From positions 124,001 through 188,000 of the forward strand of contig RHPI01003169.1 of assembly GCA_009103225.1 (NCBI GenBank): a stretch of DNA of 64,000 nt, read 5' to 3'. Positions 1 through 64,000 of the stretch are shown piece by piece. Within the stretch, counting starts at the first letter, position 1. Each line of letters opens with the position of its first letter. Position numbers and translations under genes: made by a program. The notes under the pieces were generated by a model. The model did not search any database. It worked only from the letters and a program-made list of their open reading frames with translations, and had not been told where the DNA came from. Source of the DNA: Chlorokybus atmophyticus (lineage: Eukaryota; Plantae; Mesostigma and Chlorokybus algae).

Positions 1-593
1 GTGGCGGATATCGGCGAGTTATGAGTCTGCCGCGGATATCGACCGGGGCCCCAAGACCAGTCCGGAAGGTGCCAGAAAACGGAGGGCCAGTCGAGAAGGG
101 CTCGACCAGATTTCTGGAAGGGCCTAGCGCCAAGTAGTATAACTTGACCATATGAGCAGCAAATTAGGAGATCTTTGGTGCGTTGGAAAGGTCTAGAAGT
201 GTACTACAAGATTCTGCAAGAATATCTTAGCTTCTAGTTTCGTCTAGCGCTAGAATCGTCTAGACAGTAGCATGTGCAGACTGGTAGGTATAAAAGTGAC
301 ATTCTACAATTTGCAATACAACCTTTAGCTCCCTAGTTTCTGGTGTGCAAGCTTGGTGGTGGTTAGCAGGGGTTGCTAGCGTGTGCCCACCGGTGTGTGC
401 TTGCTTGTGTGACGATCCAAGGCGCTACACAAATCGGTGTGTAGCTTCGAGCGCATGCGCGTGCGTACGCGAGTGGCGGGGCGCGCGTGTGTGCTTGGCA
501 GAGGGGGCAAGGTTCCGGTGTGAATACCGTGTCTTGGTGAGAGGGTTGTGGATTGGACCAACTCACAGGTGACAAGGCACGAGCACCGTCACA
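1..593 (+). repeat. 5' LTR of chromovirus (first 79 bp lie upstream of the window)
   Basis: Colinear with 5378-5970; ends ...CGTCACA; TATAAAA at 289-295. Confidence 0.95.
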
Positions 594-595
594 AA

Positions 596-607
596 TGGTA
601 TCGGAGC
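596..607 (+). promoter_or_regulatory. Primer binding site, tRNA-iMet type
   Basis: TGGTATCGGAGC 2 nt after the LTR; one difference (G:U wobble compatible) from canonical TGGTATCAGAGC. Confidence 0.9.
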
Positions 608-687
608 ACGGTTTACGAAGGTGAGAGAGGAAGTGTGTGGGCGTTTACACTTTTCATTCGGAAGCGGAGTGTAGTGTGTTAGTGGAG

Positions 688-1716
688 ATGGAGGATGCTC
701 GCATGGAAGAGCTTCAAGCTGCCATCTTGGCACTGAGGGAAGAGCTTCATCACACTCAAGCGGCGGCACAAGCACAACGCGAGGCGTATGAGCATGCGAT
801 GGCGCGTGTACAAATTCCCATGGCATCAAGCTCGCGCGTGCATGTGAAGGTGCCAAAGCCCAAGCCATTCAAGGGTCAACGTGATGGAGATGCAGTGGAT
901 GAATGGATCTTTCAAGTATCGTCTTGGTTGAAGCTCACGGAGGTGCCCACGCATCTGCACGCGGAGGTTGCAGCGACATTGCTTGAAGGTGCAGCACTTG
1001 TGTGGTGGAGGCATCGATGTACGCGAGTTGCAAACGGGTTGGCGCTACCATTGACCACCATGGAAGAGTTGGCACTGGAGGTCAGGCATCAATTTGTTCC
1101 CGTTGAGAGCGTGAAGGCCGCACGCGACAAACTTGCAGCCCTTGTGCAAATGGGGTCGGTGATGGCGTACACGGCCGCGTTTCAGCGATTGGTGATGTCC
1201 ATACCCAATATGACCGAGGAGGAGCAGTTGGACAGGTATACACGTGGTTTAAAACCTTTGGGGCGTAAAGAAGTGGAGCTACGGGACCCGAAGACACTCG
1301 CGGAGGCTATACGCATCGCGGAGCGTCTCGACGCGTTGTACTTCAAGTCCACCACAAGAAACACTGACTGGAGGCAAAGGCATGGTGATCAGCCCCGGGG
1401 AGGCTTTCAACATGCATGGAGACGAGGAGAACCAAGTTCAGCACTTGCCAATGGAGGTGGAGCTGACTCTGGGCCTGCACCAATGGAGGTGGGTGCCATA
1501 CACACACAGGGAAGTGGGGCGAAGCACGGCTGACGTGGTGAAAGAGGTAAAGGTGTGCGCAAGTGTTATGCGTGTGGGTCGACGGAGCATTTGGCGTACG
1601 GATGCCCCAAACGAAGCACGCAAAGGCCAACACCGGATGGCAACCCTCGCCGTGATCGTCGCGTCAACACCATGGAGCAAAATGGCGTGGAGCAGGAAAA
1701 CGACTTCCCCCAGTAG
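688..1716 (+). pseudogene. gag: gag of chromovirus with an in-frame TGA (1531-1533) before the zinc knuckle
   Basis: Retrotrans_gag-like KPKPFKG...WIFQV, GPAPMEVG; the same frame continues after TGA to CYACGSTEHLAYGC (CCHC) and ends TAG at 1714-1716. Confidence 0.9.
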
Positions 1717-4700
1717 GTGAGGAGGCTACTGCTGGGGATAGGAAGGAGCCTCATGCACGGACGGATGCTGTGACATTTCCATTAAAGAAGCAAGAGGAGA
1801 TGGCTTTGAACGCGCCAATGGTGGTGAGTTATGCAAACGAGGAGACAACAAAGTACTTCGGGCTTCGAGCACACATTTGCGATGACCAAGGACGATGGAG
1901 AGAGTGTAAGCTCATGATTGATAGCGGTGCCAACAGCAACTTCATGAGTATTGATATCGCGCGGCGTTACGGTTGGCTTTCGTCATTACGAGGAGGTGAA
2001 GTGAAGCTCGCTGATGGAGAGCCACCCTCTGGAGGTGATGGCGCTGCGTTTATGACCAAAGAGTTGTGCGTTCGCATTGGGAAGATGAAGGAGAGCATGC
2101 GATTTTGCTGCATCACCCTACGGAACGGGTTTGATGGGATTTTGGGACTACCGTGGCTATGGCAACATAATCCAGCCATCAATTGGAGGAAGCGCGTGCT
2201 CACCATCGAGCGAAACGGTGGAGAGTCCATTCAAGCTGCATCGGACGTCATCGAGGCGCGGCACGCACAATTAGGTGGTACGACAATTGCCCAGATCTCT
2301 TATGTGCAATTGAGGAAGTTATTGTCTCCACGGAAGGCAAAGGCTGCATGGTTGTGCGTGGTGCGCGAAAACACTGCAAAGTCAGCACCGGAGCTGAGTG
2401 ACGATGTTCAGACGGCTACTATGGACCCCGAGGTGTGTAAACTTGTTAAAGAATACCAAGATATCATGGTGGACGGACTTCCATCTGGTCTACCACCTCC
2501 ACGGAGCGTAGACCACCGTGTGGAGCTGATTGAGGGCGTGCACAAGCCACCGTATCGACCCGTATACAAGTTGTCACCTTTGGAACTGGAAGAGGCCGAG
2601 AGGCAGGTGGCGGACTTGCTGAAAAGAGGCTACATCAGGCCTAGTAAGTCCCCCTATGGTGCACCTATTTTGTTTGTACGAAAGAAGAACGGGAGCTTGC
2701 GCATGTGCGTCGACTACCGAGCTCTCAACAACATCACGAAGAGGAATTGCTTTCCACTCCCACGTATCGACGAGTTGCTGGAGCAATTGCAAGGTGCGCA
2801 GTACTTCACAACACTTGATCTTGCTGGAGGTTATCACCAAATTCGCATCGCGCCCGAGGATGTGGAGAAAACAGCTTTTAACACACGTTATGGGCACTAC
2901 GAGTGGTTGGTCATGTCCTTCGGACTTACGAACGCACCGGCAACATTTCAAACGCTTATGAACAGCGTTTTTGCTGACTTGATTGGTAAGGGAGTCCTCG
3001 TGTACCTCGACGACATTTTGGTGTACGCGACAACAAAGGAGGAGCACGTGGCACTTCTACGGCGCGTGTTGCAGCGTTTGCGCGAACACAAGTTGTACGC
3101 CCAGCTACAAAAGTGCAAATTCTTGCTTCGAGAGGTGGAGTACCTAGGCCACATTGTGTCGCATGAAGGCATCAAGCCGGACCCCAACAAAGTGCAGGTG
3201 GTGCGCGAGTGGGCTGCCCCGACCAATGTAAAGGAGGTGATGTCCTTTTTAGGCCTTGCGGGGTATTATCGCAAGTTTATCATGGGGTTTTCGCGCATAG
3301 CTGCTCCCTTGACTACCCTACTCAAGAAGGGAAAGCATTGGAGCTGGTCAGCAACAGAGGAACATGCATTTGCTGCGTTGAAGAAGGCGCTGACGGAGGC
3401 ACCAGTCCTGGCTCACCCCGACATGGAAAAGACATTTATTTTGGCTTGCGACGCGTCCGACACAGCCGTAGGAGCTGTTTTGCAGCAAGACCATGGCAAC
3501 GGCCTTCAACCAGTAGCATTCTTCAGCAAGAAGATGAGTGGTGCGGAGCTGAATTACCCCGTGCACGAGAAGGAACTTTTAGCGCAAGTCATGGCGCTAC
3601 GACAATGGCGTTGTTTTCTGGAAGGCAAAAAGTTCGTGCTTGAGACGGATCACTCTCCACTGAGGTACTTACAAACACAACCTCATCTGAGTCGCAGACA
3701 AGCTCGATGGCTTGAGTTCTTTCAACTTTTTGACTTCGATATCAAGTACAAGCCCGGTACGTCAAATGGTGTTGCTGACGCGCTGAGCCGGCTTAATGCA
3801 ATTGAGGCACTCGCTCAAGTGCAGCCCGAGTGGACCGACCAGATTCGGCAAGTGCTTCGTGAAGACACGGAGGGTATGAAAGTGTTGCAAGAGCTGGAAA
3901 ATACAGCTACGGACACAAGTGGGCACTGGTCAATGCGCGACGGGCTGCTGTGGCACCATGGGCGCTTGTACATCCCCAACGTCGCGCATATCCGTGTGAA
4001 GTTGCTGAAGGAAGCTCATGACGTGCCCATTGCTGGTCACCAAGGGTTGGAAAGGACTTTGGCAAGCTTAAAACAGCGTTTTTACTGGCGAGAGATGCAT
4101 CGCGATGTGCGCGACTACGTGGCGTTGTGCGACGCATGCCAAAGGGTGAAGGCAAGCAACCAAAAGCCAGGTGGGTTGCTGCAACCTCTCCCTGTGCCAT
4201 TGTCCAAGTGGGAGCAAGTTACCATGGACTTTATCACGGGGCTACCAAAGACAAAAGAAGGGTACGACGCTATACTTGTGTTCGTCGATAAAACCAGCAA
4301 AATGGTACGCTTGGCACCGTGTAGTGAGTCTTGCACGGCACCGGAGGCAGCACGCTTGTTCGTGAAGCATGTATTTCGTTCTCATGGATTACCACGAAGC
4401 ATTGTGAGTGATCGCGACCCGCGCTTTACAAGTAAGTTTTGGGAGGCGCTGCATAGTGCACTGGGTACCACACTGAAGTTTAGCACGGCATTCCACCCGC
4501 AAACTGATGGGCAAACGGAGCGGGCCAACCGTGTGATCGAGGACATGCTGCGTTGCTACGTTAACGCGCGACAAGACAATTGGGAGGAGCTGCTTGAGTT
4601 GGTTGAGTTTGCGATCAACAACCACCACAATGCAAGCACAGGTGTCACTCCCTTCCTTATGAACTACGGGCAACATCCATTGACACCGTTGACGGCATGG

Positions 4701-5303
4701 ACACCGCGACGACATGACGTGCGTGTGGAGGCAGCTAATGACTTCCTTACAAAGTGCGCGGACATTAACAAGGCAGCTAGGGATGCGTTATTGGTGGCAC
4801 AAAATCGGCAGAAGCAGTACGCGGACGCGCATCGCCGACACCTCACGTTTCAGGAAGGCGACATTGTGTTACTCTCCGCGAAGCACGTCCAGGTGCGTAC
4901 GGGAGTTCGCAAGCTGAATGAACGCTGGTTGGGACCATTTAAGGTCAGCAAAGTTATCTCGGACGTGGCGTACAAGTTGGAGCTACCCGACACCATGCGT
5001 GTGCACCCCGTTTTTCACGTCTCCCTTCTGAAAACATATCGAGGACAACCGCCAGAAAGGCCACCCCCCGAAGTTGGCACGGACGATGAACCCGAGTGGG
5101 AGGTAGAAGACATCCTTGGTGAAAAGTTTGTGCATGGCGTACGCAAGTTCTTAGTGAAATGGAAGGGCTATCCGTTGCATGAAGCATCCTGGGAGCCAGA
5201 GGCACATTTGACTAATGCTCAAGACATTGTGCGTGCCTATCTTGCTCGACGACAACCTCGCGAGCTTCGAGGACGAAGCTCACCTTGGGGAGGAGGAGTG
5301 TAA
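1695..5303 (+). CDS. pol: pol polyprotein (aspartic protease, RT, RNase H, integrase, chromodomain), in the -1 frame relative to gag
   Basis: Frame open 1656-5303; IDSGAN, MCVDYRALN, YLDDIL, CDASD, HHCC zinc finger, DFITGLP...SDRDPRF...DGQTER, GPFKV, WEVEDIL...LVKWKGY...SWEP; stop lies inside the 3' LTR. Confidence 0.95.
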   Translation, partial: GKRLPPVGEEATAGDRKEPHARTDAVTFPLKKQEEMALNAPMVVSYANEETTKYFGLRAHICDDQGRWRECKLMIDSGANSNFMSIDIARRYGWLSSLRGGEVKLADGEPPSGGDGAAFMTKELCVRIGKMKESMRFCCITLRNGFDGILGLPWLWQHNPAINWRKRVLTIERNGGESIQAASDVIEARHAQLGGTTIAQISYVQLRKLLSPRKAKAAWLCVVRENTAKSAPELSDDVQTATMDPEVCKLVKEYQDIMVDGLPSGLPPPRSVDHRVELIEGVHKPPYRPVYKLSPLELEEAERQVADLLKRGYIRPSKSPYGAPILFVRKKNGSLRMCVDYRALNNITKRNCFPLPRIDELLEQLQGAQYFTTLDLAGGYHQIRIAPEDVEKTAFNTRYGHYEWLVMSFGLTNAPATFQTLMNSVFADLIGKGVLVYLDDILVYATTKEEHVALLRRVLQRLREHKLYAQLQKCKFLLREVEYLGHIVSHEGIKPDPNKVQVVREWAAPTNVKEVMSFLGLAGYYRKFIMGFSRIAAPLTTLLKKGKHWSWSATEEHAFAALKKALTEAPVLAHPDMEKTFILACDASDTAVGAVLQQDHGNGLQPVAFFSKKMSGAELNYPVHEKELLAQVMALRQWRCFLEGKKFVLETDHSPLRYLQTQPHLSRRQARWLEFFQLFDFDIKYKPGTSNGVADALSRLNAIEALAQVQPEWTDQIRQVLREDTEGMKVLQELENTATDTSGHWSMRDGLLWHHGRLYIPNVAHIRVKLLKEAHDVPIAGHQGLERTLASLKQRFYWREMHRDVRDYVALCDACQRVKASNQKPGGLLQPLPVPLSKWEQVTMDFITGLPKTKEGYDAILVFVDKTSKMVRLAPCSESCTAPEAARLFVKHVFRSHGLPRSIVSDRDPRFTSKFWEALHSALGTTLKFSTAFHPQTDGQTERANRVIEDMLRCYVNARQDNWEELLELVEFAINNHHNASTGVTPFLMNYGQHPLTPLTAWTPRRHDVRVEAANDFLTKCADINKAARDALLVAQNRQKQYADAHRRHLTFQEGDIVLLSAKHVQVRTGVRKLNERWLGPFKVSKVISDVAYKLELPDTMRVHPVFHVSLLKTYRGQPPERPPPEVGTDDEPEWEVEDILGEKFVHGVRKFLVKWKGYPLHEASWEPEAHLTNAQDIVRAYLARRQPRELRGRSSPWGGGV
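5287..5298 (+). promoter_or_regulatory. Polypurine tract
   Basis: GGGGAGGAGGAG immediately before TGTAACA of the 3' LTR. Confidence 0.9.
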
Positions 5304-5970
5304 CAGTCAAGGCCAAATTCTGTGATTTTCATTGCCGTTTTAGGCCTTATTTGTAAGGTACATGTTTTCAATGACTTGTGGCGGATATCGGCGAGTTATG
5401 AGTCTGCCGCGGATATCGACCGGGGCCCCAAGACCAGTCCGGAAGGTGCCAGAAAACGGAGGGCCAGTCGAGAAGGGCTCGACCAGATTTTTGGAAGGGC
5501 CTGGCGCCAGGTAGTATAACTTGACCAAATGAGCAGCAAATTAGGAGATCTTTGGTGCGTTGGAAAGGTCTAAAAGTGTACTACAAGATTCTGCAAGAGT
5601 ATCTTAGCTTCTAGTTCCGTCTAGCGCTAGAATCGTCTAGACAGTAGCATGTGCAGACTGGTAGGTATAAAAGTGACATTCTACAACTTGCAATACAACC
5701 TTTAGCTCCCTAGTTTCTTGTGTGCAAGCTTGGTGGTGGTTAGCAGGGGTTGCTAGCGTGTGCCCACCGGTGTGTGCTTGCTTGTGTGACGATCCAAGGC
5801 GCTACACAAGTCGGTGTGTAGCTTCGAGCGCATGCGCGTGCGTACGCGAGTGGCGGGGCGCGCGTGTGTGCTTGGCAGAGGGGGCAAGGTTCCGGTGTGA
5901 ATACCGTGTCTTGGTGAGAGGGTTGTGGATTGGACCAACTCACAGGTGACAAGGCACGAGCACCGTCACA
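5299..5970 (+). repeat. 3' LTR of chromovirus (672 bp)
   Basis: TGTAAC...GTCACA; matches 1-593 over its last 593 bp; right flank CAAGC. Confidence 0.95.
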
Positions 5971-7388
5971 CAAGCTCAGCGGGTAGTAATACTGGCATCT
6001 GCATGCGATGCTGCTATGGTTGTATCAAAGCGTTCAGCAAGTTTAGGACTTCAAGGACTGTAATTGCAGGCACGTCTGCATGCGTGGCATGCTTGTCACA
6101 ATGGATTGGTTGCTCGCTTGAAGCCGTTAAGGCAATGCTCGTCAGCATGCCGCTCAATGGGCGTTTGCCTGTAGTAGTCGCCTTTAAACATGGCAAATTG
6201 CCGTCCTGCGTAGCACATGGCATTGCAACGGTAGTACATTGTTGTGAAGCAGGCTGCAAGTCGTGGTGATTGATAGACAATAGCAGCACCGGGCTTAATG
6301 GAGCTGGCATAGTTATGTCGTGTGCCACAAGCCCATCTTAATTTTGGTCATGGCTATCATTAAGTGTCCTACTTGCACAACACGGGCTCAGCACACTCTC
6401 ATCTCACAGCGCAATGTATTACACTTGGGGTTGATAGCGCTTATTGATGCCCTGCGCAAAGTGTATGTCATTTATAGTATTGAACATGTGTGCACGCGTG
6501 TTCGCATCTTAGCACACACTCAACAACAAGCTCAGTGCCGCCGCCGTCGCTGCTGCTCTGCGCAAGCACAACAACAACAACTACTACTATGGTGTGCAAG
6601 CTGCAGGCGCCGGCGCCCTGCAAGGTACGCTGCGTCAGCTACCGAGTGCGCGGCTCGGGGCTGAGGGCGCGTTCAACGCCCGCCTGCATCCTCTGCGGTG
6701 GCAAATTGAATAACTGCCGATGTCACGCGCTGTCTGCCAGTGACGTCGGCAGTCAAGTATTGGCCAGAGTACGACTCGTACCAATGCAGCGTACAGTGTA
6801 GGGCGTAGGTGGGGTGCGCCATTAGCCTTGCCTGGCGTTGCGGCGACAGCGCGGATGAGCCGGCGAAGCTGCAGTAGGGTATGCGTAAGAACTGCGTGAG
6901 AGCTTGCCCTGGGGAGGCGGTTTGGCGCCGCCGCTGTCGCTACCAAGCAGGTGAGCGTGGGTGGGCTACAATGAACAAACGCTAGCTTTGCGGGGGTGCG
7001 TAGGCGTGGGTGCATATGTGTCTTGACAGAGTACACAGTCCACTACTCTGCCGCTGACGCACTCTACTAGTCTGCTGACACATGCACGCGTGCTTTTGTC
7101 TTGGGGAGCAGTGCGTTTGCTGCCACCGGCTTCAGTCTTTGCTGCGTATGTGTGTGTGCATTGCGTGTACATGAGCTTGACAGGTCTGCATGCCCTTTGA
7201 AGTTGACAGCTGCGAGCACAGTGTCTCCTCTCTTGTCTACTACTGCCTGCCTTATCATCGTTGCAGCTGTGTACCTATCATGCTGCTATCCTGCTATCCT
7301 CTGGTAGAAACCAACCTCCACCTCTTTGCTCGCTTGACAGCGCTTCACGAAGATGAGGTCAGCTTCTCATTCTCCGCTGCCGGCATGG

Positions 7389-10300
7389 ATGCAACTGTCT
7401 TTGGCGCTGGCGCTGACGCTGGCGCTTGTGACCACCTGCACATCCGCCCTCAGCGTGGATGACCCCGTCATGTAGGATTTCTGCTTGCTACTGACACAAC
7501 GGCAACAACAACAACACGTGTGCTCACAGAGTGGACGGGCCGTATGAGGTGGAGCTCTGCGGTGACGTTACACGCTCAAGGCAACCGAGTTAGTTACGGT
7601 CTATCAGCGTTTGTGCGCCAACCCCCTGGCGTGTACAAAATTAGGGGTCGAGGGCCGCAGCAAACCCCCTTGTCCAGGCTCGCCGACCAGAGTGGTGGGA
7701 AGTACCACTCTCGCTGTCAAGCAGCCATGCTACCGGCTCTAATCCACAGCGTGGAGGCGTACACGGCAGCCACCAGCGGGGCCATCGTAACCCCGGGAGT
7801 AGATGTGTACATTGTGGAATATAGCTCCATGGTGGACTGCTTGCCCAAAATCCTAACTGTCGATTGCGGCCCGGACAGTGTGGTGAGTGAGTGAGTACTG
7901 AGCTTTGCGAGTTGTATGTGTGAGAATGACTGCCACTTTACACAAGCATGTATCACACCAAAGAGAGAATGCTCGACGGCAGGGCGACCGGGGAGGCCTC
8001 TGTCGCTACAATAGCGTTGGCGCTAAATTGGTCATGGTGACACTGGAACAGCTTGGCGTCGTTGTGTTTAGCAGCATCAACATCGCCGTCGTGGAGTTCG
8101 AGTAAGCGTGTGCTTATGCATTGTCAACTCGCACGCAGCACACAGCAGTGCATGACAACCTTCAAGGTGTGCATATGTCATGCACACACGCACACGCACA
8201 CATGGGCACGCGCACGGGCGTGCACGCATCTAAGCATGTGCATACACACACATGAACGCACGCAGACATAACAGCACACGCACGCGCGCACGCACGCTCA
8301 CCTGCGCCAACACACGCACGAGCGGACGTGCGTAAGTGCAGCTACGCACGCAAACATGTGCATGCACACCAAGGCACCAACAAATACAACTGCACCCACA
8401 CGGGCACGCGCACCCGCACACCTGCACGTGTGCACACTACATGCGCGCACGACGGACTAAGAACTGACGCAGCACATCCTCGCAGCACGGGAGGGCCGTA
8501 TAGCGTGGACGTGTGCAGCAGTGTACGCTTGAGTTCCACTGCGAACATAGACGCGTGCGGGATGTATTAAGCGTTGAATTGCGATTTCAATGGCGATGGC
8601 GTGTTTGACGACGCGGTAGGCAACACACCTGTCTTCGAACCCATTCTGTTGGGCCTCAACCCGGGAATCCACACAATAAGCGTGCAGACTGTCACACGAG
8701 TGTCCTGTCCAAACTCTCCTCCCAAAGTGTTCAACACAGCCGTCCACGTCACCACATACGTGTCCGCCGTCTACAGCATAGGTATTTCATTGGCGAGTGG
8801 AAACCCTCTTGCGAGCGTTGGGGAGCGCATCCTTGTGGAGTATCGTCGATATGCGGCAGAGTGCGCTCCTTACAGCGTCACGAGAGATTACGGGCCAGAC
8901 ATCATTGTGGTGAGAAAGGCGTGTGTGCGTGTTGTGTCGGTGTGTATGCTCGCAAGCACTGCGGTACTAAGGCACACGACTTGTGTGGTGTGTCGTCAGG
9001 AGGACATTCCAAGTGATGTGCGGCCTCCAGTCAAGTATGGGGATTATGTTCGGTACACAAGCCCTGGACAGAAGACGTTCACCTGTACACTCACGCAATC
9101 TGGCGTCACAGTCACGAGGACGCACAACATCACAGTCACCACTTTCTAGTAAGTGATGGCTGCAATCATGTCATGTCCGATTGCCTGGCTGACACAACTT
9201 AAACGTCATATTGTATGTGTGTGATACGCAGATTGGGAGGGCCGTACATTGTTCCCCCGTGCACATGGGTCACGTTTCCAACTCCTAGAGTCGTCAACGC
9301 GTGCGGTAGAGAGCGTGTCCTCGCGTGGGACTTTAACAACGACGGCGTGTTTGAAAGCGGGTTGCCTTACATCCAAACCGACGTCTTACAGCTCCGTTCC
9401 GTGTGTCTGCTAATAGACCGAACGTGTACCCAATACACGTTCGGTCTATTAGCAGCCCAACATGCCCGGCCTCACCCGACGATGTGTACGCCTTCAACGT
9501 GACTGTCACCAAGGGTCCCAAACCGTTCATCAGGCAAATATTGATAACGCCGGAGAGTGGCAACCCCGCTGCTCGTGTGGGAGAGGACATCTTTCAAAGT
9601 TGTCGACGTGTTTTTCAACCAATGTCTTGCCTCCCTTGCAATGTCGTCATTGACTGCGGCGCAGACAGTGTGGTGAGTGTGCGCCAAGTGTTGTTGCAGC
9701 AATGCAGCCGAGCCCCGCGCGCGCGCGCGTGTGGCTCTCATTCTATGCAAGTTCGTGTGCGTGCTCAAGTACACACGCATGCATATAGTGTGTCATTGCG
9801 TGCGTGTGTGTGCAGGGGAACGTGACGGGTATTGGAGGGGTACTTTCGGTACAGCACCCCTGGACAGAAGGTCATCTACGTTACCGTGATGGTGGATGGT
9901 GTGTTGGTCTTCCGCACTTAGAACATTACGATCATATCTTTATTGTAAGTCGGCAACAATGCAACAATAGATTGTTATGTGCGTGCGTGTTGTGCTTCCA
10001 GCACGCCTTCTATGCGTGCAGCATCAGAGGGCCGTACAGCGTGCCTCTTTGCAGCAGTGTCTTTGTGGGAGCTGCAGGTGGCGTCGACGAGTGCATAAAC
10101 ACGCGAACCCAACTAGCTTGGGACTTAACAATGACGGGGTCTTTGATGATGCGACAGGGCCGAGACCACTCTTCAATGCGTCCACAATGCAGCTCCATCC
10201 GGGGGTGTATCCAACAAGCATGCAAGCCAGAGCTGAGACTGGCACCTGGCCAGGCTCTGTCACTATCATTCTAACTACCGATGTCACCGTCACTGGTGGC

Positions 10301-10615
10301 AACACTGTTGGAGAGCGCATTCAGATTAGTGTATCGGACAAGAAAGTTAAATGTTTCCCTTTCAACGTGACCATTGATTGCGGGTTGGATCATGTGGTAA
10401 GTGCATGCGTGTTGTTGTTATGTGCATGCAGTGTGGCAGTGTCTCTACAAAGTGTGACTTGCTGTTGCTGGGCGTTACAGGGGCAACAAGGCGGGCTTTT
10501 GTCAGTATGGCACTGTCGGCGTGAATGCATGTCAGTCACGCTTTCGCAGAGCGGTGTTGAGGTGTCCCGCACACTCAACGTGACGATGATCGCCACCACA
10601 CCATCTTGCATGACG
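7389..10615 (+). pseudogene. Decayed secreted protein gene with four tandem PKD/Ig-like repeat units
   Basis: Signal peptide MQLSLALALTLALVTTCTSA; four units starting GGPY-x-V, two to three with WDF(N/G)NDGVF(D/E)-like motifs; equivalent GT donors at 7883, 8910, 9673, 10397; disabled by TAA 8568-8570, TAG 9919-9921 and frameshifts near 7570, 9407, 10126. Confidence 0.7.
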
Positions 10616-10799
10616 TAAGCGCAAGTTGGGTCTTGTGCACACATGTGCACGCGCGCACGAGTGCGCTGGCACACAAACACGTTCTTATCAACATGTGGGC
10701 AGGCCGGCGTTTCCAGAGGGGAGAGTACGCGGGCAACGCGGGGTTGTGGGCAGGACGTGTGGCTAGGACTGTTAGCGTGCAATAGACAACCTGACTATA

Positions 10800-11370
10800 T
10801 CAAACCTGACTCGTAGCTTTATGATGCATTTGCAAGCCGAGCTAGCAATGACGCATGGGTAAAGGACGCTTGCTTTCTTGCTGGGATGTGCAAGTTACGA
10901 CAACCACTTACTTGCCGTACATTGACAACGCATGTTTGTGTTTGCAGCGTATCAAGCACTTCTTTAGCAACCTCACCATTATTGAAGTTTTGATGATGCT
11001 CGACGAAATTTGTATAAACAGAAACAATCACGACTACCGCCTGGTACGTGTCTGTGGGTGCGCGCTTGTGCGCGTGCACATGTGCATGTGTGAATCGTAA
11101 AATGAAACTCTTGTTACAGTTCTTGTGCATCCAGTCAATAGTAAATCGGGTGGGTGCAATTGAACAAGTTGGCAAAAGCGGCCACAGCACTGCTCAACGC
11201 ACAATACGTATATTATGCTCAGGTTGGTTGTCCCACGGCAATATGTTTTCCACGAGTTCTTTTTCATTGCCTCCATGACGTGTGCCCGCTTGCAGATGCT
11301 TGTGATTATTGGACTATGTTGACAATTGACACGAATTGTACTTGTGATTGTCATGCGACTTCAGTGTCCC
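10800..11370 (+). pseudogene. Possible further exons (C-terminal domain of the PKD-repeat gene?)
   Basis: AG/GT-bounded segments encoding RIKHFFSNLTIIEVLMMLDEIC and KLAKAATALLNAQYVYYAQ; frame continuity not established. Confidence 0.3.
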
Positions 11371-12574
11371 CTACCTGTCAAGTTGGGCTTCTGGCATGCA
11401 TTATACGCTGCGCATAACAAGAACAGGGGTAAATGGGCATGATTGTGGTTGCACACATGCACAACATCAGCGGTGTTTCAACGTGCGCATGCGTGGGTGG
11501 GTGTGCAATGAGTTATGCAAAAGTTCAACAAGATGTCGAATGAGCATGGGTATTCAATCAATTGTCCCCTACCATACCTACTCTATAGGGCTGATTGTAG
11601 AAGAGTGTTAACTTGACGAACTTTCTTTCTTTGCTAGCTTGGAGCTTAAAACAAAGGAACTTGTATCAATAAGACTTTCCAAGACATGACAAGCCTTGAA
11701 ATGCATAACGTTTTCATGTAATTATGTGATATGATTTGTTGTATAGTTCTACTTAACTTGATCTCCCCTCGAAAAGGTTTACGCCATATATATTATATAT
11801 TGTTCAAGATGATCAAGCTCTGTGCAAAGATCATTAGTTATTAGCATGTAGAAATAAGACATTTGTTGTAAAATAGAAAGATTAAATGAAAACTTGCATG
11901 TTAAAGTGATCATCTTGGAATGGCCTTTAAAAATTCACCTCTATCTCACAGATAGTATCTAGCTATAACTACCATGTGTCGGCTGAGGCGGTGCACATAG
12001 CAAAAGGCCTACATGCTATAGGCGCCTGCCATGCAGGTAGCACAACGTCATTACCTACGTATCGTGCTGCTGTGCCATCGTCGTCGTCGTCGTCATCGTG
12101 GTCATCTGTCTGTCGACGCCATTACTGCTACCGCTGCTTGCAGTGCATTGCATTATGCATCGAGCACACCATAATATGTATATTGTTGTTAGTTTTTGGG
12201 CCTTCTTAATGAGGCTTTTTGGGCCTTCTTAATGAGGCTTTCTTTCGATGTGCAAATGCTTCCGTATGGCTGCGATGTGTGGCACGATTTTTTAATGAAT
12301 GCTAGCCTGAGTACGTTGGGGTTTTAGCGTGTTGGCGTTAGTGATGTAGCTAGCAACTACACACTTAACACAAACGGGTTGTGTTGAGTTGCTACGTGTG
12401 TAGCACTATGACTTCCACATTAAGAGAGTCTTGCAAATATGCCTCATACCATGATTTATGTCTGTAAATGAATGTCGAAGGTATTAGCTGCGTACAACGC
12501 ATGCTACACAGTGTGTACGTACAAAAGTAGCACCTGTATTTCAGCCTCATCCTGGTTGTGCAAGCTTGCCGGCG

Positions 12575-12739
12575 TATGCAAGACCCATACACATTGTCTT
12601 GCATGCTTGTTACCTTCCTGGCATAGTCCATGTTCATGGTCATGCCACAGTCTTTGCCTATACATTTAAAGTAAAAGCTGGCAAGCTCGCTGGATGGCGA
12701 AGTAAACTCCCCACTGCATCGGCACAGCTACAATATGTC

Positions 12740-12745
<6 letters not shown>
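12575..12745 (+). repeat. 171-bp segment duplicated at 18747-18917, both copies followed by (GA)n
   Basis: Identical sequence TATGCAAGACCC...CTATATG at both sites. Confidence 0.9.
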
Positions 12746-13124
<379 letters not shown>

Positions 13125-13433
13125 GCAATTGTCTGACTACAGTACACTCAGACCGCAACTTACATAACTCAACTTAACCACACGGCTGTATGTTTCAGTT
13201 GAAGGGTTGCTCTATGCTGCAGATGACGTGCACATGTCAGTGAGAGCGTGTACATGTACTACTCTCAAAGTTCTCAAGACGCCACATCACAAACAGACTA
13301 GTCTGTCCATATATCGTGCTTTGGTTATCTTTTGTCACAGACGAATTGTGCAAGATGGAGTTCAAACTGGTAATACAACGGCAGCTGGTTTGAAATAGAT
13401 GTGCCGATGGACGGATGCATGCCGCTACTGTAC

Positions 13434-16400
13434 CTACATTGCTTCAACCCCTGCAAAAATGACAAACATTCATCTTGGTAAGAGGAAACGAGGAGGCGGA
13501 TGTCAAGGCAGATTGGATATATCACAAGCTCTATATTACAGTGGCTATGCGCGTCAGAGTTTGATTAATTACCATACAAAATTAAATAATAACCTAAAGC
13601 CGTGAATGAGGCTGCGAGGGTGTCTTACCCAGCTCCTTGGCATTGACGATGCTTGGACACGCGCGGGGCAGCTCCTTGCTCTCATCCAGGAACGGCGTCA
13701 CATCATTTGAGTTTGACCACACAGGCGCACCCACCAAACGCATCTGTTGCAATGAATGTGAGTTCAGCACTCAGCAACACAGCAACGGCCAAGCCCTCAA
13801 TTTACATTGACATCCAGCACCACATTAAACCATGGTGACTTACCCCCACGTTGAGGGCTGCTAGCAGTGACATGCCCTGCCTTGTCCACTATTGCAAGAG
13901 CAGGGATGCGATCAGTACGGCTCAGTGACGACACATGTGTATCATTTTTGTGATGATGAACTACTGACGTTTGTTGATGTACCTGTGATGCGGAGGCGAT
14001 GTGAGGCACGATCACGGCGTTATCGAGCTCAGCAAGGCCAGGCTTCATGTAGGGCTCATCCTATGCAAAGGCCGATGAGTACAGCCTGCTGGCTTCTATA
14101 TGTGACGTATAAACGCTATTCACATTGAGTGGCTGGACAGTGTACGCACAGTTCAAAAACCAGCCACACATATGCACAACAATTGTCGTAGGTCTACGTG
14201 TATTACAATGCTGTGCTCGTTGTGCCCGACGGACACAATCACATTGTACCTCAAAGACGTCCAGGCCGACTCGGAACTCGGGGTTGGCCTTCAAGTGCTC
14301 CACAAGGTCCGTCTCGTTGATGACAGGGCCGCGAGCAGCGTTGACCAACACGGCATTCTGTTCGTTACCACAATCAGATGCTAAACACTAAACTGCTGCT
14401 ACAAAATGTGCAACGAACTGACCTTCTTCATCATCGCAAGTGTGTTCTTGTTAATCATGTGGCGCGTGGAGTCGTTCAGCACCGGATGCAAGCTGACCAC
14501 GTCTGCTTCCCGCAAGACTTCCTCTGTCGATGACGCCTTCTTGAATGTGACGGGCTGCTCGCCCAGCTTTTGCAGCGTGGCACCGTACTCTGACCACATC
14601 ATACCAATGAGCCTTGTGCATGCATGCAATGCAGCAATGTAGAACTCCCCAATTCTGTGATTTTGTGATTTTGTACCTGTGACAAAGCTCTCCAACAGCT
14701 TGGCCTGGTGGAGGTCGTAGTAGATGAGGTTCATCTTGAAGCCACCAATCTGTTGCAAGAAAATGCATCAATTGGTTGTTGTCATGACGGGAGGTTTATA
14801 CATGGGCAGTGCATTCAATTCATTCATCATAAAGCCGACCATCATGCGGGCGTACGCGGAACCGATGCGGCCGGCGCCAATTATGCCCACGGTCTTGCCA
14901 TTGAGCAATGCGCCAACAAACCTGTCAACACCAATGTTTACACAATGTACAGACGCACATTTGCATACACCTTTAGCATACCGCACTACAAATTATCTTC
15001 CGACGGCGTCAATGATTGTACTAAAACTCAGGACCACCAGCTCAGTGCACCAGCAGGCTTGCAAAGACAAGACACTACTACTTACAGTGAGGGCAGCCAT
15101 CCCTCATATTTCCCTGCCCGCATGAACTTGTCCGCTTCCACCACGCGCCTCGCTGCCGCCAGCGTCAGTGCGGCGGCCAACTCCGCTGTGGTCTCGGTGA
15201 GCACACCCTGTGCACACAAGTACATAAACGAATGAACAAATGAATCGTTCAGATCAAGGACCATGTGCATGGATATGCATTAGCACATGCGAAATTGAGG
15301 AGGTTGCCCGCATGATTGCATCAATGAGTGAGCAACTGGATGTAGGGTTGGTTGAATGAAGCATAGGCACGCAAATCAACCAGCGCAATACTCAATGTGA
15401 TCTAGCACTGACTGCATGTACACTGACGCAGAGACTCCTTACAGGTGTGTTGCCGACGGAGATGCCATGCTTGGTTGCAGCCTCAACATCGACATTGTTG
15501 TATCCAACAGCCATGTTGCTGTAGGCGCGCCCGCCCGCGGCCTTCAGCTTGCCAAAGAGACGGTCTCCCCAGTTCTCTGTTAGCTGTGCACAGAGACGGA
15601 CCACATTACCAAGTTGGATTCGCTGTCGAACACACATAATGTGTGATTGATGTGTATGACATTCTGTTAGCTGTGCACAGAGACGGACCACATTACCAAG
15701 TCGGATTCGCTATCGAACACACATAATGTGTGATTGATGTGTATGACATTGGCACATACACACCTGGCCGATGACTCCATCGCACTTGTCGCCAATTAGC
15801 TGCTCAATATCGTCCTCGTCAAGGATGACCTTCTCCGCTGTGCAGATCTGACCAACAGCACACAGAAACAATCAATCCCACAAGTGCTTCACTACACTGA
15901 GATGTGTCATGCCACTGCATGCTGTGCTAAGCTACACACTATGCTATGCCTCACCATACTATATTACACCATCCTATGCTATGCTGTGCTGTGCCACACT
16001 GTAGTATGCCATGCCAACCTCTGCTCTACACTATGCTTGGTTATGCTGTGCTTCGCTGTGCCATGCTATGCCATTTCTTGCACAGGCGTAGCATGCTGGC
16101 ATGCAATGACCAACAAGCCGGCAAGCAGATGAACAGACACTGACGAACAGACACAGAACAACCAGAAGGACAGACAGAGGTGCCTCAACGCAACTCACCT
16201 CCACACGGCATCCGGCATCCGTCAACACATCCACCCACTTAGTACCTGCATTGCCAAGTGAGCAACCCAGCAACGCGACTCAGCTCGCCAACCAGCCAAC
16301 AGACAGGCTATCAACCATCAAACCGAACAAGCATACACACAAGCAACAGAGCTGAGCTGAGCTGAGCTGAGCTGAGGTGTTGCTGGGCGCCTCACCCGGC

Positions 16401-16471
16401 ATGTCTTTGGTGGAAACCACGCGGAGCTTGCCGTCGGGGTTGACGACGCGGACGGGGAGGTTCCTGGCCAT
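13434..16471 (-). CDS. HPR1: Plant-type hydroxypyruvate reductase / glycerate dehydrogenase, 13 exons
   Basis: Exons 16471-16396, 16245-16199, 15847-15764, 15583-15443, 15207-15086, 14921-14840, 14749-14677, 14589-14423, 14357-14250, 14060-13983, 13888-13844, 13743-13629, 13450-13434 (last tentative); all GT-AG and in phase; DKCDGVIGQLTE, SNMAVGYNNVD, GIIGAGRIGSAYARMM, RGPVI, GLDVFE, PHIASAS match plant HPR1. Confidence 0.95.
15576..15749. repeat. 87-bp tandem duplication spanning the HPR1 intron 3 acceptor
   Basis: Units 15576-15662 and 15663-15749 differ at 2 positions. Confidence 0.9.
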
Positions 16472-17060
16472 GGCGGCGGCGGCGGTGACGAAGGTGGCGT
16501 AATAGTGTGCTGCCTGTGCAGGTCTCCCTGGCTGAAAGTGGCGCTGAAGCTGAGGCTGGTAGCACAAAGATCCCTTACTGGCAGCTAAGCCGCGCGCAAT
16601 GCAGCGTCCAGACGGTCCAAGAAGGAGCGGAAGCAGCAGGCCATGCACCATGCACACGACGCCGCCAACGACCACGGCAACACTACCGTCCACACCCCTC
16701 ACTATGCCCTGTCTGTGTTGGTCCACTCTTATGCCTGGATTACGCCATAAGCTACGGTCTTGCCGATGACGCATCCACCGGCAATCTCTCGCCGCCGCAA
16801 ATGCAGCAACACTCCGTACGGCTCCGAGCGAGACGTATCACGTTACGACCAAAGCGTACAGGCACACGTAACTCGCGGTCATCTGCATCCACAAAGCGCA
16901 ACGCCTGTACGGAGATCGGGGCCTATGCGCAGAAAGCGCTGATATCAACATTGTGGCGTTGACATCCAATTGCAATTTCGGCGGCCCGTTGACATCAAGC
17001 TATGGCCACGTGGACGACGAAGTTGCCGGCATTGTGGGCGGCGGCGGCAGGATTGGCGGC

Positions 17061-18399
17061 ATGGCTGGAGCAGTGCAGTGTCTCGCTGGATTGTCTGCGG
17101 GTTGCAGTGGTAGGACGCCTCTGAGGAATAGGGGGAGGAGGGAGCCATGCGGCGCTGTGAGGATAGCTACCGCGCCACGTGGCGTCCGATGCGTGCTGGA
17201 CGACCCCTCTGCCGCCGCCGCCACCGCCGCCAAAGTGGTGTTCGAGCCTCAGCTTGACCCGAAATTAGCAATAGCTGCAGTCGGTAAGCTCAAAAAGAGG
17301 AAACGCATGCATGGCCAGTGGGGGATCGTTGCAATGAGTTGTTAAGTCCAGAACTGCTACTGTCGTACAGAGTGCCACAGTGACTAGAGTTGAAGTGGAG
17401 ATATTCAATCCACAAACGTGACGCCTGAGCTAGCATCTATCCTTCGCGCTATACATTGCGAGCTTTGCACGCACGCGCGCGAAGCTCTCAACATGTGTTG
17501 TGTGTATGCTTTACAAATAACACACACACACAATCTGCTTTTCAACTGCATACACACGCACATATAAGCATGCAAGCAAATGCGCACATGCAGGCAGACG
17601 CACGTACGCACGCACAGCGCACGTGTGCGCGCGCAGAGGACATTGTGGATTGCATTCTGCATGTGTCATATCTCGTGACCGATTTCTGTTTGTTGACAGC
17701 TGGCGCGACACCGTTTGTGGTGGCTGCGGTGCTCTTCTCCCAGCGCATAGTAAGTGTCAAAAGGCTACATTTGCAAAAAGCAATCATCGCTGTGCGTGAC
17801 TGTTGTCCCACATTGTTAACAGCATGCAACCCTCATATTGGGCCTGCCCTTTACAGAACACAGTGCGCTTTGCAGCATGTTGTTGCTTGCTGATCGTGTG
17901 CCCGGTTGAGTATCAAGTAGTGTTGTGTGTTAGTGTTGTATGTATAAGTGTGGGGATGGACACGCAGGCTGCGCAGCTGAACTGCCTGCTGTGCCGAGGC
18001 ACAGGACTTGTACTCAAAGGGAGGTTTTACCGCCGCTGCAACGCTTGTGGTGAGTAAAGGCACACTCACATCCACGTTCATGCATGCAGACATGCACATG
18101 CACACACACGAGCACGCACACGCGCGAGCGCGCAGGCACACCCCAAAGCATGTCCACATTGATGCGTGTGCATACTCAGTACCAGCACTTGCAGGGTCAG
18201 TCTTTGTACATTGGTCGTTGCACAGGATGTAGCGCTCAATTCCCCGTCTGGTCCTCATTGCACTCAAGTCAGTTAGTAATGTTGCATCCCGCTGTGGATA
18301 GCCTGACATACGGTGTCGCCGATTGACTGTTGTAACTCATGATTGCTTGCAGGCGGTTTCTTGCCATTCCAATCATGGCGAAGGTTTTTCACGGGCTGA
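17061..18399 (+). CDS. Small DnaJ-type zinc-finger (DNAJE-like) protein with putative plastid transit peptide, 133 aa
   Basis: Exons 17061-17283, 17700-17749, 17968-18049, 18353-18399 join in frame (402 nt); hydrophobic segment followed by CLLCRGTG...RCNACGGFLPFQSWRRFFTG; divergent from HPR1. Confidence 0.8.
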
Positions 18400-18746
18400 A
18401 GCAGTTACTATTGCTCCCTGCAGCGAATACTGCACAATGGTGTAACTGTAGTTAGTTGGATGACACTACGCTGGGCATCCGTTGTACATGGCATTGTTTA
18501 AGCTTAGTAGTACTTATTTTTATTATCCGCTTGCTAGATTACAAGTCATGTAGTGGTTGCGTCAAGAGCAGAGTTACTACATATGAACACTTCAAACCTG
18601 AAATCTCAATTGCAACAAAGGGCTTGCAAGGTTAAATGATTGGAATATTGCAAAAGCTTTTTCTTGGTACACAAGCTTACTGGTCGTTTGGCACTGTGCC
18701 ATGGCCCAGTTGACGTCTCGCACAGTTACACCATACGCAGCCCCCC

Positions 18747-18911
18747 TATGCAAGACCCATACACATTGTCTTGCATGCTTGTTACCTTCCTGGCATAGTC
18801 CATGTTCATGGTCATGCCACAGTCTTTGCCTATACATTTAAAGTAAAAGCTGGCAAGCTCGCTGGATGGCGAAGTAAACTCCCCACTGCATCGGCACAGC
18901 TACAATATGTC

Positions 18912-19002
<91 letters not shown>
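18747..19002 (+). repeat. Second copy of the 171-bp segment plus (GA)n running into an N gap
   Basis: 18747-18917 identical to 12575-12745; (GA)n 18918-19002; gap 19003-19173. Confidence 0.9.
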
Positions 19003-19354
19003 NNNNNNNNNNNNNNNNNNNNNNNNNNNNNNNNNNNNNNNNNNNNNNNNNNNNNNNNNNNNNNNNNNNNNNNNNNNNNNNNNNNNNNNNNNNNNNNNNN
19101 NNNNNNNNNNNNNNNNNNNNNNNNNNNNNNNNNNNNNNNNNNNNNNNNNNNNNNNNNNNNNNNNNNNNNNNNNGCCCCCCCCCCCCCGCACAGTACCACA
19201 TGCTGACACCCGTCATGACATGCATGTGGCAAGTACATCATTGCCAGTTTGTAGTATTGGTACACGGCAGTGTCAACGGGTACATTGACATATTGCCTCT
19301 ACGCAATGGCTGCACAAACGACATCCAGAAGCAGCCTACTTACACTGATCTAAG

Positions 19355-22300
19355 CTAAGCAGCGTGCACGGACTCTTGCTCTAACGACACGTGCGCTGGC
19401 AAGATCTGCTTTTGCAACGCAACAGCCGTTTCGAGGATTGCATCTAGCTCAGCTCGGAAGCGCGCGAGCTCGGCATTCTTCGCCTCCATTGTCAAAGCGT
19501 GCCGATGGCGCTCCAGCGAGCCTTCCATTTCCGCCACCCTCTTTGTCTCCTGCCACAACCACAAGTTGTGCATGCGTGCAAGTGTGCGTACATTCCTTTG
19601 CGCTGTATGTGGTTTGTTTGAAGCTCATTCGCGTACAATCAATGACTCTCATCCAGATGCCGTCATCCGGTTATGTTACGTGCACTGAGCTATATCCACA
19701 CCAGTGATTGTGCGTAAAGGCGTACCTCCAATATCCCTCGCCACTGCTCCTCCCTTGCCTGCTGCCTCGCGTCCATCTCAGAAATGCGCTTCTCCAGTGC
19801 TCGATACTGCGACAAGTGTGCAGATGATTGCCGTCAACGCGTACGTAAGCAACGTGAGCACAGTAGCGAGCTGACCACTTTGAGGGTTGCTGCTCTGCCA
19901 TACAAGCTGAAGAAAGCACAGCTTGTGTACGACAAAGTTACCTGTGCAGGCATGGGTCCATCCTTCAACTGCATGCGCAGGTCTTCCAACTCCGACTCTG
20001 CCTTCTCACAGCGCTGCCGCCAGGCCCTCAGCTCCTTGCGCAGCTGTTGCTGCTCTACCTGCGCACCGGAACCCTCTCCTTGGACCTCCTGCAGCTGCTG
20101 GAGCACCTGAATATTCCAAACTCCATCAAGCACTGCGGGGTGACCGCTGTGCTTCATCGAGTTTGGAATATTCATATACACGTGCATACATACATCGTGA
20201 TGGCGTCCGTTGCATGCCATACAAACAAAGACTGCTTTTGTTATTGAAGCATGACAGTGCGGGAGAATATGTTCAATCGCAGGCACGTCATGGCAAGCGC
20301 GATGTATGAGCAACGTGCAAGCAGGACATACCATACACACGAGGTAGCAAGCGTAAAGGACTGCCATACTGCTTGATTTCCGCAGCTATTGCCATGGACT
20401 GCTCACCTGCTCATATTCATGTTTCAGGCCAGCAGATCTCTCGACAGCCTCTTCATATGAACGTTGCAGCATTTCACGGCTGAGCTCGGACGCCTCAAGG
20501 CTTCGCTGCAGCCTCGCAACATCCTCGTCAAGCGGCTGCTGATGCCGTCCCGAGCTCGGCCGCGAGTCTGACTGATGTGAAGGCGACGACGCCCTATGGC
20601 TTGTTGCATTGTGGGCCATTGTGTGGTCAGCATGCGTGGACTCTGCCACTCGCTCATGCAATGCTTGCAACTCTGCCTGCAGAGCCTGCCATAGCCAACA
20701 GATCGTTGTAGCTGACAGTGTCTGGGTGCGTGCGTGCGTGCATGCATGACCATGGGAGCGTGCGTGCGTGCGTGTGTGTGTGTGTGTGCGCGACCACCAT
20801 ACCTTGTTGTCTGAAATGGCCTGAACTCAATTTTAAAACGGATGCAGCTAGGGTGACGTACATGTAGACCCAGCGTGCTGCGCATAGAGCACCAACCATA
20901 CCTCAATGGACGCGTCTTTGGCGGCAAGCATGTCCTCCAGGTGTTTCATTTTGTCCCGAGCGCGAGCAAGGGCTTGTTTGGTTGCACCGCCTTTCACACC
21001 GCCCTTGGTCACCTCTTGCTTGGGGTTCTCCTTCGTCGTACTTTGCGTTGCCTCCTTGAGCTTCTTACTATAGAATGTTCGAAGCTCTTCAATCTATACA
21101 CGCACAGAGGATTTGCATTGGCCATACACAAATTGCTTTGACATTTGGTACATTGCGATGCCATAGCTGTGCAAGCGTACGCAGGAGGGCCAAATGTGGT
21201 GATCATGCAGCTGCTGCCACAAGTGAATTACTTGTTACGGCGTTGAGGCTGGTGCAGAATGCGGTAGAATGCAAACCCACCTGTTTCTCAAGCTCTTGCA
21301 CCCTTCGTACAGTGGCCACAGGCTGATCAAGCTTGGACTGATGTTGTGATAAGCGCTTCTCGTACTGGCGCTTCATGCGTTCGTGTTCCTGCTGGAGGCC
21401 AAGTAGGCTCTGCACCCAATGTCATGTTGGGGACAACCAAAGAAAACCAATATAGCTTGCTGATGCAGAAGAACAACAATGCGTTGTTTACTGGGCTCAA
21501 CTCAACTTTGTTGCATCCCACTGTGAGTTGCAACACGCACCCTTGTGGCCTCTTCCTCTTGTAGGCGGTTGGCTGTTGTCAATGCAGCGAGCTGCTGTTG
21601 AAGGGTCTGTAGCTTATTATTCTCAATTGAGCCAGCTTGTTGCTCCTGCAGCGTGCGCACCTGCCAAACAGTGCTCATTAGTACTGCAGATTGTGGCTTG
21701 ACATAACGGACCCAGCTGCAAGGGTTTTACAACACCACAGAAAGTGAACCCGCAACGCTTGGCTTGCCTCACTCTGTGCATTACTACCTGCGCCTCCAAG
21801 TCATGAATGCGCCGGTTGGCTCTGGCTAGCTTGCTCGCGTACTGTATGCGGCCCTCTCCACCATTGGAAGCTATGAGCTGTTGCTCAAGTTCAATTGCAC
21901 GCTGCTCTGATGCTTGAAGCCGTTCCTGCAAGCATTTATTTAGGCCTAAAGCTGTATATACCCATTTATGCTGCGTGATGCATGCACGCAAGTGCTCAAC
22001 TGTGCAAACGTGCAGGACAAAGTCCTGACTAGAGTGCAGCAGACAAGGCTCACACTGTGGGGATGGTATGATGGCATGATACCAGTCACCATGCACATCA
22101 GCAATGTTGCGTGCGGTCTGCTGCTCACCTGCTGTTCTGCTGCATGCGACTGCATCTTGAGTGTCAGTTCTTCCACAATGCGGCTCAACTCCTTGTTTCT
22201 GGCGGTGAGGTGGGCAGTGGTTGTCGCGGATTCGGCTTCATGCTTAGCCTGGAGCAGCCAAATCATGTAAGACTCACCATGGCACAGCATGACACTGTCA

Positions 22301-25300
22301 TGGATGGAAATTGTGTCTACTTGTGGCAAAAGCTTTTACATCGTTGCAGAGCCCACACCATTTGTGCGTGCTGAGTCCACGTTTACACAACCACATGACG
22401 CTGGAACCACTTTAGTTGTGCGCATTACTTCAGGACCAAAAGTACCTTCTGCAGCTGCTCCCGCAGTTCATCTTCTCGCATGGCGGCCTCCTCCCTTGCA
22501 CTAGCTAACTCAGCCTGCATTGCATAGGACCATCACTAAACTGTAGCTGTTAGCATGTGACCATCAGCCATCGTCTGACCAACCTCTAAGGCCAGCACTC
22601 TATGAAACGAGGAAGCCTGGCTCTTGACACCTCCATGGGTGCGTTCGAGCTGAGATGCTAGCCTGGCGTTTTCTTGCGCAAGCATAGACTCCCTGCATGC
22701 AACAGACATGGGATCTATGTATTGGTCTGGCGCACGTAGGCATTACTGTGCCTTGCAGTGCACAGTACCTCTCTTTCAACTGCGCTTGCACTTCTTTCAG
22801 CTTCTCTGTCATGCGCTCGTTTTCGGTCTGGTACCCTGAGATCAGTAACTCCTGGTCCTGCATATCTCGTCGCAGAGCCGCCAACTCGTGTGCTTCAAGA
22901 ACAACCTACAACGCGTTGTGCATACATCAGCAACCAGTTTAACAAGTAAGCTGAAAGAATTGCACGAAGATAGTGTACCTTGTCTTTGCTCGCAAGAATG
23001 CGCTGGCGCGGGTCTGCGTGCTCCAGTTCCTGAAGGCGCAGCGCCAGTGCGTTCTTTTCTTTCTGCAGCTCGCGCACCCGAGCCTCGTAGCTCTCGCGTA
23101 TGCGTTTTTCATTGAGTTCCACGGCTCGCTTCTGCTCGAGGAGCTTCCGTGTCAAGTCCTTGCGCAGAGCTGATTCTTCTGCCAGCTTCGCCTTGAGCTC
23201 CTCCGCCATGGATTGCCAATCTGTCACCCTTGGCAGCGCGCCACGATTGTCCTTCTTGTGATCTGCCGCTGTCATTGCACTGACCTGCATGTTGCATGAG
23301 AATGTTACCAGGCATGTTTCAACAAAGATTGACCATGCGCCGATTGTTAGTGGCCATAACTACATGCTGTTGCAGTAAAAACCTCGTACCGCTCACCTGC
23401 TCCTGCAGTTGCGCAAATTGCTGACTGAGCTGTAGCGTGGAAGAACTGGCAAGAGGAGTGCTCGCTGCGGTGCCTCTGGAACTGGGAGATATGAAATCTG
23501 ACCGTGTGTTTTGTCTGCTAGGCGCTCGCTTTGGCAATGCCTTCGACTGTGGGTGTGCATGTGGTGTTTTACTGCTGGTGCGCTCAGTTGCAGCACCATG
23601 CCGCGCTTCGGCTTGTGAATACTGTTGCGCGTGTGCCTGCAAGTCTGCGAGTGTTTGACCTTGCAGTTCGCTGGGCTCTGATTTATTTTGCTGCGGGCTT
23701 GGCAATGGAAGTGATATCCTGACGGCGTTGTCACGCTCTCCATGTCTGGCAGCATTCACTTGTAGGCCATGAGACTCTGCATGTTGGTCAGATAGCCCTT
23801 GCAAGGCTGCGTGCATTGTCAATGGTGCGGCCGGTGCTGCTGATGATGAGAGTGTGATTGACGCACGGCTGACAGCGGCCTGTTCAACTACAGTTGGGGC
23901 AGCACCTGAGGCACATGCAGGCGGTAAACCAGGGCAAGGTCGACATATGTTGGCACAGCCATACGCAGATACTTTACCTGTTGCAGGTGTTGTGACAACT
24001 GTGGCAGCCACAGCTTCGGTGACCAGAGCCTCCGCCCTGTCAGCAACAACATTTGATCGCAAACACTCACATGCATGCACACTTGATGCTTTTGCCACCA
24101 CCAATAGACAACTATCGTCCAGTCAACTGACCACTTGTGACTTAGATACATACTGGCAGCGACCAGTCTGCTGCAGCAATGCTGCTGTAGCCATGCACGG
24201 GATGCAAAGCACAGCGTTGCAGACCTGTTGTCGTCACGCGCTGGCAATGTGTCCAAGCTGCTTGCTGTGCTGTGTCTGTATTGCGCTTGCGCAGCATCTG
24301 GAGCATCCTTCCTGAGACAGAATTGATGTGTGAGTGCATATCCACCGAGACACAGTCGTAAGCTGTAATCAGCAAAAGACACGGAAACGCAGCATACCGT
24401 TCGAGTCTGGCAAAGAACTCGCGCTTGGAAGCCTCTTCTGCCTCAGAATCCGTGCCCAGGTCAACTGAGCTCAGCAACGTGGACACGGCTGGAAGCGTCT
24501 TCAACAGGGCAGCTGGTCCTAAAGGCATTGCAACATTAACTGGTCAGTCCATCAAGCCAGCACCAAGTCAGTCAGCATTTTGGTCTACCTGCAGCCAGTG
24601 GTTGGCCAAAATCTAAGGAGCGCTGCACCGTGTTGGGGCCTGGCAGTGCAGACGCTGCACAATCACTCAGACATATCAGTACTAAGTCCGCAGTCACGGG
24701 AGCATCAACCTTATGCATGGCCGTGGCCGCCAGTATTAGTTGTTACAGCAATCCTGTCAGTTGCACATCCATGGTCAACCTAGAGGCTTTGTTGTAGCAT
24801 CTGCTTTGGATTCAGCGTTGACAAGTGACCTCCGCTGACTGTGCCGCATGTCTGGTGTCAATGTCAGCTCAGGAGAACGCAATCCACCCAACAACTGCGC
24901 GCACAGCTAACCTTTCAGCAACAACAGCAGTGCGAACCTGACAACAAGTCACAAGCAACTCGTGTACTACCGTCAGTTGGTAAAGTGAGATCCAACAATA
25001 ACGATGTAGTGCTGTCACAAGTGCATGCTGGCGGATGAACAACCCGATGCTGCGCATTGAGCTGCTAACCTGAGTACCCATGCTGCCTGTTGCTTCTCTT
25101 GAGGGAACGTCTGTTGGGGAAGATTCAAAAGAAGAGTAGTTCTCGTCTCCAGAAGTGACATCATCCACAACAAGCTGTGAAATGGCCTGAGGCCGATGCG
25201 AAGCAGCGGAGGTGGAGACTGCGTTCTCCTTTACAGCAGTTGTTGCCGTGCTTGTAGATGGCAAGGGCAGTCTTTGCTTGTTCAACATTGGCACCTCTCC

Positions 25301-25959
25301 TGGCGATTGCGCATCACTGTCCCACAGCGATCTGGAAGAATTCACCTCCGTGCTCACAGCTGAAGCCTTGAAAAAGGATGATGCGCCATGCCGCTGTGCT
25401 GATTGCCTGACGGGAGGCGTATGCTTCCGCAGCCGCGAGCTGCATTGCAAAGTCAACACTGAACTTGAGTCCATGCATGCTTTGCTGTTTGGAATATTGG
25501 TGTCCAAGCTAGTTGTGTTCCGAGCGTTGTGCTGACCACTTGGATGGCATCAAGTGCTGCGTGCATATGCTGAACTGAATATATGTCCGCTGCGTGCAAC
25601 GAAGCAATGAGACCCTAGTTGCAGCGCTGCAATGCAGCAATGCTGAACGAGCAAGCAGCACTGTGAAGTAAGGCAGCCTACAGTTTGGAAGCTAAGTGAC
25701 AAGAATGCTAACCAACAGACGCCTCCCATGCAGCAGCGGCAACCAAGCTTCACGCTACGTCTTTGCTGTACCTGTACGTATTGTCCGGATCGTCTTCATC
25801 GTCGTCATCAGAGACAGGTGCAGCCATGAAAGCCTCAAAGCTGGGGTGCACATGCTGCCCTGGAGAGCGCTCCCTGCCGCCTGCGCTGTAAACCTGCCGC
25901 CGAGGCCGAGGAACGTTCGCAGCGGCCACCGACCCGGCCCTCAAGCTCTGCGCTAACAT
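19355..25959 (-). CDS. CEP162: CEP162 (QN1)-like centriolar coiled-coil protein, multi-exon; 5' end approximate
   Basis: Coiled-coil exons including QELLISGYQTENERM and C-terminal KNAELARFRAELDAIL, resembling two conserved CEP162 motifs recalled from memory; exon structure not fully resolved. Confidence 0.7.
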
Positions 25960-26159
25960 GTTAAAGGACCACGACAGCGGGACTCAACCCCACCCCACCA
26001 GCACGTCGCCCACGCCGCCCACGCCGCCAATCCCGGCAGCCATACGCACATTTTGCCCACCAATTTTGAATTCCAGACGTTAGGGTTTTGCTGAATTAAC
26101 CCGACCACGTTTAATTGAAACAAAGGATTGGTTGGTTTTTAGTCAGGGTTCTGTTGCGG

Positions 26160-26400
26160 CGCAAGGCCTTAATGCCTGAACGGCACGTTAACCAGTGCCT
26201 TAATCGCAGTTTGCGGGGCAGCTTGTTGGCGGCGTCAGGGGCAGCGTTGTTTGAACGACAGGGTTGCTAGCATAATCTGCAAGAATGGTTGCTCATCCAG
26301 CAAGGCCCGGTACGACACGCGGACAGCTATTTTCTCGCCGGAGGGGTGGCTATGCAAGGTGCGCAAGATGCTTGATGAGCGCAGTTTGTGTGTGGCATGT
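26160..26400 (+). pseudogene. Degenerate copy of proteasome alpha-3 5' region, exon 1 and intron start
   Basis: 26302-26358 encodes KARYDTRTAIFSPEGWLCK then GTGCG, versus [25 protein letters not shown] at 37477-37541; ATG lost; flanks align with about 37310-37575. Confidence 0.85.
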
Positions 26401-26506
26401 ATACTACATAGCTGTATGCTTGCATTGCCGTGAGTATTGTATTATGTACTGTCATGCTAAGGCTCAACTCTTTAAACATTCATAACATTCATAACATTCA
26501 GCAATA

Positions 26507-27105
26507 TGTCATGCCTATTGCCCGCGCATACCAGCCTTCATCGAGCACGCCTACATCGAAACCATCGCCGGCCTACCAGCATACCAGCGCGCGCGCGTCA
26601 TCCACCAGTAGCTAGGTCATGACTTCGAAGTAGCTCACGACCATAGCCTACATAGGCACCGCGCGTGCCTTTTTAGTTGTGAGTTCAATTATAAGTTGTG
26701 TTCTATATCGAGTGGTGATTGCTGTGGAAATAGCCTCGATATGATCGTTAGCTTATGTTTTGAACAGTCATGATTTGACTTGTATAAGTAGTCACAGTGT
26801 TCACCAGATCAGCTGGTGACACAATGAGTGAGAAAGCTAAGAGCTTATGAAACCACTTGAACTGCGAAAACGTCATCCCGGTTACCAAGAACCCCCTCAC
26901 TGTGTGAGAGCCTGTGCATGCTCGTGTGCATGCTTGTCATTGCTATGAGCTTGGTGTGCCTGGTTGCAGTGTGTTTGTTGGCATCAGTTAGGGCATAGTA
27001 TCCATGTGTTGCTTGCTCATTCACTTCACTTAACAGTATAATACATTTTCCGCTGATGCAAAGAACTGTGTAAACAGCACTACCTATAGTAGTGGCTTGT
27101 TAACT
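26507..27105 (+). repeat. Element A terminal repeat B1
   Basis: Aligns with 35367-35953; TATAAG 26783-26788. Confidence 0.92.
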
Positions 27106-27117
27106 CACAGTGTCACC
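27103..27117 (+). promoter_or_regulatory. Putative self-priming PBS of element A
   Basis: ACTCACAGTGTCACC is the exact reverse complement of GGTGACACTGTGAGT in B2 (35658-35672); no TGG tRNA-type PBS present. Confidence 0.7.
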
Positions 27118-27524
27118 CTCTTTGCTCAAGTGAGTGCGTTGCATTCCGCATCGGATATTGCAGTCTGTATCTAGGGACACATCCATGTGCATTCGTTATC
27201 ACTGTCATTACATAGTGCACACACAAGTACTAGTGTGGTGAGTGGTAGCGGCATCGAGACAGGCAGTAGAGCACAAACACTGTACCCTGCATACACTTTC
27301 ACCTGTGGACTAGCTGTATGAGCAGGCCCACCGGGTTCTCTCCAATAGACGTGGGTGACCTCAGTAGCTGAAGCCCAACCTCCAATCTCACCTATGAGCG
27401 GACCAGCGACGGGAGCAACGATCATAGCAGCAGAGGCTCGCGTTCTGTCTCCGACTTCACTCTGTTCCTGTCCACTCCTCCGCATCGAGCTTCCCCACTC
27501 TCGTCCGACAGTGACAACTACGAA

Positions 27525-29100
27525 ATGGAGTCTTCCAGCTCAACCACGTCCATACGCTTCTCCGGACGTGCTGGCACTACCTCGCGGGACGAATTCATTA
27601 TCAAGTTTTACTCCAAGATGCGACAGCAGGCTCTGAAGAATAAAGATTGGTCAGATGAGATTTCTTTTCACATTGCTGCTCAGTATCTGGACCATGAAGC
27701 ACATGATGACTGGAAGTCTGTTGCTGAATTGCATCGAGTTGATGGCTATGGCGAGCTTGCCAGTACCATAGCATCCGCGTCACTGCACAGCCCAGCAACC
27801 GTCTTTGCACCTGCCACTCCCGCTGCAGTCATCGCGCTGTCCATAGCGGCAGCCACTGACAGAGCAGAGGAGGAGGAACCTGAGTTGATGATCGTCAACC
27901 TGACCCCTGCAGAGATTGAAATAAAGACGGCCGCGCGACAGGCCCGGATCTTGGACCGCTCTGCTGCCATCCTTGAAGAACAGCGAACTGCAGCTGTTGA
28001 GGTGGGCACACCTCTACCTTTGGCAACACCTGGCTCTCGTGCGGGAGGCAGTGCTTTCACCCTCGGGTCAGTCGCACTGTGCGCACCAGCCATCATTGTA
28101 GGTGCCGTCATCTCTAACTCTCCCCTCAAGGATCAATACGCTGCACTTCGTCGCATCTTCCCACCGCAGACCACTAGTAAAGTGGAGGAGTTGAGGCGGT
28201 TCCGACGCAAGCCCAATGAGGACCCCCTACGCCTGTACTCCAGACTGGAAGGGCTGTTGAAGGACACTGACTATAAGATCGTCAGTGACGAGGCTGCTGC
28301 AATGGTATATGTCAATGAGTTGGATGCCACCTTGAGCGAGTCGACGCGCCTGACCCTGAACTACAGCAGGCCCCTTGGCTACACGCTCAAGGAAGCTTTC
28401 AAGACTGCACAAGCCATCCATAAGCGCTTGGTGTATGACAAGGCAGTGCTAGATACCAACCGCAGCGCCTCACGGCTTGTAGCCAGCACAACCGGCGAGC
28501 CTCCTCGCCGCGAATGTGGCCGGGACGCTCCACCAGCACGCGACAAAGGGAAACGGTCAGCGCATACTGCTTTGCCTGCCCCTGTGCTGGGGCGCTTGCC
28601 GCACTGCGCTCAACACCACCAGAGGAGACTGCAGCAGCAGTTACCCCACACACACGCTACCGACGATGTAAGCGGCTGCGCATCCACGCCAACGCAGCCA
28701 TGATCGCCAAACAAGGCAAGCATGTCACTATCAATGGACGAGCACCCAAGCGTTTGATGCTGGACTCTGAAGCCCAGCCTGTCATCATCGGACTTTACCT
28801 CGCACGCGACCTTGGCGTCACCAGCGCTGAGCTGATGACGTGCCCATACGTGCTCGACACAGCAACCGGCAGCCGTGACAAGGTGATTCATCGCCATCGC
28901 ATCGCCAAGCAAGCCCTCTGCATTCGCTTGATAGGGGTAAACTTTTCCCACAGCACCGAGGTCATATAGAAGTGTGTGGTCACCGACGCAGGATCCTTCG
29001 ACCTGTGCTGTGCTGGGACAGGACTTCAACTTCCCTGATGGCATGGGGCTAGATTGCTGGACAGAGAAGGCATGGTTTCGTCCCCTTTGGGATGAGGAGG
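27525..29100 (+). pseudogene. Element A gag (N-terminal part) fused by a ~3 kb deletion to the protease region
   Basis: ORF 27525-28703 is near identical to gag of C1 and B; junction GTGCTG|GGGCGC at about 28589 skips the region present in B (42848-45826); protease-like LMLDSEAQPVII near 28755. Confidence 0.8.
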
Positions 29101-29499
29101 ATGGAGAGGTTCAAGGATATCTGCCTCTCGAGCTGGTGGCTCGCACTCGCTCTCACCAAAGGTCAGTTGCAATAGCCACCTACAGGTCAATGTCGATGAC
29201 CACTGACGGGTCAACTGCAGCAGCCACCCATAGGTTGGTTTCGACAACCACTGACAGATCAGCTGCGGTGGTCACCCACAACTCTGACCAAGACTCTCCT
29301 ATCCCATATGACAAATCTCAGGAAGACGCCACTGAGGAAGTGGCCCACCAGAAATCAATGGATCGCCACTGGCGCGCACAGGTGGTCGCACTTCTACTAC
29401 TGACCAGACCACGGCTTACTTCACGGTTCCCTCTCTACAAGGACCAATTTGGTCCTTGTAGAGAGGGTCCAGGAACAACACCAGGTGGCCATTGGAATA

Positions 29500-30480
29500 G
29501 TGGAGTTTTACGTATTTCGTCGACAACAAAGCATCACCGTGTTGGAACTATTTAGAGGTATAGGTAGTGGCCTCGCCGCTGTCCTCAACACCGGTGCGAC
29601 GCTCACGAAGTATTTCTTTTGTGACCCTGATCCACACGCACAGCTTGCCCTGAGCCACCACCTGCGCCACTTACACAAATGCTACCCGCAGCAACTGCCG
29701 CTATCGGCACTGCAAGGCAGTTTAAAGGCACTGCCACAGGACATCCGTTTAATCACTGCAGATCGCCTCCTGGCGGTGGGCAACATTGACCTGCTGATAG
29801 CGCGATGGGAGTGTCAAGGACACTCCAGAGCAGGCAAAGGTCAGGGACTCGCTGATCCTCGCTCGTGACTGTTCTGGGAAGTGATGTGTATCATCAATTC
29901 TGCAGAGCAACCAGCTGTCCATGCCTTCAAAATGCATCATTGCAAATGTGCACTCCGAGGACGATAAACGCCATCACGTGTTCAACAGCTTTCAACAGAT
30001 GTGTTCTTTACTAGGACACCCTTTTAAAAGCAATGCAGCGCGTTATGGCTCCCGTGCCATCGCCTCCGCGCCAAGTGGACAAACCTGGCTGCCGTCGAGG
30101 ATCTCTTTGCTGCTAAATATCTGCACAGCAGTCGTCCACGCGATCTCACCGTTGATGCTATCCTAGACCCTGGGCGCACAGCACAACCAGTCACACGACA
30201 CAATCACCAAAACGTTTACCAGTGCAACCAGCCTTGTCGACCACGTCGTGCGCTCCCCACTCTGGTGTGTTACCCAGGATCATACGCCTACCGCAACCAA
30301 GGCGAAGGCATGGTGTTGGATTCCAACACAGGCCAACCGGAAGAACCCAACGCACGTGAGCGCGAACGCGCCATGGGCTTCTCTCCAGGCAGTATCACAG
30401 GTTCCACGCTGACCGACAATTAGCAATGTGAGTCGTTGGGGCGCGCCATGGACCAGAACAGCATGGTGTGGTTATCGAAA
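29500..30480 (+). pseudogene. C5 cytosine DNA methyltransferase domain of element A (frameshifted)
   Basis: Motif I LELFRGIG (29542-29565), IV WECQGHSRAG (Cys codon 29812-29814), VI ANV (ENV in B and C2), VIII GSRAHRLRAKWTN, IX-X EPNARERERAMGF...LGRAMDQNSM. Confidence 0.88.
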
Positions 30481-30538
30481 ATATGCTTTGCTCTCCAGGA
30501 CCGCCATGTGGCTGTCCAAGAGCTCGAACACCTTTGTG

Positions 30539-30569
<31 letters not shown>

Positions 30570-31047
30570 CGATCGCGTGCGAGAGACGAAAGCCACACAC
30601 ACCGCCTTTGAAATCGCCAATATGGAGGAGCATTCAGCAGTCACTGTGGAGGACATCCCAATAGTTGCCAATGCTACCTCTTGGTCCCATGCTTTTGGAC
30701 CACTGGTTATTGGCCAGACGCGAGAACAACTTGAGGCTCTCATCAACAAGTGGAGGAGTCGGTTCAGCTTGAGCGTGAAGGAACTGGGCGTTTGCTCAAG
30801 TTATCAGATGAACACCGAACCGGTGTTTCAACGACGGTACCGACTCTCCAAGTTGGAAAAAGACTTGGTGGAGCAGAGGTGCAAGGCTCTGCTAGATGCA
30901 GGCCTGATTGAGGAGTCCACATCGGACTTTGCGGCCGCGACCGTCATGCCCCTGAAAAAGGATTCAGCAGGCAAGTGGACAGGCCGGCGTATGTGCGGCG
31001 ATTATCGCCCCCTCAACAACAAAACTAAACAAGACAGGTATAAAATC

Positions 31048-31518
31048 TGTTGAAGATATTCTACATCCAGGCGGACGGTTAGCTTGCACTTCAAATAGAA
31101 TGGCCGCGAGAAGGCTCTAGGCGAGGACTCAAGTCGAAAGTTCCAGGCGCGTGAAGGTTCCAGGCGCGGACTCGAGTTCGGAGTCTGGCGACTTCCAGGC
31201 CTGCACGAGAATCGTCATAACTCGGTGGTTACTACCCCGATTTGGGCGTTCTAGAGCTCAAAAATTAGCCCTTGAAGGTAGCTACAAGATGTTTTTTAGC
31301 TGCATTTTTAGCTGAATTTTTTTTTTCAGAACGCAGCATTTAAATAGGTGTAGCAAACGTGGTGGCTTCTGAAGTAGACAGGTGTACTCCTGGCGGGTAC
31401 GAAACCCGCGTACATCGTGGCAATAGATGGTCTTAGTCTTGTTGTTGCAGCCTCTTGGCGTTGATGTTGAGTGGCGTGCACACATGTGCATGTGTAGGTT
31501 TGTCAAAGCATCTCAATA
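31048..31518. mobile_element. Solo LTR inserted in element A RT
   Basis: TGTTGAAG...CTCAATA; RT resumes across it (RY-x-MPIA); flanks AAATC/TAATG (degenerate TSD). Confidence 0.8.
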
Positions 31519-32181
31519 TAATGCCTATTGCAGAGGGTATCTTTGATGATGTAGGAGACTGTACCGTCGTTAGCATCCCGGACATGCGACAAGGGTACAA
31601 CCGGATCGCCATCAAGGAGGAGGACAAGCACAGGACCTCTTTCTGGGGCAATCGGCAGCTGTACTAGTGGAAGGTCATGCCCTTCGGACTGAAGAATGCT
31701 CCTGCCAAGTTCCAGCGCGTCATGGACAAAGCCTTGCAGAGGCTGGACTTCCCGCGATGCTACATTAATGACATTCTCGTCTTCAGCCGCAGCAACAAAG
31801 AGCACCTACAGCACATCGAGGAGGTGCTGGAGAGACTTAAGGGGGTGGGGATGACGGTGCACCCCGACAAGTGCACCTTCTTCACTCACAAGGTACCCTA
31901 CCTGGGGCACATGATTGTGCCCCACGGTGTGTACGTACAGCAGGCGAAGGTGGAGGCCTTGGAGCAGCTATCCCGGCTCCAATGGACCTACGCGCCTGCG
32001 CACCTTTCTGGGCCTGGCCAACTACTACCGCCGGTTGGTAAAGAACTTCGTAAAGATCGCGCAACCCCTCAACAAGCTCCAAAAAAAGGAATTGGCGTTT
32101 GCGTGGAAGGAGCCACAACAGCAGGCGTTTGACGAGCTAAAGGGCAGGCTCACCACCGCTCCCATTCTGCAACGCCCTGAC

Positions 32182-32525
32182 TGTTGACTAGAGATGCTGC
32201 ATGCAACCATGCACAACAAGCATACACAGCACAGTGGTAAGAGCAGAGCTACGCCGCCAACGAAGTGACCACAGAAGTGAACTAACTCAATAACCCACGG
32301 CCTGTCGGTTCTGGGCCCTTAGTCTGGGTCCTACCAAAGACCAGACCAGACTGTACCAGTCCTAATTGCATGCAGCCTATACATACAACTGCAGTCTATG
32401 AGTAGCTTATCAAGTACAAGTTTAATAAGCTACAACAGGGCTAGCTAAACTGACTGGACAACAGCACATAAGTGTTATATGTTATACATGCAGAGAACAC
32501 TGCATAACATGCTATATTCTCCACA
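32182..32525. mobile_element. Solo LTR inserted at the start of element A RNase H
   Basis: TGTTG...CCACA with perfect 5-bp TSD CTGAC (32177-32181, 32526-32530); removal restores PILQRPDYTKPLILHTDWS. Confidence 0.9.
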
Positions 32526-33171
32526 CTGACTACACCAAGCCCTTAATCCTCCACACCGACTGGAGCAAGCTTGGGATGGGGGCTGTGCTGGTGCAGCATG
32601 ATGAGAACAAGAAGGAGCGGGTGGTGTCGTACGCCAGCCGAAGCAACAACAGCGCTGAGGCCAACTACAGCAGCTACGAGGGGGAGTGCCTCGCTGCAGT
32701 GTGGGCCATCTCCTGCTTCAGACCTTTCCTCTTTAATCGGCAATTTCAGCTGCTCACCGATCATCTGCCACTCAAGTGGTTGATGACCAACCAACATCTG
32801 ACAGGGAAACTTGCTCGCTGGGCCCTGTTGTTGCAGGAGTATGACTTAGAAATCGACCACCGCGCCGGCCTCACCAACCAAGACGCCGATGGCCTCAATC
32901 GCAACCCTCACCTCAGTACCAACGATGCAATCGGAGCTCGTCACGAGCTCGGCCCTGCAGCAGCAGCTCCCACCGTAGCGGCCATGTTTGCTGTTGCCGC
33001 GTTACGTTCAGGGCATCAGATCAACACCACCGCCACCTCAACGGCAGAGGAGGTTCATGCCCTTGAGCCTACCGGCCCCACAGTGACCACACCCCGAGGG
33101 AACGTCCACGCGGTCGACATTGAAGTCGACGACACCGAGCTGGCACCCACCGACACCAGGCAGGACATATG

Positions 33172-33628
33172 TGTTGAAGGTATTACATGGGTGATGCTTG
33201 TATCCGGTCAGCTTGCCCTTCATACAGGAGTCGAGGGTCGAAGGTACCATGAAGAAGCGCGTGGGCTCCAGACTTAGCAAGACGGTCGAGTCATGACGGA
33301 CTCCGGACCAGGCTGCTTGGTAGAGCCTTGGGAGAAATCGCGTAGCTTCGTGGATACGTAAGCTTAGCAAGCGTGGCTTGGCTTGTTGAAAAGCTCTGAT
33401 TGTGAGATAGACAGGGTAGCTTACAGAACAGCAATCGGCTGAGTATAGTGCACGTGGTGCTTGCCAATGTAGACGTGTGTAGAGACTGGCAGGGTATAAA
33501 GCCCAGACTTGTTGCAATGAAGAAGATAGGTCACGATGTAGCATGTGTGCGGATGCTATGGCGGCAGTAGCAGTCATGCTCTTGTGTTGATGTTGTTGGC
33601 GTGTCACTTGCACGTGTGTATGTCAACA
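33172..33628 (+). mobile_element. Solo LTR inserted in the element A RNase H-integrase linker
   Basis: TGTTGA...TCAACA with perfect 5-bp TSD ATATG (33167-33171, 33629-33633); removal restores QDIWLDKP. Confidence 0.92.
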
Positions 33629-34920
33629 ATATGGCTGGACAAGCCATCACTCTCCTTCCTTCAAAGTGGCCAGCTTCCCTCCAACATGAGTGCACAAGAG
33701 AAAGATCGTGTCCGTCAACGTACCCGCCACCATCGGTGGGCGAATGACAAGCTTGGTCGCCGCGTCCATGACAAAAACAAGGAGGTGCCGGCGCCAGCCA
33801 CCCGCAACGGTATTATCGCTGCCCTCCACACTGAGCTTGAGCACTTCGGTGTGAAGCGTACAGCCTGATAAGGGCGCAATAGTGGTGGTATGGGCTGTCC
33901 AAACAGGTGCTGAGGTCCGTCAGTTGCTGCCAACAGTGTGACATGGTACGCGCCAGCCTCAACACACGCAGCGCCACCTTGCACCCTCTCCCCATCTCCG
34001 TTCTTTTCTATCGCTGGGGACTCGACATCTTGGGAGACTTCGCACCCTCGGCACGTGGCAACCGTAACATCCCAGTGATGATCGAGCACTTCTCCAAATG
34101 GGTGGAGCTGGTGCTATTACCCGACAAGAGCAGCAGGGGGGTGTCTCAAGCCTTCCTCTTCCATGCCCTTAGCCGGTTCGGCAGCTGCGCTGAGGTCATC
34201 ACCGACCAAGGCACTGAGTTTAGAGGGGAGTTCGACACCCTGTTGGACAAAAGCTACATCGATCATCGCCGCACTTCGCGTGACCACCCTCAAGCCGACG
34301 GTCTCGCTGAGCGGACAGTACAGACCATCAAGAAGGCACTCCGCAAGTACGTGCTGAAATATAAGAAGAACACCTGGGACGACCACCTTCCGTGGGTGGC
34401 CCTTGGATACCGATTGTCAAAGCAGGCGGCCCCTGCGCGAGTACAGCCCATACTACCTGCTGTTCGGGCGTCCGCCATTGCTTCCTTTCGTGCACAGCAG
34501 GCAGTAGATCGTGTGGTGAACAACCTCGACAATCCCGACTGGATGCACCACGACATTACCACACGCGCCGCGCTGTTCAAGCACACCGTCCCGGTGGCCT
34601 TCAACAACCTACGCATCGCAAAGCACCGCGACACCCTGCGCTACGAGCGCGTGCGGAGCGGCTTCTACAAGGAGCGCCAACGACGGTTTTAAGCAGGGGA
34701 CTTTGCCTACCGCATGGCAGCTACCAAGGACACGCTCGACACCTTCACGGGCCGCACCGTCTACAAGGTACTTAAGGTGTACCCCACAGGAGTGCTGGAC
34801 CTCCTCGGTAAAAACGGCGAGAGGTTGAAAGACAACATGGTGAACTGCGCGCCATGTCATCTTCCGTGCATAGCTGGCTTTGCGCGCATCCAGCACCTTC
34901 GCCCCGCCCGCAGCACACGA

Positions 34921-35052
34921 TGTGAACGCTGCGGCAGCGCCGGCGACGCACTTATGATGCACTGCTATGGCTGTAACAAGGGCCTGCATTGCTACTGTAT
35001 GGAGCCCTCGTTAGACGCAATACCCATGGAGGAGTACTGGTGCAACGATTGC
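34921..35052 (+). CDS. PHD finger (C4HC3) at the integrase C-terminus of element A
   Basis: CERC...CYGC...HCYC...WCNDC; frame stops at 35080-35082. Confidence 0.9.
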
Positions 35053-35119
35053 CGCACCAACGACCCTCCTCACCTGCTTTAGCAACTGAGCTCTGGAGCT
35101 GGAACCTCCCCAGAAACTC

Positions 35120-36179
35120 AGGGGGGGTGGCTTGTTAATTGTGTGTCCTACAGCACAGCATGTACACTAAGAAGGACACCGCCTCCACATGTCCGTGTGA
35201 TTCAGCGATAGCGGAGCAGCTCCACCAAGCACTACGCGCCATACGAGCTGGGATCTTTTACTTTTGCTACATGTCACAACATGTTGCAGCAATAGGGCTA
35301 GCAAGCATGTCTTTCCCTGCAGCAACCCGAGACAGTGTGACCCTCAACGCTCCTCGACCCAACAGCTGTCATACTTATTGCCTGCGCATACTAGCCTTCG
35401 TCGAGTACGCCTACATCGAAACCATCGCCTGGCCTACCAGCATACCAACGCGCGCTCGTCACTGACAGCTAGGTCATGACTCCGGAGTAGCTCACAACCA
35501 TAGCCTACATAGGCACCGCGCGTAGCTGTTCAGTTGTGAGTTGTGTTTTATTGAGTGGTGATTAATGTGGAAATAGCCTCGATATGACCGTTAGCTTATG
35601 CTCTGAACTGTCATGATTTGACTTGTATAAGTACTCACAGTGTTCGCCGGATCAGCTGGTGACACTGTGAGTGAGAAAGCTAAGAGCTTGTGAAACAATT
35701 TGAACCGCGAACACGCCATCCCAGTTACTCAGAACCCCCTCACTATGTGAGAGCCTGTGCATGCTCGTGTGCATTGTGCTTGTCATTGCTGTGAGCTTGG
35801 TGTGCCTGGTTGCAATGTGTTTGTTGGCATCAATCATGGCATAATATCCACGTGTTGTTTGCTAATTCACCTCACTTAATAGTATAACACATTTTCCGCT
35901 CATGCAAAGAACTGTGTGTAAACAGCACTACCTAGAGTAGTGGCTTGTTAACTGTGTGTCCTATAGCACAGCATGTACACTAAGAAGGACACCGCCTCCA
36001 CATGTCCGTGTGATTCAGCGACAGCGGAGCAGCTCCACCAAGCACTCCGCGCCATACGAGCTGGGTTATCTTTTACTTTTGCTACATGTTACAACGTGTT
36101 GCAGCATCAGGGCTAGCAAGCATGTCTTTCCCTACAGCGACCCCAGACAGTGTGACCCTCAATGCTCCTCAACCCGACA
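35120..36179 (+). repeat. Element A 3' region: PPT, A1, gc, B2, A2
   Basis: PPT AGGGGGGG 35120-35127; A1 35141-35364 aligns with A2 35954-36179; junction CCAACA-GC-TGTCAT at 35359-35372. Confidence 0.92.
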
Positions 36180-37476
36180 AATGCCGATGTACCTATGTGC
36201 AAGCTGCTTGTTCAAAAGGCAACCCGGAGGCGTGGAGAACGGCATGCATGATACCGTTACATTGACACGTAGACACGACACAAGATTTCAAATGGAGGGG
36301 GGGGCGGAGGGACAAAACACATTAACATGTCACGTTGCAAGTTTATCACAAGTGTCAATTTGTCATTAGTCCACCCACCCATCGACCCACCCACCCACCC
36401 ACTCAGCCCCTCTCTCGCACTTGCGGCAATGCACTACATCTACTTTATAACGTTAATAAACATACACTTCAGACTATTTTCACAAGTTAATAAGCATGCG
36501 CTGCACATCAGGTTTGTTCGGTACGCACTTGTAGTATACGCTGATAACATACCGGCACAAAGACATGCGTAACTTTCGTGAGAGAAAAGGGGGGGGGGGG
36601 GGGGGGGGGGGGGGCNAATTGTGAATAATAAACACATGTTGCAAAGCATGTGCATATGCTTTGTCAAGGAAGCTCACCTTACACGTTATCAATGTGTACG
36701 TAATGTGCCGTGTTCCTCCTGGTGGCATACATAACTTTTGCGATGTCCGGCATGCCATCACGGCAATACTAGATAGGGTTGACCCTTAAGTACAACCTCC
36801 TAGCGGTATATAGGTAGAAGCATTGTACTGCTTTGGAGAACCTGTGAACATGCACTTGGGAAACACGTCATCACCTCGCTTTACTGTCGTTGCCGCTAAT
36901 AGCCCATTTAAGGGCTCGGGATGTTGAGCCGTCCCGTTAAGATTGCCTATACCATACTACATTTCAACGCGTTCATCGCATGGGGATGTACTCCGACAGC
37001 CGTAATGCGTTTCCTTCATGTGCAAACACCAATTCTACAATTGGGTTGTCTTCCCCCAATTGGCGATGGTCTGCTAAGTCGTCGATAACCTTTAACGCAA
37101 AAGAGCACAACTCCTGCACCCTGGGGGGTTGTCTACGTGGACAACTTTTGGGAGGAGGTACCTCTTTACCTTTATCGGCAACGACCACGGCGGCCATCTC
37201 CGCCCCTCCCTGCAATAACTTGTCCGCCGCCCCCCCCTCTCTACCACCACCCCGCCGCCGCCCTAGCCTATGGCACAAGCGCGGCAAGGATTCTGCTGCG
37301 AGGGCCTTAACACATAAGGCCTTAACACCTAAACGCTCCGTGATTCAGTGGCTTAATCCCAGGTTTGTGGGCAGGTTGTTGGAGGTGTTGGCAGCGGCAG
37401 CGGCAGCGGCGGGGGCGGGGGCGGCGTTGTTTACTACAGGGCTGCTAGCCTACTATAGGAGAGTTGAGCTACTTCC

Positions 37477-39318
37477 ATGGCCCGGCGCTATGACACGCGG
37501 ACAACAATATTTTCGCCGGAGGGGCGGCTATACCAGGTGCGAAAGCTGATTGCTGAGTGCGGCTTATGTATGGGAGAGCTGCATGGGAGAGCTGCATGGT
37601 TGCGTTTCTATGAACGCAGTGTGATACTTACATGCTGGGTGGTTGTATTCAATACACTGATGGCGCAGTTGCGCGGCAGCTGCTCTTGTTTGTTTGCTAC
37701 AAAGGCCATAACTGTGGCCAACGCCATGCATGTTTCGGGATGTGATTGGATCGCTCTCATCTGATGCAATTTTTCACGTAACCTCTTTGTTTCACTGGTA
37801 TCGATTTCATCAAGCAGGGTGGCCTCTGGCTGCAGTGCATAGTCGGCATGTGCGCCATGCTCAGCAGACATGAAGCAACAGTAACAAACAGTGTGAATAT
37901 CAAGGTTATCAGTACGTGGTGATTGCAGACCTCGGATGACTTTGCGGCACAGTTGGATCACTACTAGCATGCATATCCGTGCTTATCTCCGGATCAGTGG
38001 TGTTCTGTATGGCAAACACCCTCTATGCAGAGTTCCATGCCCGTTTTGCGATTTGTATCGTGTAAGGGATGGTGCATCATGCATGGGCAAGTTACAAGTC
38101 CTTATATCGTGTGCAAGCTTAGACACTGGCAAGGAATGGTTGTGTTTTGGCTGTTGATCTTATCTTCCTCAACCTGTTCTGTGAAGTTTGCCGTGAGATT
38201 ACGCTGCATGCAGACTTGTGTTCCGCAGCATTGGTGCACCACTATCGTCTCTTCCACTGCTCGCACAGTGTTGTATCAACATGTTGGCTGCCCCGCAGGT
38301 GGAATACGCCATGGAAGCCATCTCACATGCAGGCGCAGCTGTTGGCATCCTTGCCACCAACGGTGTTGTGTTAGCAGCGGAGAAGAAGGTCATATCAAAG
38401 CTGCTCGAGCCATCAAAGGTACAGATGAATGCATTGTTGTATCTAATCGCTTCCTATGCTTGGGAGAAGGTTCATGCTATTTGCTATGTGACTGATATAC
38501 TGCATTCACCAACCGGTTGAGTGATACACCGGCAGGCTCCTGAGAAAATGTACAAAATTGATGACCATGTCGCCACTGCGGTGGCGGGCATCACGTCAGA
38601 CGCGAACATTCTGATCCAAACAGCTCGGTTAGCTGCTCAGCGATACACGTTTTCGTATGGCGAGCCGATGCCGGTCGAGCAGCTGGTGCAATCTCTGTGC
38701 GACACGAAGCAAGGGTACACGCAGTTTGGAGGCTTGAGACCGTTTGGAGTTTCGTTCCTGTATGCTGGCTGGGACAAACACTACGGATTCCAGCTGTACC
38801 ATAGCGACCCGAGCGGCAATTATGGTGGCTGGAAGGCCACTGCCATTGGCGCAAACCACCAGGTACGATTGCCTGCTGCTCTGACTTACCTGTTGTCAGT
38901 CCCTATGCTCGTCGTCATATACAAACGCTGCTTTCATGAGCGCGTGCGATCAACATTATGAGCTCATCACTTGCACAAGTTGTTTCATTGCCTTTGGCCG
39001 TTGCATGTTGTGTGAACTGCAAAGGTTGGTCTTGCTCACTCTGCTGCGTGGGCGTGCCTTTGTGCGCAGGCTGCGCAATCCATCCTCAAGTCAGACTACA
39101 AGGCGGATCTGGACCTTGACGGAGCTATCAAGCTGGCCATGAAGGTGCTGTCCAAGACCATGGACAGCGCAACGCTGGCGGCGGTCAAGCTGGAGATCAC
39201 ATCGATTATGCGGGCGGCAGATGGCATCGTCAAGTACCACGTGTACTCCGCTGCTGAGCTTGAGGAGCCTCTCAAGCAAGTGAACGCCGCGGTGGAACGG
39301 GATAGCCAGCAGTCGTAG
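37477..39318 (+). CDS. PAC1: 20S proteasome subunit alpha-3 (PAC1/PSMA4 orthologue), 251 aa
   Basis: Exons 37477-37536, 38299-38418, 38536-38862, 39070-39318 join in frame; [56 protein letters not shown]. Confidence 0.96.
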
Positions 39319-39941
39319 TGTACAGCGTATGCGTGGTGTGCATTGTAATCATTCAATGCTGTCACTCTGTGAATTCAATCTGAATGCATAGCAATTTTAT
39401 TGCAATGTGGTGCTTGACGAAGAACGACTCTGCACATTGTCACAGCAGTGCCATCATTGAGACTGCTGCATGTCTTGTGACTAGCGCCAAATGCTTCTCA
39501 GTTGCAAACACATGAATATACAAATACATCTATACTTTTGCAATCCTGATCATTGCCAAGACTACATGTAAGCACATGTTGGTGTCTGCATGAGCATTTT
39601 TGCATGACGCAATTTTGTGGGGATCTTCGTACAGCTGCAACTGCTTTGTGGTCAGCCAGATCACTGCTTTACAATACGCATTGAATGCCGCCGCATGATA
39701 GCAGTACACGAGCAAATGAGGGCCTTCCTGCACAGACGAGCGATATTGCGCTCGCATGTAACGATACCACTCACTTACCTGCTAGTGAGCCTCACCAACT
39801 TGTGCACAAGCACAAAGAACTTGTGCACAACACAATTCCCTCTTGCATCTTTTGTACGCCCTAATGCAGCACCTCGCCGAGGGGAGACACAGCACCAGAG
39901 TCGGGTAGGAGAGGATGACCACCAGCCCTCCAACAGCTCCC

Positions 39942-40435
39942 NNNNNNNNNNNNNNNNNNNNNNNNNNNNNNNNNNNNNNNNNNNNNNNNNNNNNNNNNNN
40001 NNNNNNNNNNNNNNNNNNNNNNNNNNNNNNNNNNNNNNNNNNNNNNNNNNNNNNNNNNNNNNNNNNNNNNNNNNNNNNNNNNNNNNNNNNNNNNNNNNNN
40101 NNNNNNNNNNNNNNNNNNNNNNNNNNNNNNNNNNNNNNNNNNNNNNNNNNNNNNNNNNNNNNNNNNNNNNNNNNNNNNNNNNNNNNNNNNNNNNNNNNNN
40201 NNNNNNNNNNNNNNNNNNNNNNNNNNNNNNNNNNNNNNNNNNNNNNNNNNNNNNNNNNNNNNNNNNNNNNNNNNNNNNNNNNNNNNNNNNNNNNNNNNNN
40301 NNNNNNNNNNNNNNNNNNNNNNNNNNNNNNNNNNNNNNNNNNNNNNNNNNNNNNNNNNNNNNNNNNNNNNNNNNNNNNNNNNNNNNNNNNNNNNNNNNNN
40401 NNNNNNNNNNNNNNNNNNNNNNNNNNNNNNNNNNN
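39942..40435. other. Assembly gap (other gaps 19003-19173, 50809-50878)
   Basis: Runs of n, each bordered by (GA)n or poly-G/C. Confidence 0.99.
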
Positions 40436-43400
40436 CCCCCCCCCCCCCCCCCCCCCCCCAACACACACAAGTGCAGTCGCCCACCAACGGCACACACACC
40501 CCACAAGGGATGAGGGGAGAGCCCCTTCAACAGCTACAACCAGCTGCAGGCACCCCACACACAAGTGGCCTTTGAGTGGTGAACACACTCTCATCCCTAC
40601 TTAAGGTTGTTACTGAGCATATATACCAGTTGCCGCTCTCCCGACCTGGCACAGAGGATTCCAAGGCCCAAGGCCTTGTCACTGTGGGCTGGCCTATCAG
40701 CACATGCTGACTGCCAGTGTGTCAAACATAGGATGTCATGCCGAATACCCTCGCATGCCAGTCCTCCTCGAGCATGCCTACATCCAGCCCCAAGCCCGGG
40801 CTACCAGCATAAAGAACGCGCGCGCCCCAGTCTACTGTTAGCTACTTCGTACTCCATGTAGCATGTAGCTAGGGCTACTCTATATGCCTCTCCGTAGGAA
40901 CCGCGCGTAGCTGATCAGGAATCTATTATCAGCTCATGTGCTACATTGAGTCTTAGGACATTTCCGTAGTAGCGTACGGTTTCGATGTGACCGTTGGCCT
41001 AGTGCCCACGTGGCACAGTCATGATTTGACATGTGTAAGTAGGAAGTCATGTCACTAGATCCGCTGAGGACACTGCGAGCGAGTACTAAGAGTAGAGACT
41101 CTGATTTTGAGAGCTTGTGAAGCGACTTGAACTAGAAGCACACCATCTTGGTTGCGAAAGACTGCCTTACCACATGAGCCACAATGTATGCTCTTGTGCG
41201 CTGTGCCTGTCATTGCTGTGAGCTTGGCGCTGGTGTGTTTCCTGCATCAGTCAGGACATAGCATCTCTGAGTTGCTTGTTCATTTACCTTACTTAACAGT
41301 GTAATACATCATCCACTCATGCAAAGAACTGTATATATAGCACTACCTATCGTAGTGGCTTGTTTACTCACAGTGTCAACCTCGTTGTTGAAGTGAGTGC
41401 ATCGCATTCTGCATTAAGTAGTGCAGTTTGTAGCGGGGGATACATCCTTGTGCATTCTTTATGACTATCATCACATAGTGCGCACACAAGCACTAGTGTG
41501 GTGAGTGGTAGCAGCATCAAGACAGACGGTAGAGCACAAACACTCTACCCTGCATACACTTTCACCAGTGGACTAGCTGCATGAGTAGGACCACCCCGTT
41601 CTTTCCAATAGACGAGGGTGACCTGAACAGCTGAAGCTCAACCTCCAACCTTACCGACGAGCGAACCAGCAACGGGAGCAGCGATCGCAGCAGCAGAGGC
41701 TCGCGTTCTGTCTCTGGCTTCACTCAATTCCGGTCTACTCCTCGCCATCAAGCTTCCCCACTATCGTCCAACAGCAACAACTATGAGATGGAGCCTTCCA
41801 GCTCAACCACATCCCTGCGCTTCTCCGGACATGCTGGCACCACCTCGCTGGACGAATTCATCATCATATTTCAGTCAGTCCCAAGATGCGATTGCAAGCT
41901 CCGAAGCACAAAGACTGATTAGATGAGAATTCTTTCCACATCGCTGCTCAGTATCTGGGCCATAAAGCACACGATGTCTAGAAATCTGTTGTTGAATTGC
42001 ATCGAGTTGATGGATATGGCGAGCTCGCCAGCACCATAGCATACTGCGTCACTGCACAGCAGCCATCGCTCCACCTGCCACTCCAGCTGCAGTCACCGGC
42101 TTGTCCATAGCTGCAGCCATTGAGAGGGCAGAGGAGGAGAAGCATAAGTTGGTTATCGTCAACTTGACCCCTGCAAAGATTGAGATTAAGACGGTCGTAC
42201 GATGGGCCCGGATCTTGGACCGTTCTAATGCTATCCTTGAAAGACAACGAGCTGCAGCTGTTGAGGTGGGCACACCTCTACCTCTGGCAACATCTGGCTC
42301 TCGTGCGGGAGGCAGTGCTTTCACCCTCGGGTCAGTTGCACTGCGCGCACCAGCAATTTTTGTAGGTGCTGCCATCTCTGACTCTCCACTCAAGGAAATA
42401 TACGCTGCATTTCGTTGCACCTTCCCACCTCAGACCACCAACAAAGTGGAGGAGCTCAGATGGTTTCGACGCAAGCCCAACGAGGACCCTCTACGCCTGT
42501 ACTCTAGACTGGAAGGGCTGTTGAAAGACACTGACTACAAGATCGTCAATGACGCGGCTGCTGCAGTGGTTTATGTCAATGAATTGGATGCCACCCTCAG
42601 CGAGTCGACGCGGCTAACCCTGAACTACAGCAAGCCCCTTAGCTACATGCTCAAAAAAGCTTACGAGACTGCACAAGCCATCCACAAGCGCTTGATGTAT
42701 GAGAAGGCAGTTCTGGACACCAACCGCAATGCCTCATGGCCTGTAGCTAGCACAACTACTGAGCCTCCTTGCTGCAAGCGTGGTCGGGACGCTCCGGACG
42801 CGACAAAGGGAAACGATCACCTCATACTGCTTTGCCTGCCCCTGTGCTGTGTCATTGCTGTGGACGGCATGGGCACTACCAAAAGGAGTGCACCGAAGAG
42901 TACTCAACCCTAATCCGCGACCACTGTCACCAGACGGGTCACTTGGAGTCAGTCTGCTGGCTCAAGTTCCCTAAGTTGAGACCTGCCAACAGCTACAGCA
43001 ACAACACTAGAGGCCACAACGGCAACAGCTCTGGTGGCTACAATAGCAACCACCCTAAAAAGTATAACAACAACGACAACTACGCTAACGCTCGCAAGGA
43101 AGAGCAAGGCTACAGGGGGAAGAATCGTCCTCCTCAGCGCAAGGGACTAGAAGGACGTCCGCACACTGCTGCTGTTGCTGCTAAGGCTTCAGCCAACCCG
43201 CCAGCTGATGACCATGATGCTGCCCTCATGGCGCGTATGGCGCGCTTGGAGGAAGTCAAAGAGCAGGACCACCGCGACTGCTACTTTGCCCAATGAGCAC
43301 TGATGGCTCCGAAGCGCACGAGAGACATGTGCACTCCGTCATGCGTTGAACCATCCCAATGAGCACGAGGGGAAGTCGCAACATCGTCAGCAACTACCCT

Positions 43401-43935
43401 TTCTGAAGCCACCGGTGGTGCTGCATCAGCAGCAACAACCACACCGGCTGCGACGTCAACTCCATCAACGTCAGCATCAACTATTCCAGCTGCAGCAGAA
43501 GTTGGTGCATTAGTGGGCACCGTGACGCCAACACTGGTGAGCACGATGGCGACTATTACTGCTACCACGGACCCTGCAGCAGTAGATCGCACCGATCCCG
43601 CTCCAGCTGCAAGACCACCTGTGTCAGCAAGCGTTGAGACCACCCTCGTGCCACTGACCGGCACTGTCGCAGCCACTGCCAGTACCATCGCCCAGCCCGC
43701 TGCCACCGCAGCGACGCTCGCGGCTACATTGCCCGTCCTCAACGTCACTCAGGCTGTCCCGCGACATCAGCAAGCTGAGCGCGCATGGGAGACCATCATG
43801 CGTGGAGCAGATCCCACTACCATTGTTTTTGGCGAGGAGGAGTGCACCACGCGCGTTGTACGCAGTGATTGTGTTTTCCCACTGCCTGAGTATCACACCC
43901 TGCCGGAGCAGACCCGGCGGCGATTGGAGGATAAA

Positions 43936-44387
<452 letters not shown>

Positions 44388-46799
44388 TCCTCGTCGGCAC
44401 GGCGCCTCCCATGTGAAAGCACATCTTTGTGGTTAGAACACCTGTTGTGCTGGAGTTGGCCCTGCATTTTTTCTGGACTCTGCATAACAACATGCAAACC
44501 GCACCACGCCAGCCCGTACACGTCCGTCACAAGCCTTTCGAGCCAAGTCCGCTGGACACGTATCGATACTGGCAACTCAACGTGCAGCGGCACTTAGGTG
44601 ATGCAGCCGTCATGTCTTTAGGTAACGACAAAGCACTGAGACCCCTTTGTACTGTTCTGCTTCACTAGCGCTGCACCGCTTTGGAACAAGCGTTCAATTG
44701 GTGGCAGGACTTAACTGCAGCCATCAACGCAAGAGCGCAAGCCCTTGCTGCTGCTTGCGCTTCCATTCCTCAATCAACAATCGCGGGCCCATTATCCAGC
44801 ACGACACCTCTCGCCGTTGCGCCCGACATTGATCAGGCGAGGGCGCTGGCCCAACAAACCATGGGGTGATCGCCTCGCTGGTACCCGCCTTAGTGGAAGA
44901 CTTGCCTGACGATCAACGAGATTTAGGGAGAGGCTACCTTTCACCACAAGGGTGTACACAACGGGATGGAGCAGGCTCAATTGGAGAACAGCAAATTCGC
45001 ACTGCCCTATTGCGCCAAGCAACTATGCTACATCGACAAGAAGGAATCGGCCTGAGACAGATGATGGCGATGCGAGAAGGTGGCAATGCAGCGCGAGCGA
45101 GTCTAGTGACTTTGCTAATCATCAATCACCCTGCAATCCCTCTGTTCGCATTCGGCACCGGATTATACTGATTGGACGCCTTCTTTCGCTCACTACGGCA
45201 AGCCTATGACGAGGTTGCCTAGGCAACCTCTGACATCTTGAGAGGAGCTAAAGGAGGCCATACTAAAATTGCCAAAAGTGGAAGCAGCGCGACAACGTAA
45301 ACGCATCGCAGCTGCTTATCAGCTGCACGTCCATCAGCCAGAGATTTACCTCACGGTTCGTGCACGAGCAACAACGGTGCTAGAAGTGGGGGTGGTCAAT
45401 GGCAGATGGGCTGCAGGGACCCTAAGGGTTCCCACCATTACCCACAACATAAAAGTGCGGCTCCTGCGCGCAGTGTATCTTCAGCCCATGCCTCAGAACC
45501 ATCGCTGGTGTGACGTGACCAACAACACGATAGCCACATGGGAAGGTACACTGGTCAGGGAGGCGGCTCATGCTGTACGCTGAACTTATGGAGAAAGTAG
45601 GTTACACGGGAGGCGGGTCCACAAACACCCGGTCTTTTAGGGTTCCCCCCACAGCCACTGGCTACGCCGCCAGGTATAACCCTGGCCACATAGAGGCGCA
45701 AATCCCTGCGCCACAACCAGGCAGCACCGCCAGCACCCAGACCGCAGCGGGTATACCAACAGCCAAGACAAGGACGGTTCGAGCCAGGCCGCGGACGAGG
45801 AGGTTCTCAAGACCCAGCCGGTCGAGGGGCGCTTGCCGCACTGCGCTTGACACCACCGGAGGAGACTGCAGCAGCAGTCACCCCACGTACACGCTACCAA
45901 CGTTTCATTTAAGCGTGTGCGCATCAACGCCAATGCAGCCATGATCGCCAACAAAGGCAAGCATGTCACCATTAACGGTCGAGCACCCAAGCGCGTGATG
46001 CTGGACTCTAGAGCCCAGCCTGTCATCATCACACGTTACCTCGCACGCAACTTCAGCATCACCAGTGCTAAGCTAATGCCCTGCCCATACGTGTTCGACA
46101 CAACACCCGGCAGCCAGTGAAGGTGATTGGCATCACCGAGCAGGCCTTTAGCATTCGCTTGATAGGGTTGGACCCTTCCCACATTGGAGGTCATACAGAA
46201 GTGTGTGGTCACCGATGCGGGATCCTTCAACCTGCTGCTGGGACAAGACTTCAACTTTCCTGTTGGCATGGGGCTGGACTGCTGAACAGAGAAGGCATGG
46301 TTTCGTCCCCATTGAGACGAGGAGGATTGAGAGGTTGAAGGATACCTGCCTCTCGAGCTGGTGACTCGCACTCGCTCTCACCAAAGGTCCGTTGCAACAG
46401 CCACCTACAAGTCGGTTTCGACAACCATTGACAAGTCAGCAGCAGCAGTCACCCACAACCCTGACCTGGACTCTCCTATCCCATACGATGAGTCATAGGA
46501 GGATGCCAAAGAAGTGGCCCAACAGAAACCATCTGAACGCCGTTGGCGCACAAGTGGTTGCACATATACTACTGACCAAATCACGGCTCATTGCACGAAT
46601 CCCTCTCTACAAGGACTAAGCTGCAGTCCACGAGCAATAGCAGGTGGCCACTGGAGTAGTGGAGTTCCACATGTTTCGCCGACAACAAGGCATCACCGTA
46701 TTGGAACTGTTTGGAGGTAGTGGCCTTGCCGCTGTCCTCAACACCGACGTGCCGGTCACCAAGTACCTCTACTGTGACCTTAATCCACACGGATTGATT

Positions 46800-47706
46800 T
46801 GTCGGGCCTGGCAGAGTTGTGTGCCCCTCCAGGTCGCTCCCAACCGCATTGCCATGATGGGGAATGAGGCCAGCCTTGTGGACTGTTGGTTGTGTAGCTG
46901 CACAGTACGGAGTGCAAAGAATACCCCCCTGTCTATACTTGTGGGGGAAACACATGTGAGGCTAATGGCATGTGGTACGATGTGGTGCTGTGCGCTCTGA
47001 GTGATGAAAGTGCGTGGCTTACAATGCTAACAGGAGCAAGTCAACAAGCCATTACTAGAGGTAGTGCTACTTATACAGTTTCTTGAATGAGGTCAAGATA
47101 ATTCCACTGTTAAGTGAGGTGTATGAATGCGGCAACTCGTGGATACCACACTCTGATGCGGACCACACAACGTGCACCCACACAACCACAATCACATCAA
47201 GTGACAAGCAATGCACGTGTGCATACACAGCATTCTCTCACGTGTAGATGTGTTTTGGCCGGAATGATGATGTGATGCAGTCACATCAAGTCACAACCTT
47301 CAGAGAGCAAGTCCCAAGCACTCCAAAAGATCAACACCCGTACTTCTTGGTTCCGGTCTTTCAGTTCTCACTTACAGTGTCATCAACGTATAGAGATTAA
47401 ATCCTAAGCTCTTATAGCCAAGTGACATCTATCCAATTCTAAGATGATGGCTAGTTTACGAAATGACCTAGATCAAGCCTAAGTCACAACTCGCAACGGA
47501 CCAGCTAGTATGGCTTAAACTAAGTTCCTACGAAGACTGACTGATAATTGCTTCATGTCGCGTGGGACTCATGCCGGTAGCCGGGGTGAGTGTCTGGCTG
47601 TAGGCATGACCGATCAAAAGGGTTGTCGATGCTGGTAGCACGGTAACGATGCCTGGCTGTAGGCATCAATGAGGAAGTTGGCCCCTCTTGGACCGCTGGC
47701 ATGACA
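46800..47706 (-). mobile_element. Solo B-A repeat unit of a third subfamily inserted in the element B DNMT domain
   Basis: Minus strand starts TGTCATGCC, ends GGCCCGACA; contains hairpin plus ATGGCTTGTTGACT junction (47039-47052) and GATGACACTGTAAGTGAG; flanks GATT/AATC give 4 extra nt relative to element A. Confidence 0.85.
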
Positions 47707-50700
47707 AATCGCCTTGAGCCACCACTTGCGCCACCTACCCAAATGCTACCCGCAGCTGCCACTATCAGCCTTGCAAGATAGCCTAAAGGCACTTCCACAG
47801 AACATCCGTTTAATCACTGCGGATCACCTCCTGGCGGTGGGCAACGTCGACCTGCTGATAGCGAGGATGGGAGTGTCAAGAACACTTCAGGGCAGGCAGA
47901 GGCCAAGGACTCTCTGATCCTCGCTCGCAACTGTTTTGGAAGCTGATGCGCGTTATCAAAGGCCTCTGGGGTACATCATCGAGAACGTGCAGTCCGAGGA
48001 CGATAAGCGTCACGTGGCCAACGGCTCTCGACAGGTGTGTTCCTTATTGGGGCATCTGCTCTCTCAAAATGAACGCAGCGCGTCATGGATCCCGTGCTCA
48101 TCGCGTCCGCGCCAAGTGGACCAACCTGGCTATAGTTGAGGAATTTTTTGCTGCTGAATATCTGCATAGCAGTCGTCCACGCGATCTTATTGTCGACGCT
48201 AATCTGAACCCTGGGTGCACAGCACAACCGGTCACGCGACACAATCACCAGCACTTCTACCAGTGCAACCAGCCTAATCAACCGCGCCGTGCGCTCCCCA
48301 CTCGGGTGTCTTAGCCACCAATATACGCCTTCCGCAACAAAGGTGAAGGCATGGTGTTGGTTTCCAACACAAGCCGGCTGGAGGAACCCAACGCTCGCGA
48401 GCGCGAACGCGCCATGAGATTCTTTCCAGGCAGTATGACAGGTTCCATGCTGACCCGCAGCAGTGTTAGTTGTTGGGACGAGCGATGGACTATAATATCA
48501 CGGTGTGGTTGTGAAAGATGTGCTTTGCTCTCCAGGACCGCCATGTGTTCTTTGAGGAGCTTTAACACATGGCGGGGGGGTGGGCTGATCGCATTCAAGA
48601 GACTAAAGCAGCACACACCGCCCTCGAAATTGCCCACATGGAGGAGCAAGCAGCAGTCACTGTGGAGGACATTCCAATGGTCGCCAACGCTACCTCCTGG
48701 TCCCATGCCATTGGGCCACTGGCTACAGGCCAGATACGAGAACAACTCAAAGCTCTCCTCAACAAGGGGAGGAGCCAGTTCAGCATCAGCGTGAAGGAGC
48801 TGGGCATCTGCTCAGTTTACCATATGGACATCGAGTTGGTGGTCACCGAACCGGTGTTCCAACGACAGTACAGACTCTCCAAGTTGGAAGAAGACTTGGT
48901 GGAGCAGAGGTGCAAGGCGCTTTTAGTGCAGGCCTCATTAAGGAGTCCACATCGGACTTTGCGGCCGCGACCGTCATGCCCCTATAGAAGGATTCAGCAG
49001 GCAACTGGACAGACCGGCGCATGTGCGGTGATTATCGCCCGCTCAACAACAAGACCAAGCAAGACAGGTAATCAATGCCTATTGCAAAAGGTATCTTTGA
49101 TGATGTAGAAGACTATACGGTCTTCAGTATCCTGGACATGCGCCAAGGGTACAACCAAAATGCCATCAAGGAGGAGGACAAGCACAAGACCTCGATCAAG
49201 GGCAACCGGCAGCTGTACTGGTAGAAGGTCATGCCCTTCGGACTGAAGAATGCTCTTGCCAAGTTCTAGCACGTCATGGACAAAGCCCTCGAGAGATTGA
49301 ACTTCGCACGCTGCTACATCGACGACATCCTCATCTTCAACTTTCAGTAGGCAGCGCGCGCAAAGAGCATCGCGTCAGTCAACGCACTCAGCACTATCCC
49401 TTGGCCGACAACAAGCTGTATCGATGGATGTAGCATGAGGACAAGGAGGTCCCAGCACCAGCTGCGTGACAAGGCATTATTGCTGCCCTCCACACCGAGC
49501 TCGGACATTTCGGTGTTAGCCGCACGGCCGGTTTGGTCATGACTTAGTACTAGTGGTATGCTGTGCACTAACAGGTGCACAAGTCCATCAGCGACTGCCA
49601 GCTTTGTGACATGGTCCGCGCGAGCCTCAACACGCGCTACGCCACTTTGCATACCCTCCCTATCTCGGGACCGTTCTACCGCTGGGGACTGAACATCCTC
49701 GTGGACTTATCGCCCTCAGCACGAGGCAACCGCTACATCCTCGTTATGATCGAGCACTTCTCCAAGTGGGTGGAGCTGGTGGCCCTTCTCGACAATAGTA
49801 GCGAGGGAGTAGCCCAGGCTTTCCTCTCCCATTCTCAGACGCTTCGGCAGCTGTGCCGAAGTCGTTACCGAGCAGTGTACGGAGTTTAGAGGAGCCTTTT
49901 AAAAGCTCATAGACAAATGCTTCATCGACCATCGCCGCACTTCACGCGACCATCCACAAGCCGATGGTCTCGCTGAGCGTACCGTGTAGACCATTAAGAA
50001 GGCTTTGCACAAGTACGTCCTCGACTACGAGAAGAACATATGGGTTGACCACCACCCATGGGTAGCACTGGGGCACCGGCTGTTCAAGCAGGCAGCACTG
50101 CGGGAGTACAGCCCGTACTATTTGGTGTTCAAAGGCAGCCATTGCTCCCCTTTTCGCGCACAGCAGGAGGTCGACAGAGTGGTGGACAATTTTGACAACC
50201 CCGACAAGATGTTGTATGATGTGAAAGTGCGCAGCGTATTGTTTGAGCACACTGTCCCCATGGCCTTCAACAACCTGCGCGTTGCTCAGCACCGCGACAC
50301 GCTTTGCTACGAGCGTGTGCGCAGCGGTTTCCACAGGGAGCGAGAATGCCGCTTCCAACTAGGAGACTTCGTGTACCGCATGGCGGCCACACATGACACC
50401 CTCGACACCTCCGTCGGGCGCGCTGTCTATAATGTATTGAAGGTGTATCCCACAGGGGTACGGGACCTTCTGGGACAACAAGGCGAACGCACGAAGGACA
50501 ACATGGTGAACTGCGCGCTCTATCATCTTCCCCACGTTGCTGGCTGCGGCAAGATCCAGCACGCGCGACCGCTGCGAAGCACCCGCTGCGAGAAATGCGG
50601 CAGTGCCAACAACGATCCGACGATGCTGTTTTGCAAAGGCTGCAACCAAGATATGCACTGTTACTGCCTTGACCCTCCATTGGACAAGGTGCTGTGAGAA

Positions 50701-50878
50701 TATTAATGCAGTGACTGCCGCATCAGCGATCCCCCACACAGTCGGTAAAAGCTGAGTCCTGGAGCAGGAGGCTACCCCAGAACTTTGGGGGGGGGGGGGG
50801 GGGGGGGGNNNNNNNNNNNNNNNNNNNNNNNNNNNNNNNNNNNNNNNNNNNNNNNNNNNNNNNNNNNNNNNNNNNNNN

Positions 50879-52012
50879 GGGGGGGGGGGGGGGGGGGGGG
50901 GGGGGGGCTTGTTGACTGTGTGTCCTGCAGCACAGTAAGTACAGTAAGGAGGAGAGCGTCACGAGCTCCACTACTGACCGATCCTCATATGGGTTCATCC
51001 CTGAGCGTATGCCTATGTCTGGGGGGTTGTCTTTGTTTGTGTTGCTCTAATGCTGCGCGCAGCACCAGCATGCCCACGGCATGAGTGCTCGTCTGTAGCA
51101 TCCCTGAGACAGCGTGACCCTCGACCATGGCAGGCACGACAGCTGTCATGCCATATACCCTCGCATGCCAGTCCTCCTTGAGCATGCCTACATCCAGCCC
51201 CAAGCCCGGGCTACCAGCATGAAGACCGCGCGCGCCCCAGTCTACTGCTAGCTACTTCGTACTCCATGTAGCATGTAGCTAGGGCTACTCTATATGCCTC
51301 TTTGTAGGAACCGCGCATAGCTGATCAGTTAGGAATCTATTATCAGCTCATGTGCTACATTGAGTCTTATGACATTTCCGTGGTAGCATACGGTCTCGAT
51401 ATGACCGTTGACCTAGTGCCCACGTGAAACTGCACAGTCATAATTTGACATGTACAAGCAGGATGTCATGTCACTAGACTCGGTGGTGACACTGTGAGTG
51501 AGTACTTATAGTAGAGACTCAGACTTTGAGAGCTTGTGAAGCGACTTGAACTAGAAGCACACCATCCTGATTGCCAAGAACTGCCTTACCACGTGAGACA
51601 CAATGTATGCTCTTGTGCGCTGTGCCTGTTATTGCTGTGAGCTTGGCGGTGGTGTGTTTGCTGCATCAGTTAGGACATAGCATCTCTGAGTTGCTTGTTC
51701 ATTCACCTCACTTATCAATGCAATACATCATCCACTTACGCAAAGAACTGTGTATACAGCACTACCTGTCGTAGTGGCTTGTTGACCGTGTGTACTACAG
51801 CACAGTAAGTACATTAAGGAGGAGAGCGTCACCAGCTTTACTACTGACCGATCCTCACATAGGTTCATCCCCGAGCCTATGCCTGTGTTTGGGGGGGGTG
51901 TTTTTGTTTGTGTTGCTTTAATGCTGCGCGCAGCACTCGCATGCCCACGGCATGAGCGCTCGTCTCTGGTATGCTCGAGACGGCGTGACCCTCGACCATA
52001 GCAGGCACGAAA
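50879..52012 (+). repeat. Element B 3' region: poly-G PPT, A1, gc, B2, A2
   Basis: Junction CGACA-GC-TGTCAT at 51137-51149; A1 aligns with A2; B2 aligns with 40734-41368. Confidence 0.92.
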
Positions 52013-52468
52013 AGGACCTGTCCCATCACAGGACATTAACTTCGAAATTGACAAACCTCGTAATTGTCAAACACTAGGCAAGTCAACCTCTAATTTGTGA
52101 ACTGCCACAATTCCTCCTGTTTGACCGAAACACCTCATACTGGCAAACCGCATGACTGACCTGCGATTTGCCAGTTGCAGCACGTATGCTGCCCCAGTGT
52201 GACAGCACTGGCACTCCACAAGTCATGCAGAGCATATGGCATCGACAAGCCCTGTGTGCTCGTATACAGTGCCTTGTGCAGCTACATAGCCCTAGCTACC
52301 AAGTAGACATGGACTGACCGCATAAGCACACATACGAAGTGCTACACATCATGGCATGCGGAATCCTCACTTGGTCCCTCTTACTTACCGCATAAGTAAG
52401 GAACTAAAAGCCGCTTTATCCAGCCCGTAGGCATGACGTCGCATATACGCATGTGCTTGTGCATGCCC

Positions 52469-55400
52469 TGTCGGGCCTGGCAGGGTCGTGTGCTCCTCCG
52501 GGTCAATCTCAACTGAATTGCCATGATGGGGGCTGATGCCAGTCCTGTGGAGCGTTGGTTGGTGTAGTTGCACAGTGTGGAAGGCGAAAAATACCCCCTA
52601 CCTGTACGTACTGGTGTGTAGCGCACATGTGATGATGATGCCAACATGATACCCTCTGGTGCTGTGCGCTTTGCGTAATGCAATGCGTTATTGATCTTGC
52701 AAGGTGCGGAACTCGCCGCGGAACTCTACTCCTTAGTCGGTGATGACTTTAGCTCATGAGCCGAAGCGATCAAGCATATGGTCGAGGATGGCCTGAGCGG
52801 TCCCTTTGATGCTTCTTTCGGGAAGAAAAACTAGCTCAATCCACTTGAAGAAGTGCTCGATCATGACGAGGATGTACTTATTGCCACGATCTGAGCATGC
52901 TAAGTCTCCAAGGTTGTCCAGTCCCCACCGGTAGAACATGCCGGCGATGGGTACATGGTGCAAGGTGTTGGTGTGAGTGTTGAGGCTGGCACGCACAAGG
53001 TTGCAATACGAGCAGTTCGCAACGAAGGTGCGCACCTGAGTGTGCATGCCATGTTTTCAGTGTTGGGCACTTACTAGGTTGATGGTGTCCTTAACACTGA
53101 AGTGTCATAGCTCTATATGAAGAGCAGTAATGATGACCTCGCGCCAATGCGAAGCAGGCATCTCCTTATGGTGGATAAGGACCCGTCGAAAGACAAGTCC
53201 ATCCTCCCATAGATAATGTCGGCAGCGCTAATTGACACGGTCATGCTCACGCGTGCGCGCAGTCCTGCCGTTTGTTGTCCATGCTATAGATAGGTCATGG
53301 AGTTCTTGTCCATCCCGATGTCTTAACGTAACTCTACACCGGGGAGTTGGCCATCATCTGGTGTCGCCTGTTTAAGTGCGTCAGTGTCGACGGGGATGAG
53401 CGCTAGCATTTCCGCTGACTTTAGTATCGTCGGAGTTGCTCTCATGATGAAAACCCGTTCAAAGCGTAGTGCAGCTACGGCAAACATGGTGGCCACATGT
53501 GGTGGTGGTGCTGGTGGACCCAGGTCATGTCGGGCACCGGTGGCGTGGTTAATGGAGAGGTGGAGGTTACGACTAAGGCCGTCGGCGTCTTGGTTGGCTA
53601 GGCCCGCCCCGTGTGTTGTCTTGAAGTCGTACTCTTGTGGCAGCAAGGCCCACCTGGCCAACTTGCCAATCAAGTGCTGGTTGGCCATCAGTCAGCGCAA
53701 AGGCTGAAGGTTGATAATTATAAAGAACTGTCTTCCGAATGGGAAAGGTCCGCAGAAGGAAATGGCCCATAATGCAGCAAGGCATTCGCCTTCGTAGCTG
53801 CTGAAGTTGGCTTCAGTGCTGTTGTTGCTGCTGCTGGCGTAAGACACCACCCGTTCCTTCTTGTCGTCATGCTGAACCAGCACAGCACCCTGCCGAGCTT
53901 TCTGTAATCGGTGTGGAGTACAAAAGGCTTGGTGTAGTCTGGTCGCTGAAGAATGGGGGCTAATGTGAGCCTCTGCTTCAGCTCTTAAAAGGCCTCTTGC
54001 CGGGCTTCTTTCCAGCTCCACTCTGTCTCCTTCTTCAGAAGCTCATGGAGGGGGCGCGCAACCTTGGCGAAGTCCTTTATGAACCTCCCATAATAGTTGG
54101 CAAGGCCAAGGAAGGCACGTAGCCAAGTCAGGTCCGTTGAGGCTGGGATAGATGCCAAGGCCTCCACCTTGGCCTGCTAAATGTACACGCCATTGGGCAC
54201 AATCATATCGCCGAAGTAGGGGACCTTGTGGTGTGGTGAAGAAAGTGCACTTGTCGGGGTGTACAGTCATCCCTACTGCACCTCTTCGATGAAGAGAAGA
54301 TGCTCCTCTGCCGTGTGACTGAAGATTATGATGTCGTCTATGTAGCAACGCGCAAAGGAGCAGCCCTTCAACGCCTTGTCCATCACCCGCTGGAACTTTG
54401 CGGGCGCGTTCTTCCATCCGAGAGGCATGACCTCCCAGTGCTAGAGCTGCCGATTGCTTCAGATTGCCGCCTTGTGCTTGTCTTCGGGCTTGATCTCAAT
54501 CTTGTACCCCTGTCGCATGTTGAAATGCCGAACACGGTGCAGGAGCCGACGTCATCAAAGACGCCATCTACGATTGGCATGGGATACCGTACTTGCTTGG
54601 TCTTGTTATTGAGTGGGCGATACACCCCACACATACACCGTACTGTCCGGTTTCTCTCCAAGTCCTTCTTGGGTGGCATAACTGTGGCGACGGCGAAGTC
54701 GGATGGACTTCTCGATGAGTCCTGCCTGCAGCAATGCTTGGCTCCGCTGCTCTACCAAGTTCTCTTCCAACCAGGACAGCTCGTACGCTTTAACACCAGT
54801 CGTCAATGAGGTTGATGTCCGTCTGGTAGACTGAGCACTTGCTCAACTCCTTGACATTGCAGCGGAACTGAGCTCTCCACGTGTTGAGGAGAGTCTCCTA
54901 CTGCTCATTTACATGCCTTGTAGCCAAGGATCCCATGGCATGATCCCATGATGTGGCTGTCGCCTTTACAGGAATGTCCTCCACCATGACTGCTGCTTGC
55001 TTCTTCGCGTGAGTGATAGTAAAAGCGGTGTGGGCCACGACAGTGTCGGAGCAATTGACCCACTCCTTATACAAGTGCTTGAGATCCGTGAGAGACACTT
55101 GTCGGTTTTGAATGGCGAAGCATAGCATTAGCAACCAGACCATACTATTCTGCTCAATGGCGCGGCCGAGGAGTTGCCTCTGCTTACTGTCCATCAGCGA
55201 CCAGCCGGTTATGCCGCCCAAAAAGAAGCCCATGGCGCGTTCTCGTTCATGTGTGTTGGGTTCTTTCAGTCGGCCCGTGTTGCTATTCAAGACCATGCCG
55301 TCCCCGGCATCTTGAAAGGCATATGAGCCTGGGTATAAAAAAGTAGGGAGAGCTCGGCGTGGTTCTCCTGGTTGGTTGCACCAATGTAGTTGTGCATGGT

Positions 55401-56945
55401 CGTGGCGGGAGACTGGGTTTTGAGTCTTGCCAGTGTTGCAGATGTCATCCACGAGCAAGCTTCTGAGACGTGATTTGAGGAAGTGTTCAGCTACTGTTAG
55501 TTTTTTCACAGCGGCAAGGTTGGTCCACTTGGCGCGGATGCGGTGTGCACGCGATCCATAACATGTAGCGTTCATTTTGAAGGGATGCAAAATGATGGAG
55601 CACACCACGCAATAGCTGTACTGCACATTTTGGTGGCAATCATCTTTCAAGTGGACATTCTCGACAATGTAAGCTAGAGAATGTTGGATTTGCTGGTGCT
55701 GCAGCAGATGGATAACCCATTGTAACTCAAAAAAACAGCGCTGAGCGCGGATTGTCCAATCCACGATATGTGCCGGCTTTGGAGTGACCCTGGTACTCCC
55801 ATCCAGCGGTCAATAGATCTTTATTGCTCAGGGCAATGAGATCATTGACAGAGACGAGGCAAATGTCTTGAGGTAGAGCCTTAAAACTTCCACGCAATGC
55901 AGACAGAGGCAGGAGGTGCGAATAACGCAAGTGCAGCTGATGAAGATAATGGCGAACATCAGTTTAAGCATGCGGATAATAGTCACAGTAGTAATACTGT
56001 ATTACCTTGACACCGGTATCGAGGCGGGCCACCAAGCCGCTGTCAATCCCGCCAAACAGCTCCGGCAAGGTGACTCCTTGTTGGCGCCGCTGCACCAACG
56101 TCCACAACTCCGGTGGCGATGGTAAACTGTTGTGCTACAGGAACATCCTCGTGATAGACTGGAAAGCGCATATGAAGTGGTTGCCGGTCCAGCAACACAT
56201 GTGCATCCACCTCTGCTCTCCAGCGACGCTCGGTTGGGTCTTGCAAAGCCACCTCCTTGGTTACCTGCTCCTGAGTAAGTTTTGGAGTAGGGCATGGGCA
56301 GCGTGGCGACAGTTGTAGCGGTGGCTTCCATGCGTCGGCGTGCGCATGTGGGCAACACCAGGTTGAGGGGGATGAACCCAATGATGGAACCATCTCTGCT
56401 GCGCCAGCCGGGTCAGGACCATGCTTGCTTGGTCCGGCTGTCCATGCCAATGGCTACGGGGTAGCTGAAGTCCGACCCGATCAGCAAGTGTTAGCTGGCG
56501 TAGATGACCACACATTGCCGAGCCAGCACCGTGCTTTGAGTGGGGTCTAGCCTAGTCAGAGTGATGGTGAGGACTTCCTTGGTGATGCCGACGGTGCTTT
56601 CTCGTCCTCCCATGGCAGTTGTTAAGGGACGCAGCTGTGAAACCCAAGGCGTTAGCCAAGTGTCTGCCGATGATGCATGGTTGTGCCCCTCCATCCAGCA
56701 TGACACAATTGGGTGCCCACTCGATCAATTTGAACACGTTTTCATTTGCAACCACGACGGCGTTGGCATTGAGTCGTGCGCGATTATTGGAGCGCCAAGG
56801 AACAGCAGCTGCAGTAGGGTGCTGCTCCAGTGTGCTGGATCTCAAGGCTGCCATGGCTCATTTGCCCACCCCGGGAGCCATGCTCTGTCCTTGTGCACCC
56901 CCTCGTTGTGTATCGCCCCCTGCCCTTGCCCGTGGCCAGGTGCAC
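52469..56945 (-). mobile_element. Element C2: divergent DNMT-Gypsy copy, truncated at both ends of the coding region
   Basis: Protease VMLDGGAQPCII, DNMT (ELFGGI, AGWEYQGHSKAG, YIVENV, LLGRAIEQNSM), RT, RNase H, integrase N-half, then deletion into a terminal A segment (52469-about 52685) homologous to 46800-47010 and ending GACA. Confidence 0.85.
54898..56080 (-). pseudogene. DNMT domain of element C2 (least interrupted copy)
   Basis: ORF 54898-55764 is open from motif VI to motif X; motifs I and IV lie upstream across a frameshift; catalytic Cys codon is TAT here. Confidence 0.85.
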
Positions 56946-57212
56946 ACGGCTTGAAATTCAAGGACCATGCATGGTCCTTCCATGGACTCTGCGGGCCATG
57001 CATGGTCCGAGCCCCGCGACCACGACTACCTGGTCCGCGGGGCCCGAACCGTCCATGGTCCTTTAAGGGGCTCAAAGCCTGGCGCGCAGTAACGCACTAC
57101 GTATGGTCCGTGCCGCACCATGCACGGTGCGGCATGGACCAGTACACCACGCTGGTCCCTGAGAAAGGACCAGTGCGGTCCCGCGGCTCTGCGGCTCTGC
57201 TATGGCAGACCG
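56946..57212. repeat. GC-rich palindrome-dense segment, possibly the end of a non-autonomous DNA transposon
   Basis: Perfect 20-bp palindrome AAGGACCATGCATGGTCCTT 56960-56979; many GGACCA/TGGTCC motifs; TGCCGCACC/GGTGCGGCA hairpin. Confidence 0.4.
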
Positions 57213-57214
57213 TA

Positions 57215-58175
57215 CAGTGTACCCCCGCCAAGAAAATTCGCTCCAAGAGAATAACCCCATTAAAATCATAAAAAATGAGATTACCAAATTGTCTACAGGC
57301 AAATGTTCCACCTGAAGAGAGTATGACTAACCGCGAAGAGAATATCTTATATCGAGAAAAAGTCGCAAGTTTGAGTGAGGGTATGCTAGTATCGGGGGTG
57401 CAGGCGTTATGCGTAGGGAGATGAATGTGATAGGCGTGATGGGCGTGATGGCACAACTTGTGACTTAGCGTTGTCAAGCACTGCTGCCCCCTGCCCTGCG
57501 AACGGCGCCTTGGTAGCGTCGGCGTCGGCGTGCAGGGAACATAGAGTGGGGCAGCGGCGGGCGGGGGCGGCGGGCAGGGTATCGTTGATGGGCATGACGC
57601 CTAGCTAGCAGGCGGAAGACGACAAGCAGGTTAGGGTTTTCAACGCCACACAGGCACACATAGTGCATGCACGCTGCATACATGTACATAGCGCATGTAC
57701 AGTCAGTGAAACACTGTGTGTTTATTGTTGTAGGTCATCATGGCCGCACAAGTCAAGCGTGATAATCTTCCATTAAAAGACAAGCAGCACATCCTTAAGT
57801 TGTGTTACGCCAATCCTGGTCTCAAGCAAGCAAACTTGATCGCCCTTATAAAAATTTAATTGAAATGTACCATAAAGCAGTTGTCTCTCTCGAAACTTCT
57901 TAACAAACAGCGACAGCAAATTGCCGATGCTTTGAGTGCGGGTGGTAAACATGCGGCACAAAATAAGAGGATGCGGGTTGCTGCTCACCCTAGGCTAGAG
58001 TACGGGTTGCACGAGTGGTTTGCACAAGCTAGAGCACGCAATGTGTTGATTACTGATGCAATCTTGATGGAAAAAGCATTAGATTTTGCCAACAAACTAG
58101 GCATAGAGGGGTTCATTGCCTCGTCGGGTTGGGCTCACCGTTTCAAGAAGCGTCATGCAATTGCGGCTAAAATGT
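57215..58175 (+). mobile_element. pogo/Tigger-like DNA transposon, 5' fragment
   Basis: TA followed by CAGTGTACCCCCG; from ATG 57740 a CENP-B-like HTH, then LEYGLHEWF...ILMEKA...ASSGWAHRFKKRH (HTH_Tnp_Tc5-like); frameshifted, DDE domain missing. Confidence 0.85.
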
Positions 58176-58239
58176 GCATGGTGAAGCAGCAGATACAGCC
58201 TGCATCATGCATGTGCGAAGCGTGTGGATGCAGCACGTA

Positions 58240-59712
58240 GTAGATTGCCATTGATCTTGGAAAAATATCGCATCATAAACTTCTTGAAAGAACTGCTGAG
58301 GTTTGAAGAGCTCGCTTCTTGTGACTTGGGTTTGGAGCTGTGACTTGAAGCACATGATCTGGAAACTGCAAAAGCCACCGCATTTGAAGTCTCATCCTTC
58401 TTCTTGAGCCTCTGCTCAACTTGTAGCAACCTTGACATAATCTCATCCAACGTGGAGTCAGAGTCAAGACCTTCCAGCACCGTGATTAAGGTGTCAACAT
58501 CGTCTCGCAGACTTGAAAGGATAGCCCAAACCACCTCAGACTCCTTCGGTTCGCTGCCAACACCTAGTAGGTCTTTTCAAAGCTCTCTTGCTCGCGAAAT
58601 GTACTTGGTGACTTGCTCACTGGACTCCTTTCTCAAGGCATTCAGGTCGCGCGTGAGCTGGACATGCCTGGCATTGTTTTTAGCCTTGAAGAGGTCTGAT
58701 ACCTTCTCCCAAGCCTCCCTAGCAGTGGAGCAAGCATCCAATATGACCAAGTAAAAGTCCCTCGCGTTGAAACCCACAAGTGCAAGTGCTTTCCAGGAGA
58801 TCTGCTTCCAAACAGCGCTCCGGCCTATGGGTAGAGGGTCTGCCTCCTCTGGGTCCACGAATTCCCATAAGCTCTTGTGCTCGAACAACCACCTCATGCG
58901 GATGCTCCAGGTGGTGTAGTTGTCATCTCCAAGCGGCTCAATCACCACCTTGTTGTAGCTGGCTCGTCACAACGAAACCCCTGCTGAAAACAAGCCCAAA
59001 TCAAGTTAGAAACAGCAATTCCAGGCGCCCAGGCTTCCACAGCCTCACCAGAATGTTACAAACACAGAAAAAAGCTACTATCGAAGTAAATGCTCCACCA
59101 ATGCCTATACCAGCTCAAAAACCAGCGTATGTGGGCCCATAACCTGTTGAGATGCAAGCTATCTAGGCGTGAATATACAACACAACACCCTCAAACAGTT
59201 TGTGCAAGCAGAACGACCAATTGGACTAGACCATACCAAACCCAGGTTAGGCCACGCCAAAATCAAGCCTTGCCGGCCCCAGACTCAAGCACAAGTGAAA
59301 GTGAACCTTTAAAATTGTGTATGGGCGTCCCCTTATACCCAAATAACCTTATCAACGATAATGTAGTCATATAAGTCAGGTTTGGTCAACATCAAACCCT
59401 AATACAGCCCCAAACCGTCGAAATTGCCAGGACTGTCAGAAATGTTAGGAAACTCTTAGGTCTGAAGTTTGCTAAGTACAAACCAATGAGTACTTAGCCA
59501 GACTAAGCTGACTGGAGTCTAGAGGCGGCAGAGCCATGTCATATAGTCCAACATAATGCTAAGTATAAAACTATTAAGTACTTGGCCAGACTAAGCTGAC
59601 TGAAGTCTAGAGACGGCAGAATCTGGTCCTATACTCCAACACCAATGAGTACTTAGCCAGACTAAGCTGACTGGAGTCTAGAGACGGCAGAATCGGGTCC
59701 TACACTCCAACA
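58240..59712 (-). mobile_element. Ty1/Copia fragment: 5' LTR (59145-59712), PBS, partial gag
   Basis: LTR TGTTGG...CTCAACA; PBS GGTTATGGGCCCA 59132-59144; gag LGDDNYTTWSIRM...TAREAWEKV...VTKYISRAREL. Confidence 0.88.
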
Positions 59713-62700
59713 ATCTGTCAGTGGTTGTCGAAACCGACCTGTGGGTGGCTGTTGCAGCTGACCTTCGGTGAGAGCGAGTGCCAGCCACCAGCTCGAGAGG
59801 CAGATATCCTTGAAACTCTCCATCCTCCTCATTTCAATGAAGACGAAACCATGCCTTCTCTGACCAGCAATCAAGCCCCATGCCAACAGGGAAGTTGAAG
59901 TTTTGTCTCAGCAACAGGTGGAAGGATTCTGCATCGGTGACCACACACTTCTGTATGACCTCGGTGCTGTGGGAAGGGTCCACTAGTGCATTCGTTTGAC
60001 AGGAGTACTCCTGTCAAATGAATGCAGAGGGCTTGCTTGGTGATGCCAATCACCTTGTCACGGCTGCCGGTTGCGGTGTCGAGCACGTATGGGCACGGCA
60101 TCAGCTCAGCGCTGGTGATGCCAAGGTTGCGTGCGAGGTAACGTCCGATGATGACAGGCTGAGCTCAAGAGTTCAGCATCACATGCTCGGGTGCTCGTCC
60201 GATGATTGTGACACGCCGGCCTTGGTTGGCGATCATGGCTGCGTTGGCGTGGATGCGCAGCCGCTTGGATCGTCGAAAGCGTGTGCGTGGGGTGACTGCT
60301 GCTGCAGTCTCCTCCGGTGGTGTCGAGCGCAGTGCGGCAAGCGCCCCGCGACCAGCTGAGTGTTGAGAACCTCCTTAACCGCGGCCTGGCCCGAACCGTC
60401 ATTGTCTTAGTTGTCGGTATACGCACTGCGGCCTAGGTGCTGGTGGTGCCGCCTGCGGTTGCTCTGGTTGTGGCGCAGGGGGATTGCGCCTCTGTGTGGC
60501 CGGGGTCATACCAGGCGGCGTAGCCAGTGGCTGTTGAGGAAACCCTGGAGGACCGGGTGTTTGTGGGCCCGCCTTCCGTGCAGCCTGTTCTTCTACATAA
60601 GTGGAGCGAACAGCATGAGCTGCCTCCCTGACCAGTGTACCTTCCCATGTGGCTGTTGGATTGTTGACCACGTCACTCCAGCGGTAATCGTGAGGCATGG
60701 GCTGGAGATACACTGCGCGTAGGAGCCGCGCTCTTATATCGTGGGTCATGGTGGGAACCCTTAGGATCCCTGCCATGCAGGCAGACCATCTGCCATTGAC
60801 CGCCCCCACTTCTAGCACCGTCGTTGCTCGTGCTCGCACAGTGAGGTAAATCTCTGGATGTTGGACATGCCGCTCACAAGCAGCTGCGATGCGTCTGCGT
60901 TGCCGCGCTGCTTCCACCCCTGGCAACCTCAGTATGGCCTCTTGAGCTCCTTCTAAGGTGTCAGTGGCTGCCGAGGCAATCTCGTCATAGGCTTGCCGTA
61001 GCGAGCGTAGGAAGGCGTCCAACCACAACGATCTGGTGCCAAATGTGAACAGGGGGACTGCGGGGTGATTGGTGACTAGCCAAGTCACCAGTCTTGCTCG
61101 AGCTGCATTACCACCTTCTCGCATCCCCAACATCCGTCTCAGGCCAATGCCTTCTTGTCGGTGCAGCATGGTTGCTTAACGCAATAGGGCAGTGCGAAGT
61201 TGCTGTTCTTTGATTGAACCTGCTCCATCTCGTTGTGTCAACCCTTGCAGTGTGAGGTAACTTCTCCGTGGATCCCGTTGATCGTCAGGCAAGTCTTTCA
61301 ACAAGGCGGGTAGCAACGGGGCGATCACCCCCCTGTTTTGTTGGGCCAGCGCCCTCGTCTGGTCAGGGTCGGGTCCACCGACGCGGGGTGTCGTGCTGGA
61401 TGATGGGCTAACGACTGTGGGTTGAAGAACGCCAGCGCGAGCATTGGCAAGAGTGTGCGCTCTTGCATCGACTGCTGCCGCTTGGTCCTGTCGCCAGGTG
61501 AATGCCTGTTACAGCGCGATGTAGCGCTCATGAAGCCAAACAGTACTGAGGGGCCTCAGTGCTTTATTGTCACCCAAAGGCATGTCGGCTGTATCAGCGA
61601 TGTGCTGCTGTACGTTGGGTTGCCGGTTTCAATACATGTCCAGCGAGCTTGGCTCAAAAACTTCATGACTTACTGGTACGGGATGGCGTGGCGCAGTCTG
61701 CATGTTGTTATGAAGAGTCCAAAACAGCTGTAGTGCCTCGTGCCAACTCCAGTACAACAGGTGTTTTGACCACAAAGACATACTCTTGCATGGGAGGCGC
61801 CGTGTCGGCGAGGATTTCATCCTCCAGTTGCCGCTGAGTCTGTACTGGCAGGGTGTGATATTCAGGCAGTGGGAAGACAATCATAGCGTTCAACGCGAGT
61901 TGCTCGCTCTCCTCCGCGCCCAAAAGCAATGATAGTGGGATCTGCTCCACACATGATGGTCTCCAATGTGCGCTTAGCTTGCTGACCTCGCGGGACAGCT
62001 TGCGTAACGTCAAGGGCGGGCAATGTAGCTGCGCTTGTCGCTGCAGTGGCAGCAGGCTCAACAATGGCACTGCCGGTGGTGGCGAGAGTGCCGCTCAGTG
62101 GCGCGAGGGTAGTCTCACCGCTTGATGACACAGTGTGGTCCTGCAGTTGGAGCGGGACCGGTGCAACCTACTGCTGCAGGGTCGGTGACAGCAGTGGCTG
62201 TTGCCAGCGTGCTCACCAGTGTTGGCGTTACGGTGCTCACTATTACACCAACTTTTGATAAATCTGGCGCAGTTGCTGCTGACGTCGACGGAGTCAATGT
62301 TGTAGCCGATGTAACTGTTGCTGCCGGTGCATTACCACTGGTGGCTTCAGAGGAGGTGGCTGCTGACGATGTTGCGGCTTCCCCTCGAACTCATCGGAAT
62401 GGTTGAGTACGTGACGGAGTGCTGGTGTCTCTCGTGCGCTTTGGAGCCATCAGCGCCCAACGGGTAGAATAGCAGGCGCGGTAGTCCTGCTCCTTGTCTT
62501 GTCTTCCTCCAAGCGTGCCATATGCGCCATGAGGGCAGCCATATGGTCATCAGCTGGCAGGTAGGCTGGAGCCTTGGCGCCAACAACAGCAGCGCGGAGA
62601 CGTCCTTCCAGTCCCTTGCGCTGAGGAGGACGATTTTCCCCCCTGTAGCCTTGCTCTTCCTTGCGAGCATTGGCGTAGTTGTTGGTGTTGTTATGGCCTC

Positions 62701-64000
62701 CGGTATGGTTGCTGTTGTAGCCATCAGAGTTGTTGCCGTTGTGGCCTCCAGTGTTGTTGCTGTTGTAGCCACCAGAGTTGTTGCCGTTGTGGCCTCCAGT
62801 GTTGTTGCTGTTGTAGCAAGCAGAGTTGTTGCCGTTGTAGCTGCTGGCGGGTCTCGACTCAGGGAACTTGAGCCAGCAGACCAACTCCAAGTGGCCTGTC
62901 TTGTGACAGTGGTCGCAAACCAGAGTTGAGTACTCTTCGGTGCACTCCTTTTGGTAGTGCCCATGCCGTCCATATCAATGACACAGCACAGGGGCAGGCA
63001 AAGCAGTATGCGCTGGCGGTTTCCCTTTGTCGCGTGCTGGTGGAGCGTCCCGGCCACGCTCGCGGCGAGGAGGCTCGGCAATTGTGCTGACTACAGGCCG
63101 TGAGGCGCTGCGGTTGGTGTCCAGCATTGCCTTCTCATACACCAAGCGCTTATGGATGGCTTGTGCAGTCCCGAAAGCTTCCTTAAGCGTGTAGCCAAGG
63201 GGCCTGCTGTAGTTCAGGGTTAGGCGCGTCGTCTCGCTCAAGGTGGCATCCAACTCATTGACATATACCACTGCAGCAGCCTCGTCACTGACGATCTTAT
63301 AGTCAGTGTCCTTCAACAGTCCCTCCAGTCTGGAGTACAGGCGTAGGGGGTCCTCATTGGGCTTGCGTCGGAACCGCCTCAACTCCTCCACTTTGCTAGT
63401 GGTCTGCGGTGGGAAGGTGCGACGAAGTGCAGCGTATTGATCCTTGAGGGGAGAGTTAGAGATGGCGGCACCTACAATGATGGCTGGTGCGCACAGTGCG
63501 ACTGACCCGAGGGTGAAAGCACTGCCTCCCGCACGAGAGCCAGGTGTTGCCAAAGGTAGAGGTGTGCCCACCTCAACAGCTGCAGTTCGCTGTTCTTCAA
63601 GGATGGCAGCAGAGCGGTCCAAGATCCGTGCCTGTCGCGCGGCCGTCTTTATTTCAATCTCTGCAGGGGTCAGGTTGACGATCATCAACTCAGGTTCATC
63701 CTCCTCTGCTCTGTCAATGGCTGCCGCTATAAACAACGCGGTGACTGCAGCGGGAGTGGTCGGTGGAAAGACGGCTGCTGAGCTGTGCAGTGACGCAGAT
63801 GCTATGGTTCTGACGAGCTCGCCATAGCCATCAACTCGATGCAGTTCAGCAACAGACTTCCAGACATCATGTGCTTCATGGTCTAGATACTGAGCAGCAA
63901 TATGAAAAGGAATCTCATCTGACCAGTCTTTGTTCTTCAAAGCCTGCTGTCGCATCTTAGAATGGAACTTGCTGATGAATTTGGCCAGCGAGGTAGTGCC
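59713..64000 (-). mobile_element. Element C1: 5' coding half of a DNMT-Gypsy copy (A-like subfamily); 5' end outside window
   Basis: gag ORF 62975-63955 near identical to element A gag; two CCHC knuckles; N/G-rich 48-bp repeats; extra region 60399-62450; protease near 60170; cut by the Copia insertion at 59712. Confidence 0.9.

Follow-up and report, generated by a model that had tools for sequence, protein, structure and literature searches.

How does a Gypsy-type retrotransposon with split terminal repeats come to be integrated, and which class of enzyme could be responsible? The question is raised by two elements, E1 and E2, in the 64-kb stretch of DNA analysed here (the window). An earlier note had read both insertions as B1-internal-A1-GC-B2-A2, and repeat search, BLAST and direct reading bear this out, with the border between polypurine tract (PPT) and A1 of E2 lying inside an assembly gap. 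A chromovirus in the same window has normal paired LTRs and serves as an internal control.

Results

Direct-repeat search, BLAST and direct reading give the order of E1 as B1 - internal - G-run PPT - A1 - GC - B2 - A2. Its features, in window positions, are as follows.

26507-36179, + strand: E1, whole element, gap-free and with no N
26503-26506, + strand: left target-site duplication AATA, read directly, matching the right AATG at 3 of 4 positions
26507-27092, + strand: repeat B1, left end of the integrated element, beginning TGTCATGCC, 87% identical to B2
27093-27105, + strand: 13-nt motif r (TGGCTTGTTAACT) after B1, the same as the first 13 nt of A; candidate PBS start or short R region
27106-35110, + strand: internal region
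27372-28700, + strand: gag-like open frame of 443 aa with no Pfam match, named by position only
28439-28966, + strand: aspartic protease remnant (Asp_protease_2, E = 0.002, weak and below the curated cut-off)
29467-30492, + strand: DNMT-like (C5 cytosine methyltransferase-like) domain (Pfam DNA_methylase, E = 0.0013)
30682-32181, + strand: reverse transcriptase, disrupted by stops and frameshifts (RVT_1, E = 1.5e-21)
32429-33274, + strand: gypsy-type RNase H (RT_RNaseH, E = 2e-36; homologs)
33584-34689, + strand: integrase, zinc-binding region and DDE core (D48, D108 and E143 of the piece 33883-34689 kept)
34693-35079, + strand: C-terminal PHD finger (PHD, E = 5e-6), present at the same position in intact relatives
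35111-35127, + strand: PPT ending in G7, directly 5' of A1, read directly
35128-35364, + strand: repeat A1, starting with r and ending AACA, 94% identical to A2
35365-35366, + strand: GC, the 2-nt spacer between A end and B start at the internal att junction
35367-35940, + strand: repeat B2 (direct-repeat search, BLAST)
35941-36179, + strand: repeat A2, right end of the integrated element, ending CCCGACA
36180-36183, + strand: right target-site duplication AATG

E2 contains a further insertion, E3, and an assembly gap.

40734-52012, + strand: E2, whole element, order B1 - internal - A1 - GC - B2 - A2
40730-40733, + strand: left target-site duplication AGGA, read directly
40734-41355, + strand: repeat B1, 90% identical to B2
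41356-41368, + strand: motif r with one mismatch
42849-45826, + strand: E2-specific insert, missing from E1, with a C run of about 450 nt and a single N (44364); the assembly is unreliable here
46800-47706, - strand: E3, solo B-r-A unit nested in E2, of a third, diverged subfamily, with ends TGTCATGCC...CCCGACA
50809-50878, no strand: assembly gap exactly at the PPT/A1 border, with G runs of 22 and 29 nt on its sides; junction unreadable
about 50905-51141, + strand: repeat A1, its start blurred by the G run, 88% identical to A2
51142-51143, + strand: spacer GC, within a junction, GACAGCTGTC, that forms a perfect 10-bp palindrome
51144-51774, + strand: repeat B2
51775-52012, + strand: repeat A2, its end decayed to CACGAAA
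52013-52016, + strand: right target-site duplication AGGA, read directly

Given the gap at the PPT/A1 border of E2, the evidence for the layout consists of E1 in full, the remainder of E2 and the relatives described below. Another gap, at 39942-40435, is clear of E2 by 298 nt. Similarity between the two elements is only about 78%, which makes them independent insertions of related subfamilies. E3 is flanked by GATT and AATC, with no clear duplication.

The ends reported earlier were found again. The outer ends of both elements are TGTC...GACA, except that the right end of E2 has decayed to GAAA, and the 4-bp target duplications are AGGA/AGGA in E2 and AATA/AATG in E1. The inner junction, given before as (G/A)ACA-GC-TGTC, is AACA-GC-TGTC in E1 and GACA-GC-TGTC in E2. 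The repeat sizes needed adjustment: A measures about 237 nt with the 13-nt r counted, and the claimed 225 bp or so holds only without it, while B, put at 590-640 bp, spans 574-631 nt. The PPT had been placed before A1, and it stands there in E1 and in nearly all related loci, which have a G run of 6-9 nt directly before A1.

The r motif occurs seven times in the window, always at expected positions; seven matches were reached in 1 of 100 shuffles. It starts TGG, and its reverse complement ends CCA; no tRNA gene to pair with this candidate PBS was found in the 64-kb window. The sequence 3' of B1 is conserved across relatives, and the TGG start occurs only in the window lineage. The 13-nt length of r is likewise specific to that lineage, the equivalent being about 8 nt in Haematococcus L006 and 0-2 nt in the JGI loci.

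The coding content agrees with the earlier assignment to Gypsy-type elements with a DDE integrase. Pfam matches in E1 comprise rve, RT_RNaseH, RVT_1 and PHD, and in E1 and intact relatives the zinc-binding domain of the integrase is represented by an Integrase_H2C2 match beside rve. The D, D and E residues are invariant in the integrase alignment, and some relatives have long intact polyproteins. Compared with solved structures, the E1 integrase matches the Ty3 Gag-Pol polyprotein best (E = 3e-22) and PFV integrase second (E = 1e-18). No chromodomain was detected by Pfam at the C-terminus in E1 or intact relatives, where a PHD finger is found instead. A search of both strands of E1, of E2, and of relatives' intact polyproteins and accessory ORFs turned up no tyrosine recombinase (Phage_integrase or other YR match), although a very divergent YR in an unannotated ORF might have escaped it; the earlier note had named remnants of such an enzyme as a check on its reading.

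The domain order in E1 and intact relatives fits the PR-RT-RNase H-integrase order of Ty3/gypsy, which the DNMT-like and PHD extras leave unchanged. For the clade, the polyprotein order is PR, RT, RNase H, DNMT-like domain, DDE integrase and PHD finger; the DNMT-like domain lies upstream of RT in E1 and between RNase H and integrase in relatives. A DNMT-like segment is found in both E1 and E2 and also in relatives, and the E1 region matches the DNMT-bearing segment of the L005, L037 and L087 polyproteins at E = 1e-37 to 1e-40 (tblastn). E1 and E2 belong to a green-lineage Ty3/gypsy clade; both copies are old and dead. Decay is seen in all copies in the window and in most metagenome copies.

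A homologue scan yielded 80 related loci with integrase identities of 41-57%. Among relatives, at least 24 distinct copies carry the split layout; they come from metagenome contigs, Haematococcus and Klebsormidium, all assembled independently, so that the repeat order first read in the window stands when other copies are compared. The full order B1-internal-PPT-A1-NN-B2-A2 was recovered by self-BLAST and reading in L014, L018, L023, L026, L028, L051, L059 and L075, and A1-NN-B2-A2 in about 16 further loci; the hosts include chlorophyte and streptophyte lineages. All split-layout copies have a B start of TGTCATG(C), an A end of (C)GACA and a 2-nt spacer, which looks to have been GC ancestrally, giving the palindrome GACAGCTGTC. 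The same att signature is present in L005, Haematococcus L006, L041 and Klebsormidium L088, and the L005 contig contains an LTR|LTR junction. The split layout is a property of the whole clade, beyond the two copies in the window.

Target duplications also hold up in other copies. Seven of the 14 complete copies have perfect 4-bp duplications flanking TGTC/GACA (E2 AGGA, L023 ATAA, L026 ATGT, L059 CCAT, L028 AAGG, L057 CACA and L031 GTAT); at 1/256 each, the chance of seven or more is about 5e-14. Four more match at 3 of 4 positions, and no convincing duplication was found in the remaining three (L011, L014 and L075). The one-repeat form B-internal-A, predicted in the earlier note, is common among relatives and has 4-bp duplications. 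The predicted mirror isomer, B-A-GC-B-internal-A, failed to appear with any spacer (0 cases of B-A-NN-B-internal-A, while the observed isomer has at least 24 distinct copies).

Discussion

Given that the PPT leads into A and that B leads into the leader, the LTR produced by reverse transcription must be A-GC-B, the cDNA repeat form put forward earlier. Running from PPT to leader, such an LTR holds both integrase ends abutted internally as ...GACA-GC-TGTC..., which looks like a conventional LTR-LTR junction built into the LTR. The chromosomal copy starts with TGTC (B), finishes with GACA (A) and reads B - leader/internal - PPT - A-GC-B - A; its end repeats are ordered like those of a two-LTR circle opened inside one LTR. 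This integrated order needs both a B|A join and a cut at the internal CA-GC-TG.

We suspect, with a probability of roughly 0.6, that the integrase acts on the internal LTR att site of a cDNA that bears a U5|U3 junction. In this scenario, the LTR end would already be covalently joined to the LTR start (B end to A start, U5|U3) before integration, in what the integrated copies suggest is a two-LTR circle or a tandem-LTR cDNA. The element's own integrase would make staggered cuts, one after each CA, and so open a single internal att site; both new 3' ends would be inserted 4 bp apart. On this reading, a palindromic site within the LTR would be the substrate of an ordinary retroviral-type integrase.

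Because a single isomer is found, we infer that the cut consistently falls on the att of the LTR copy adjoining the leader/PBS. Speculatively, this copy may be the first to become double-stranded during reverse transcription, hence the choice of its att. If either att site of a symmetric circle could be used freely, the mirror isomer should occur, and its absence contradicts this; random cutting of a symmetric two-LTR circle is therefore insufficient and a plain circle model is incomplete. The one-repeat form and the solo B-A unit could arise by recombination between A1 and A2 or between B1 and B2, or from ends paired from two att sites. The r motif could guide the precise B|A join, yet it is confined to the window lineage.

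The same final order could be reached with no free circle, a route that we consider possible but rather doubtful. Here, the integrase would cut the 5' LTR att of a linear cDNA (A-GC-B ... A-GC-B), with both new ends held in one complex and inserted, and host end joining would later seal the original termini of the cDNA, the B end and the A start, with help from r microhomology in the window lineage. Such a route would account for the lack of a second isomer, provided that cutting is limited to the 5' LTR, the first to be completed, and the cutting of a palindromic junction by a tetrameric integrase is documented (PMC1905944). Precision of the B|A join, which r overlaps at both cDNA ends in the window lineage, also fits; however, lineages without r show the same precision, unusual for end joining, and the chromosome would stay broken until repair.

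Other explanations require no action of the integrase on an internal site. It is improbable that the layout goes back to a rearranged conventional element with a true B-A LTR, inherited from one odd master copy that spread with no special chemistry. B-A does have the TG...CA form and a 4-bp duplication, and is also found solo (E3). However, the PPT precedes A1 rather than B2 and the leader follows B1 rather than A, so a B-A LTR cannot come from reverse transcription, and the layout has been kept across lineages of 41-57% integrase identity in chlorophyte and streptophyte hosts. A tyrosine recombinase acting in trans, as for non-autonomous TOC1-type elements, would make the DDE integrase irrelevant and would account for a repeat order identical to the split direct repeats of PAT, Ngaro and DIRS (PMC8969392). 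It is very improbable in the face of TG...CA ends with 4-bp target duplications, an integrase with invariant catalytic residues, long intact polyproteins in relatives, and the lack of a YR domain in any frame tested. Least credible of all is an assembly artefact or a solo LTR nested by chance beside an element: gaps in the window do border homopolymer runs, and one touches the PPT/A1 border of E2, but E1 has no gaps, and at least 24 distinct copies, in assemblies unrelated to one another, have the same order with a fixed 2-nt spacer.

With integrase action on the internal att site as the preferred reading, the family may be placed among known systems. Its Pol order, gypsy-type RNase H, D,D35E integrase and TG...CA ends with a short (4-6 bp) duplication are those of Ty3/gypsy elements (Metaviridae); it departs from them in that two complete co-linear LTRs are replaced by B only at the left end and A-NN-B-A at the right. 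The earlier note knew of no such architecture with a DDE integrase. However, de Mendoza et al. (2018, Nat Commun, PMC5890265) noted, in the legend of Fig. 4c, a DIRS-element repeat structure (A-coding-B-A-B) with Gypsy domains in KnitGypsy-Dnmt3 of Klebsormidium nitens. Going by that legend, the architecture is already described once, in Klebsormidium, in text that states neither ends nor target duplications, an att site or a mechanism.

The window family shares with KnitGypsy-Dnmt3 a Gypsy Pol polyprotein with an embedded C5-DNMT-like domain and DIRS-like repeats. The K. nitens locus L088 has a PPT, a 129-nt A and then the att signature GACA-GC-TGTCATG. The window family and KnitGypsy-Dnmt3 come from different host organisms and differ in nucleotide sequence (about 65% similarity, in RT only) and in the position of the DNMT-like domain, which precedes RT in the window family and lies between RNase H and integrase in KnitGypsy-Dnmt3. 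Among other green-algal Gypsy elements, REM1 and Gypsy-7a_cRei of Chlamydomonas also have a PHD finger in Pol; the latter is depicted with 'LTR subparts', its left and right LTRs being unequal (PMC9940879).

PAT-like DIRS elements, Ngaro and TOC1 have split direct repeats, A1-internal-B1-A2-B2 (PMC8969392), the same geometry as in the window, which equals a two-LTR unit opened inside one LTR. Such elements carry a tyrosine recombinase gene and insert with no target duplication, whereas the window family has split repeats together with a DDE integrase, TG...CA ends and 4-bp duplications, and no YR.

In bacterial insertion sequences of the IS3/IS30 type, a DDE enzyme acts on a circle junction in which the ends are abutted via a few bp. 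These are DNA transposons without reverse transcription, and their junction spacer derives from donor flanks; the likeness is confined to two abutted ends acted on by a DDE enzyme, and we claim no homology. In 2-LTR circles, the palindromic junction between the LTRs is a specific cleavage target of the PFV and HIV-1 integrases, and processed ends result (PMC1180852; PMC1905944, PMC4372172). As in the route proposed here, a cut after CA on each strand of the abutted LTR ends restores integration-competent ends. In retroviruses the junction exists only in the circle, between LTRs, and the route is accessory or debated, whereas in the window family the junction is encoded in every LTR, with a 2-nt spacer that would imply the loss of 1 nt per end.

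Anatomy of the elements in the window

The earlier note had described two Gypsy-type elements (E1 and E2) in which the end repeats are split into blocks A and B. This layout is confirmed at the stated coordinates by a repeat search, by BLAST (each of the four repeat blocks against the window, and E1 against E2) and by direct reading. A third, solo remnant (E3) is also present.

26507-36179: E1; B1 (586 nt), the motif r (13 nt), about 8 kb of internal sequence, a PPT ending in G7, A1 (237 nt, starting with r), GC, B2, A2
40734-52012: E2; same order as E1
46800-47706, minus strand: E3; lies within E2 and is a solo B-r-A unit from a further subfamily

Both E1 and E2 have the ends TGTC...GACA, with flanks of AATA/AATG and AGGA/AGGA, respectively, and an inner junction that reads (A/G)ACA-GC-TGTC. 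Given that they are only about 78% identical to each other, they are independent insertions of related subfamilies. The repeat pairs within them are 87-94% identical and the reading frames are broken, so both are old, dead copies that contribute no function to the host.

Among E1, E2 and four of the related loci outside the window (L014, L023, L026 and L075), A1 and A2 of a single copy are usually more alike than B1 and B2 (94% versus 87% in E1, 93% versus 84% in L014), though both pairs should match at insertion. Gene conversion between the close A copies, or differing rates of decay, are possible explanations. In E1, TGTAA occurs at 27069-27073, 20 nt before the end of B, with a matching site near the end of B2; it has become TGTAT in E2 and E3. 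We take this motif to be the chlorophyte-algal polyadenylation signal. Its use would place the 3' end of the RNA where B meets r, and R might then be no longer than r itself. No tRNA genes that might be matched to the PBS were found in the window.

Assembly quality and other features of the window

E1 contains no N. One gap of 494 nt lies outside E2, and another of 70 nt falls exactly at the PPT/A1 border of E2, between G runs, making that single junction unreadable. A C run of about 450 nt with one N sits in an insert present only in E2. From the positions of these gaps, the layout rests on E1, the remainder of E2, and the relatives. The long homopolymer runs in the window are:

43937-44387: C run, 427 + 23 nt
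30540-30569, 36589-36614, 40436-40459, 50787-50808 and 50879-50907: G or C runs, 22-30 nt

Those at 40436-40459, 50787-50808 and 50879-50907 adjoin N gaps, and the other three adjoin single Ns. All six resemble artefacts of sequencing or assembly, beside which the sequence is unreliable.

The first 5,700 nt of the window hold a separate Ty3/gypsy element, an apparently intact chromovirus whose best protein matches (Closterium, Haematococcus) are only about 47-53% identical.

637-1533: chromovirus gag
1770-5303: chromovirus Pol, 1177 aa, with an SH3-like domain and a chromodomain
1-300 and 5378-5677: chromovirus LTRs, 98% identical, ordinary paired; the 5' LTR is cut by the window edge

Because this element has ordinary paired LTRs in the same window, the split pattern is no generic product of assembly. 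A pair of 261-nt direct repeats (12568-12828 and 18740-19000, 99% identical, 6172 nt apart) may represent another LTR element or an assembly duplication; both copies end at an N or a gap. At 15576-15749, an 87-nt unit is duplicated in tandem (98% identical).

Coding capacity and integrase

Pfam searches of stop-to-stop pieces gave weak matches for an aspartic protease and for a C5-DNA-methylase-like segment, along with RVT_1, RNase H of the gypsy type, rve, and a PHD finger at the C-terminus. About 30,000 relatives of the integrase piece were recovered. The nearest, about 50% identical, are long polyproteins from Haematococcus lacustris and metagenomes with the order RT-RH-(DNMT-like)-H2C2-rve-PHD. 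The RNase H piece of E1 has a top protein match of about 69% identity, and the closest matches to this piece and to the chromovirus Pol come from Closterium, Haematococcus, Klebsormidium and a liverwort.

The claim that these split-repeat elements carry a DDE integrase holds. The catalytic D, D and E are invariant in an alignment of 12 integrases that includes the window copy, and among solved structures the Ty3 Gag-Pol polyprotein is the best match, followed by PFV integrase. A search for remnants of a tyrosine recombinase, which the earlier note had proposed as a check, found no such domain in the tested frames of E1 (both strands), E2, or intact relatives and their accessory ORFs.

The DNMT-like domain precedes RT in both window elements (29467-30492 in E1); in the intact relatives compared (the L005, L037 and L087 polyproteins) it comes after RNase H and before integrase, a domain shuffle within the clade. 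L005, a young metagenome element, also has three large ORFs without a Pfam match (1957-5781, 12150-14135 and 14181-14759; 1274, 661 and 192 aa). The stretch from Pol to the 3' LTR, too short for genes in the window family, holds two of the three.

Split repeats across the clade

Scanning metagenome contigs from JGI with the integrase alignment yielded 80 loci. By self-BLAST and reading, the order B1-internal-PPT(G6-9)-A1-NN-B2-A2 was found in L014, L018, L023, L026, L028, L051, L059 and L075, and the 3' part, A1-NN-B2-A2, in about 16 further loci. After obvious duplicate loci were dropped, at least 24 distinct copies have the split layout, which is a property of the whole family. Haematococcus L004, L006 and L007 are rearranged (inverted or tandem partial copies), and L006 is the informative one; L001-L003 are short contigs that carry no LTR information.

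B starts with TGTCATG(C) in all relatives, just as it does in the window, A ends with (C)GACA, and a spacer of 2 nt invariably separates the two. This spacer reads GC in the window, L005, L006, L028, L041 and Klebsormidium, and is mostly AC, GT, AT or AA, with one TA, in old AT-rich copies. Since most of these variants are one or two substitutions from GC, the ancestral core was probably a perfect palindrome, GACAGCTGTC. We also considered that the spacer is newly made in each cycle, and rejected this in favor of an ancestral GC and transition decay based on the spacer distribution.

Block A varies from about 55 nt (Haematococcus L006 and L041), through 113-180 nt, to 237 nt in the window. L005 has 800-nt LTRs that are 99.9% identical, with the palindrome 207 nt into the LTR, and its contig reads LTR-internal-LTR followed directly by the LTR start again, an LTR|LTR junction in sequence data. 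The motif r, which follows B1 and begins A, measures 13 nt in the window lineage, against about 8 nt in L006 and 0-2 nt among the JGI loci. In the window lineage a precise B|A join could be guided by it; as a universal template-switch signal the 13-nt motif was rejected, given its absence from the JGI lineage.

In the JGI loci (L008-L087) the G-run PPT follows the integrase core at a nearly constant distance of about 426 nt, and A begins ATACATGAGAATTTCATCTCA, with a 5-bp inverted repeat, TGAGA...TCTCA, inside. The A block of Klebsormidium nitens likewise begins ATAC. In L006 (Haematococcus lacustris JASKMD010000003.1), two head-to-head copies, neither with an A2, meet at 20295/20296 in an exact inverted junction at their B ends, which is either a genuine palindromic rearrangement or an artefact of long-read assembly.

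Target-site duplications were scored in the 14 copies with both ends visible. Seven are perfect 4-bp duplications (E2, L023, L026, L028, L059, L031 and L057), four match at three of four positions (E1, L018, L051 and L077), and three have mismatching flanks (L011, L014 and L075). By our own arithmetic, the chance of seven perfect matches at 1/256 per copy is about 5e-14; 5-base duplications do not fit. TGTC...GACA ends recur in the other copies as well, which extends the pattern of E1 and E2 to the relatives. TG...CA ends together with 4-bp duplications are the hallmark of DDE integration rather than of tyrosine recombination.

Proposed integration at an internal junction

The position of the PPT directly before A, and of the leader directly after B, means that reverse transcription must yield an LTR with the order A-GC-B, and thus DNA termini at the start of A and the end of B. 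The integrated copy ends instead at the start of B and the end of A, which abut inside each LTR at the att site, and holds an internal join of B end to A start. The integrating DNA must therefore have had its reverse-transcription termini joined and been opened at an internal att. We infer this, with a two-LTR circle or a tandem LTR as the joined form, from established reverse-transcription logic and in agreement with the earlier note.

The forms of the copies constrain how it was opened. The one-repeat form B-internal-A, which had been predicted, is common: PPT-A|flank stands at about 19 distinct 3' ends, and the four with a visible 5' end are plain B-internal-A, two of them with perfect duplications. 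A solo B-A form also exists (E3). The mirror isomer, B-A-NN-B-internal-A, had been predicted as well, and none was found; the B after each A-NN junction runs into A, never into the leader. Recombination between A1 and A2 or B1 and B2 can yield all observed forms from the single isomer B-internal-A-NN-B-A; pairing of ends of different att sites could also give them. If either att of a symmetric circle could be cut freely, both isomers should be equally frequent, so the symmetric version fails. A model in which plus-strand strong-stop DNA mis-anneals on r to give an upstream tandem LTR was rejected, as it predicts the isomer that is never seen. The original interpretation is thus supported in part: the DDE integrase, the internal att and the need for a U5|U3 join stand, the missing isomer contradicts a symmetric circle, and the supposed absence of a prior description is wrong.

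We tentatively suggest, with a probability of roughly 0.45, that a widespread green-lineage Ty3/gypsy clade has made an LTR-LTR-type junction its obligatory integration substrate, cut only at the leader-side att. In this scenario, the substrate would be the palindrome GACA-GC-TGTC inside each LTR. A retroviral-class DDE integrase would open the junction-bearing cDNA, circular or tandem-LTR, at the att beside the leader and never at the other, perhaps because that LTR is finished first in reverse transcription. The products would be permuted 'proviruses' convergent on the split direct repeats of tyrosine-recombinase elements. A less probable alternative to constant use of the leader-side att is a cut made before the cDNA termini are sealed. 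Together with the 4-bp duplications and the restriction to one isomer, the conserved palindrome inside the LTR makes a concrete, testable hypothesis on whether internally abutted ends can be the normal substrate of an integrase.

Relation to known elements

In the textbook classification, split direct repeats go with tyrosine recombinases and full paired LTRs with DDE integrases. This clade breaks the link between repeat order and recombinase, and will be mis-called by annotation tools built around paired LTRs. It is no curiosity of a single genome: chlorophyte algae (Haematococcus) have it as well as streptophyte ones (Klebsormidium), and it encodes DNMT-like and PHD domains.

The split order is the textbook mark of PAT, Ngaro and DIRS elements (PMC8969392). 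The earlier note knew of no description of it with a DDE integrase, which proved wrong: a figure legend records the split order with Gypsy domains in KnitGypsy-Dnmt3 of Klebsormidium nitens (De Mendoza et al. 2018, PMC5890265). The termini, duplications, att palindrome, isomers and mechanism are not discussed in the available portions of that paper. Full-text searches that combined split direct repeats with Gypsy or integrase turned up no second description. Chlamydomonas Gypsy-7a_cRei is drawn with 'LTR subparts' (PMC9940879). A K. nitens locus (L088) has a PPT, a 129-nt A and then GACA-GC-TGTCATG, and by this shared signature the window elements are the same kind of element in another host. 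The window copies add new but decayed members to a kind of element that is known yet hardly characterised, and the remaining interest lies in the mechanism, now sharply testable.

Use of internally abutted ends as a normal integrase substrate is still debated for retroviral 2-LTR circles. There is a biochemical precedent, in that PFV and HIV-1 integrases cut the palindromic LTR-LTR junction of such circles specifically (PMC1180852; PMC1905944, PMC4372172). If our reading is correct, the algal clade would be the first case in nature where an integrase cleaves internally abutted LTR ends as its main route and not as a side reaction, and a natural model for the debate over 2-LTR cleavage in PFV and HIV.
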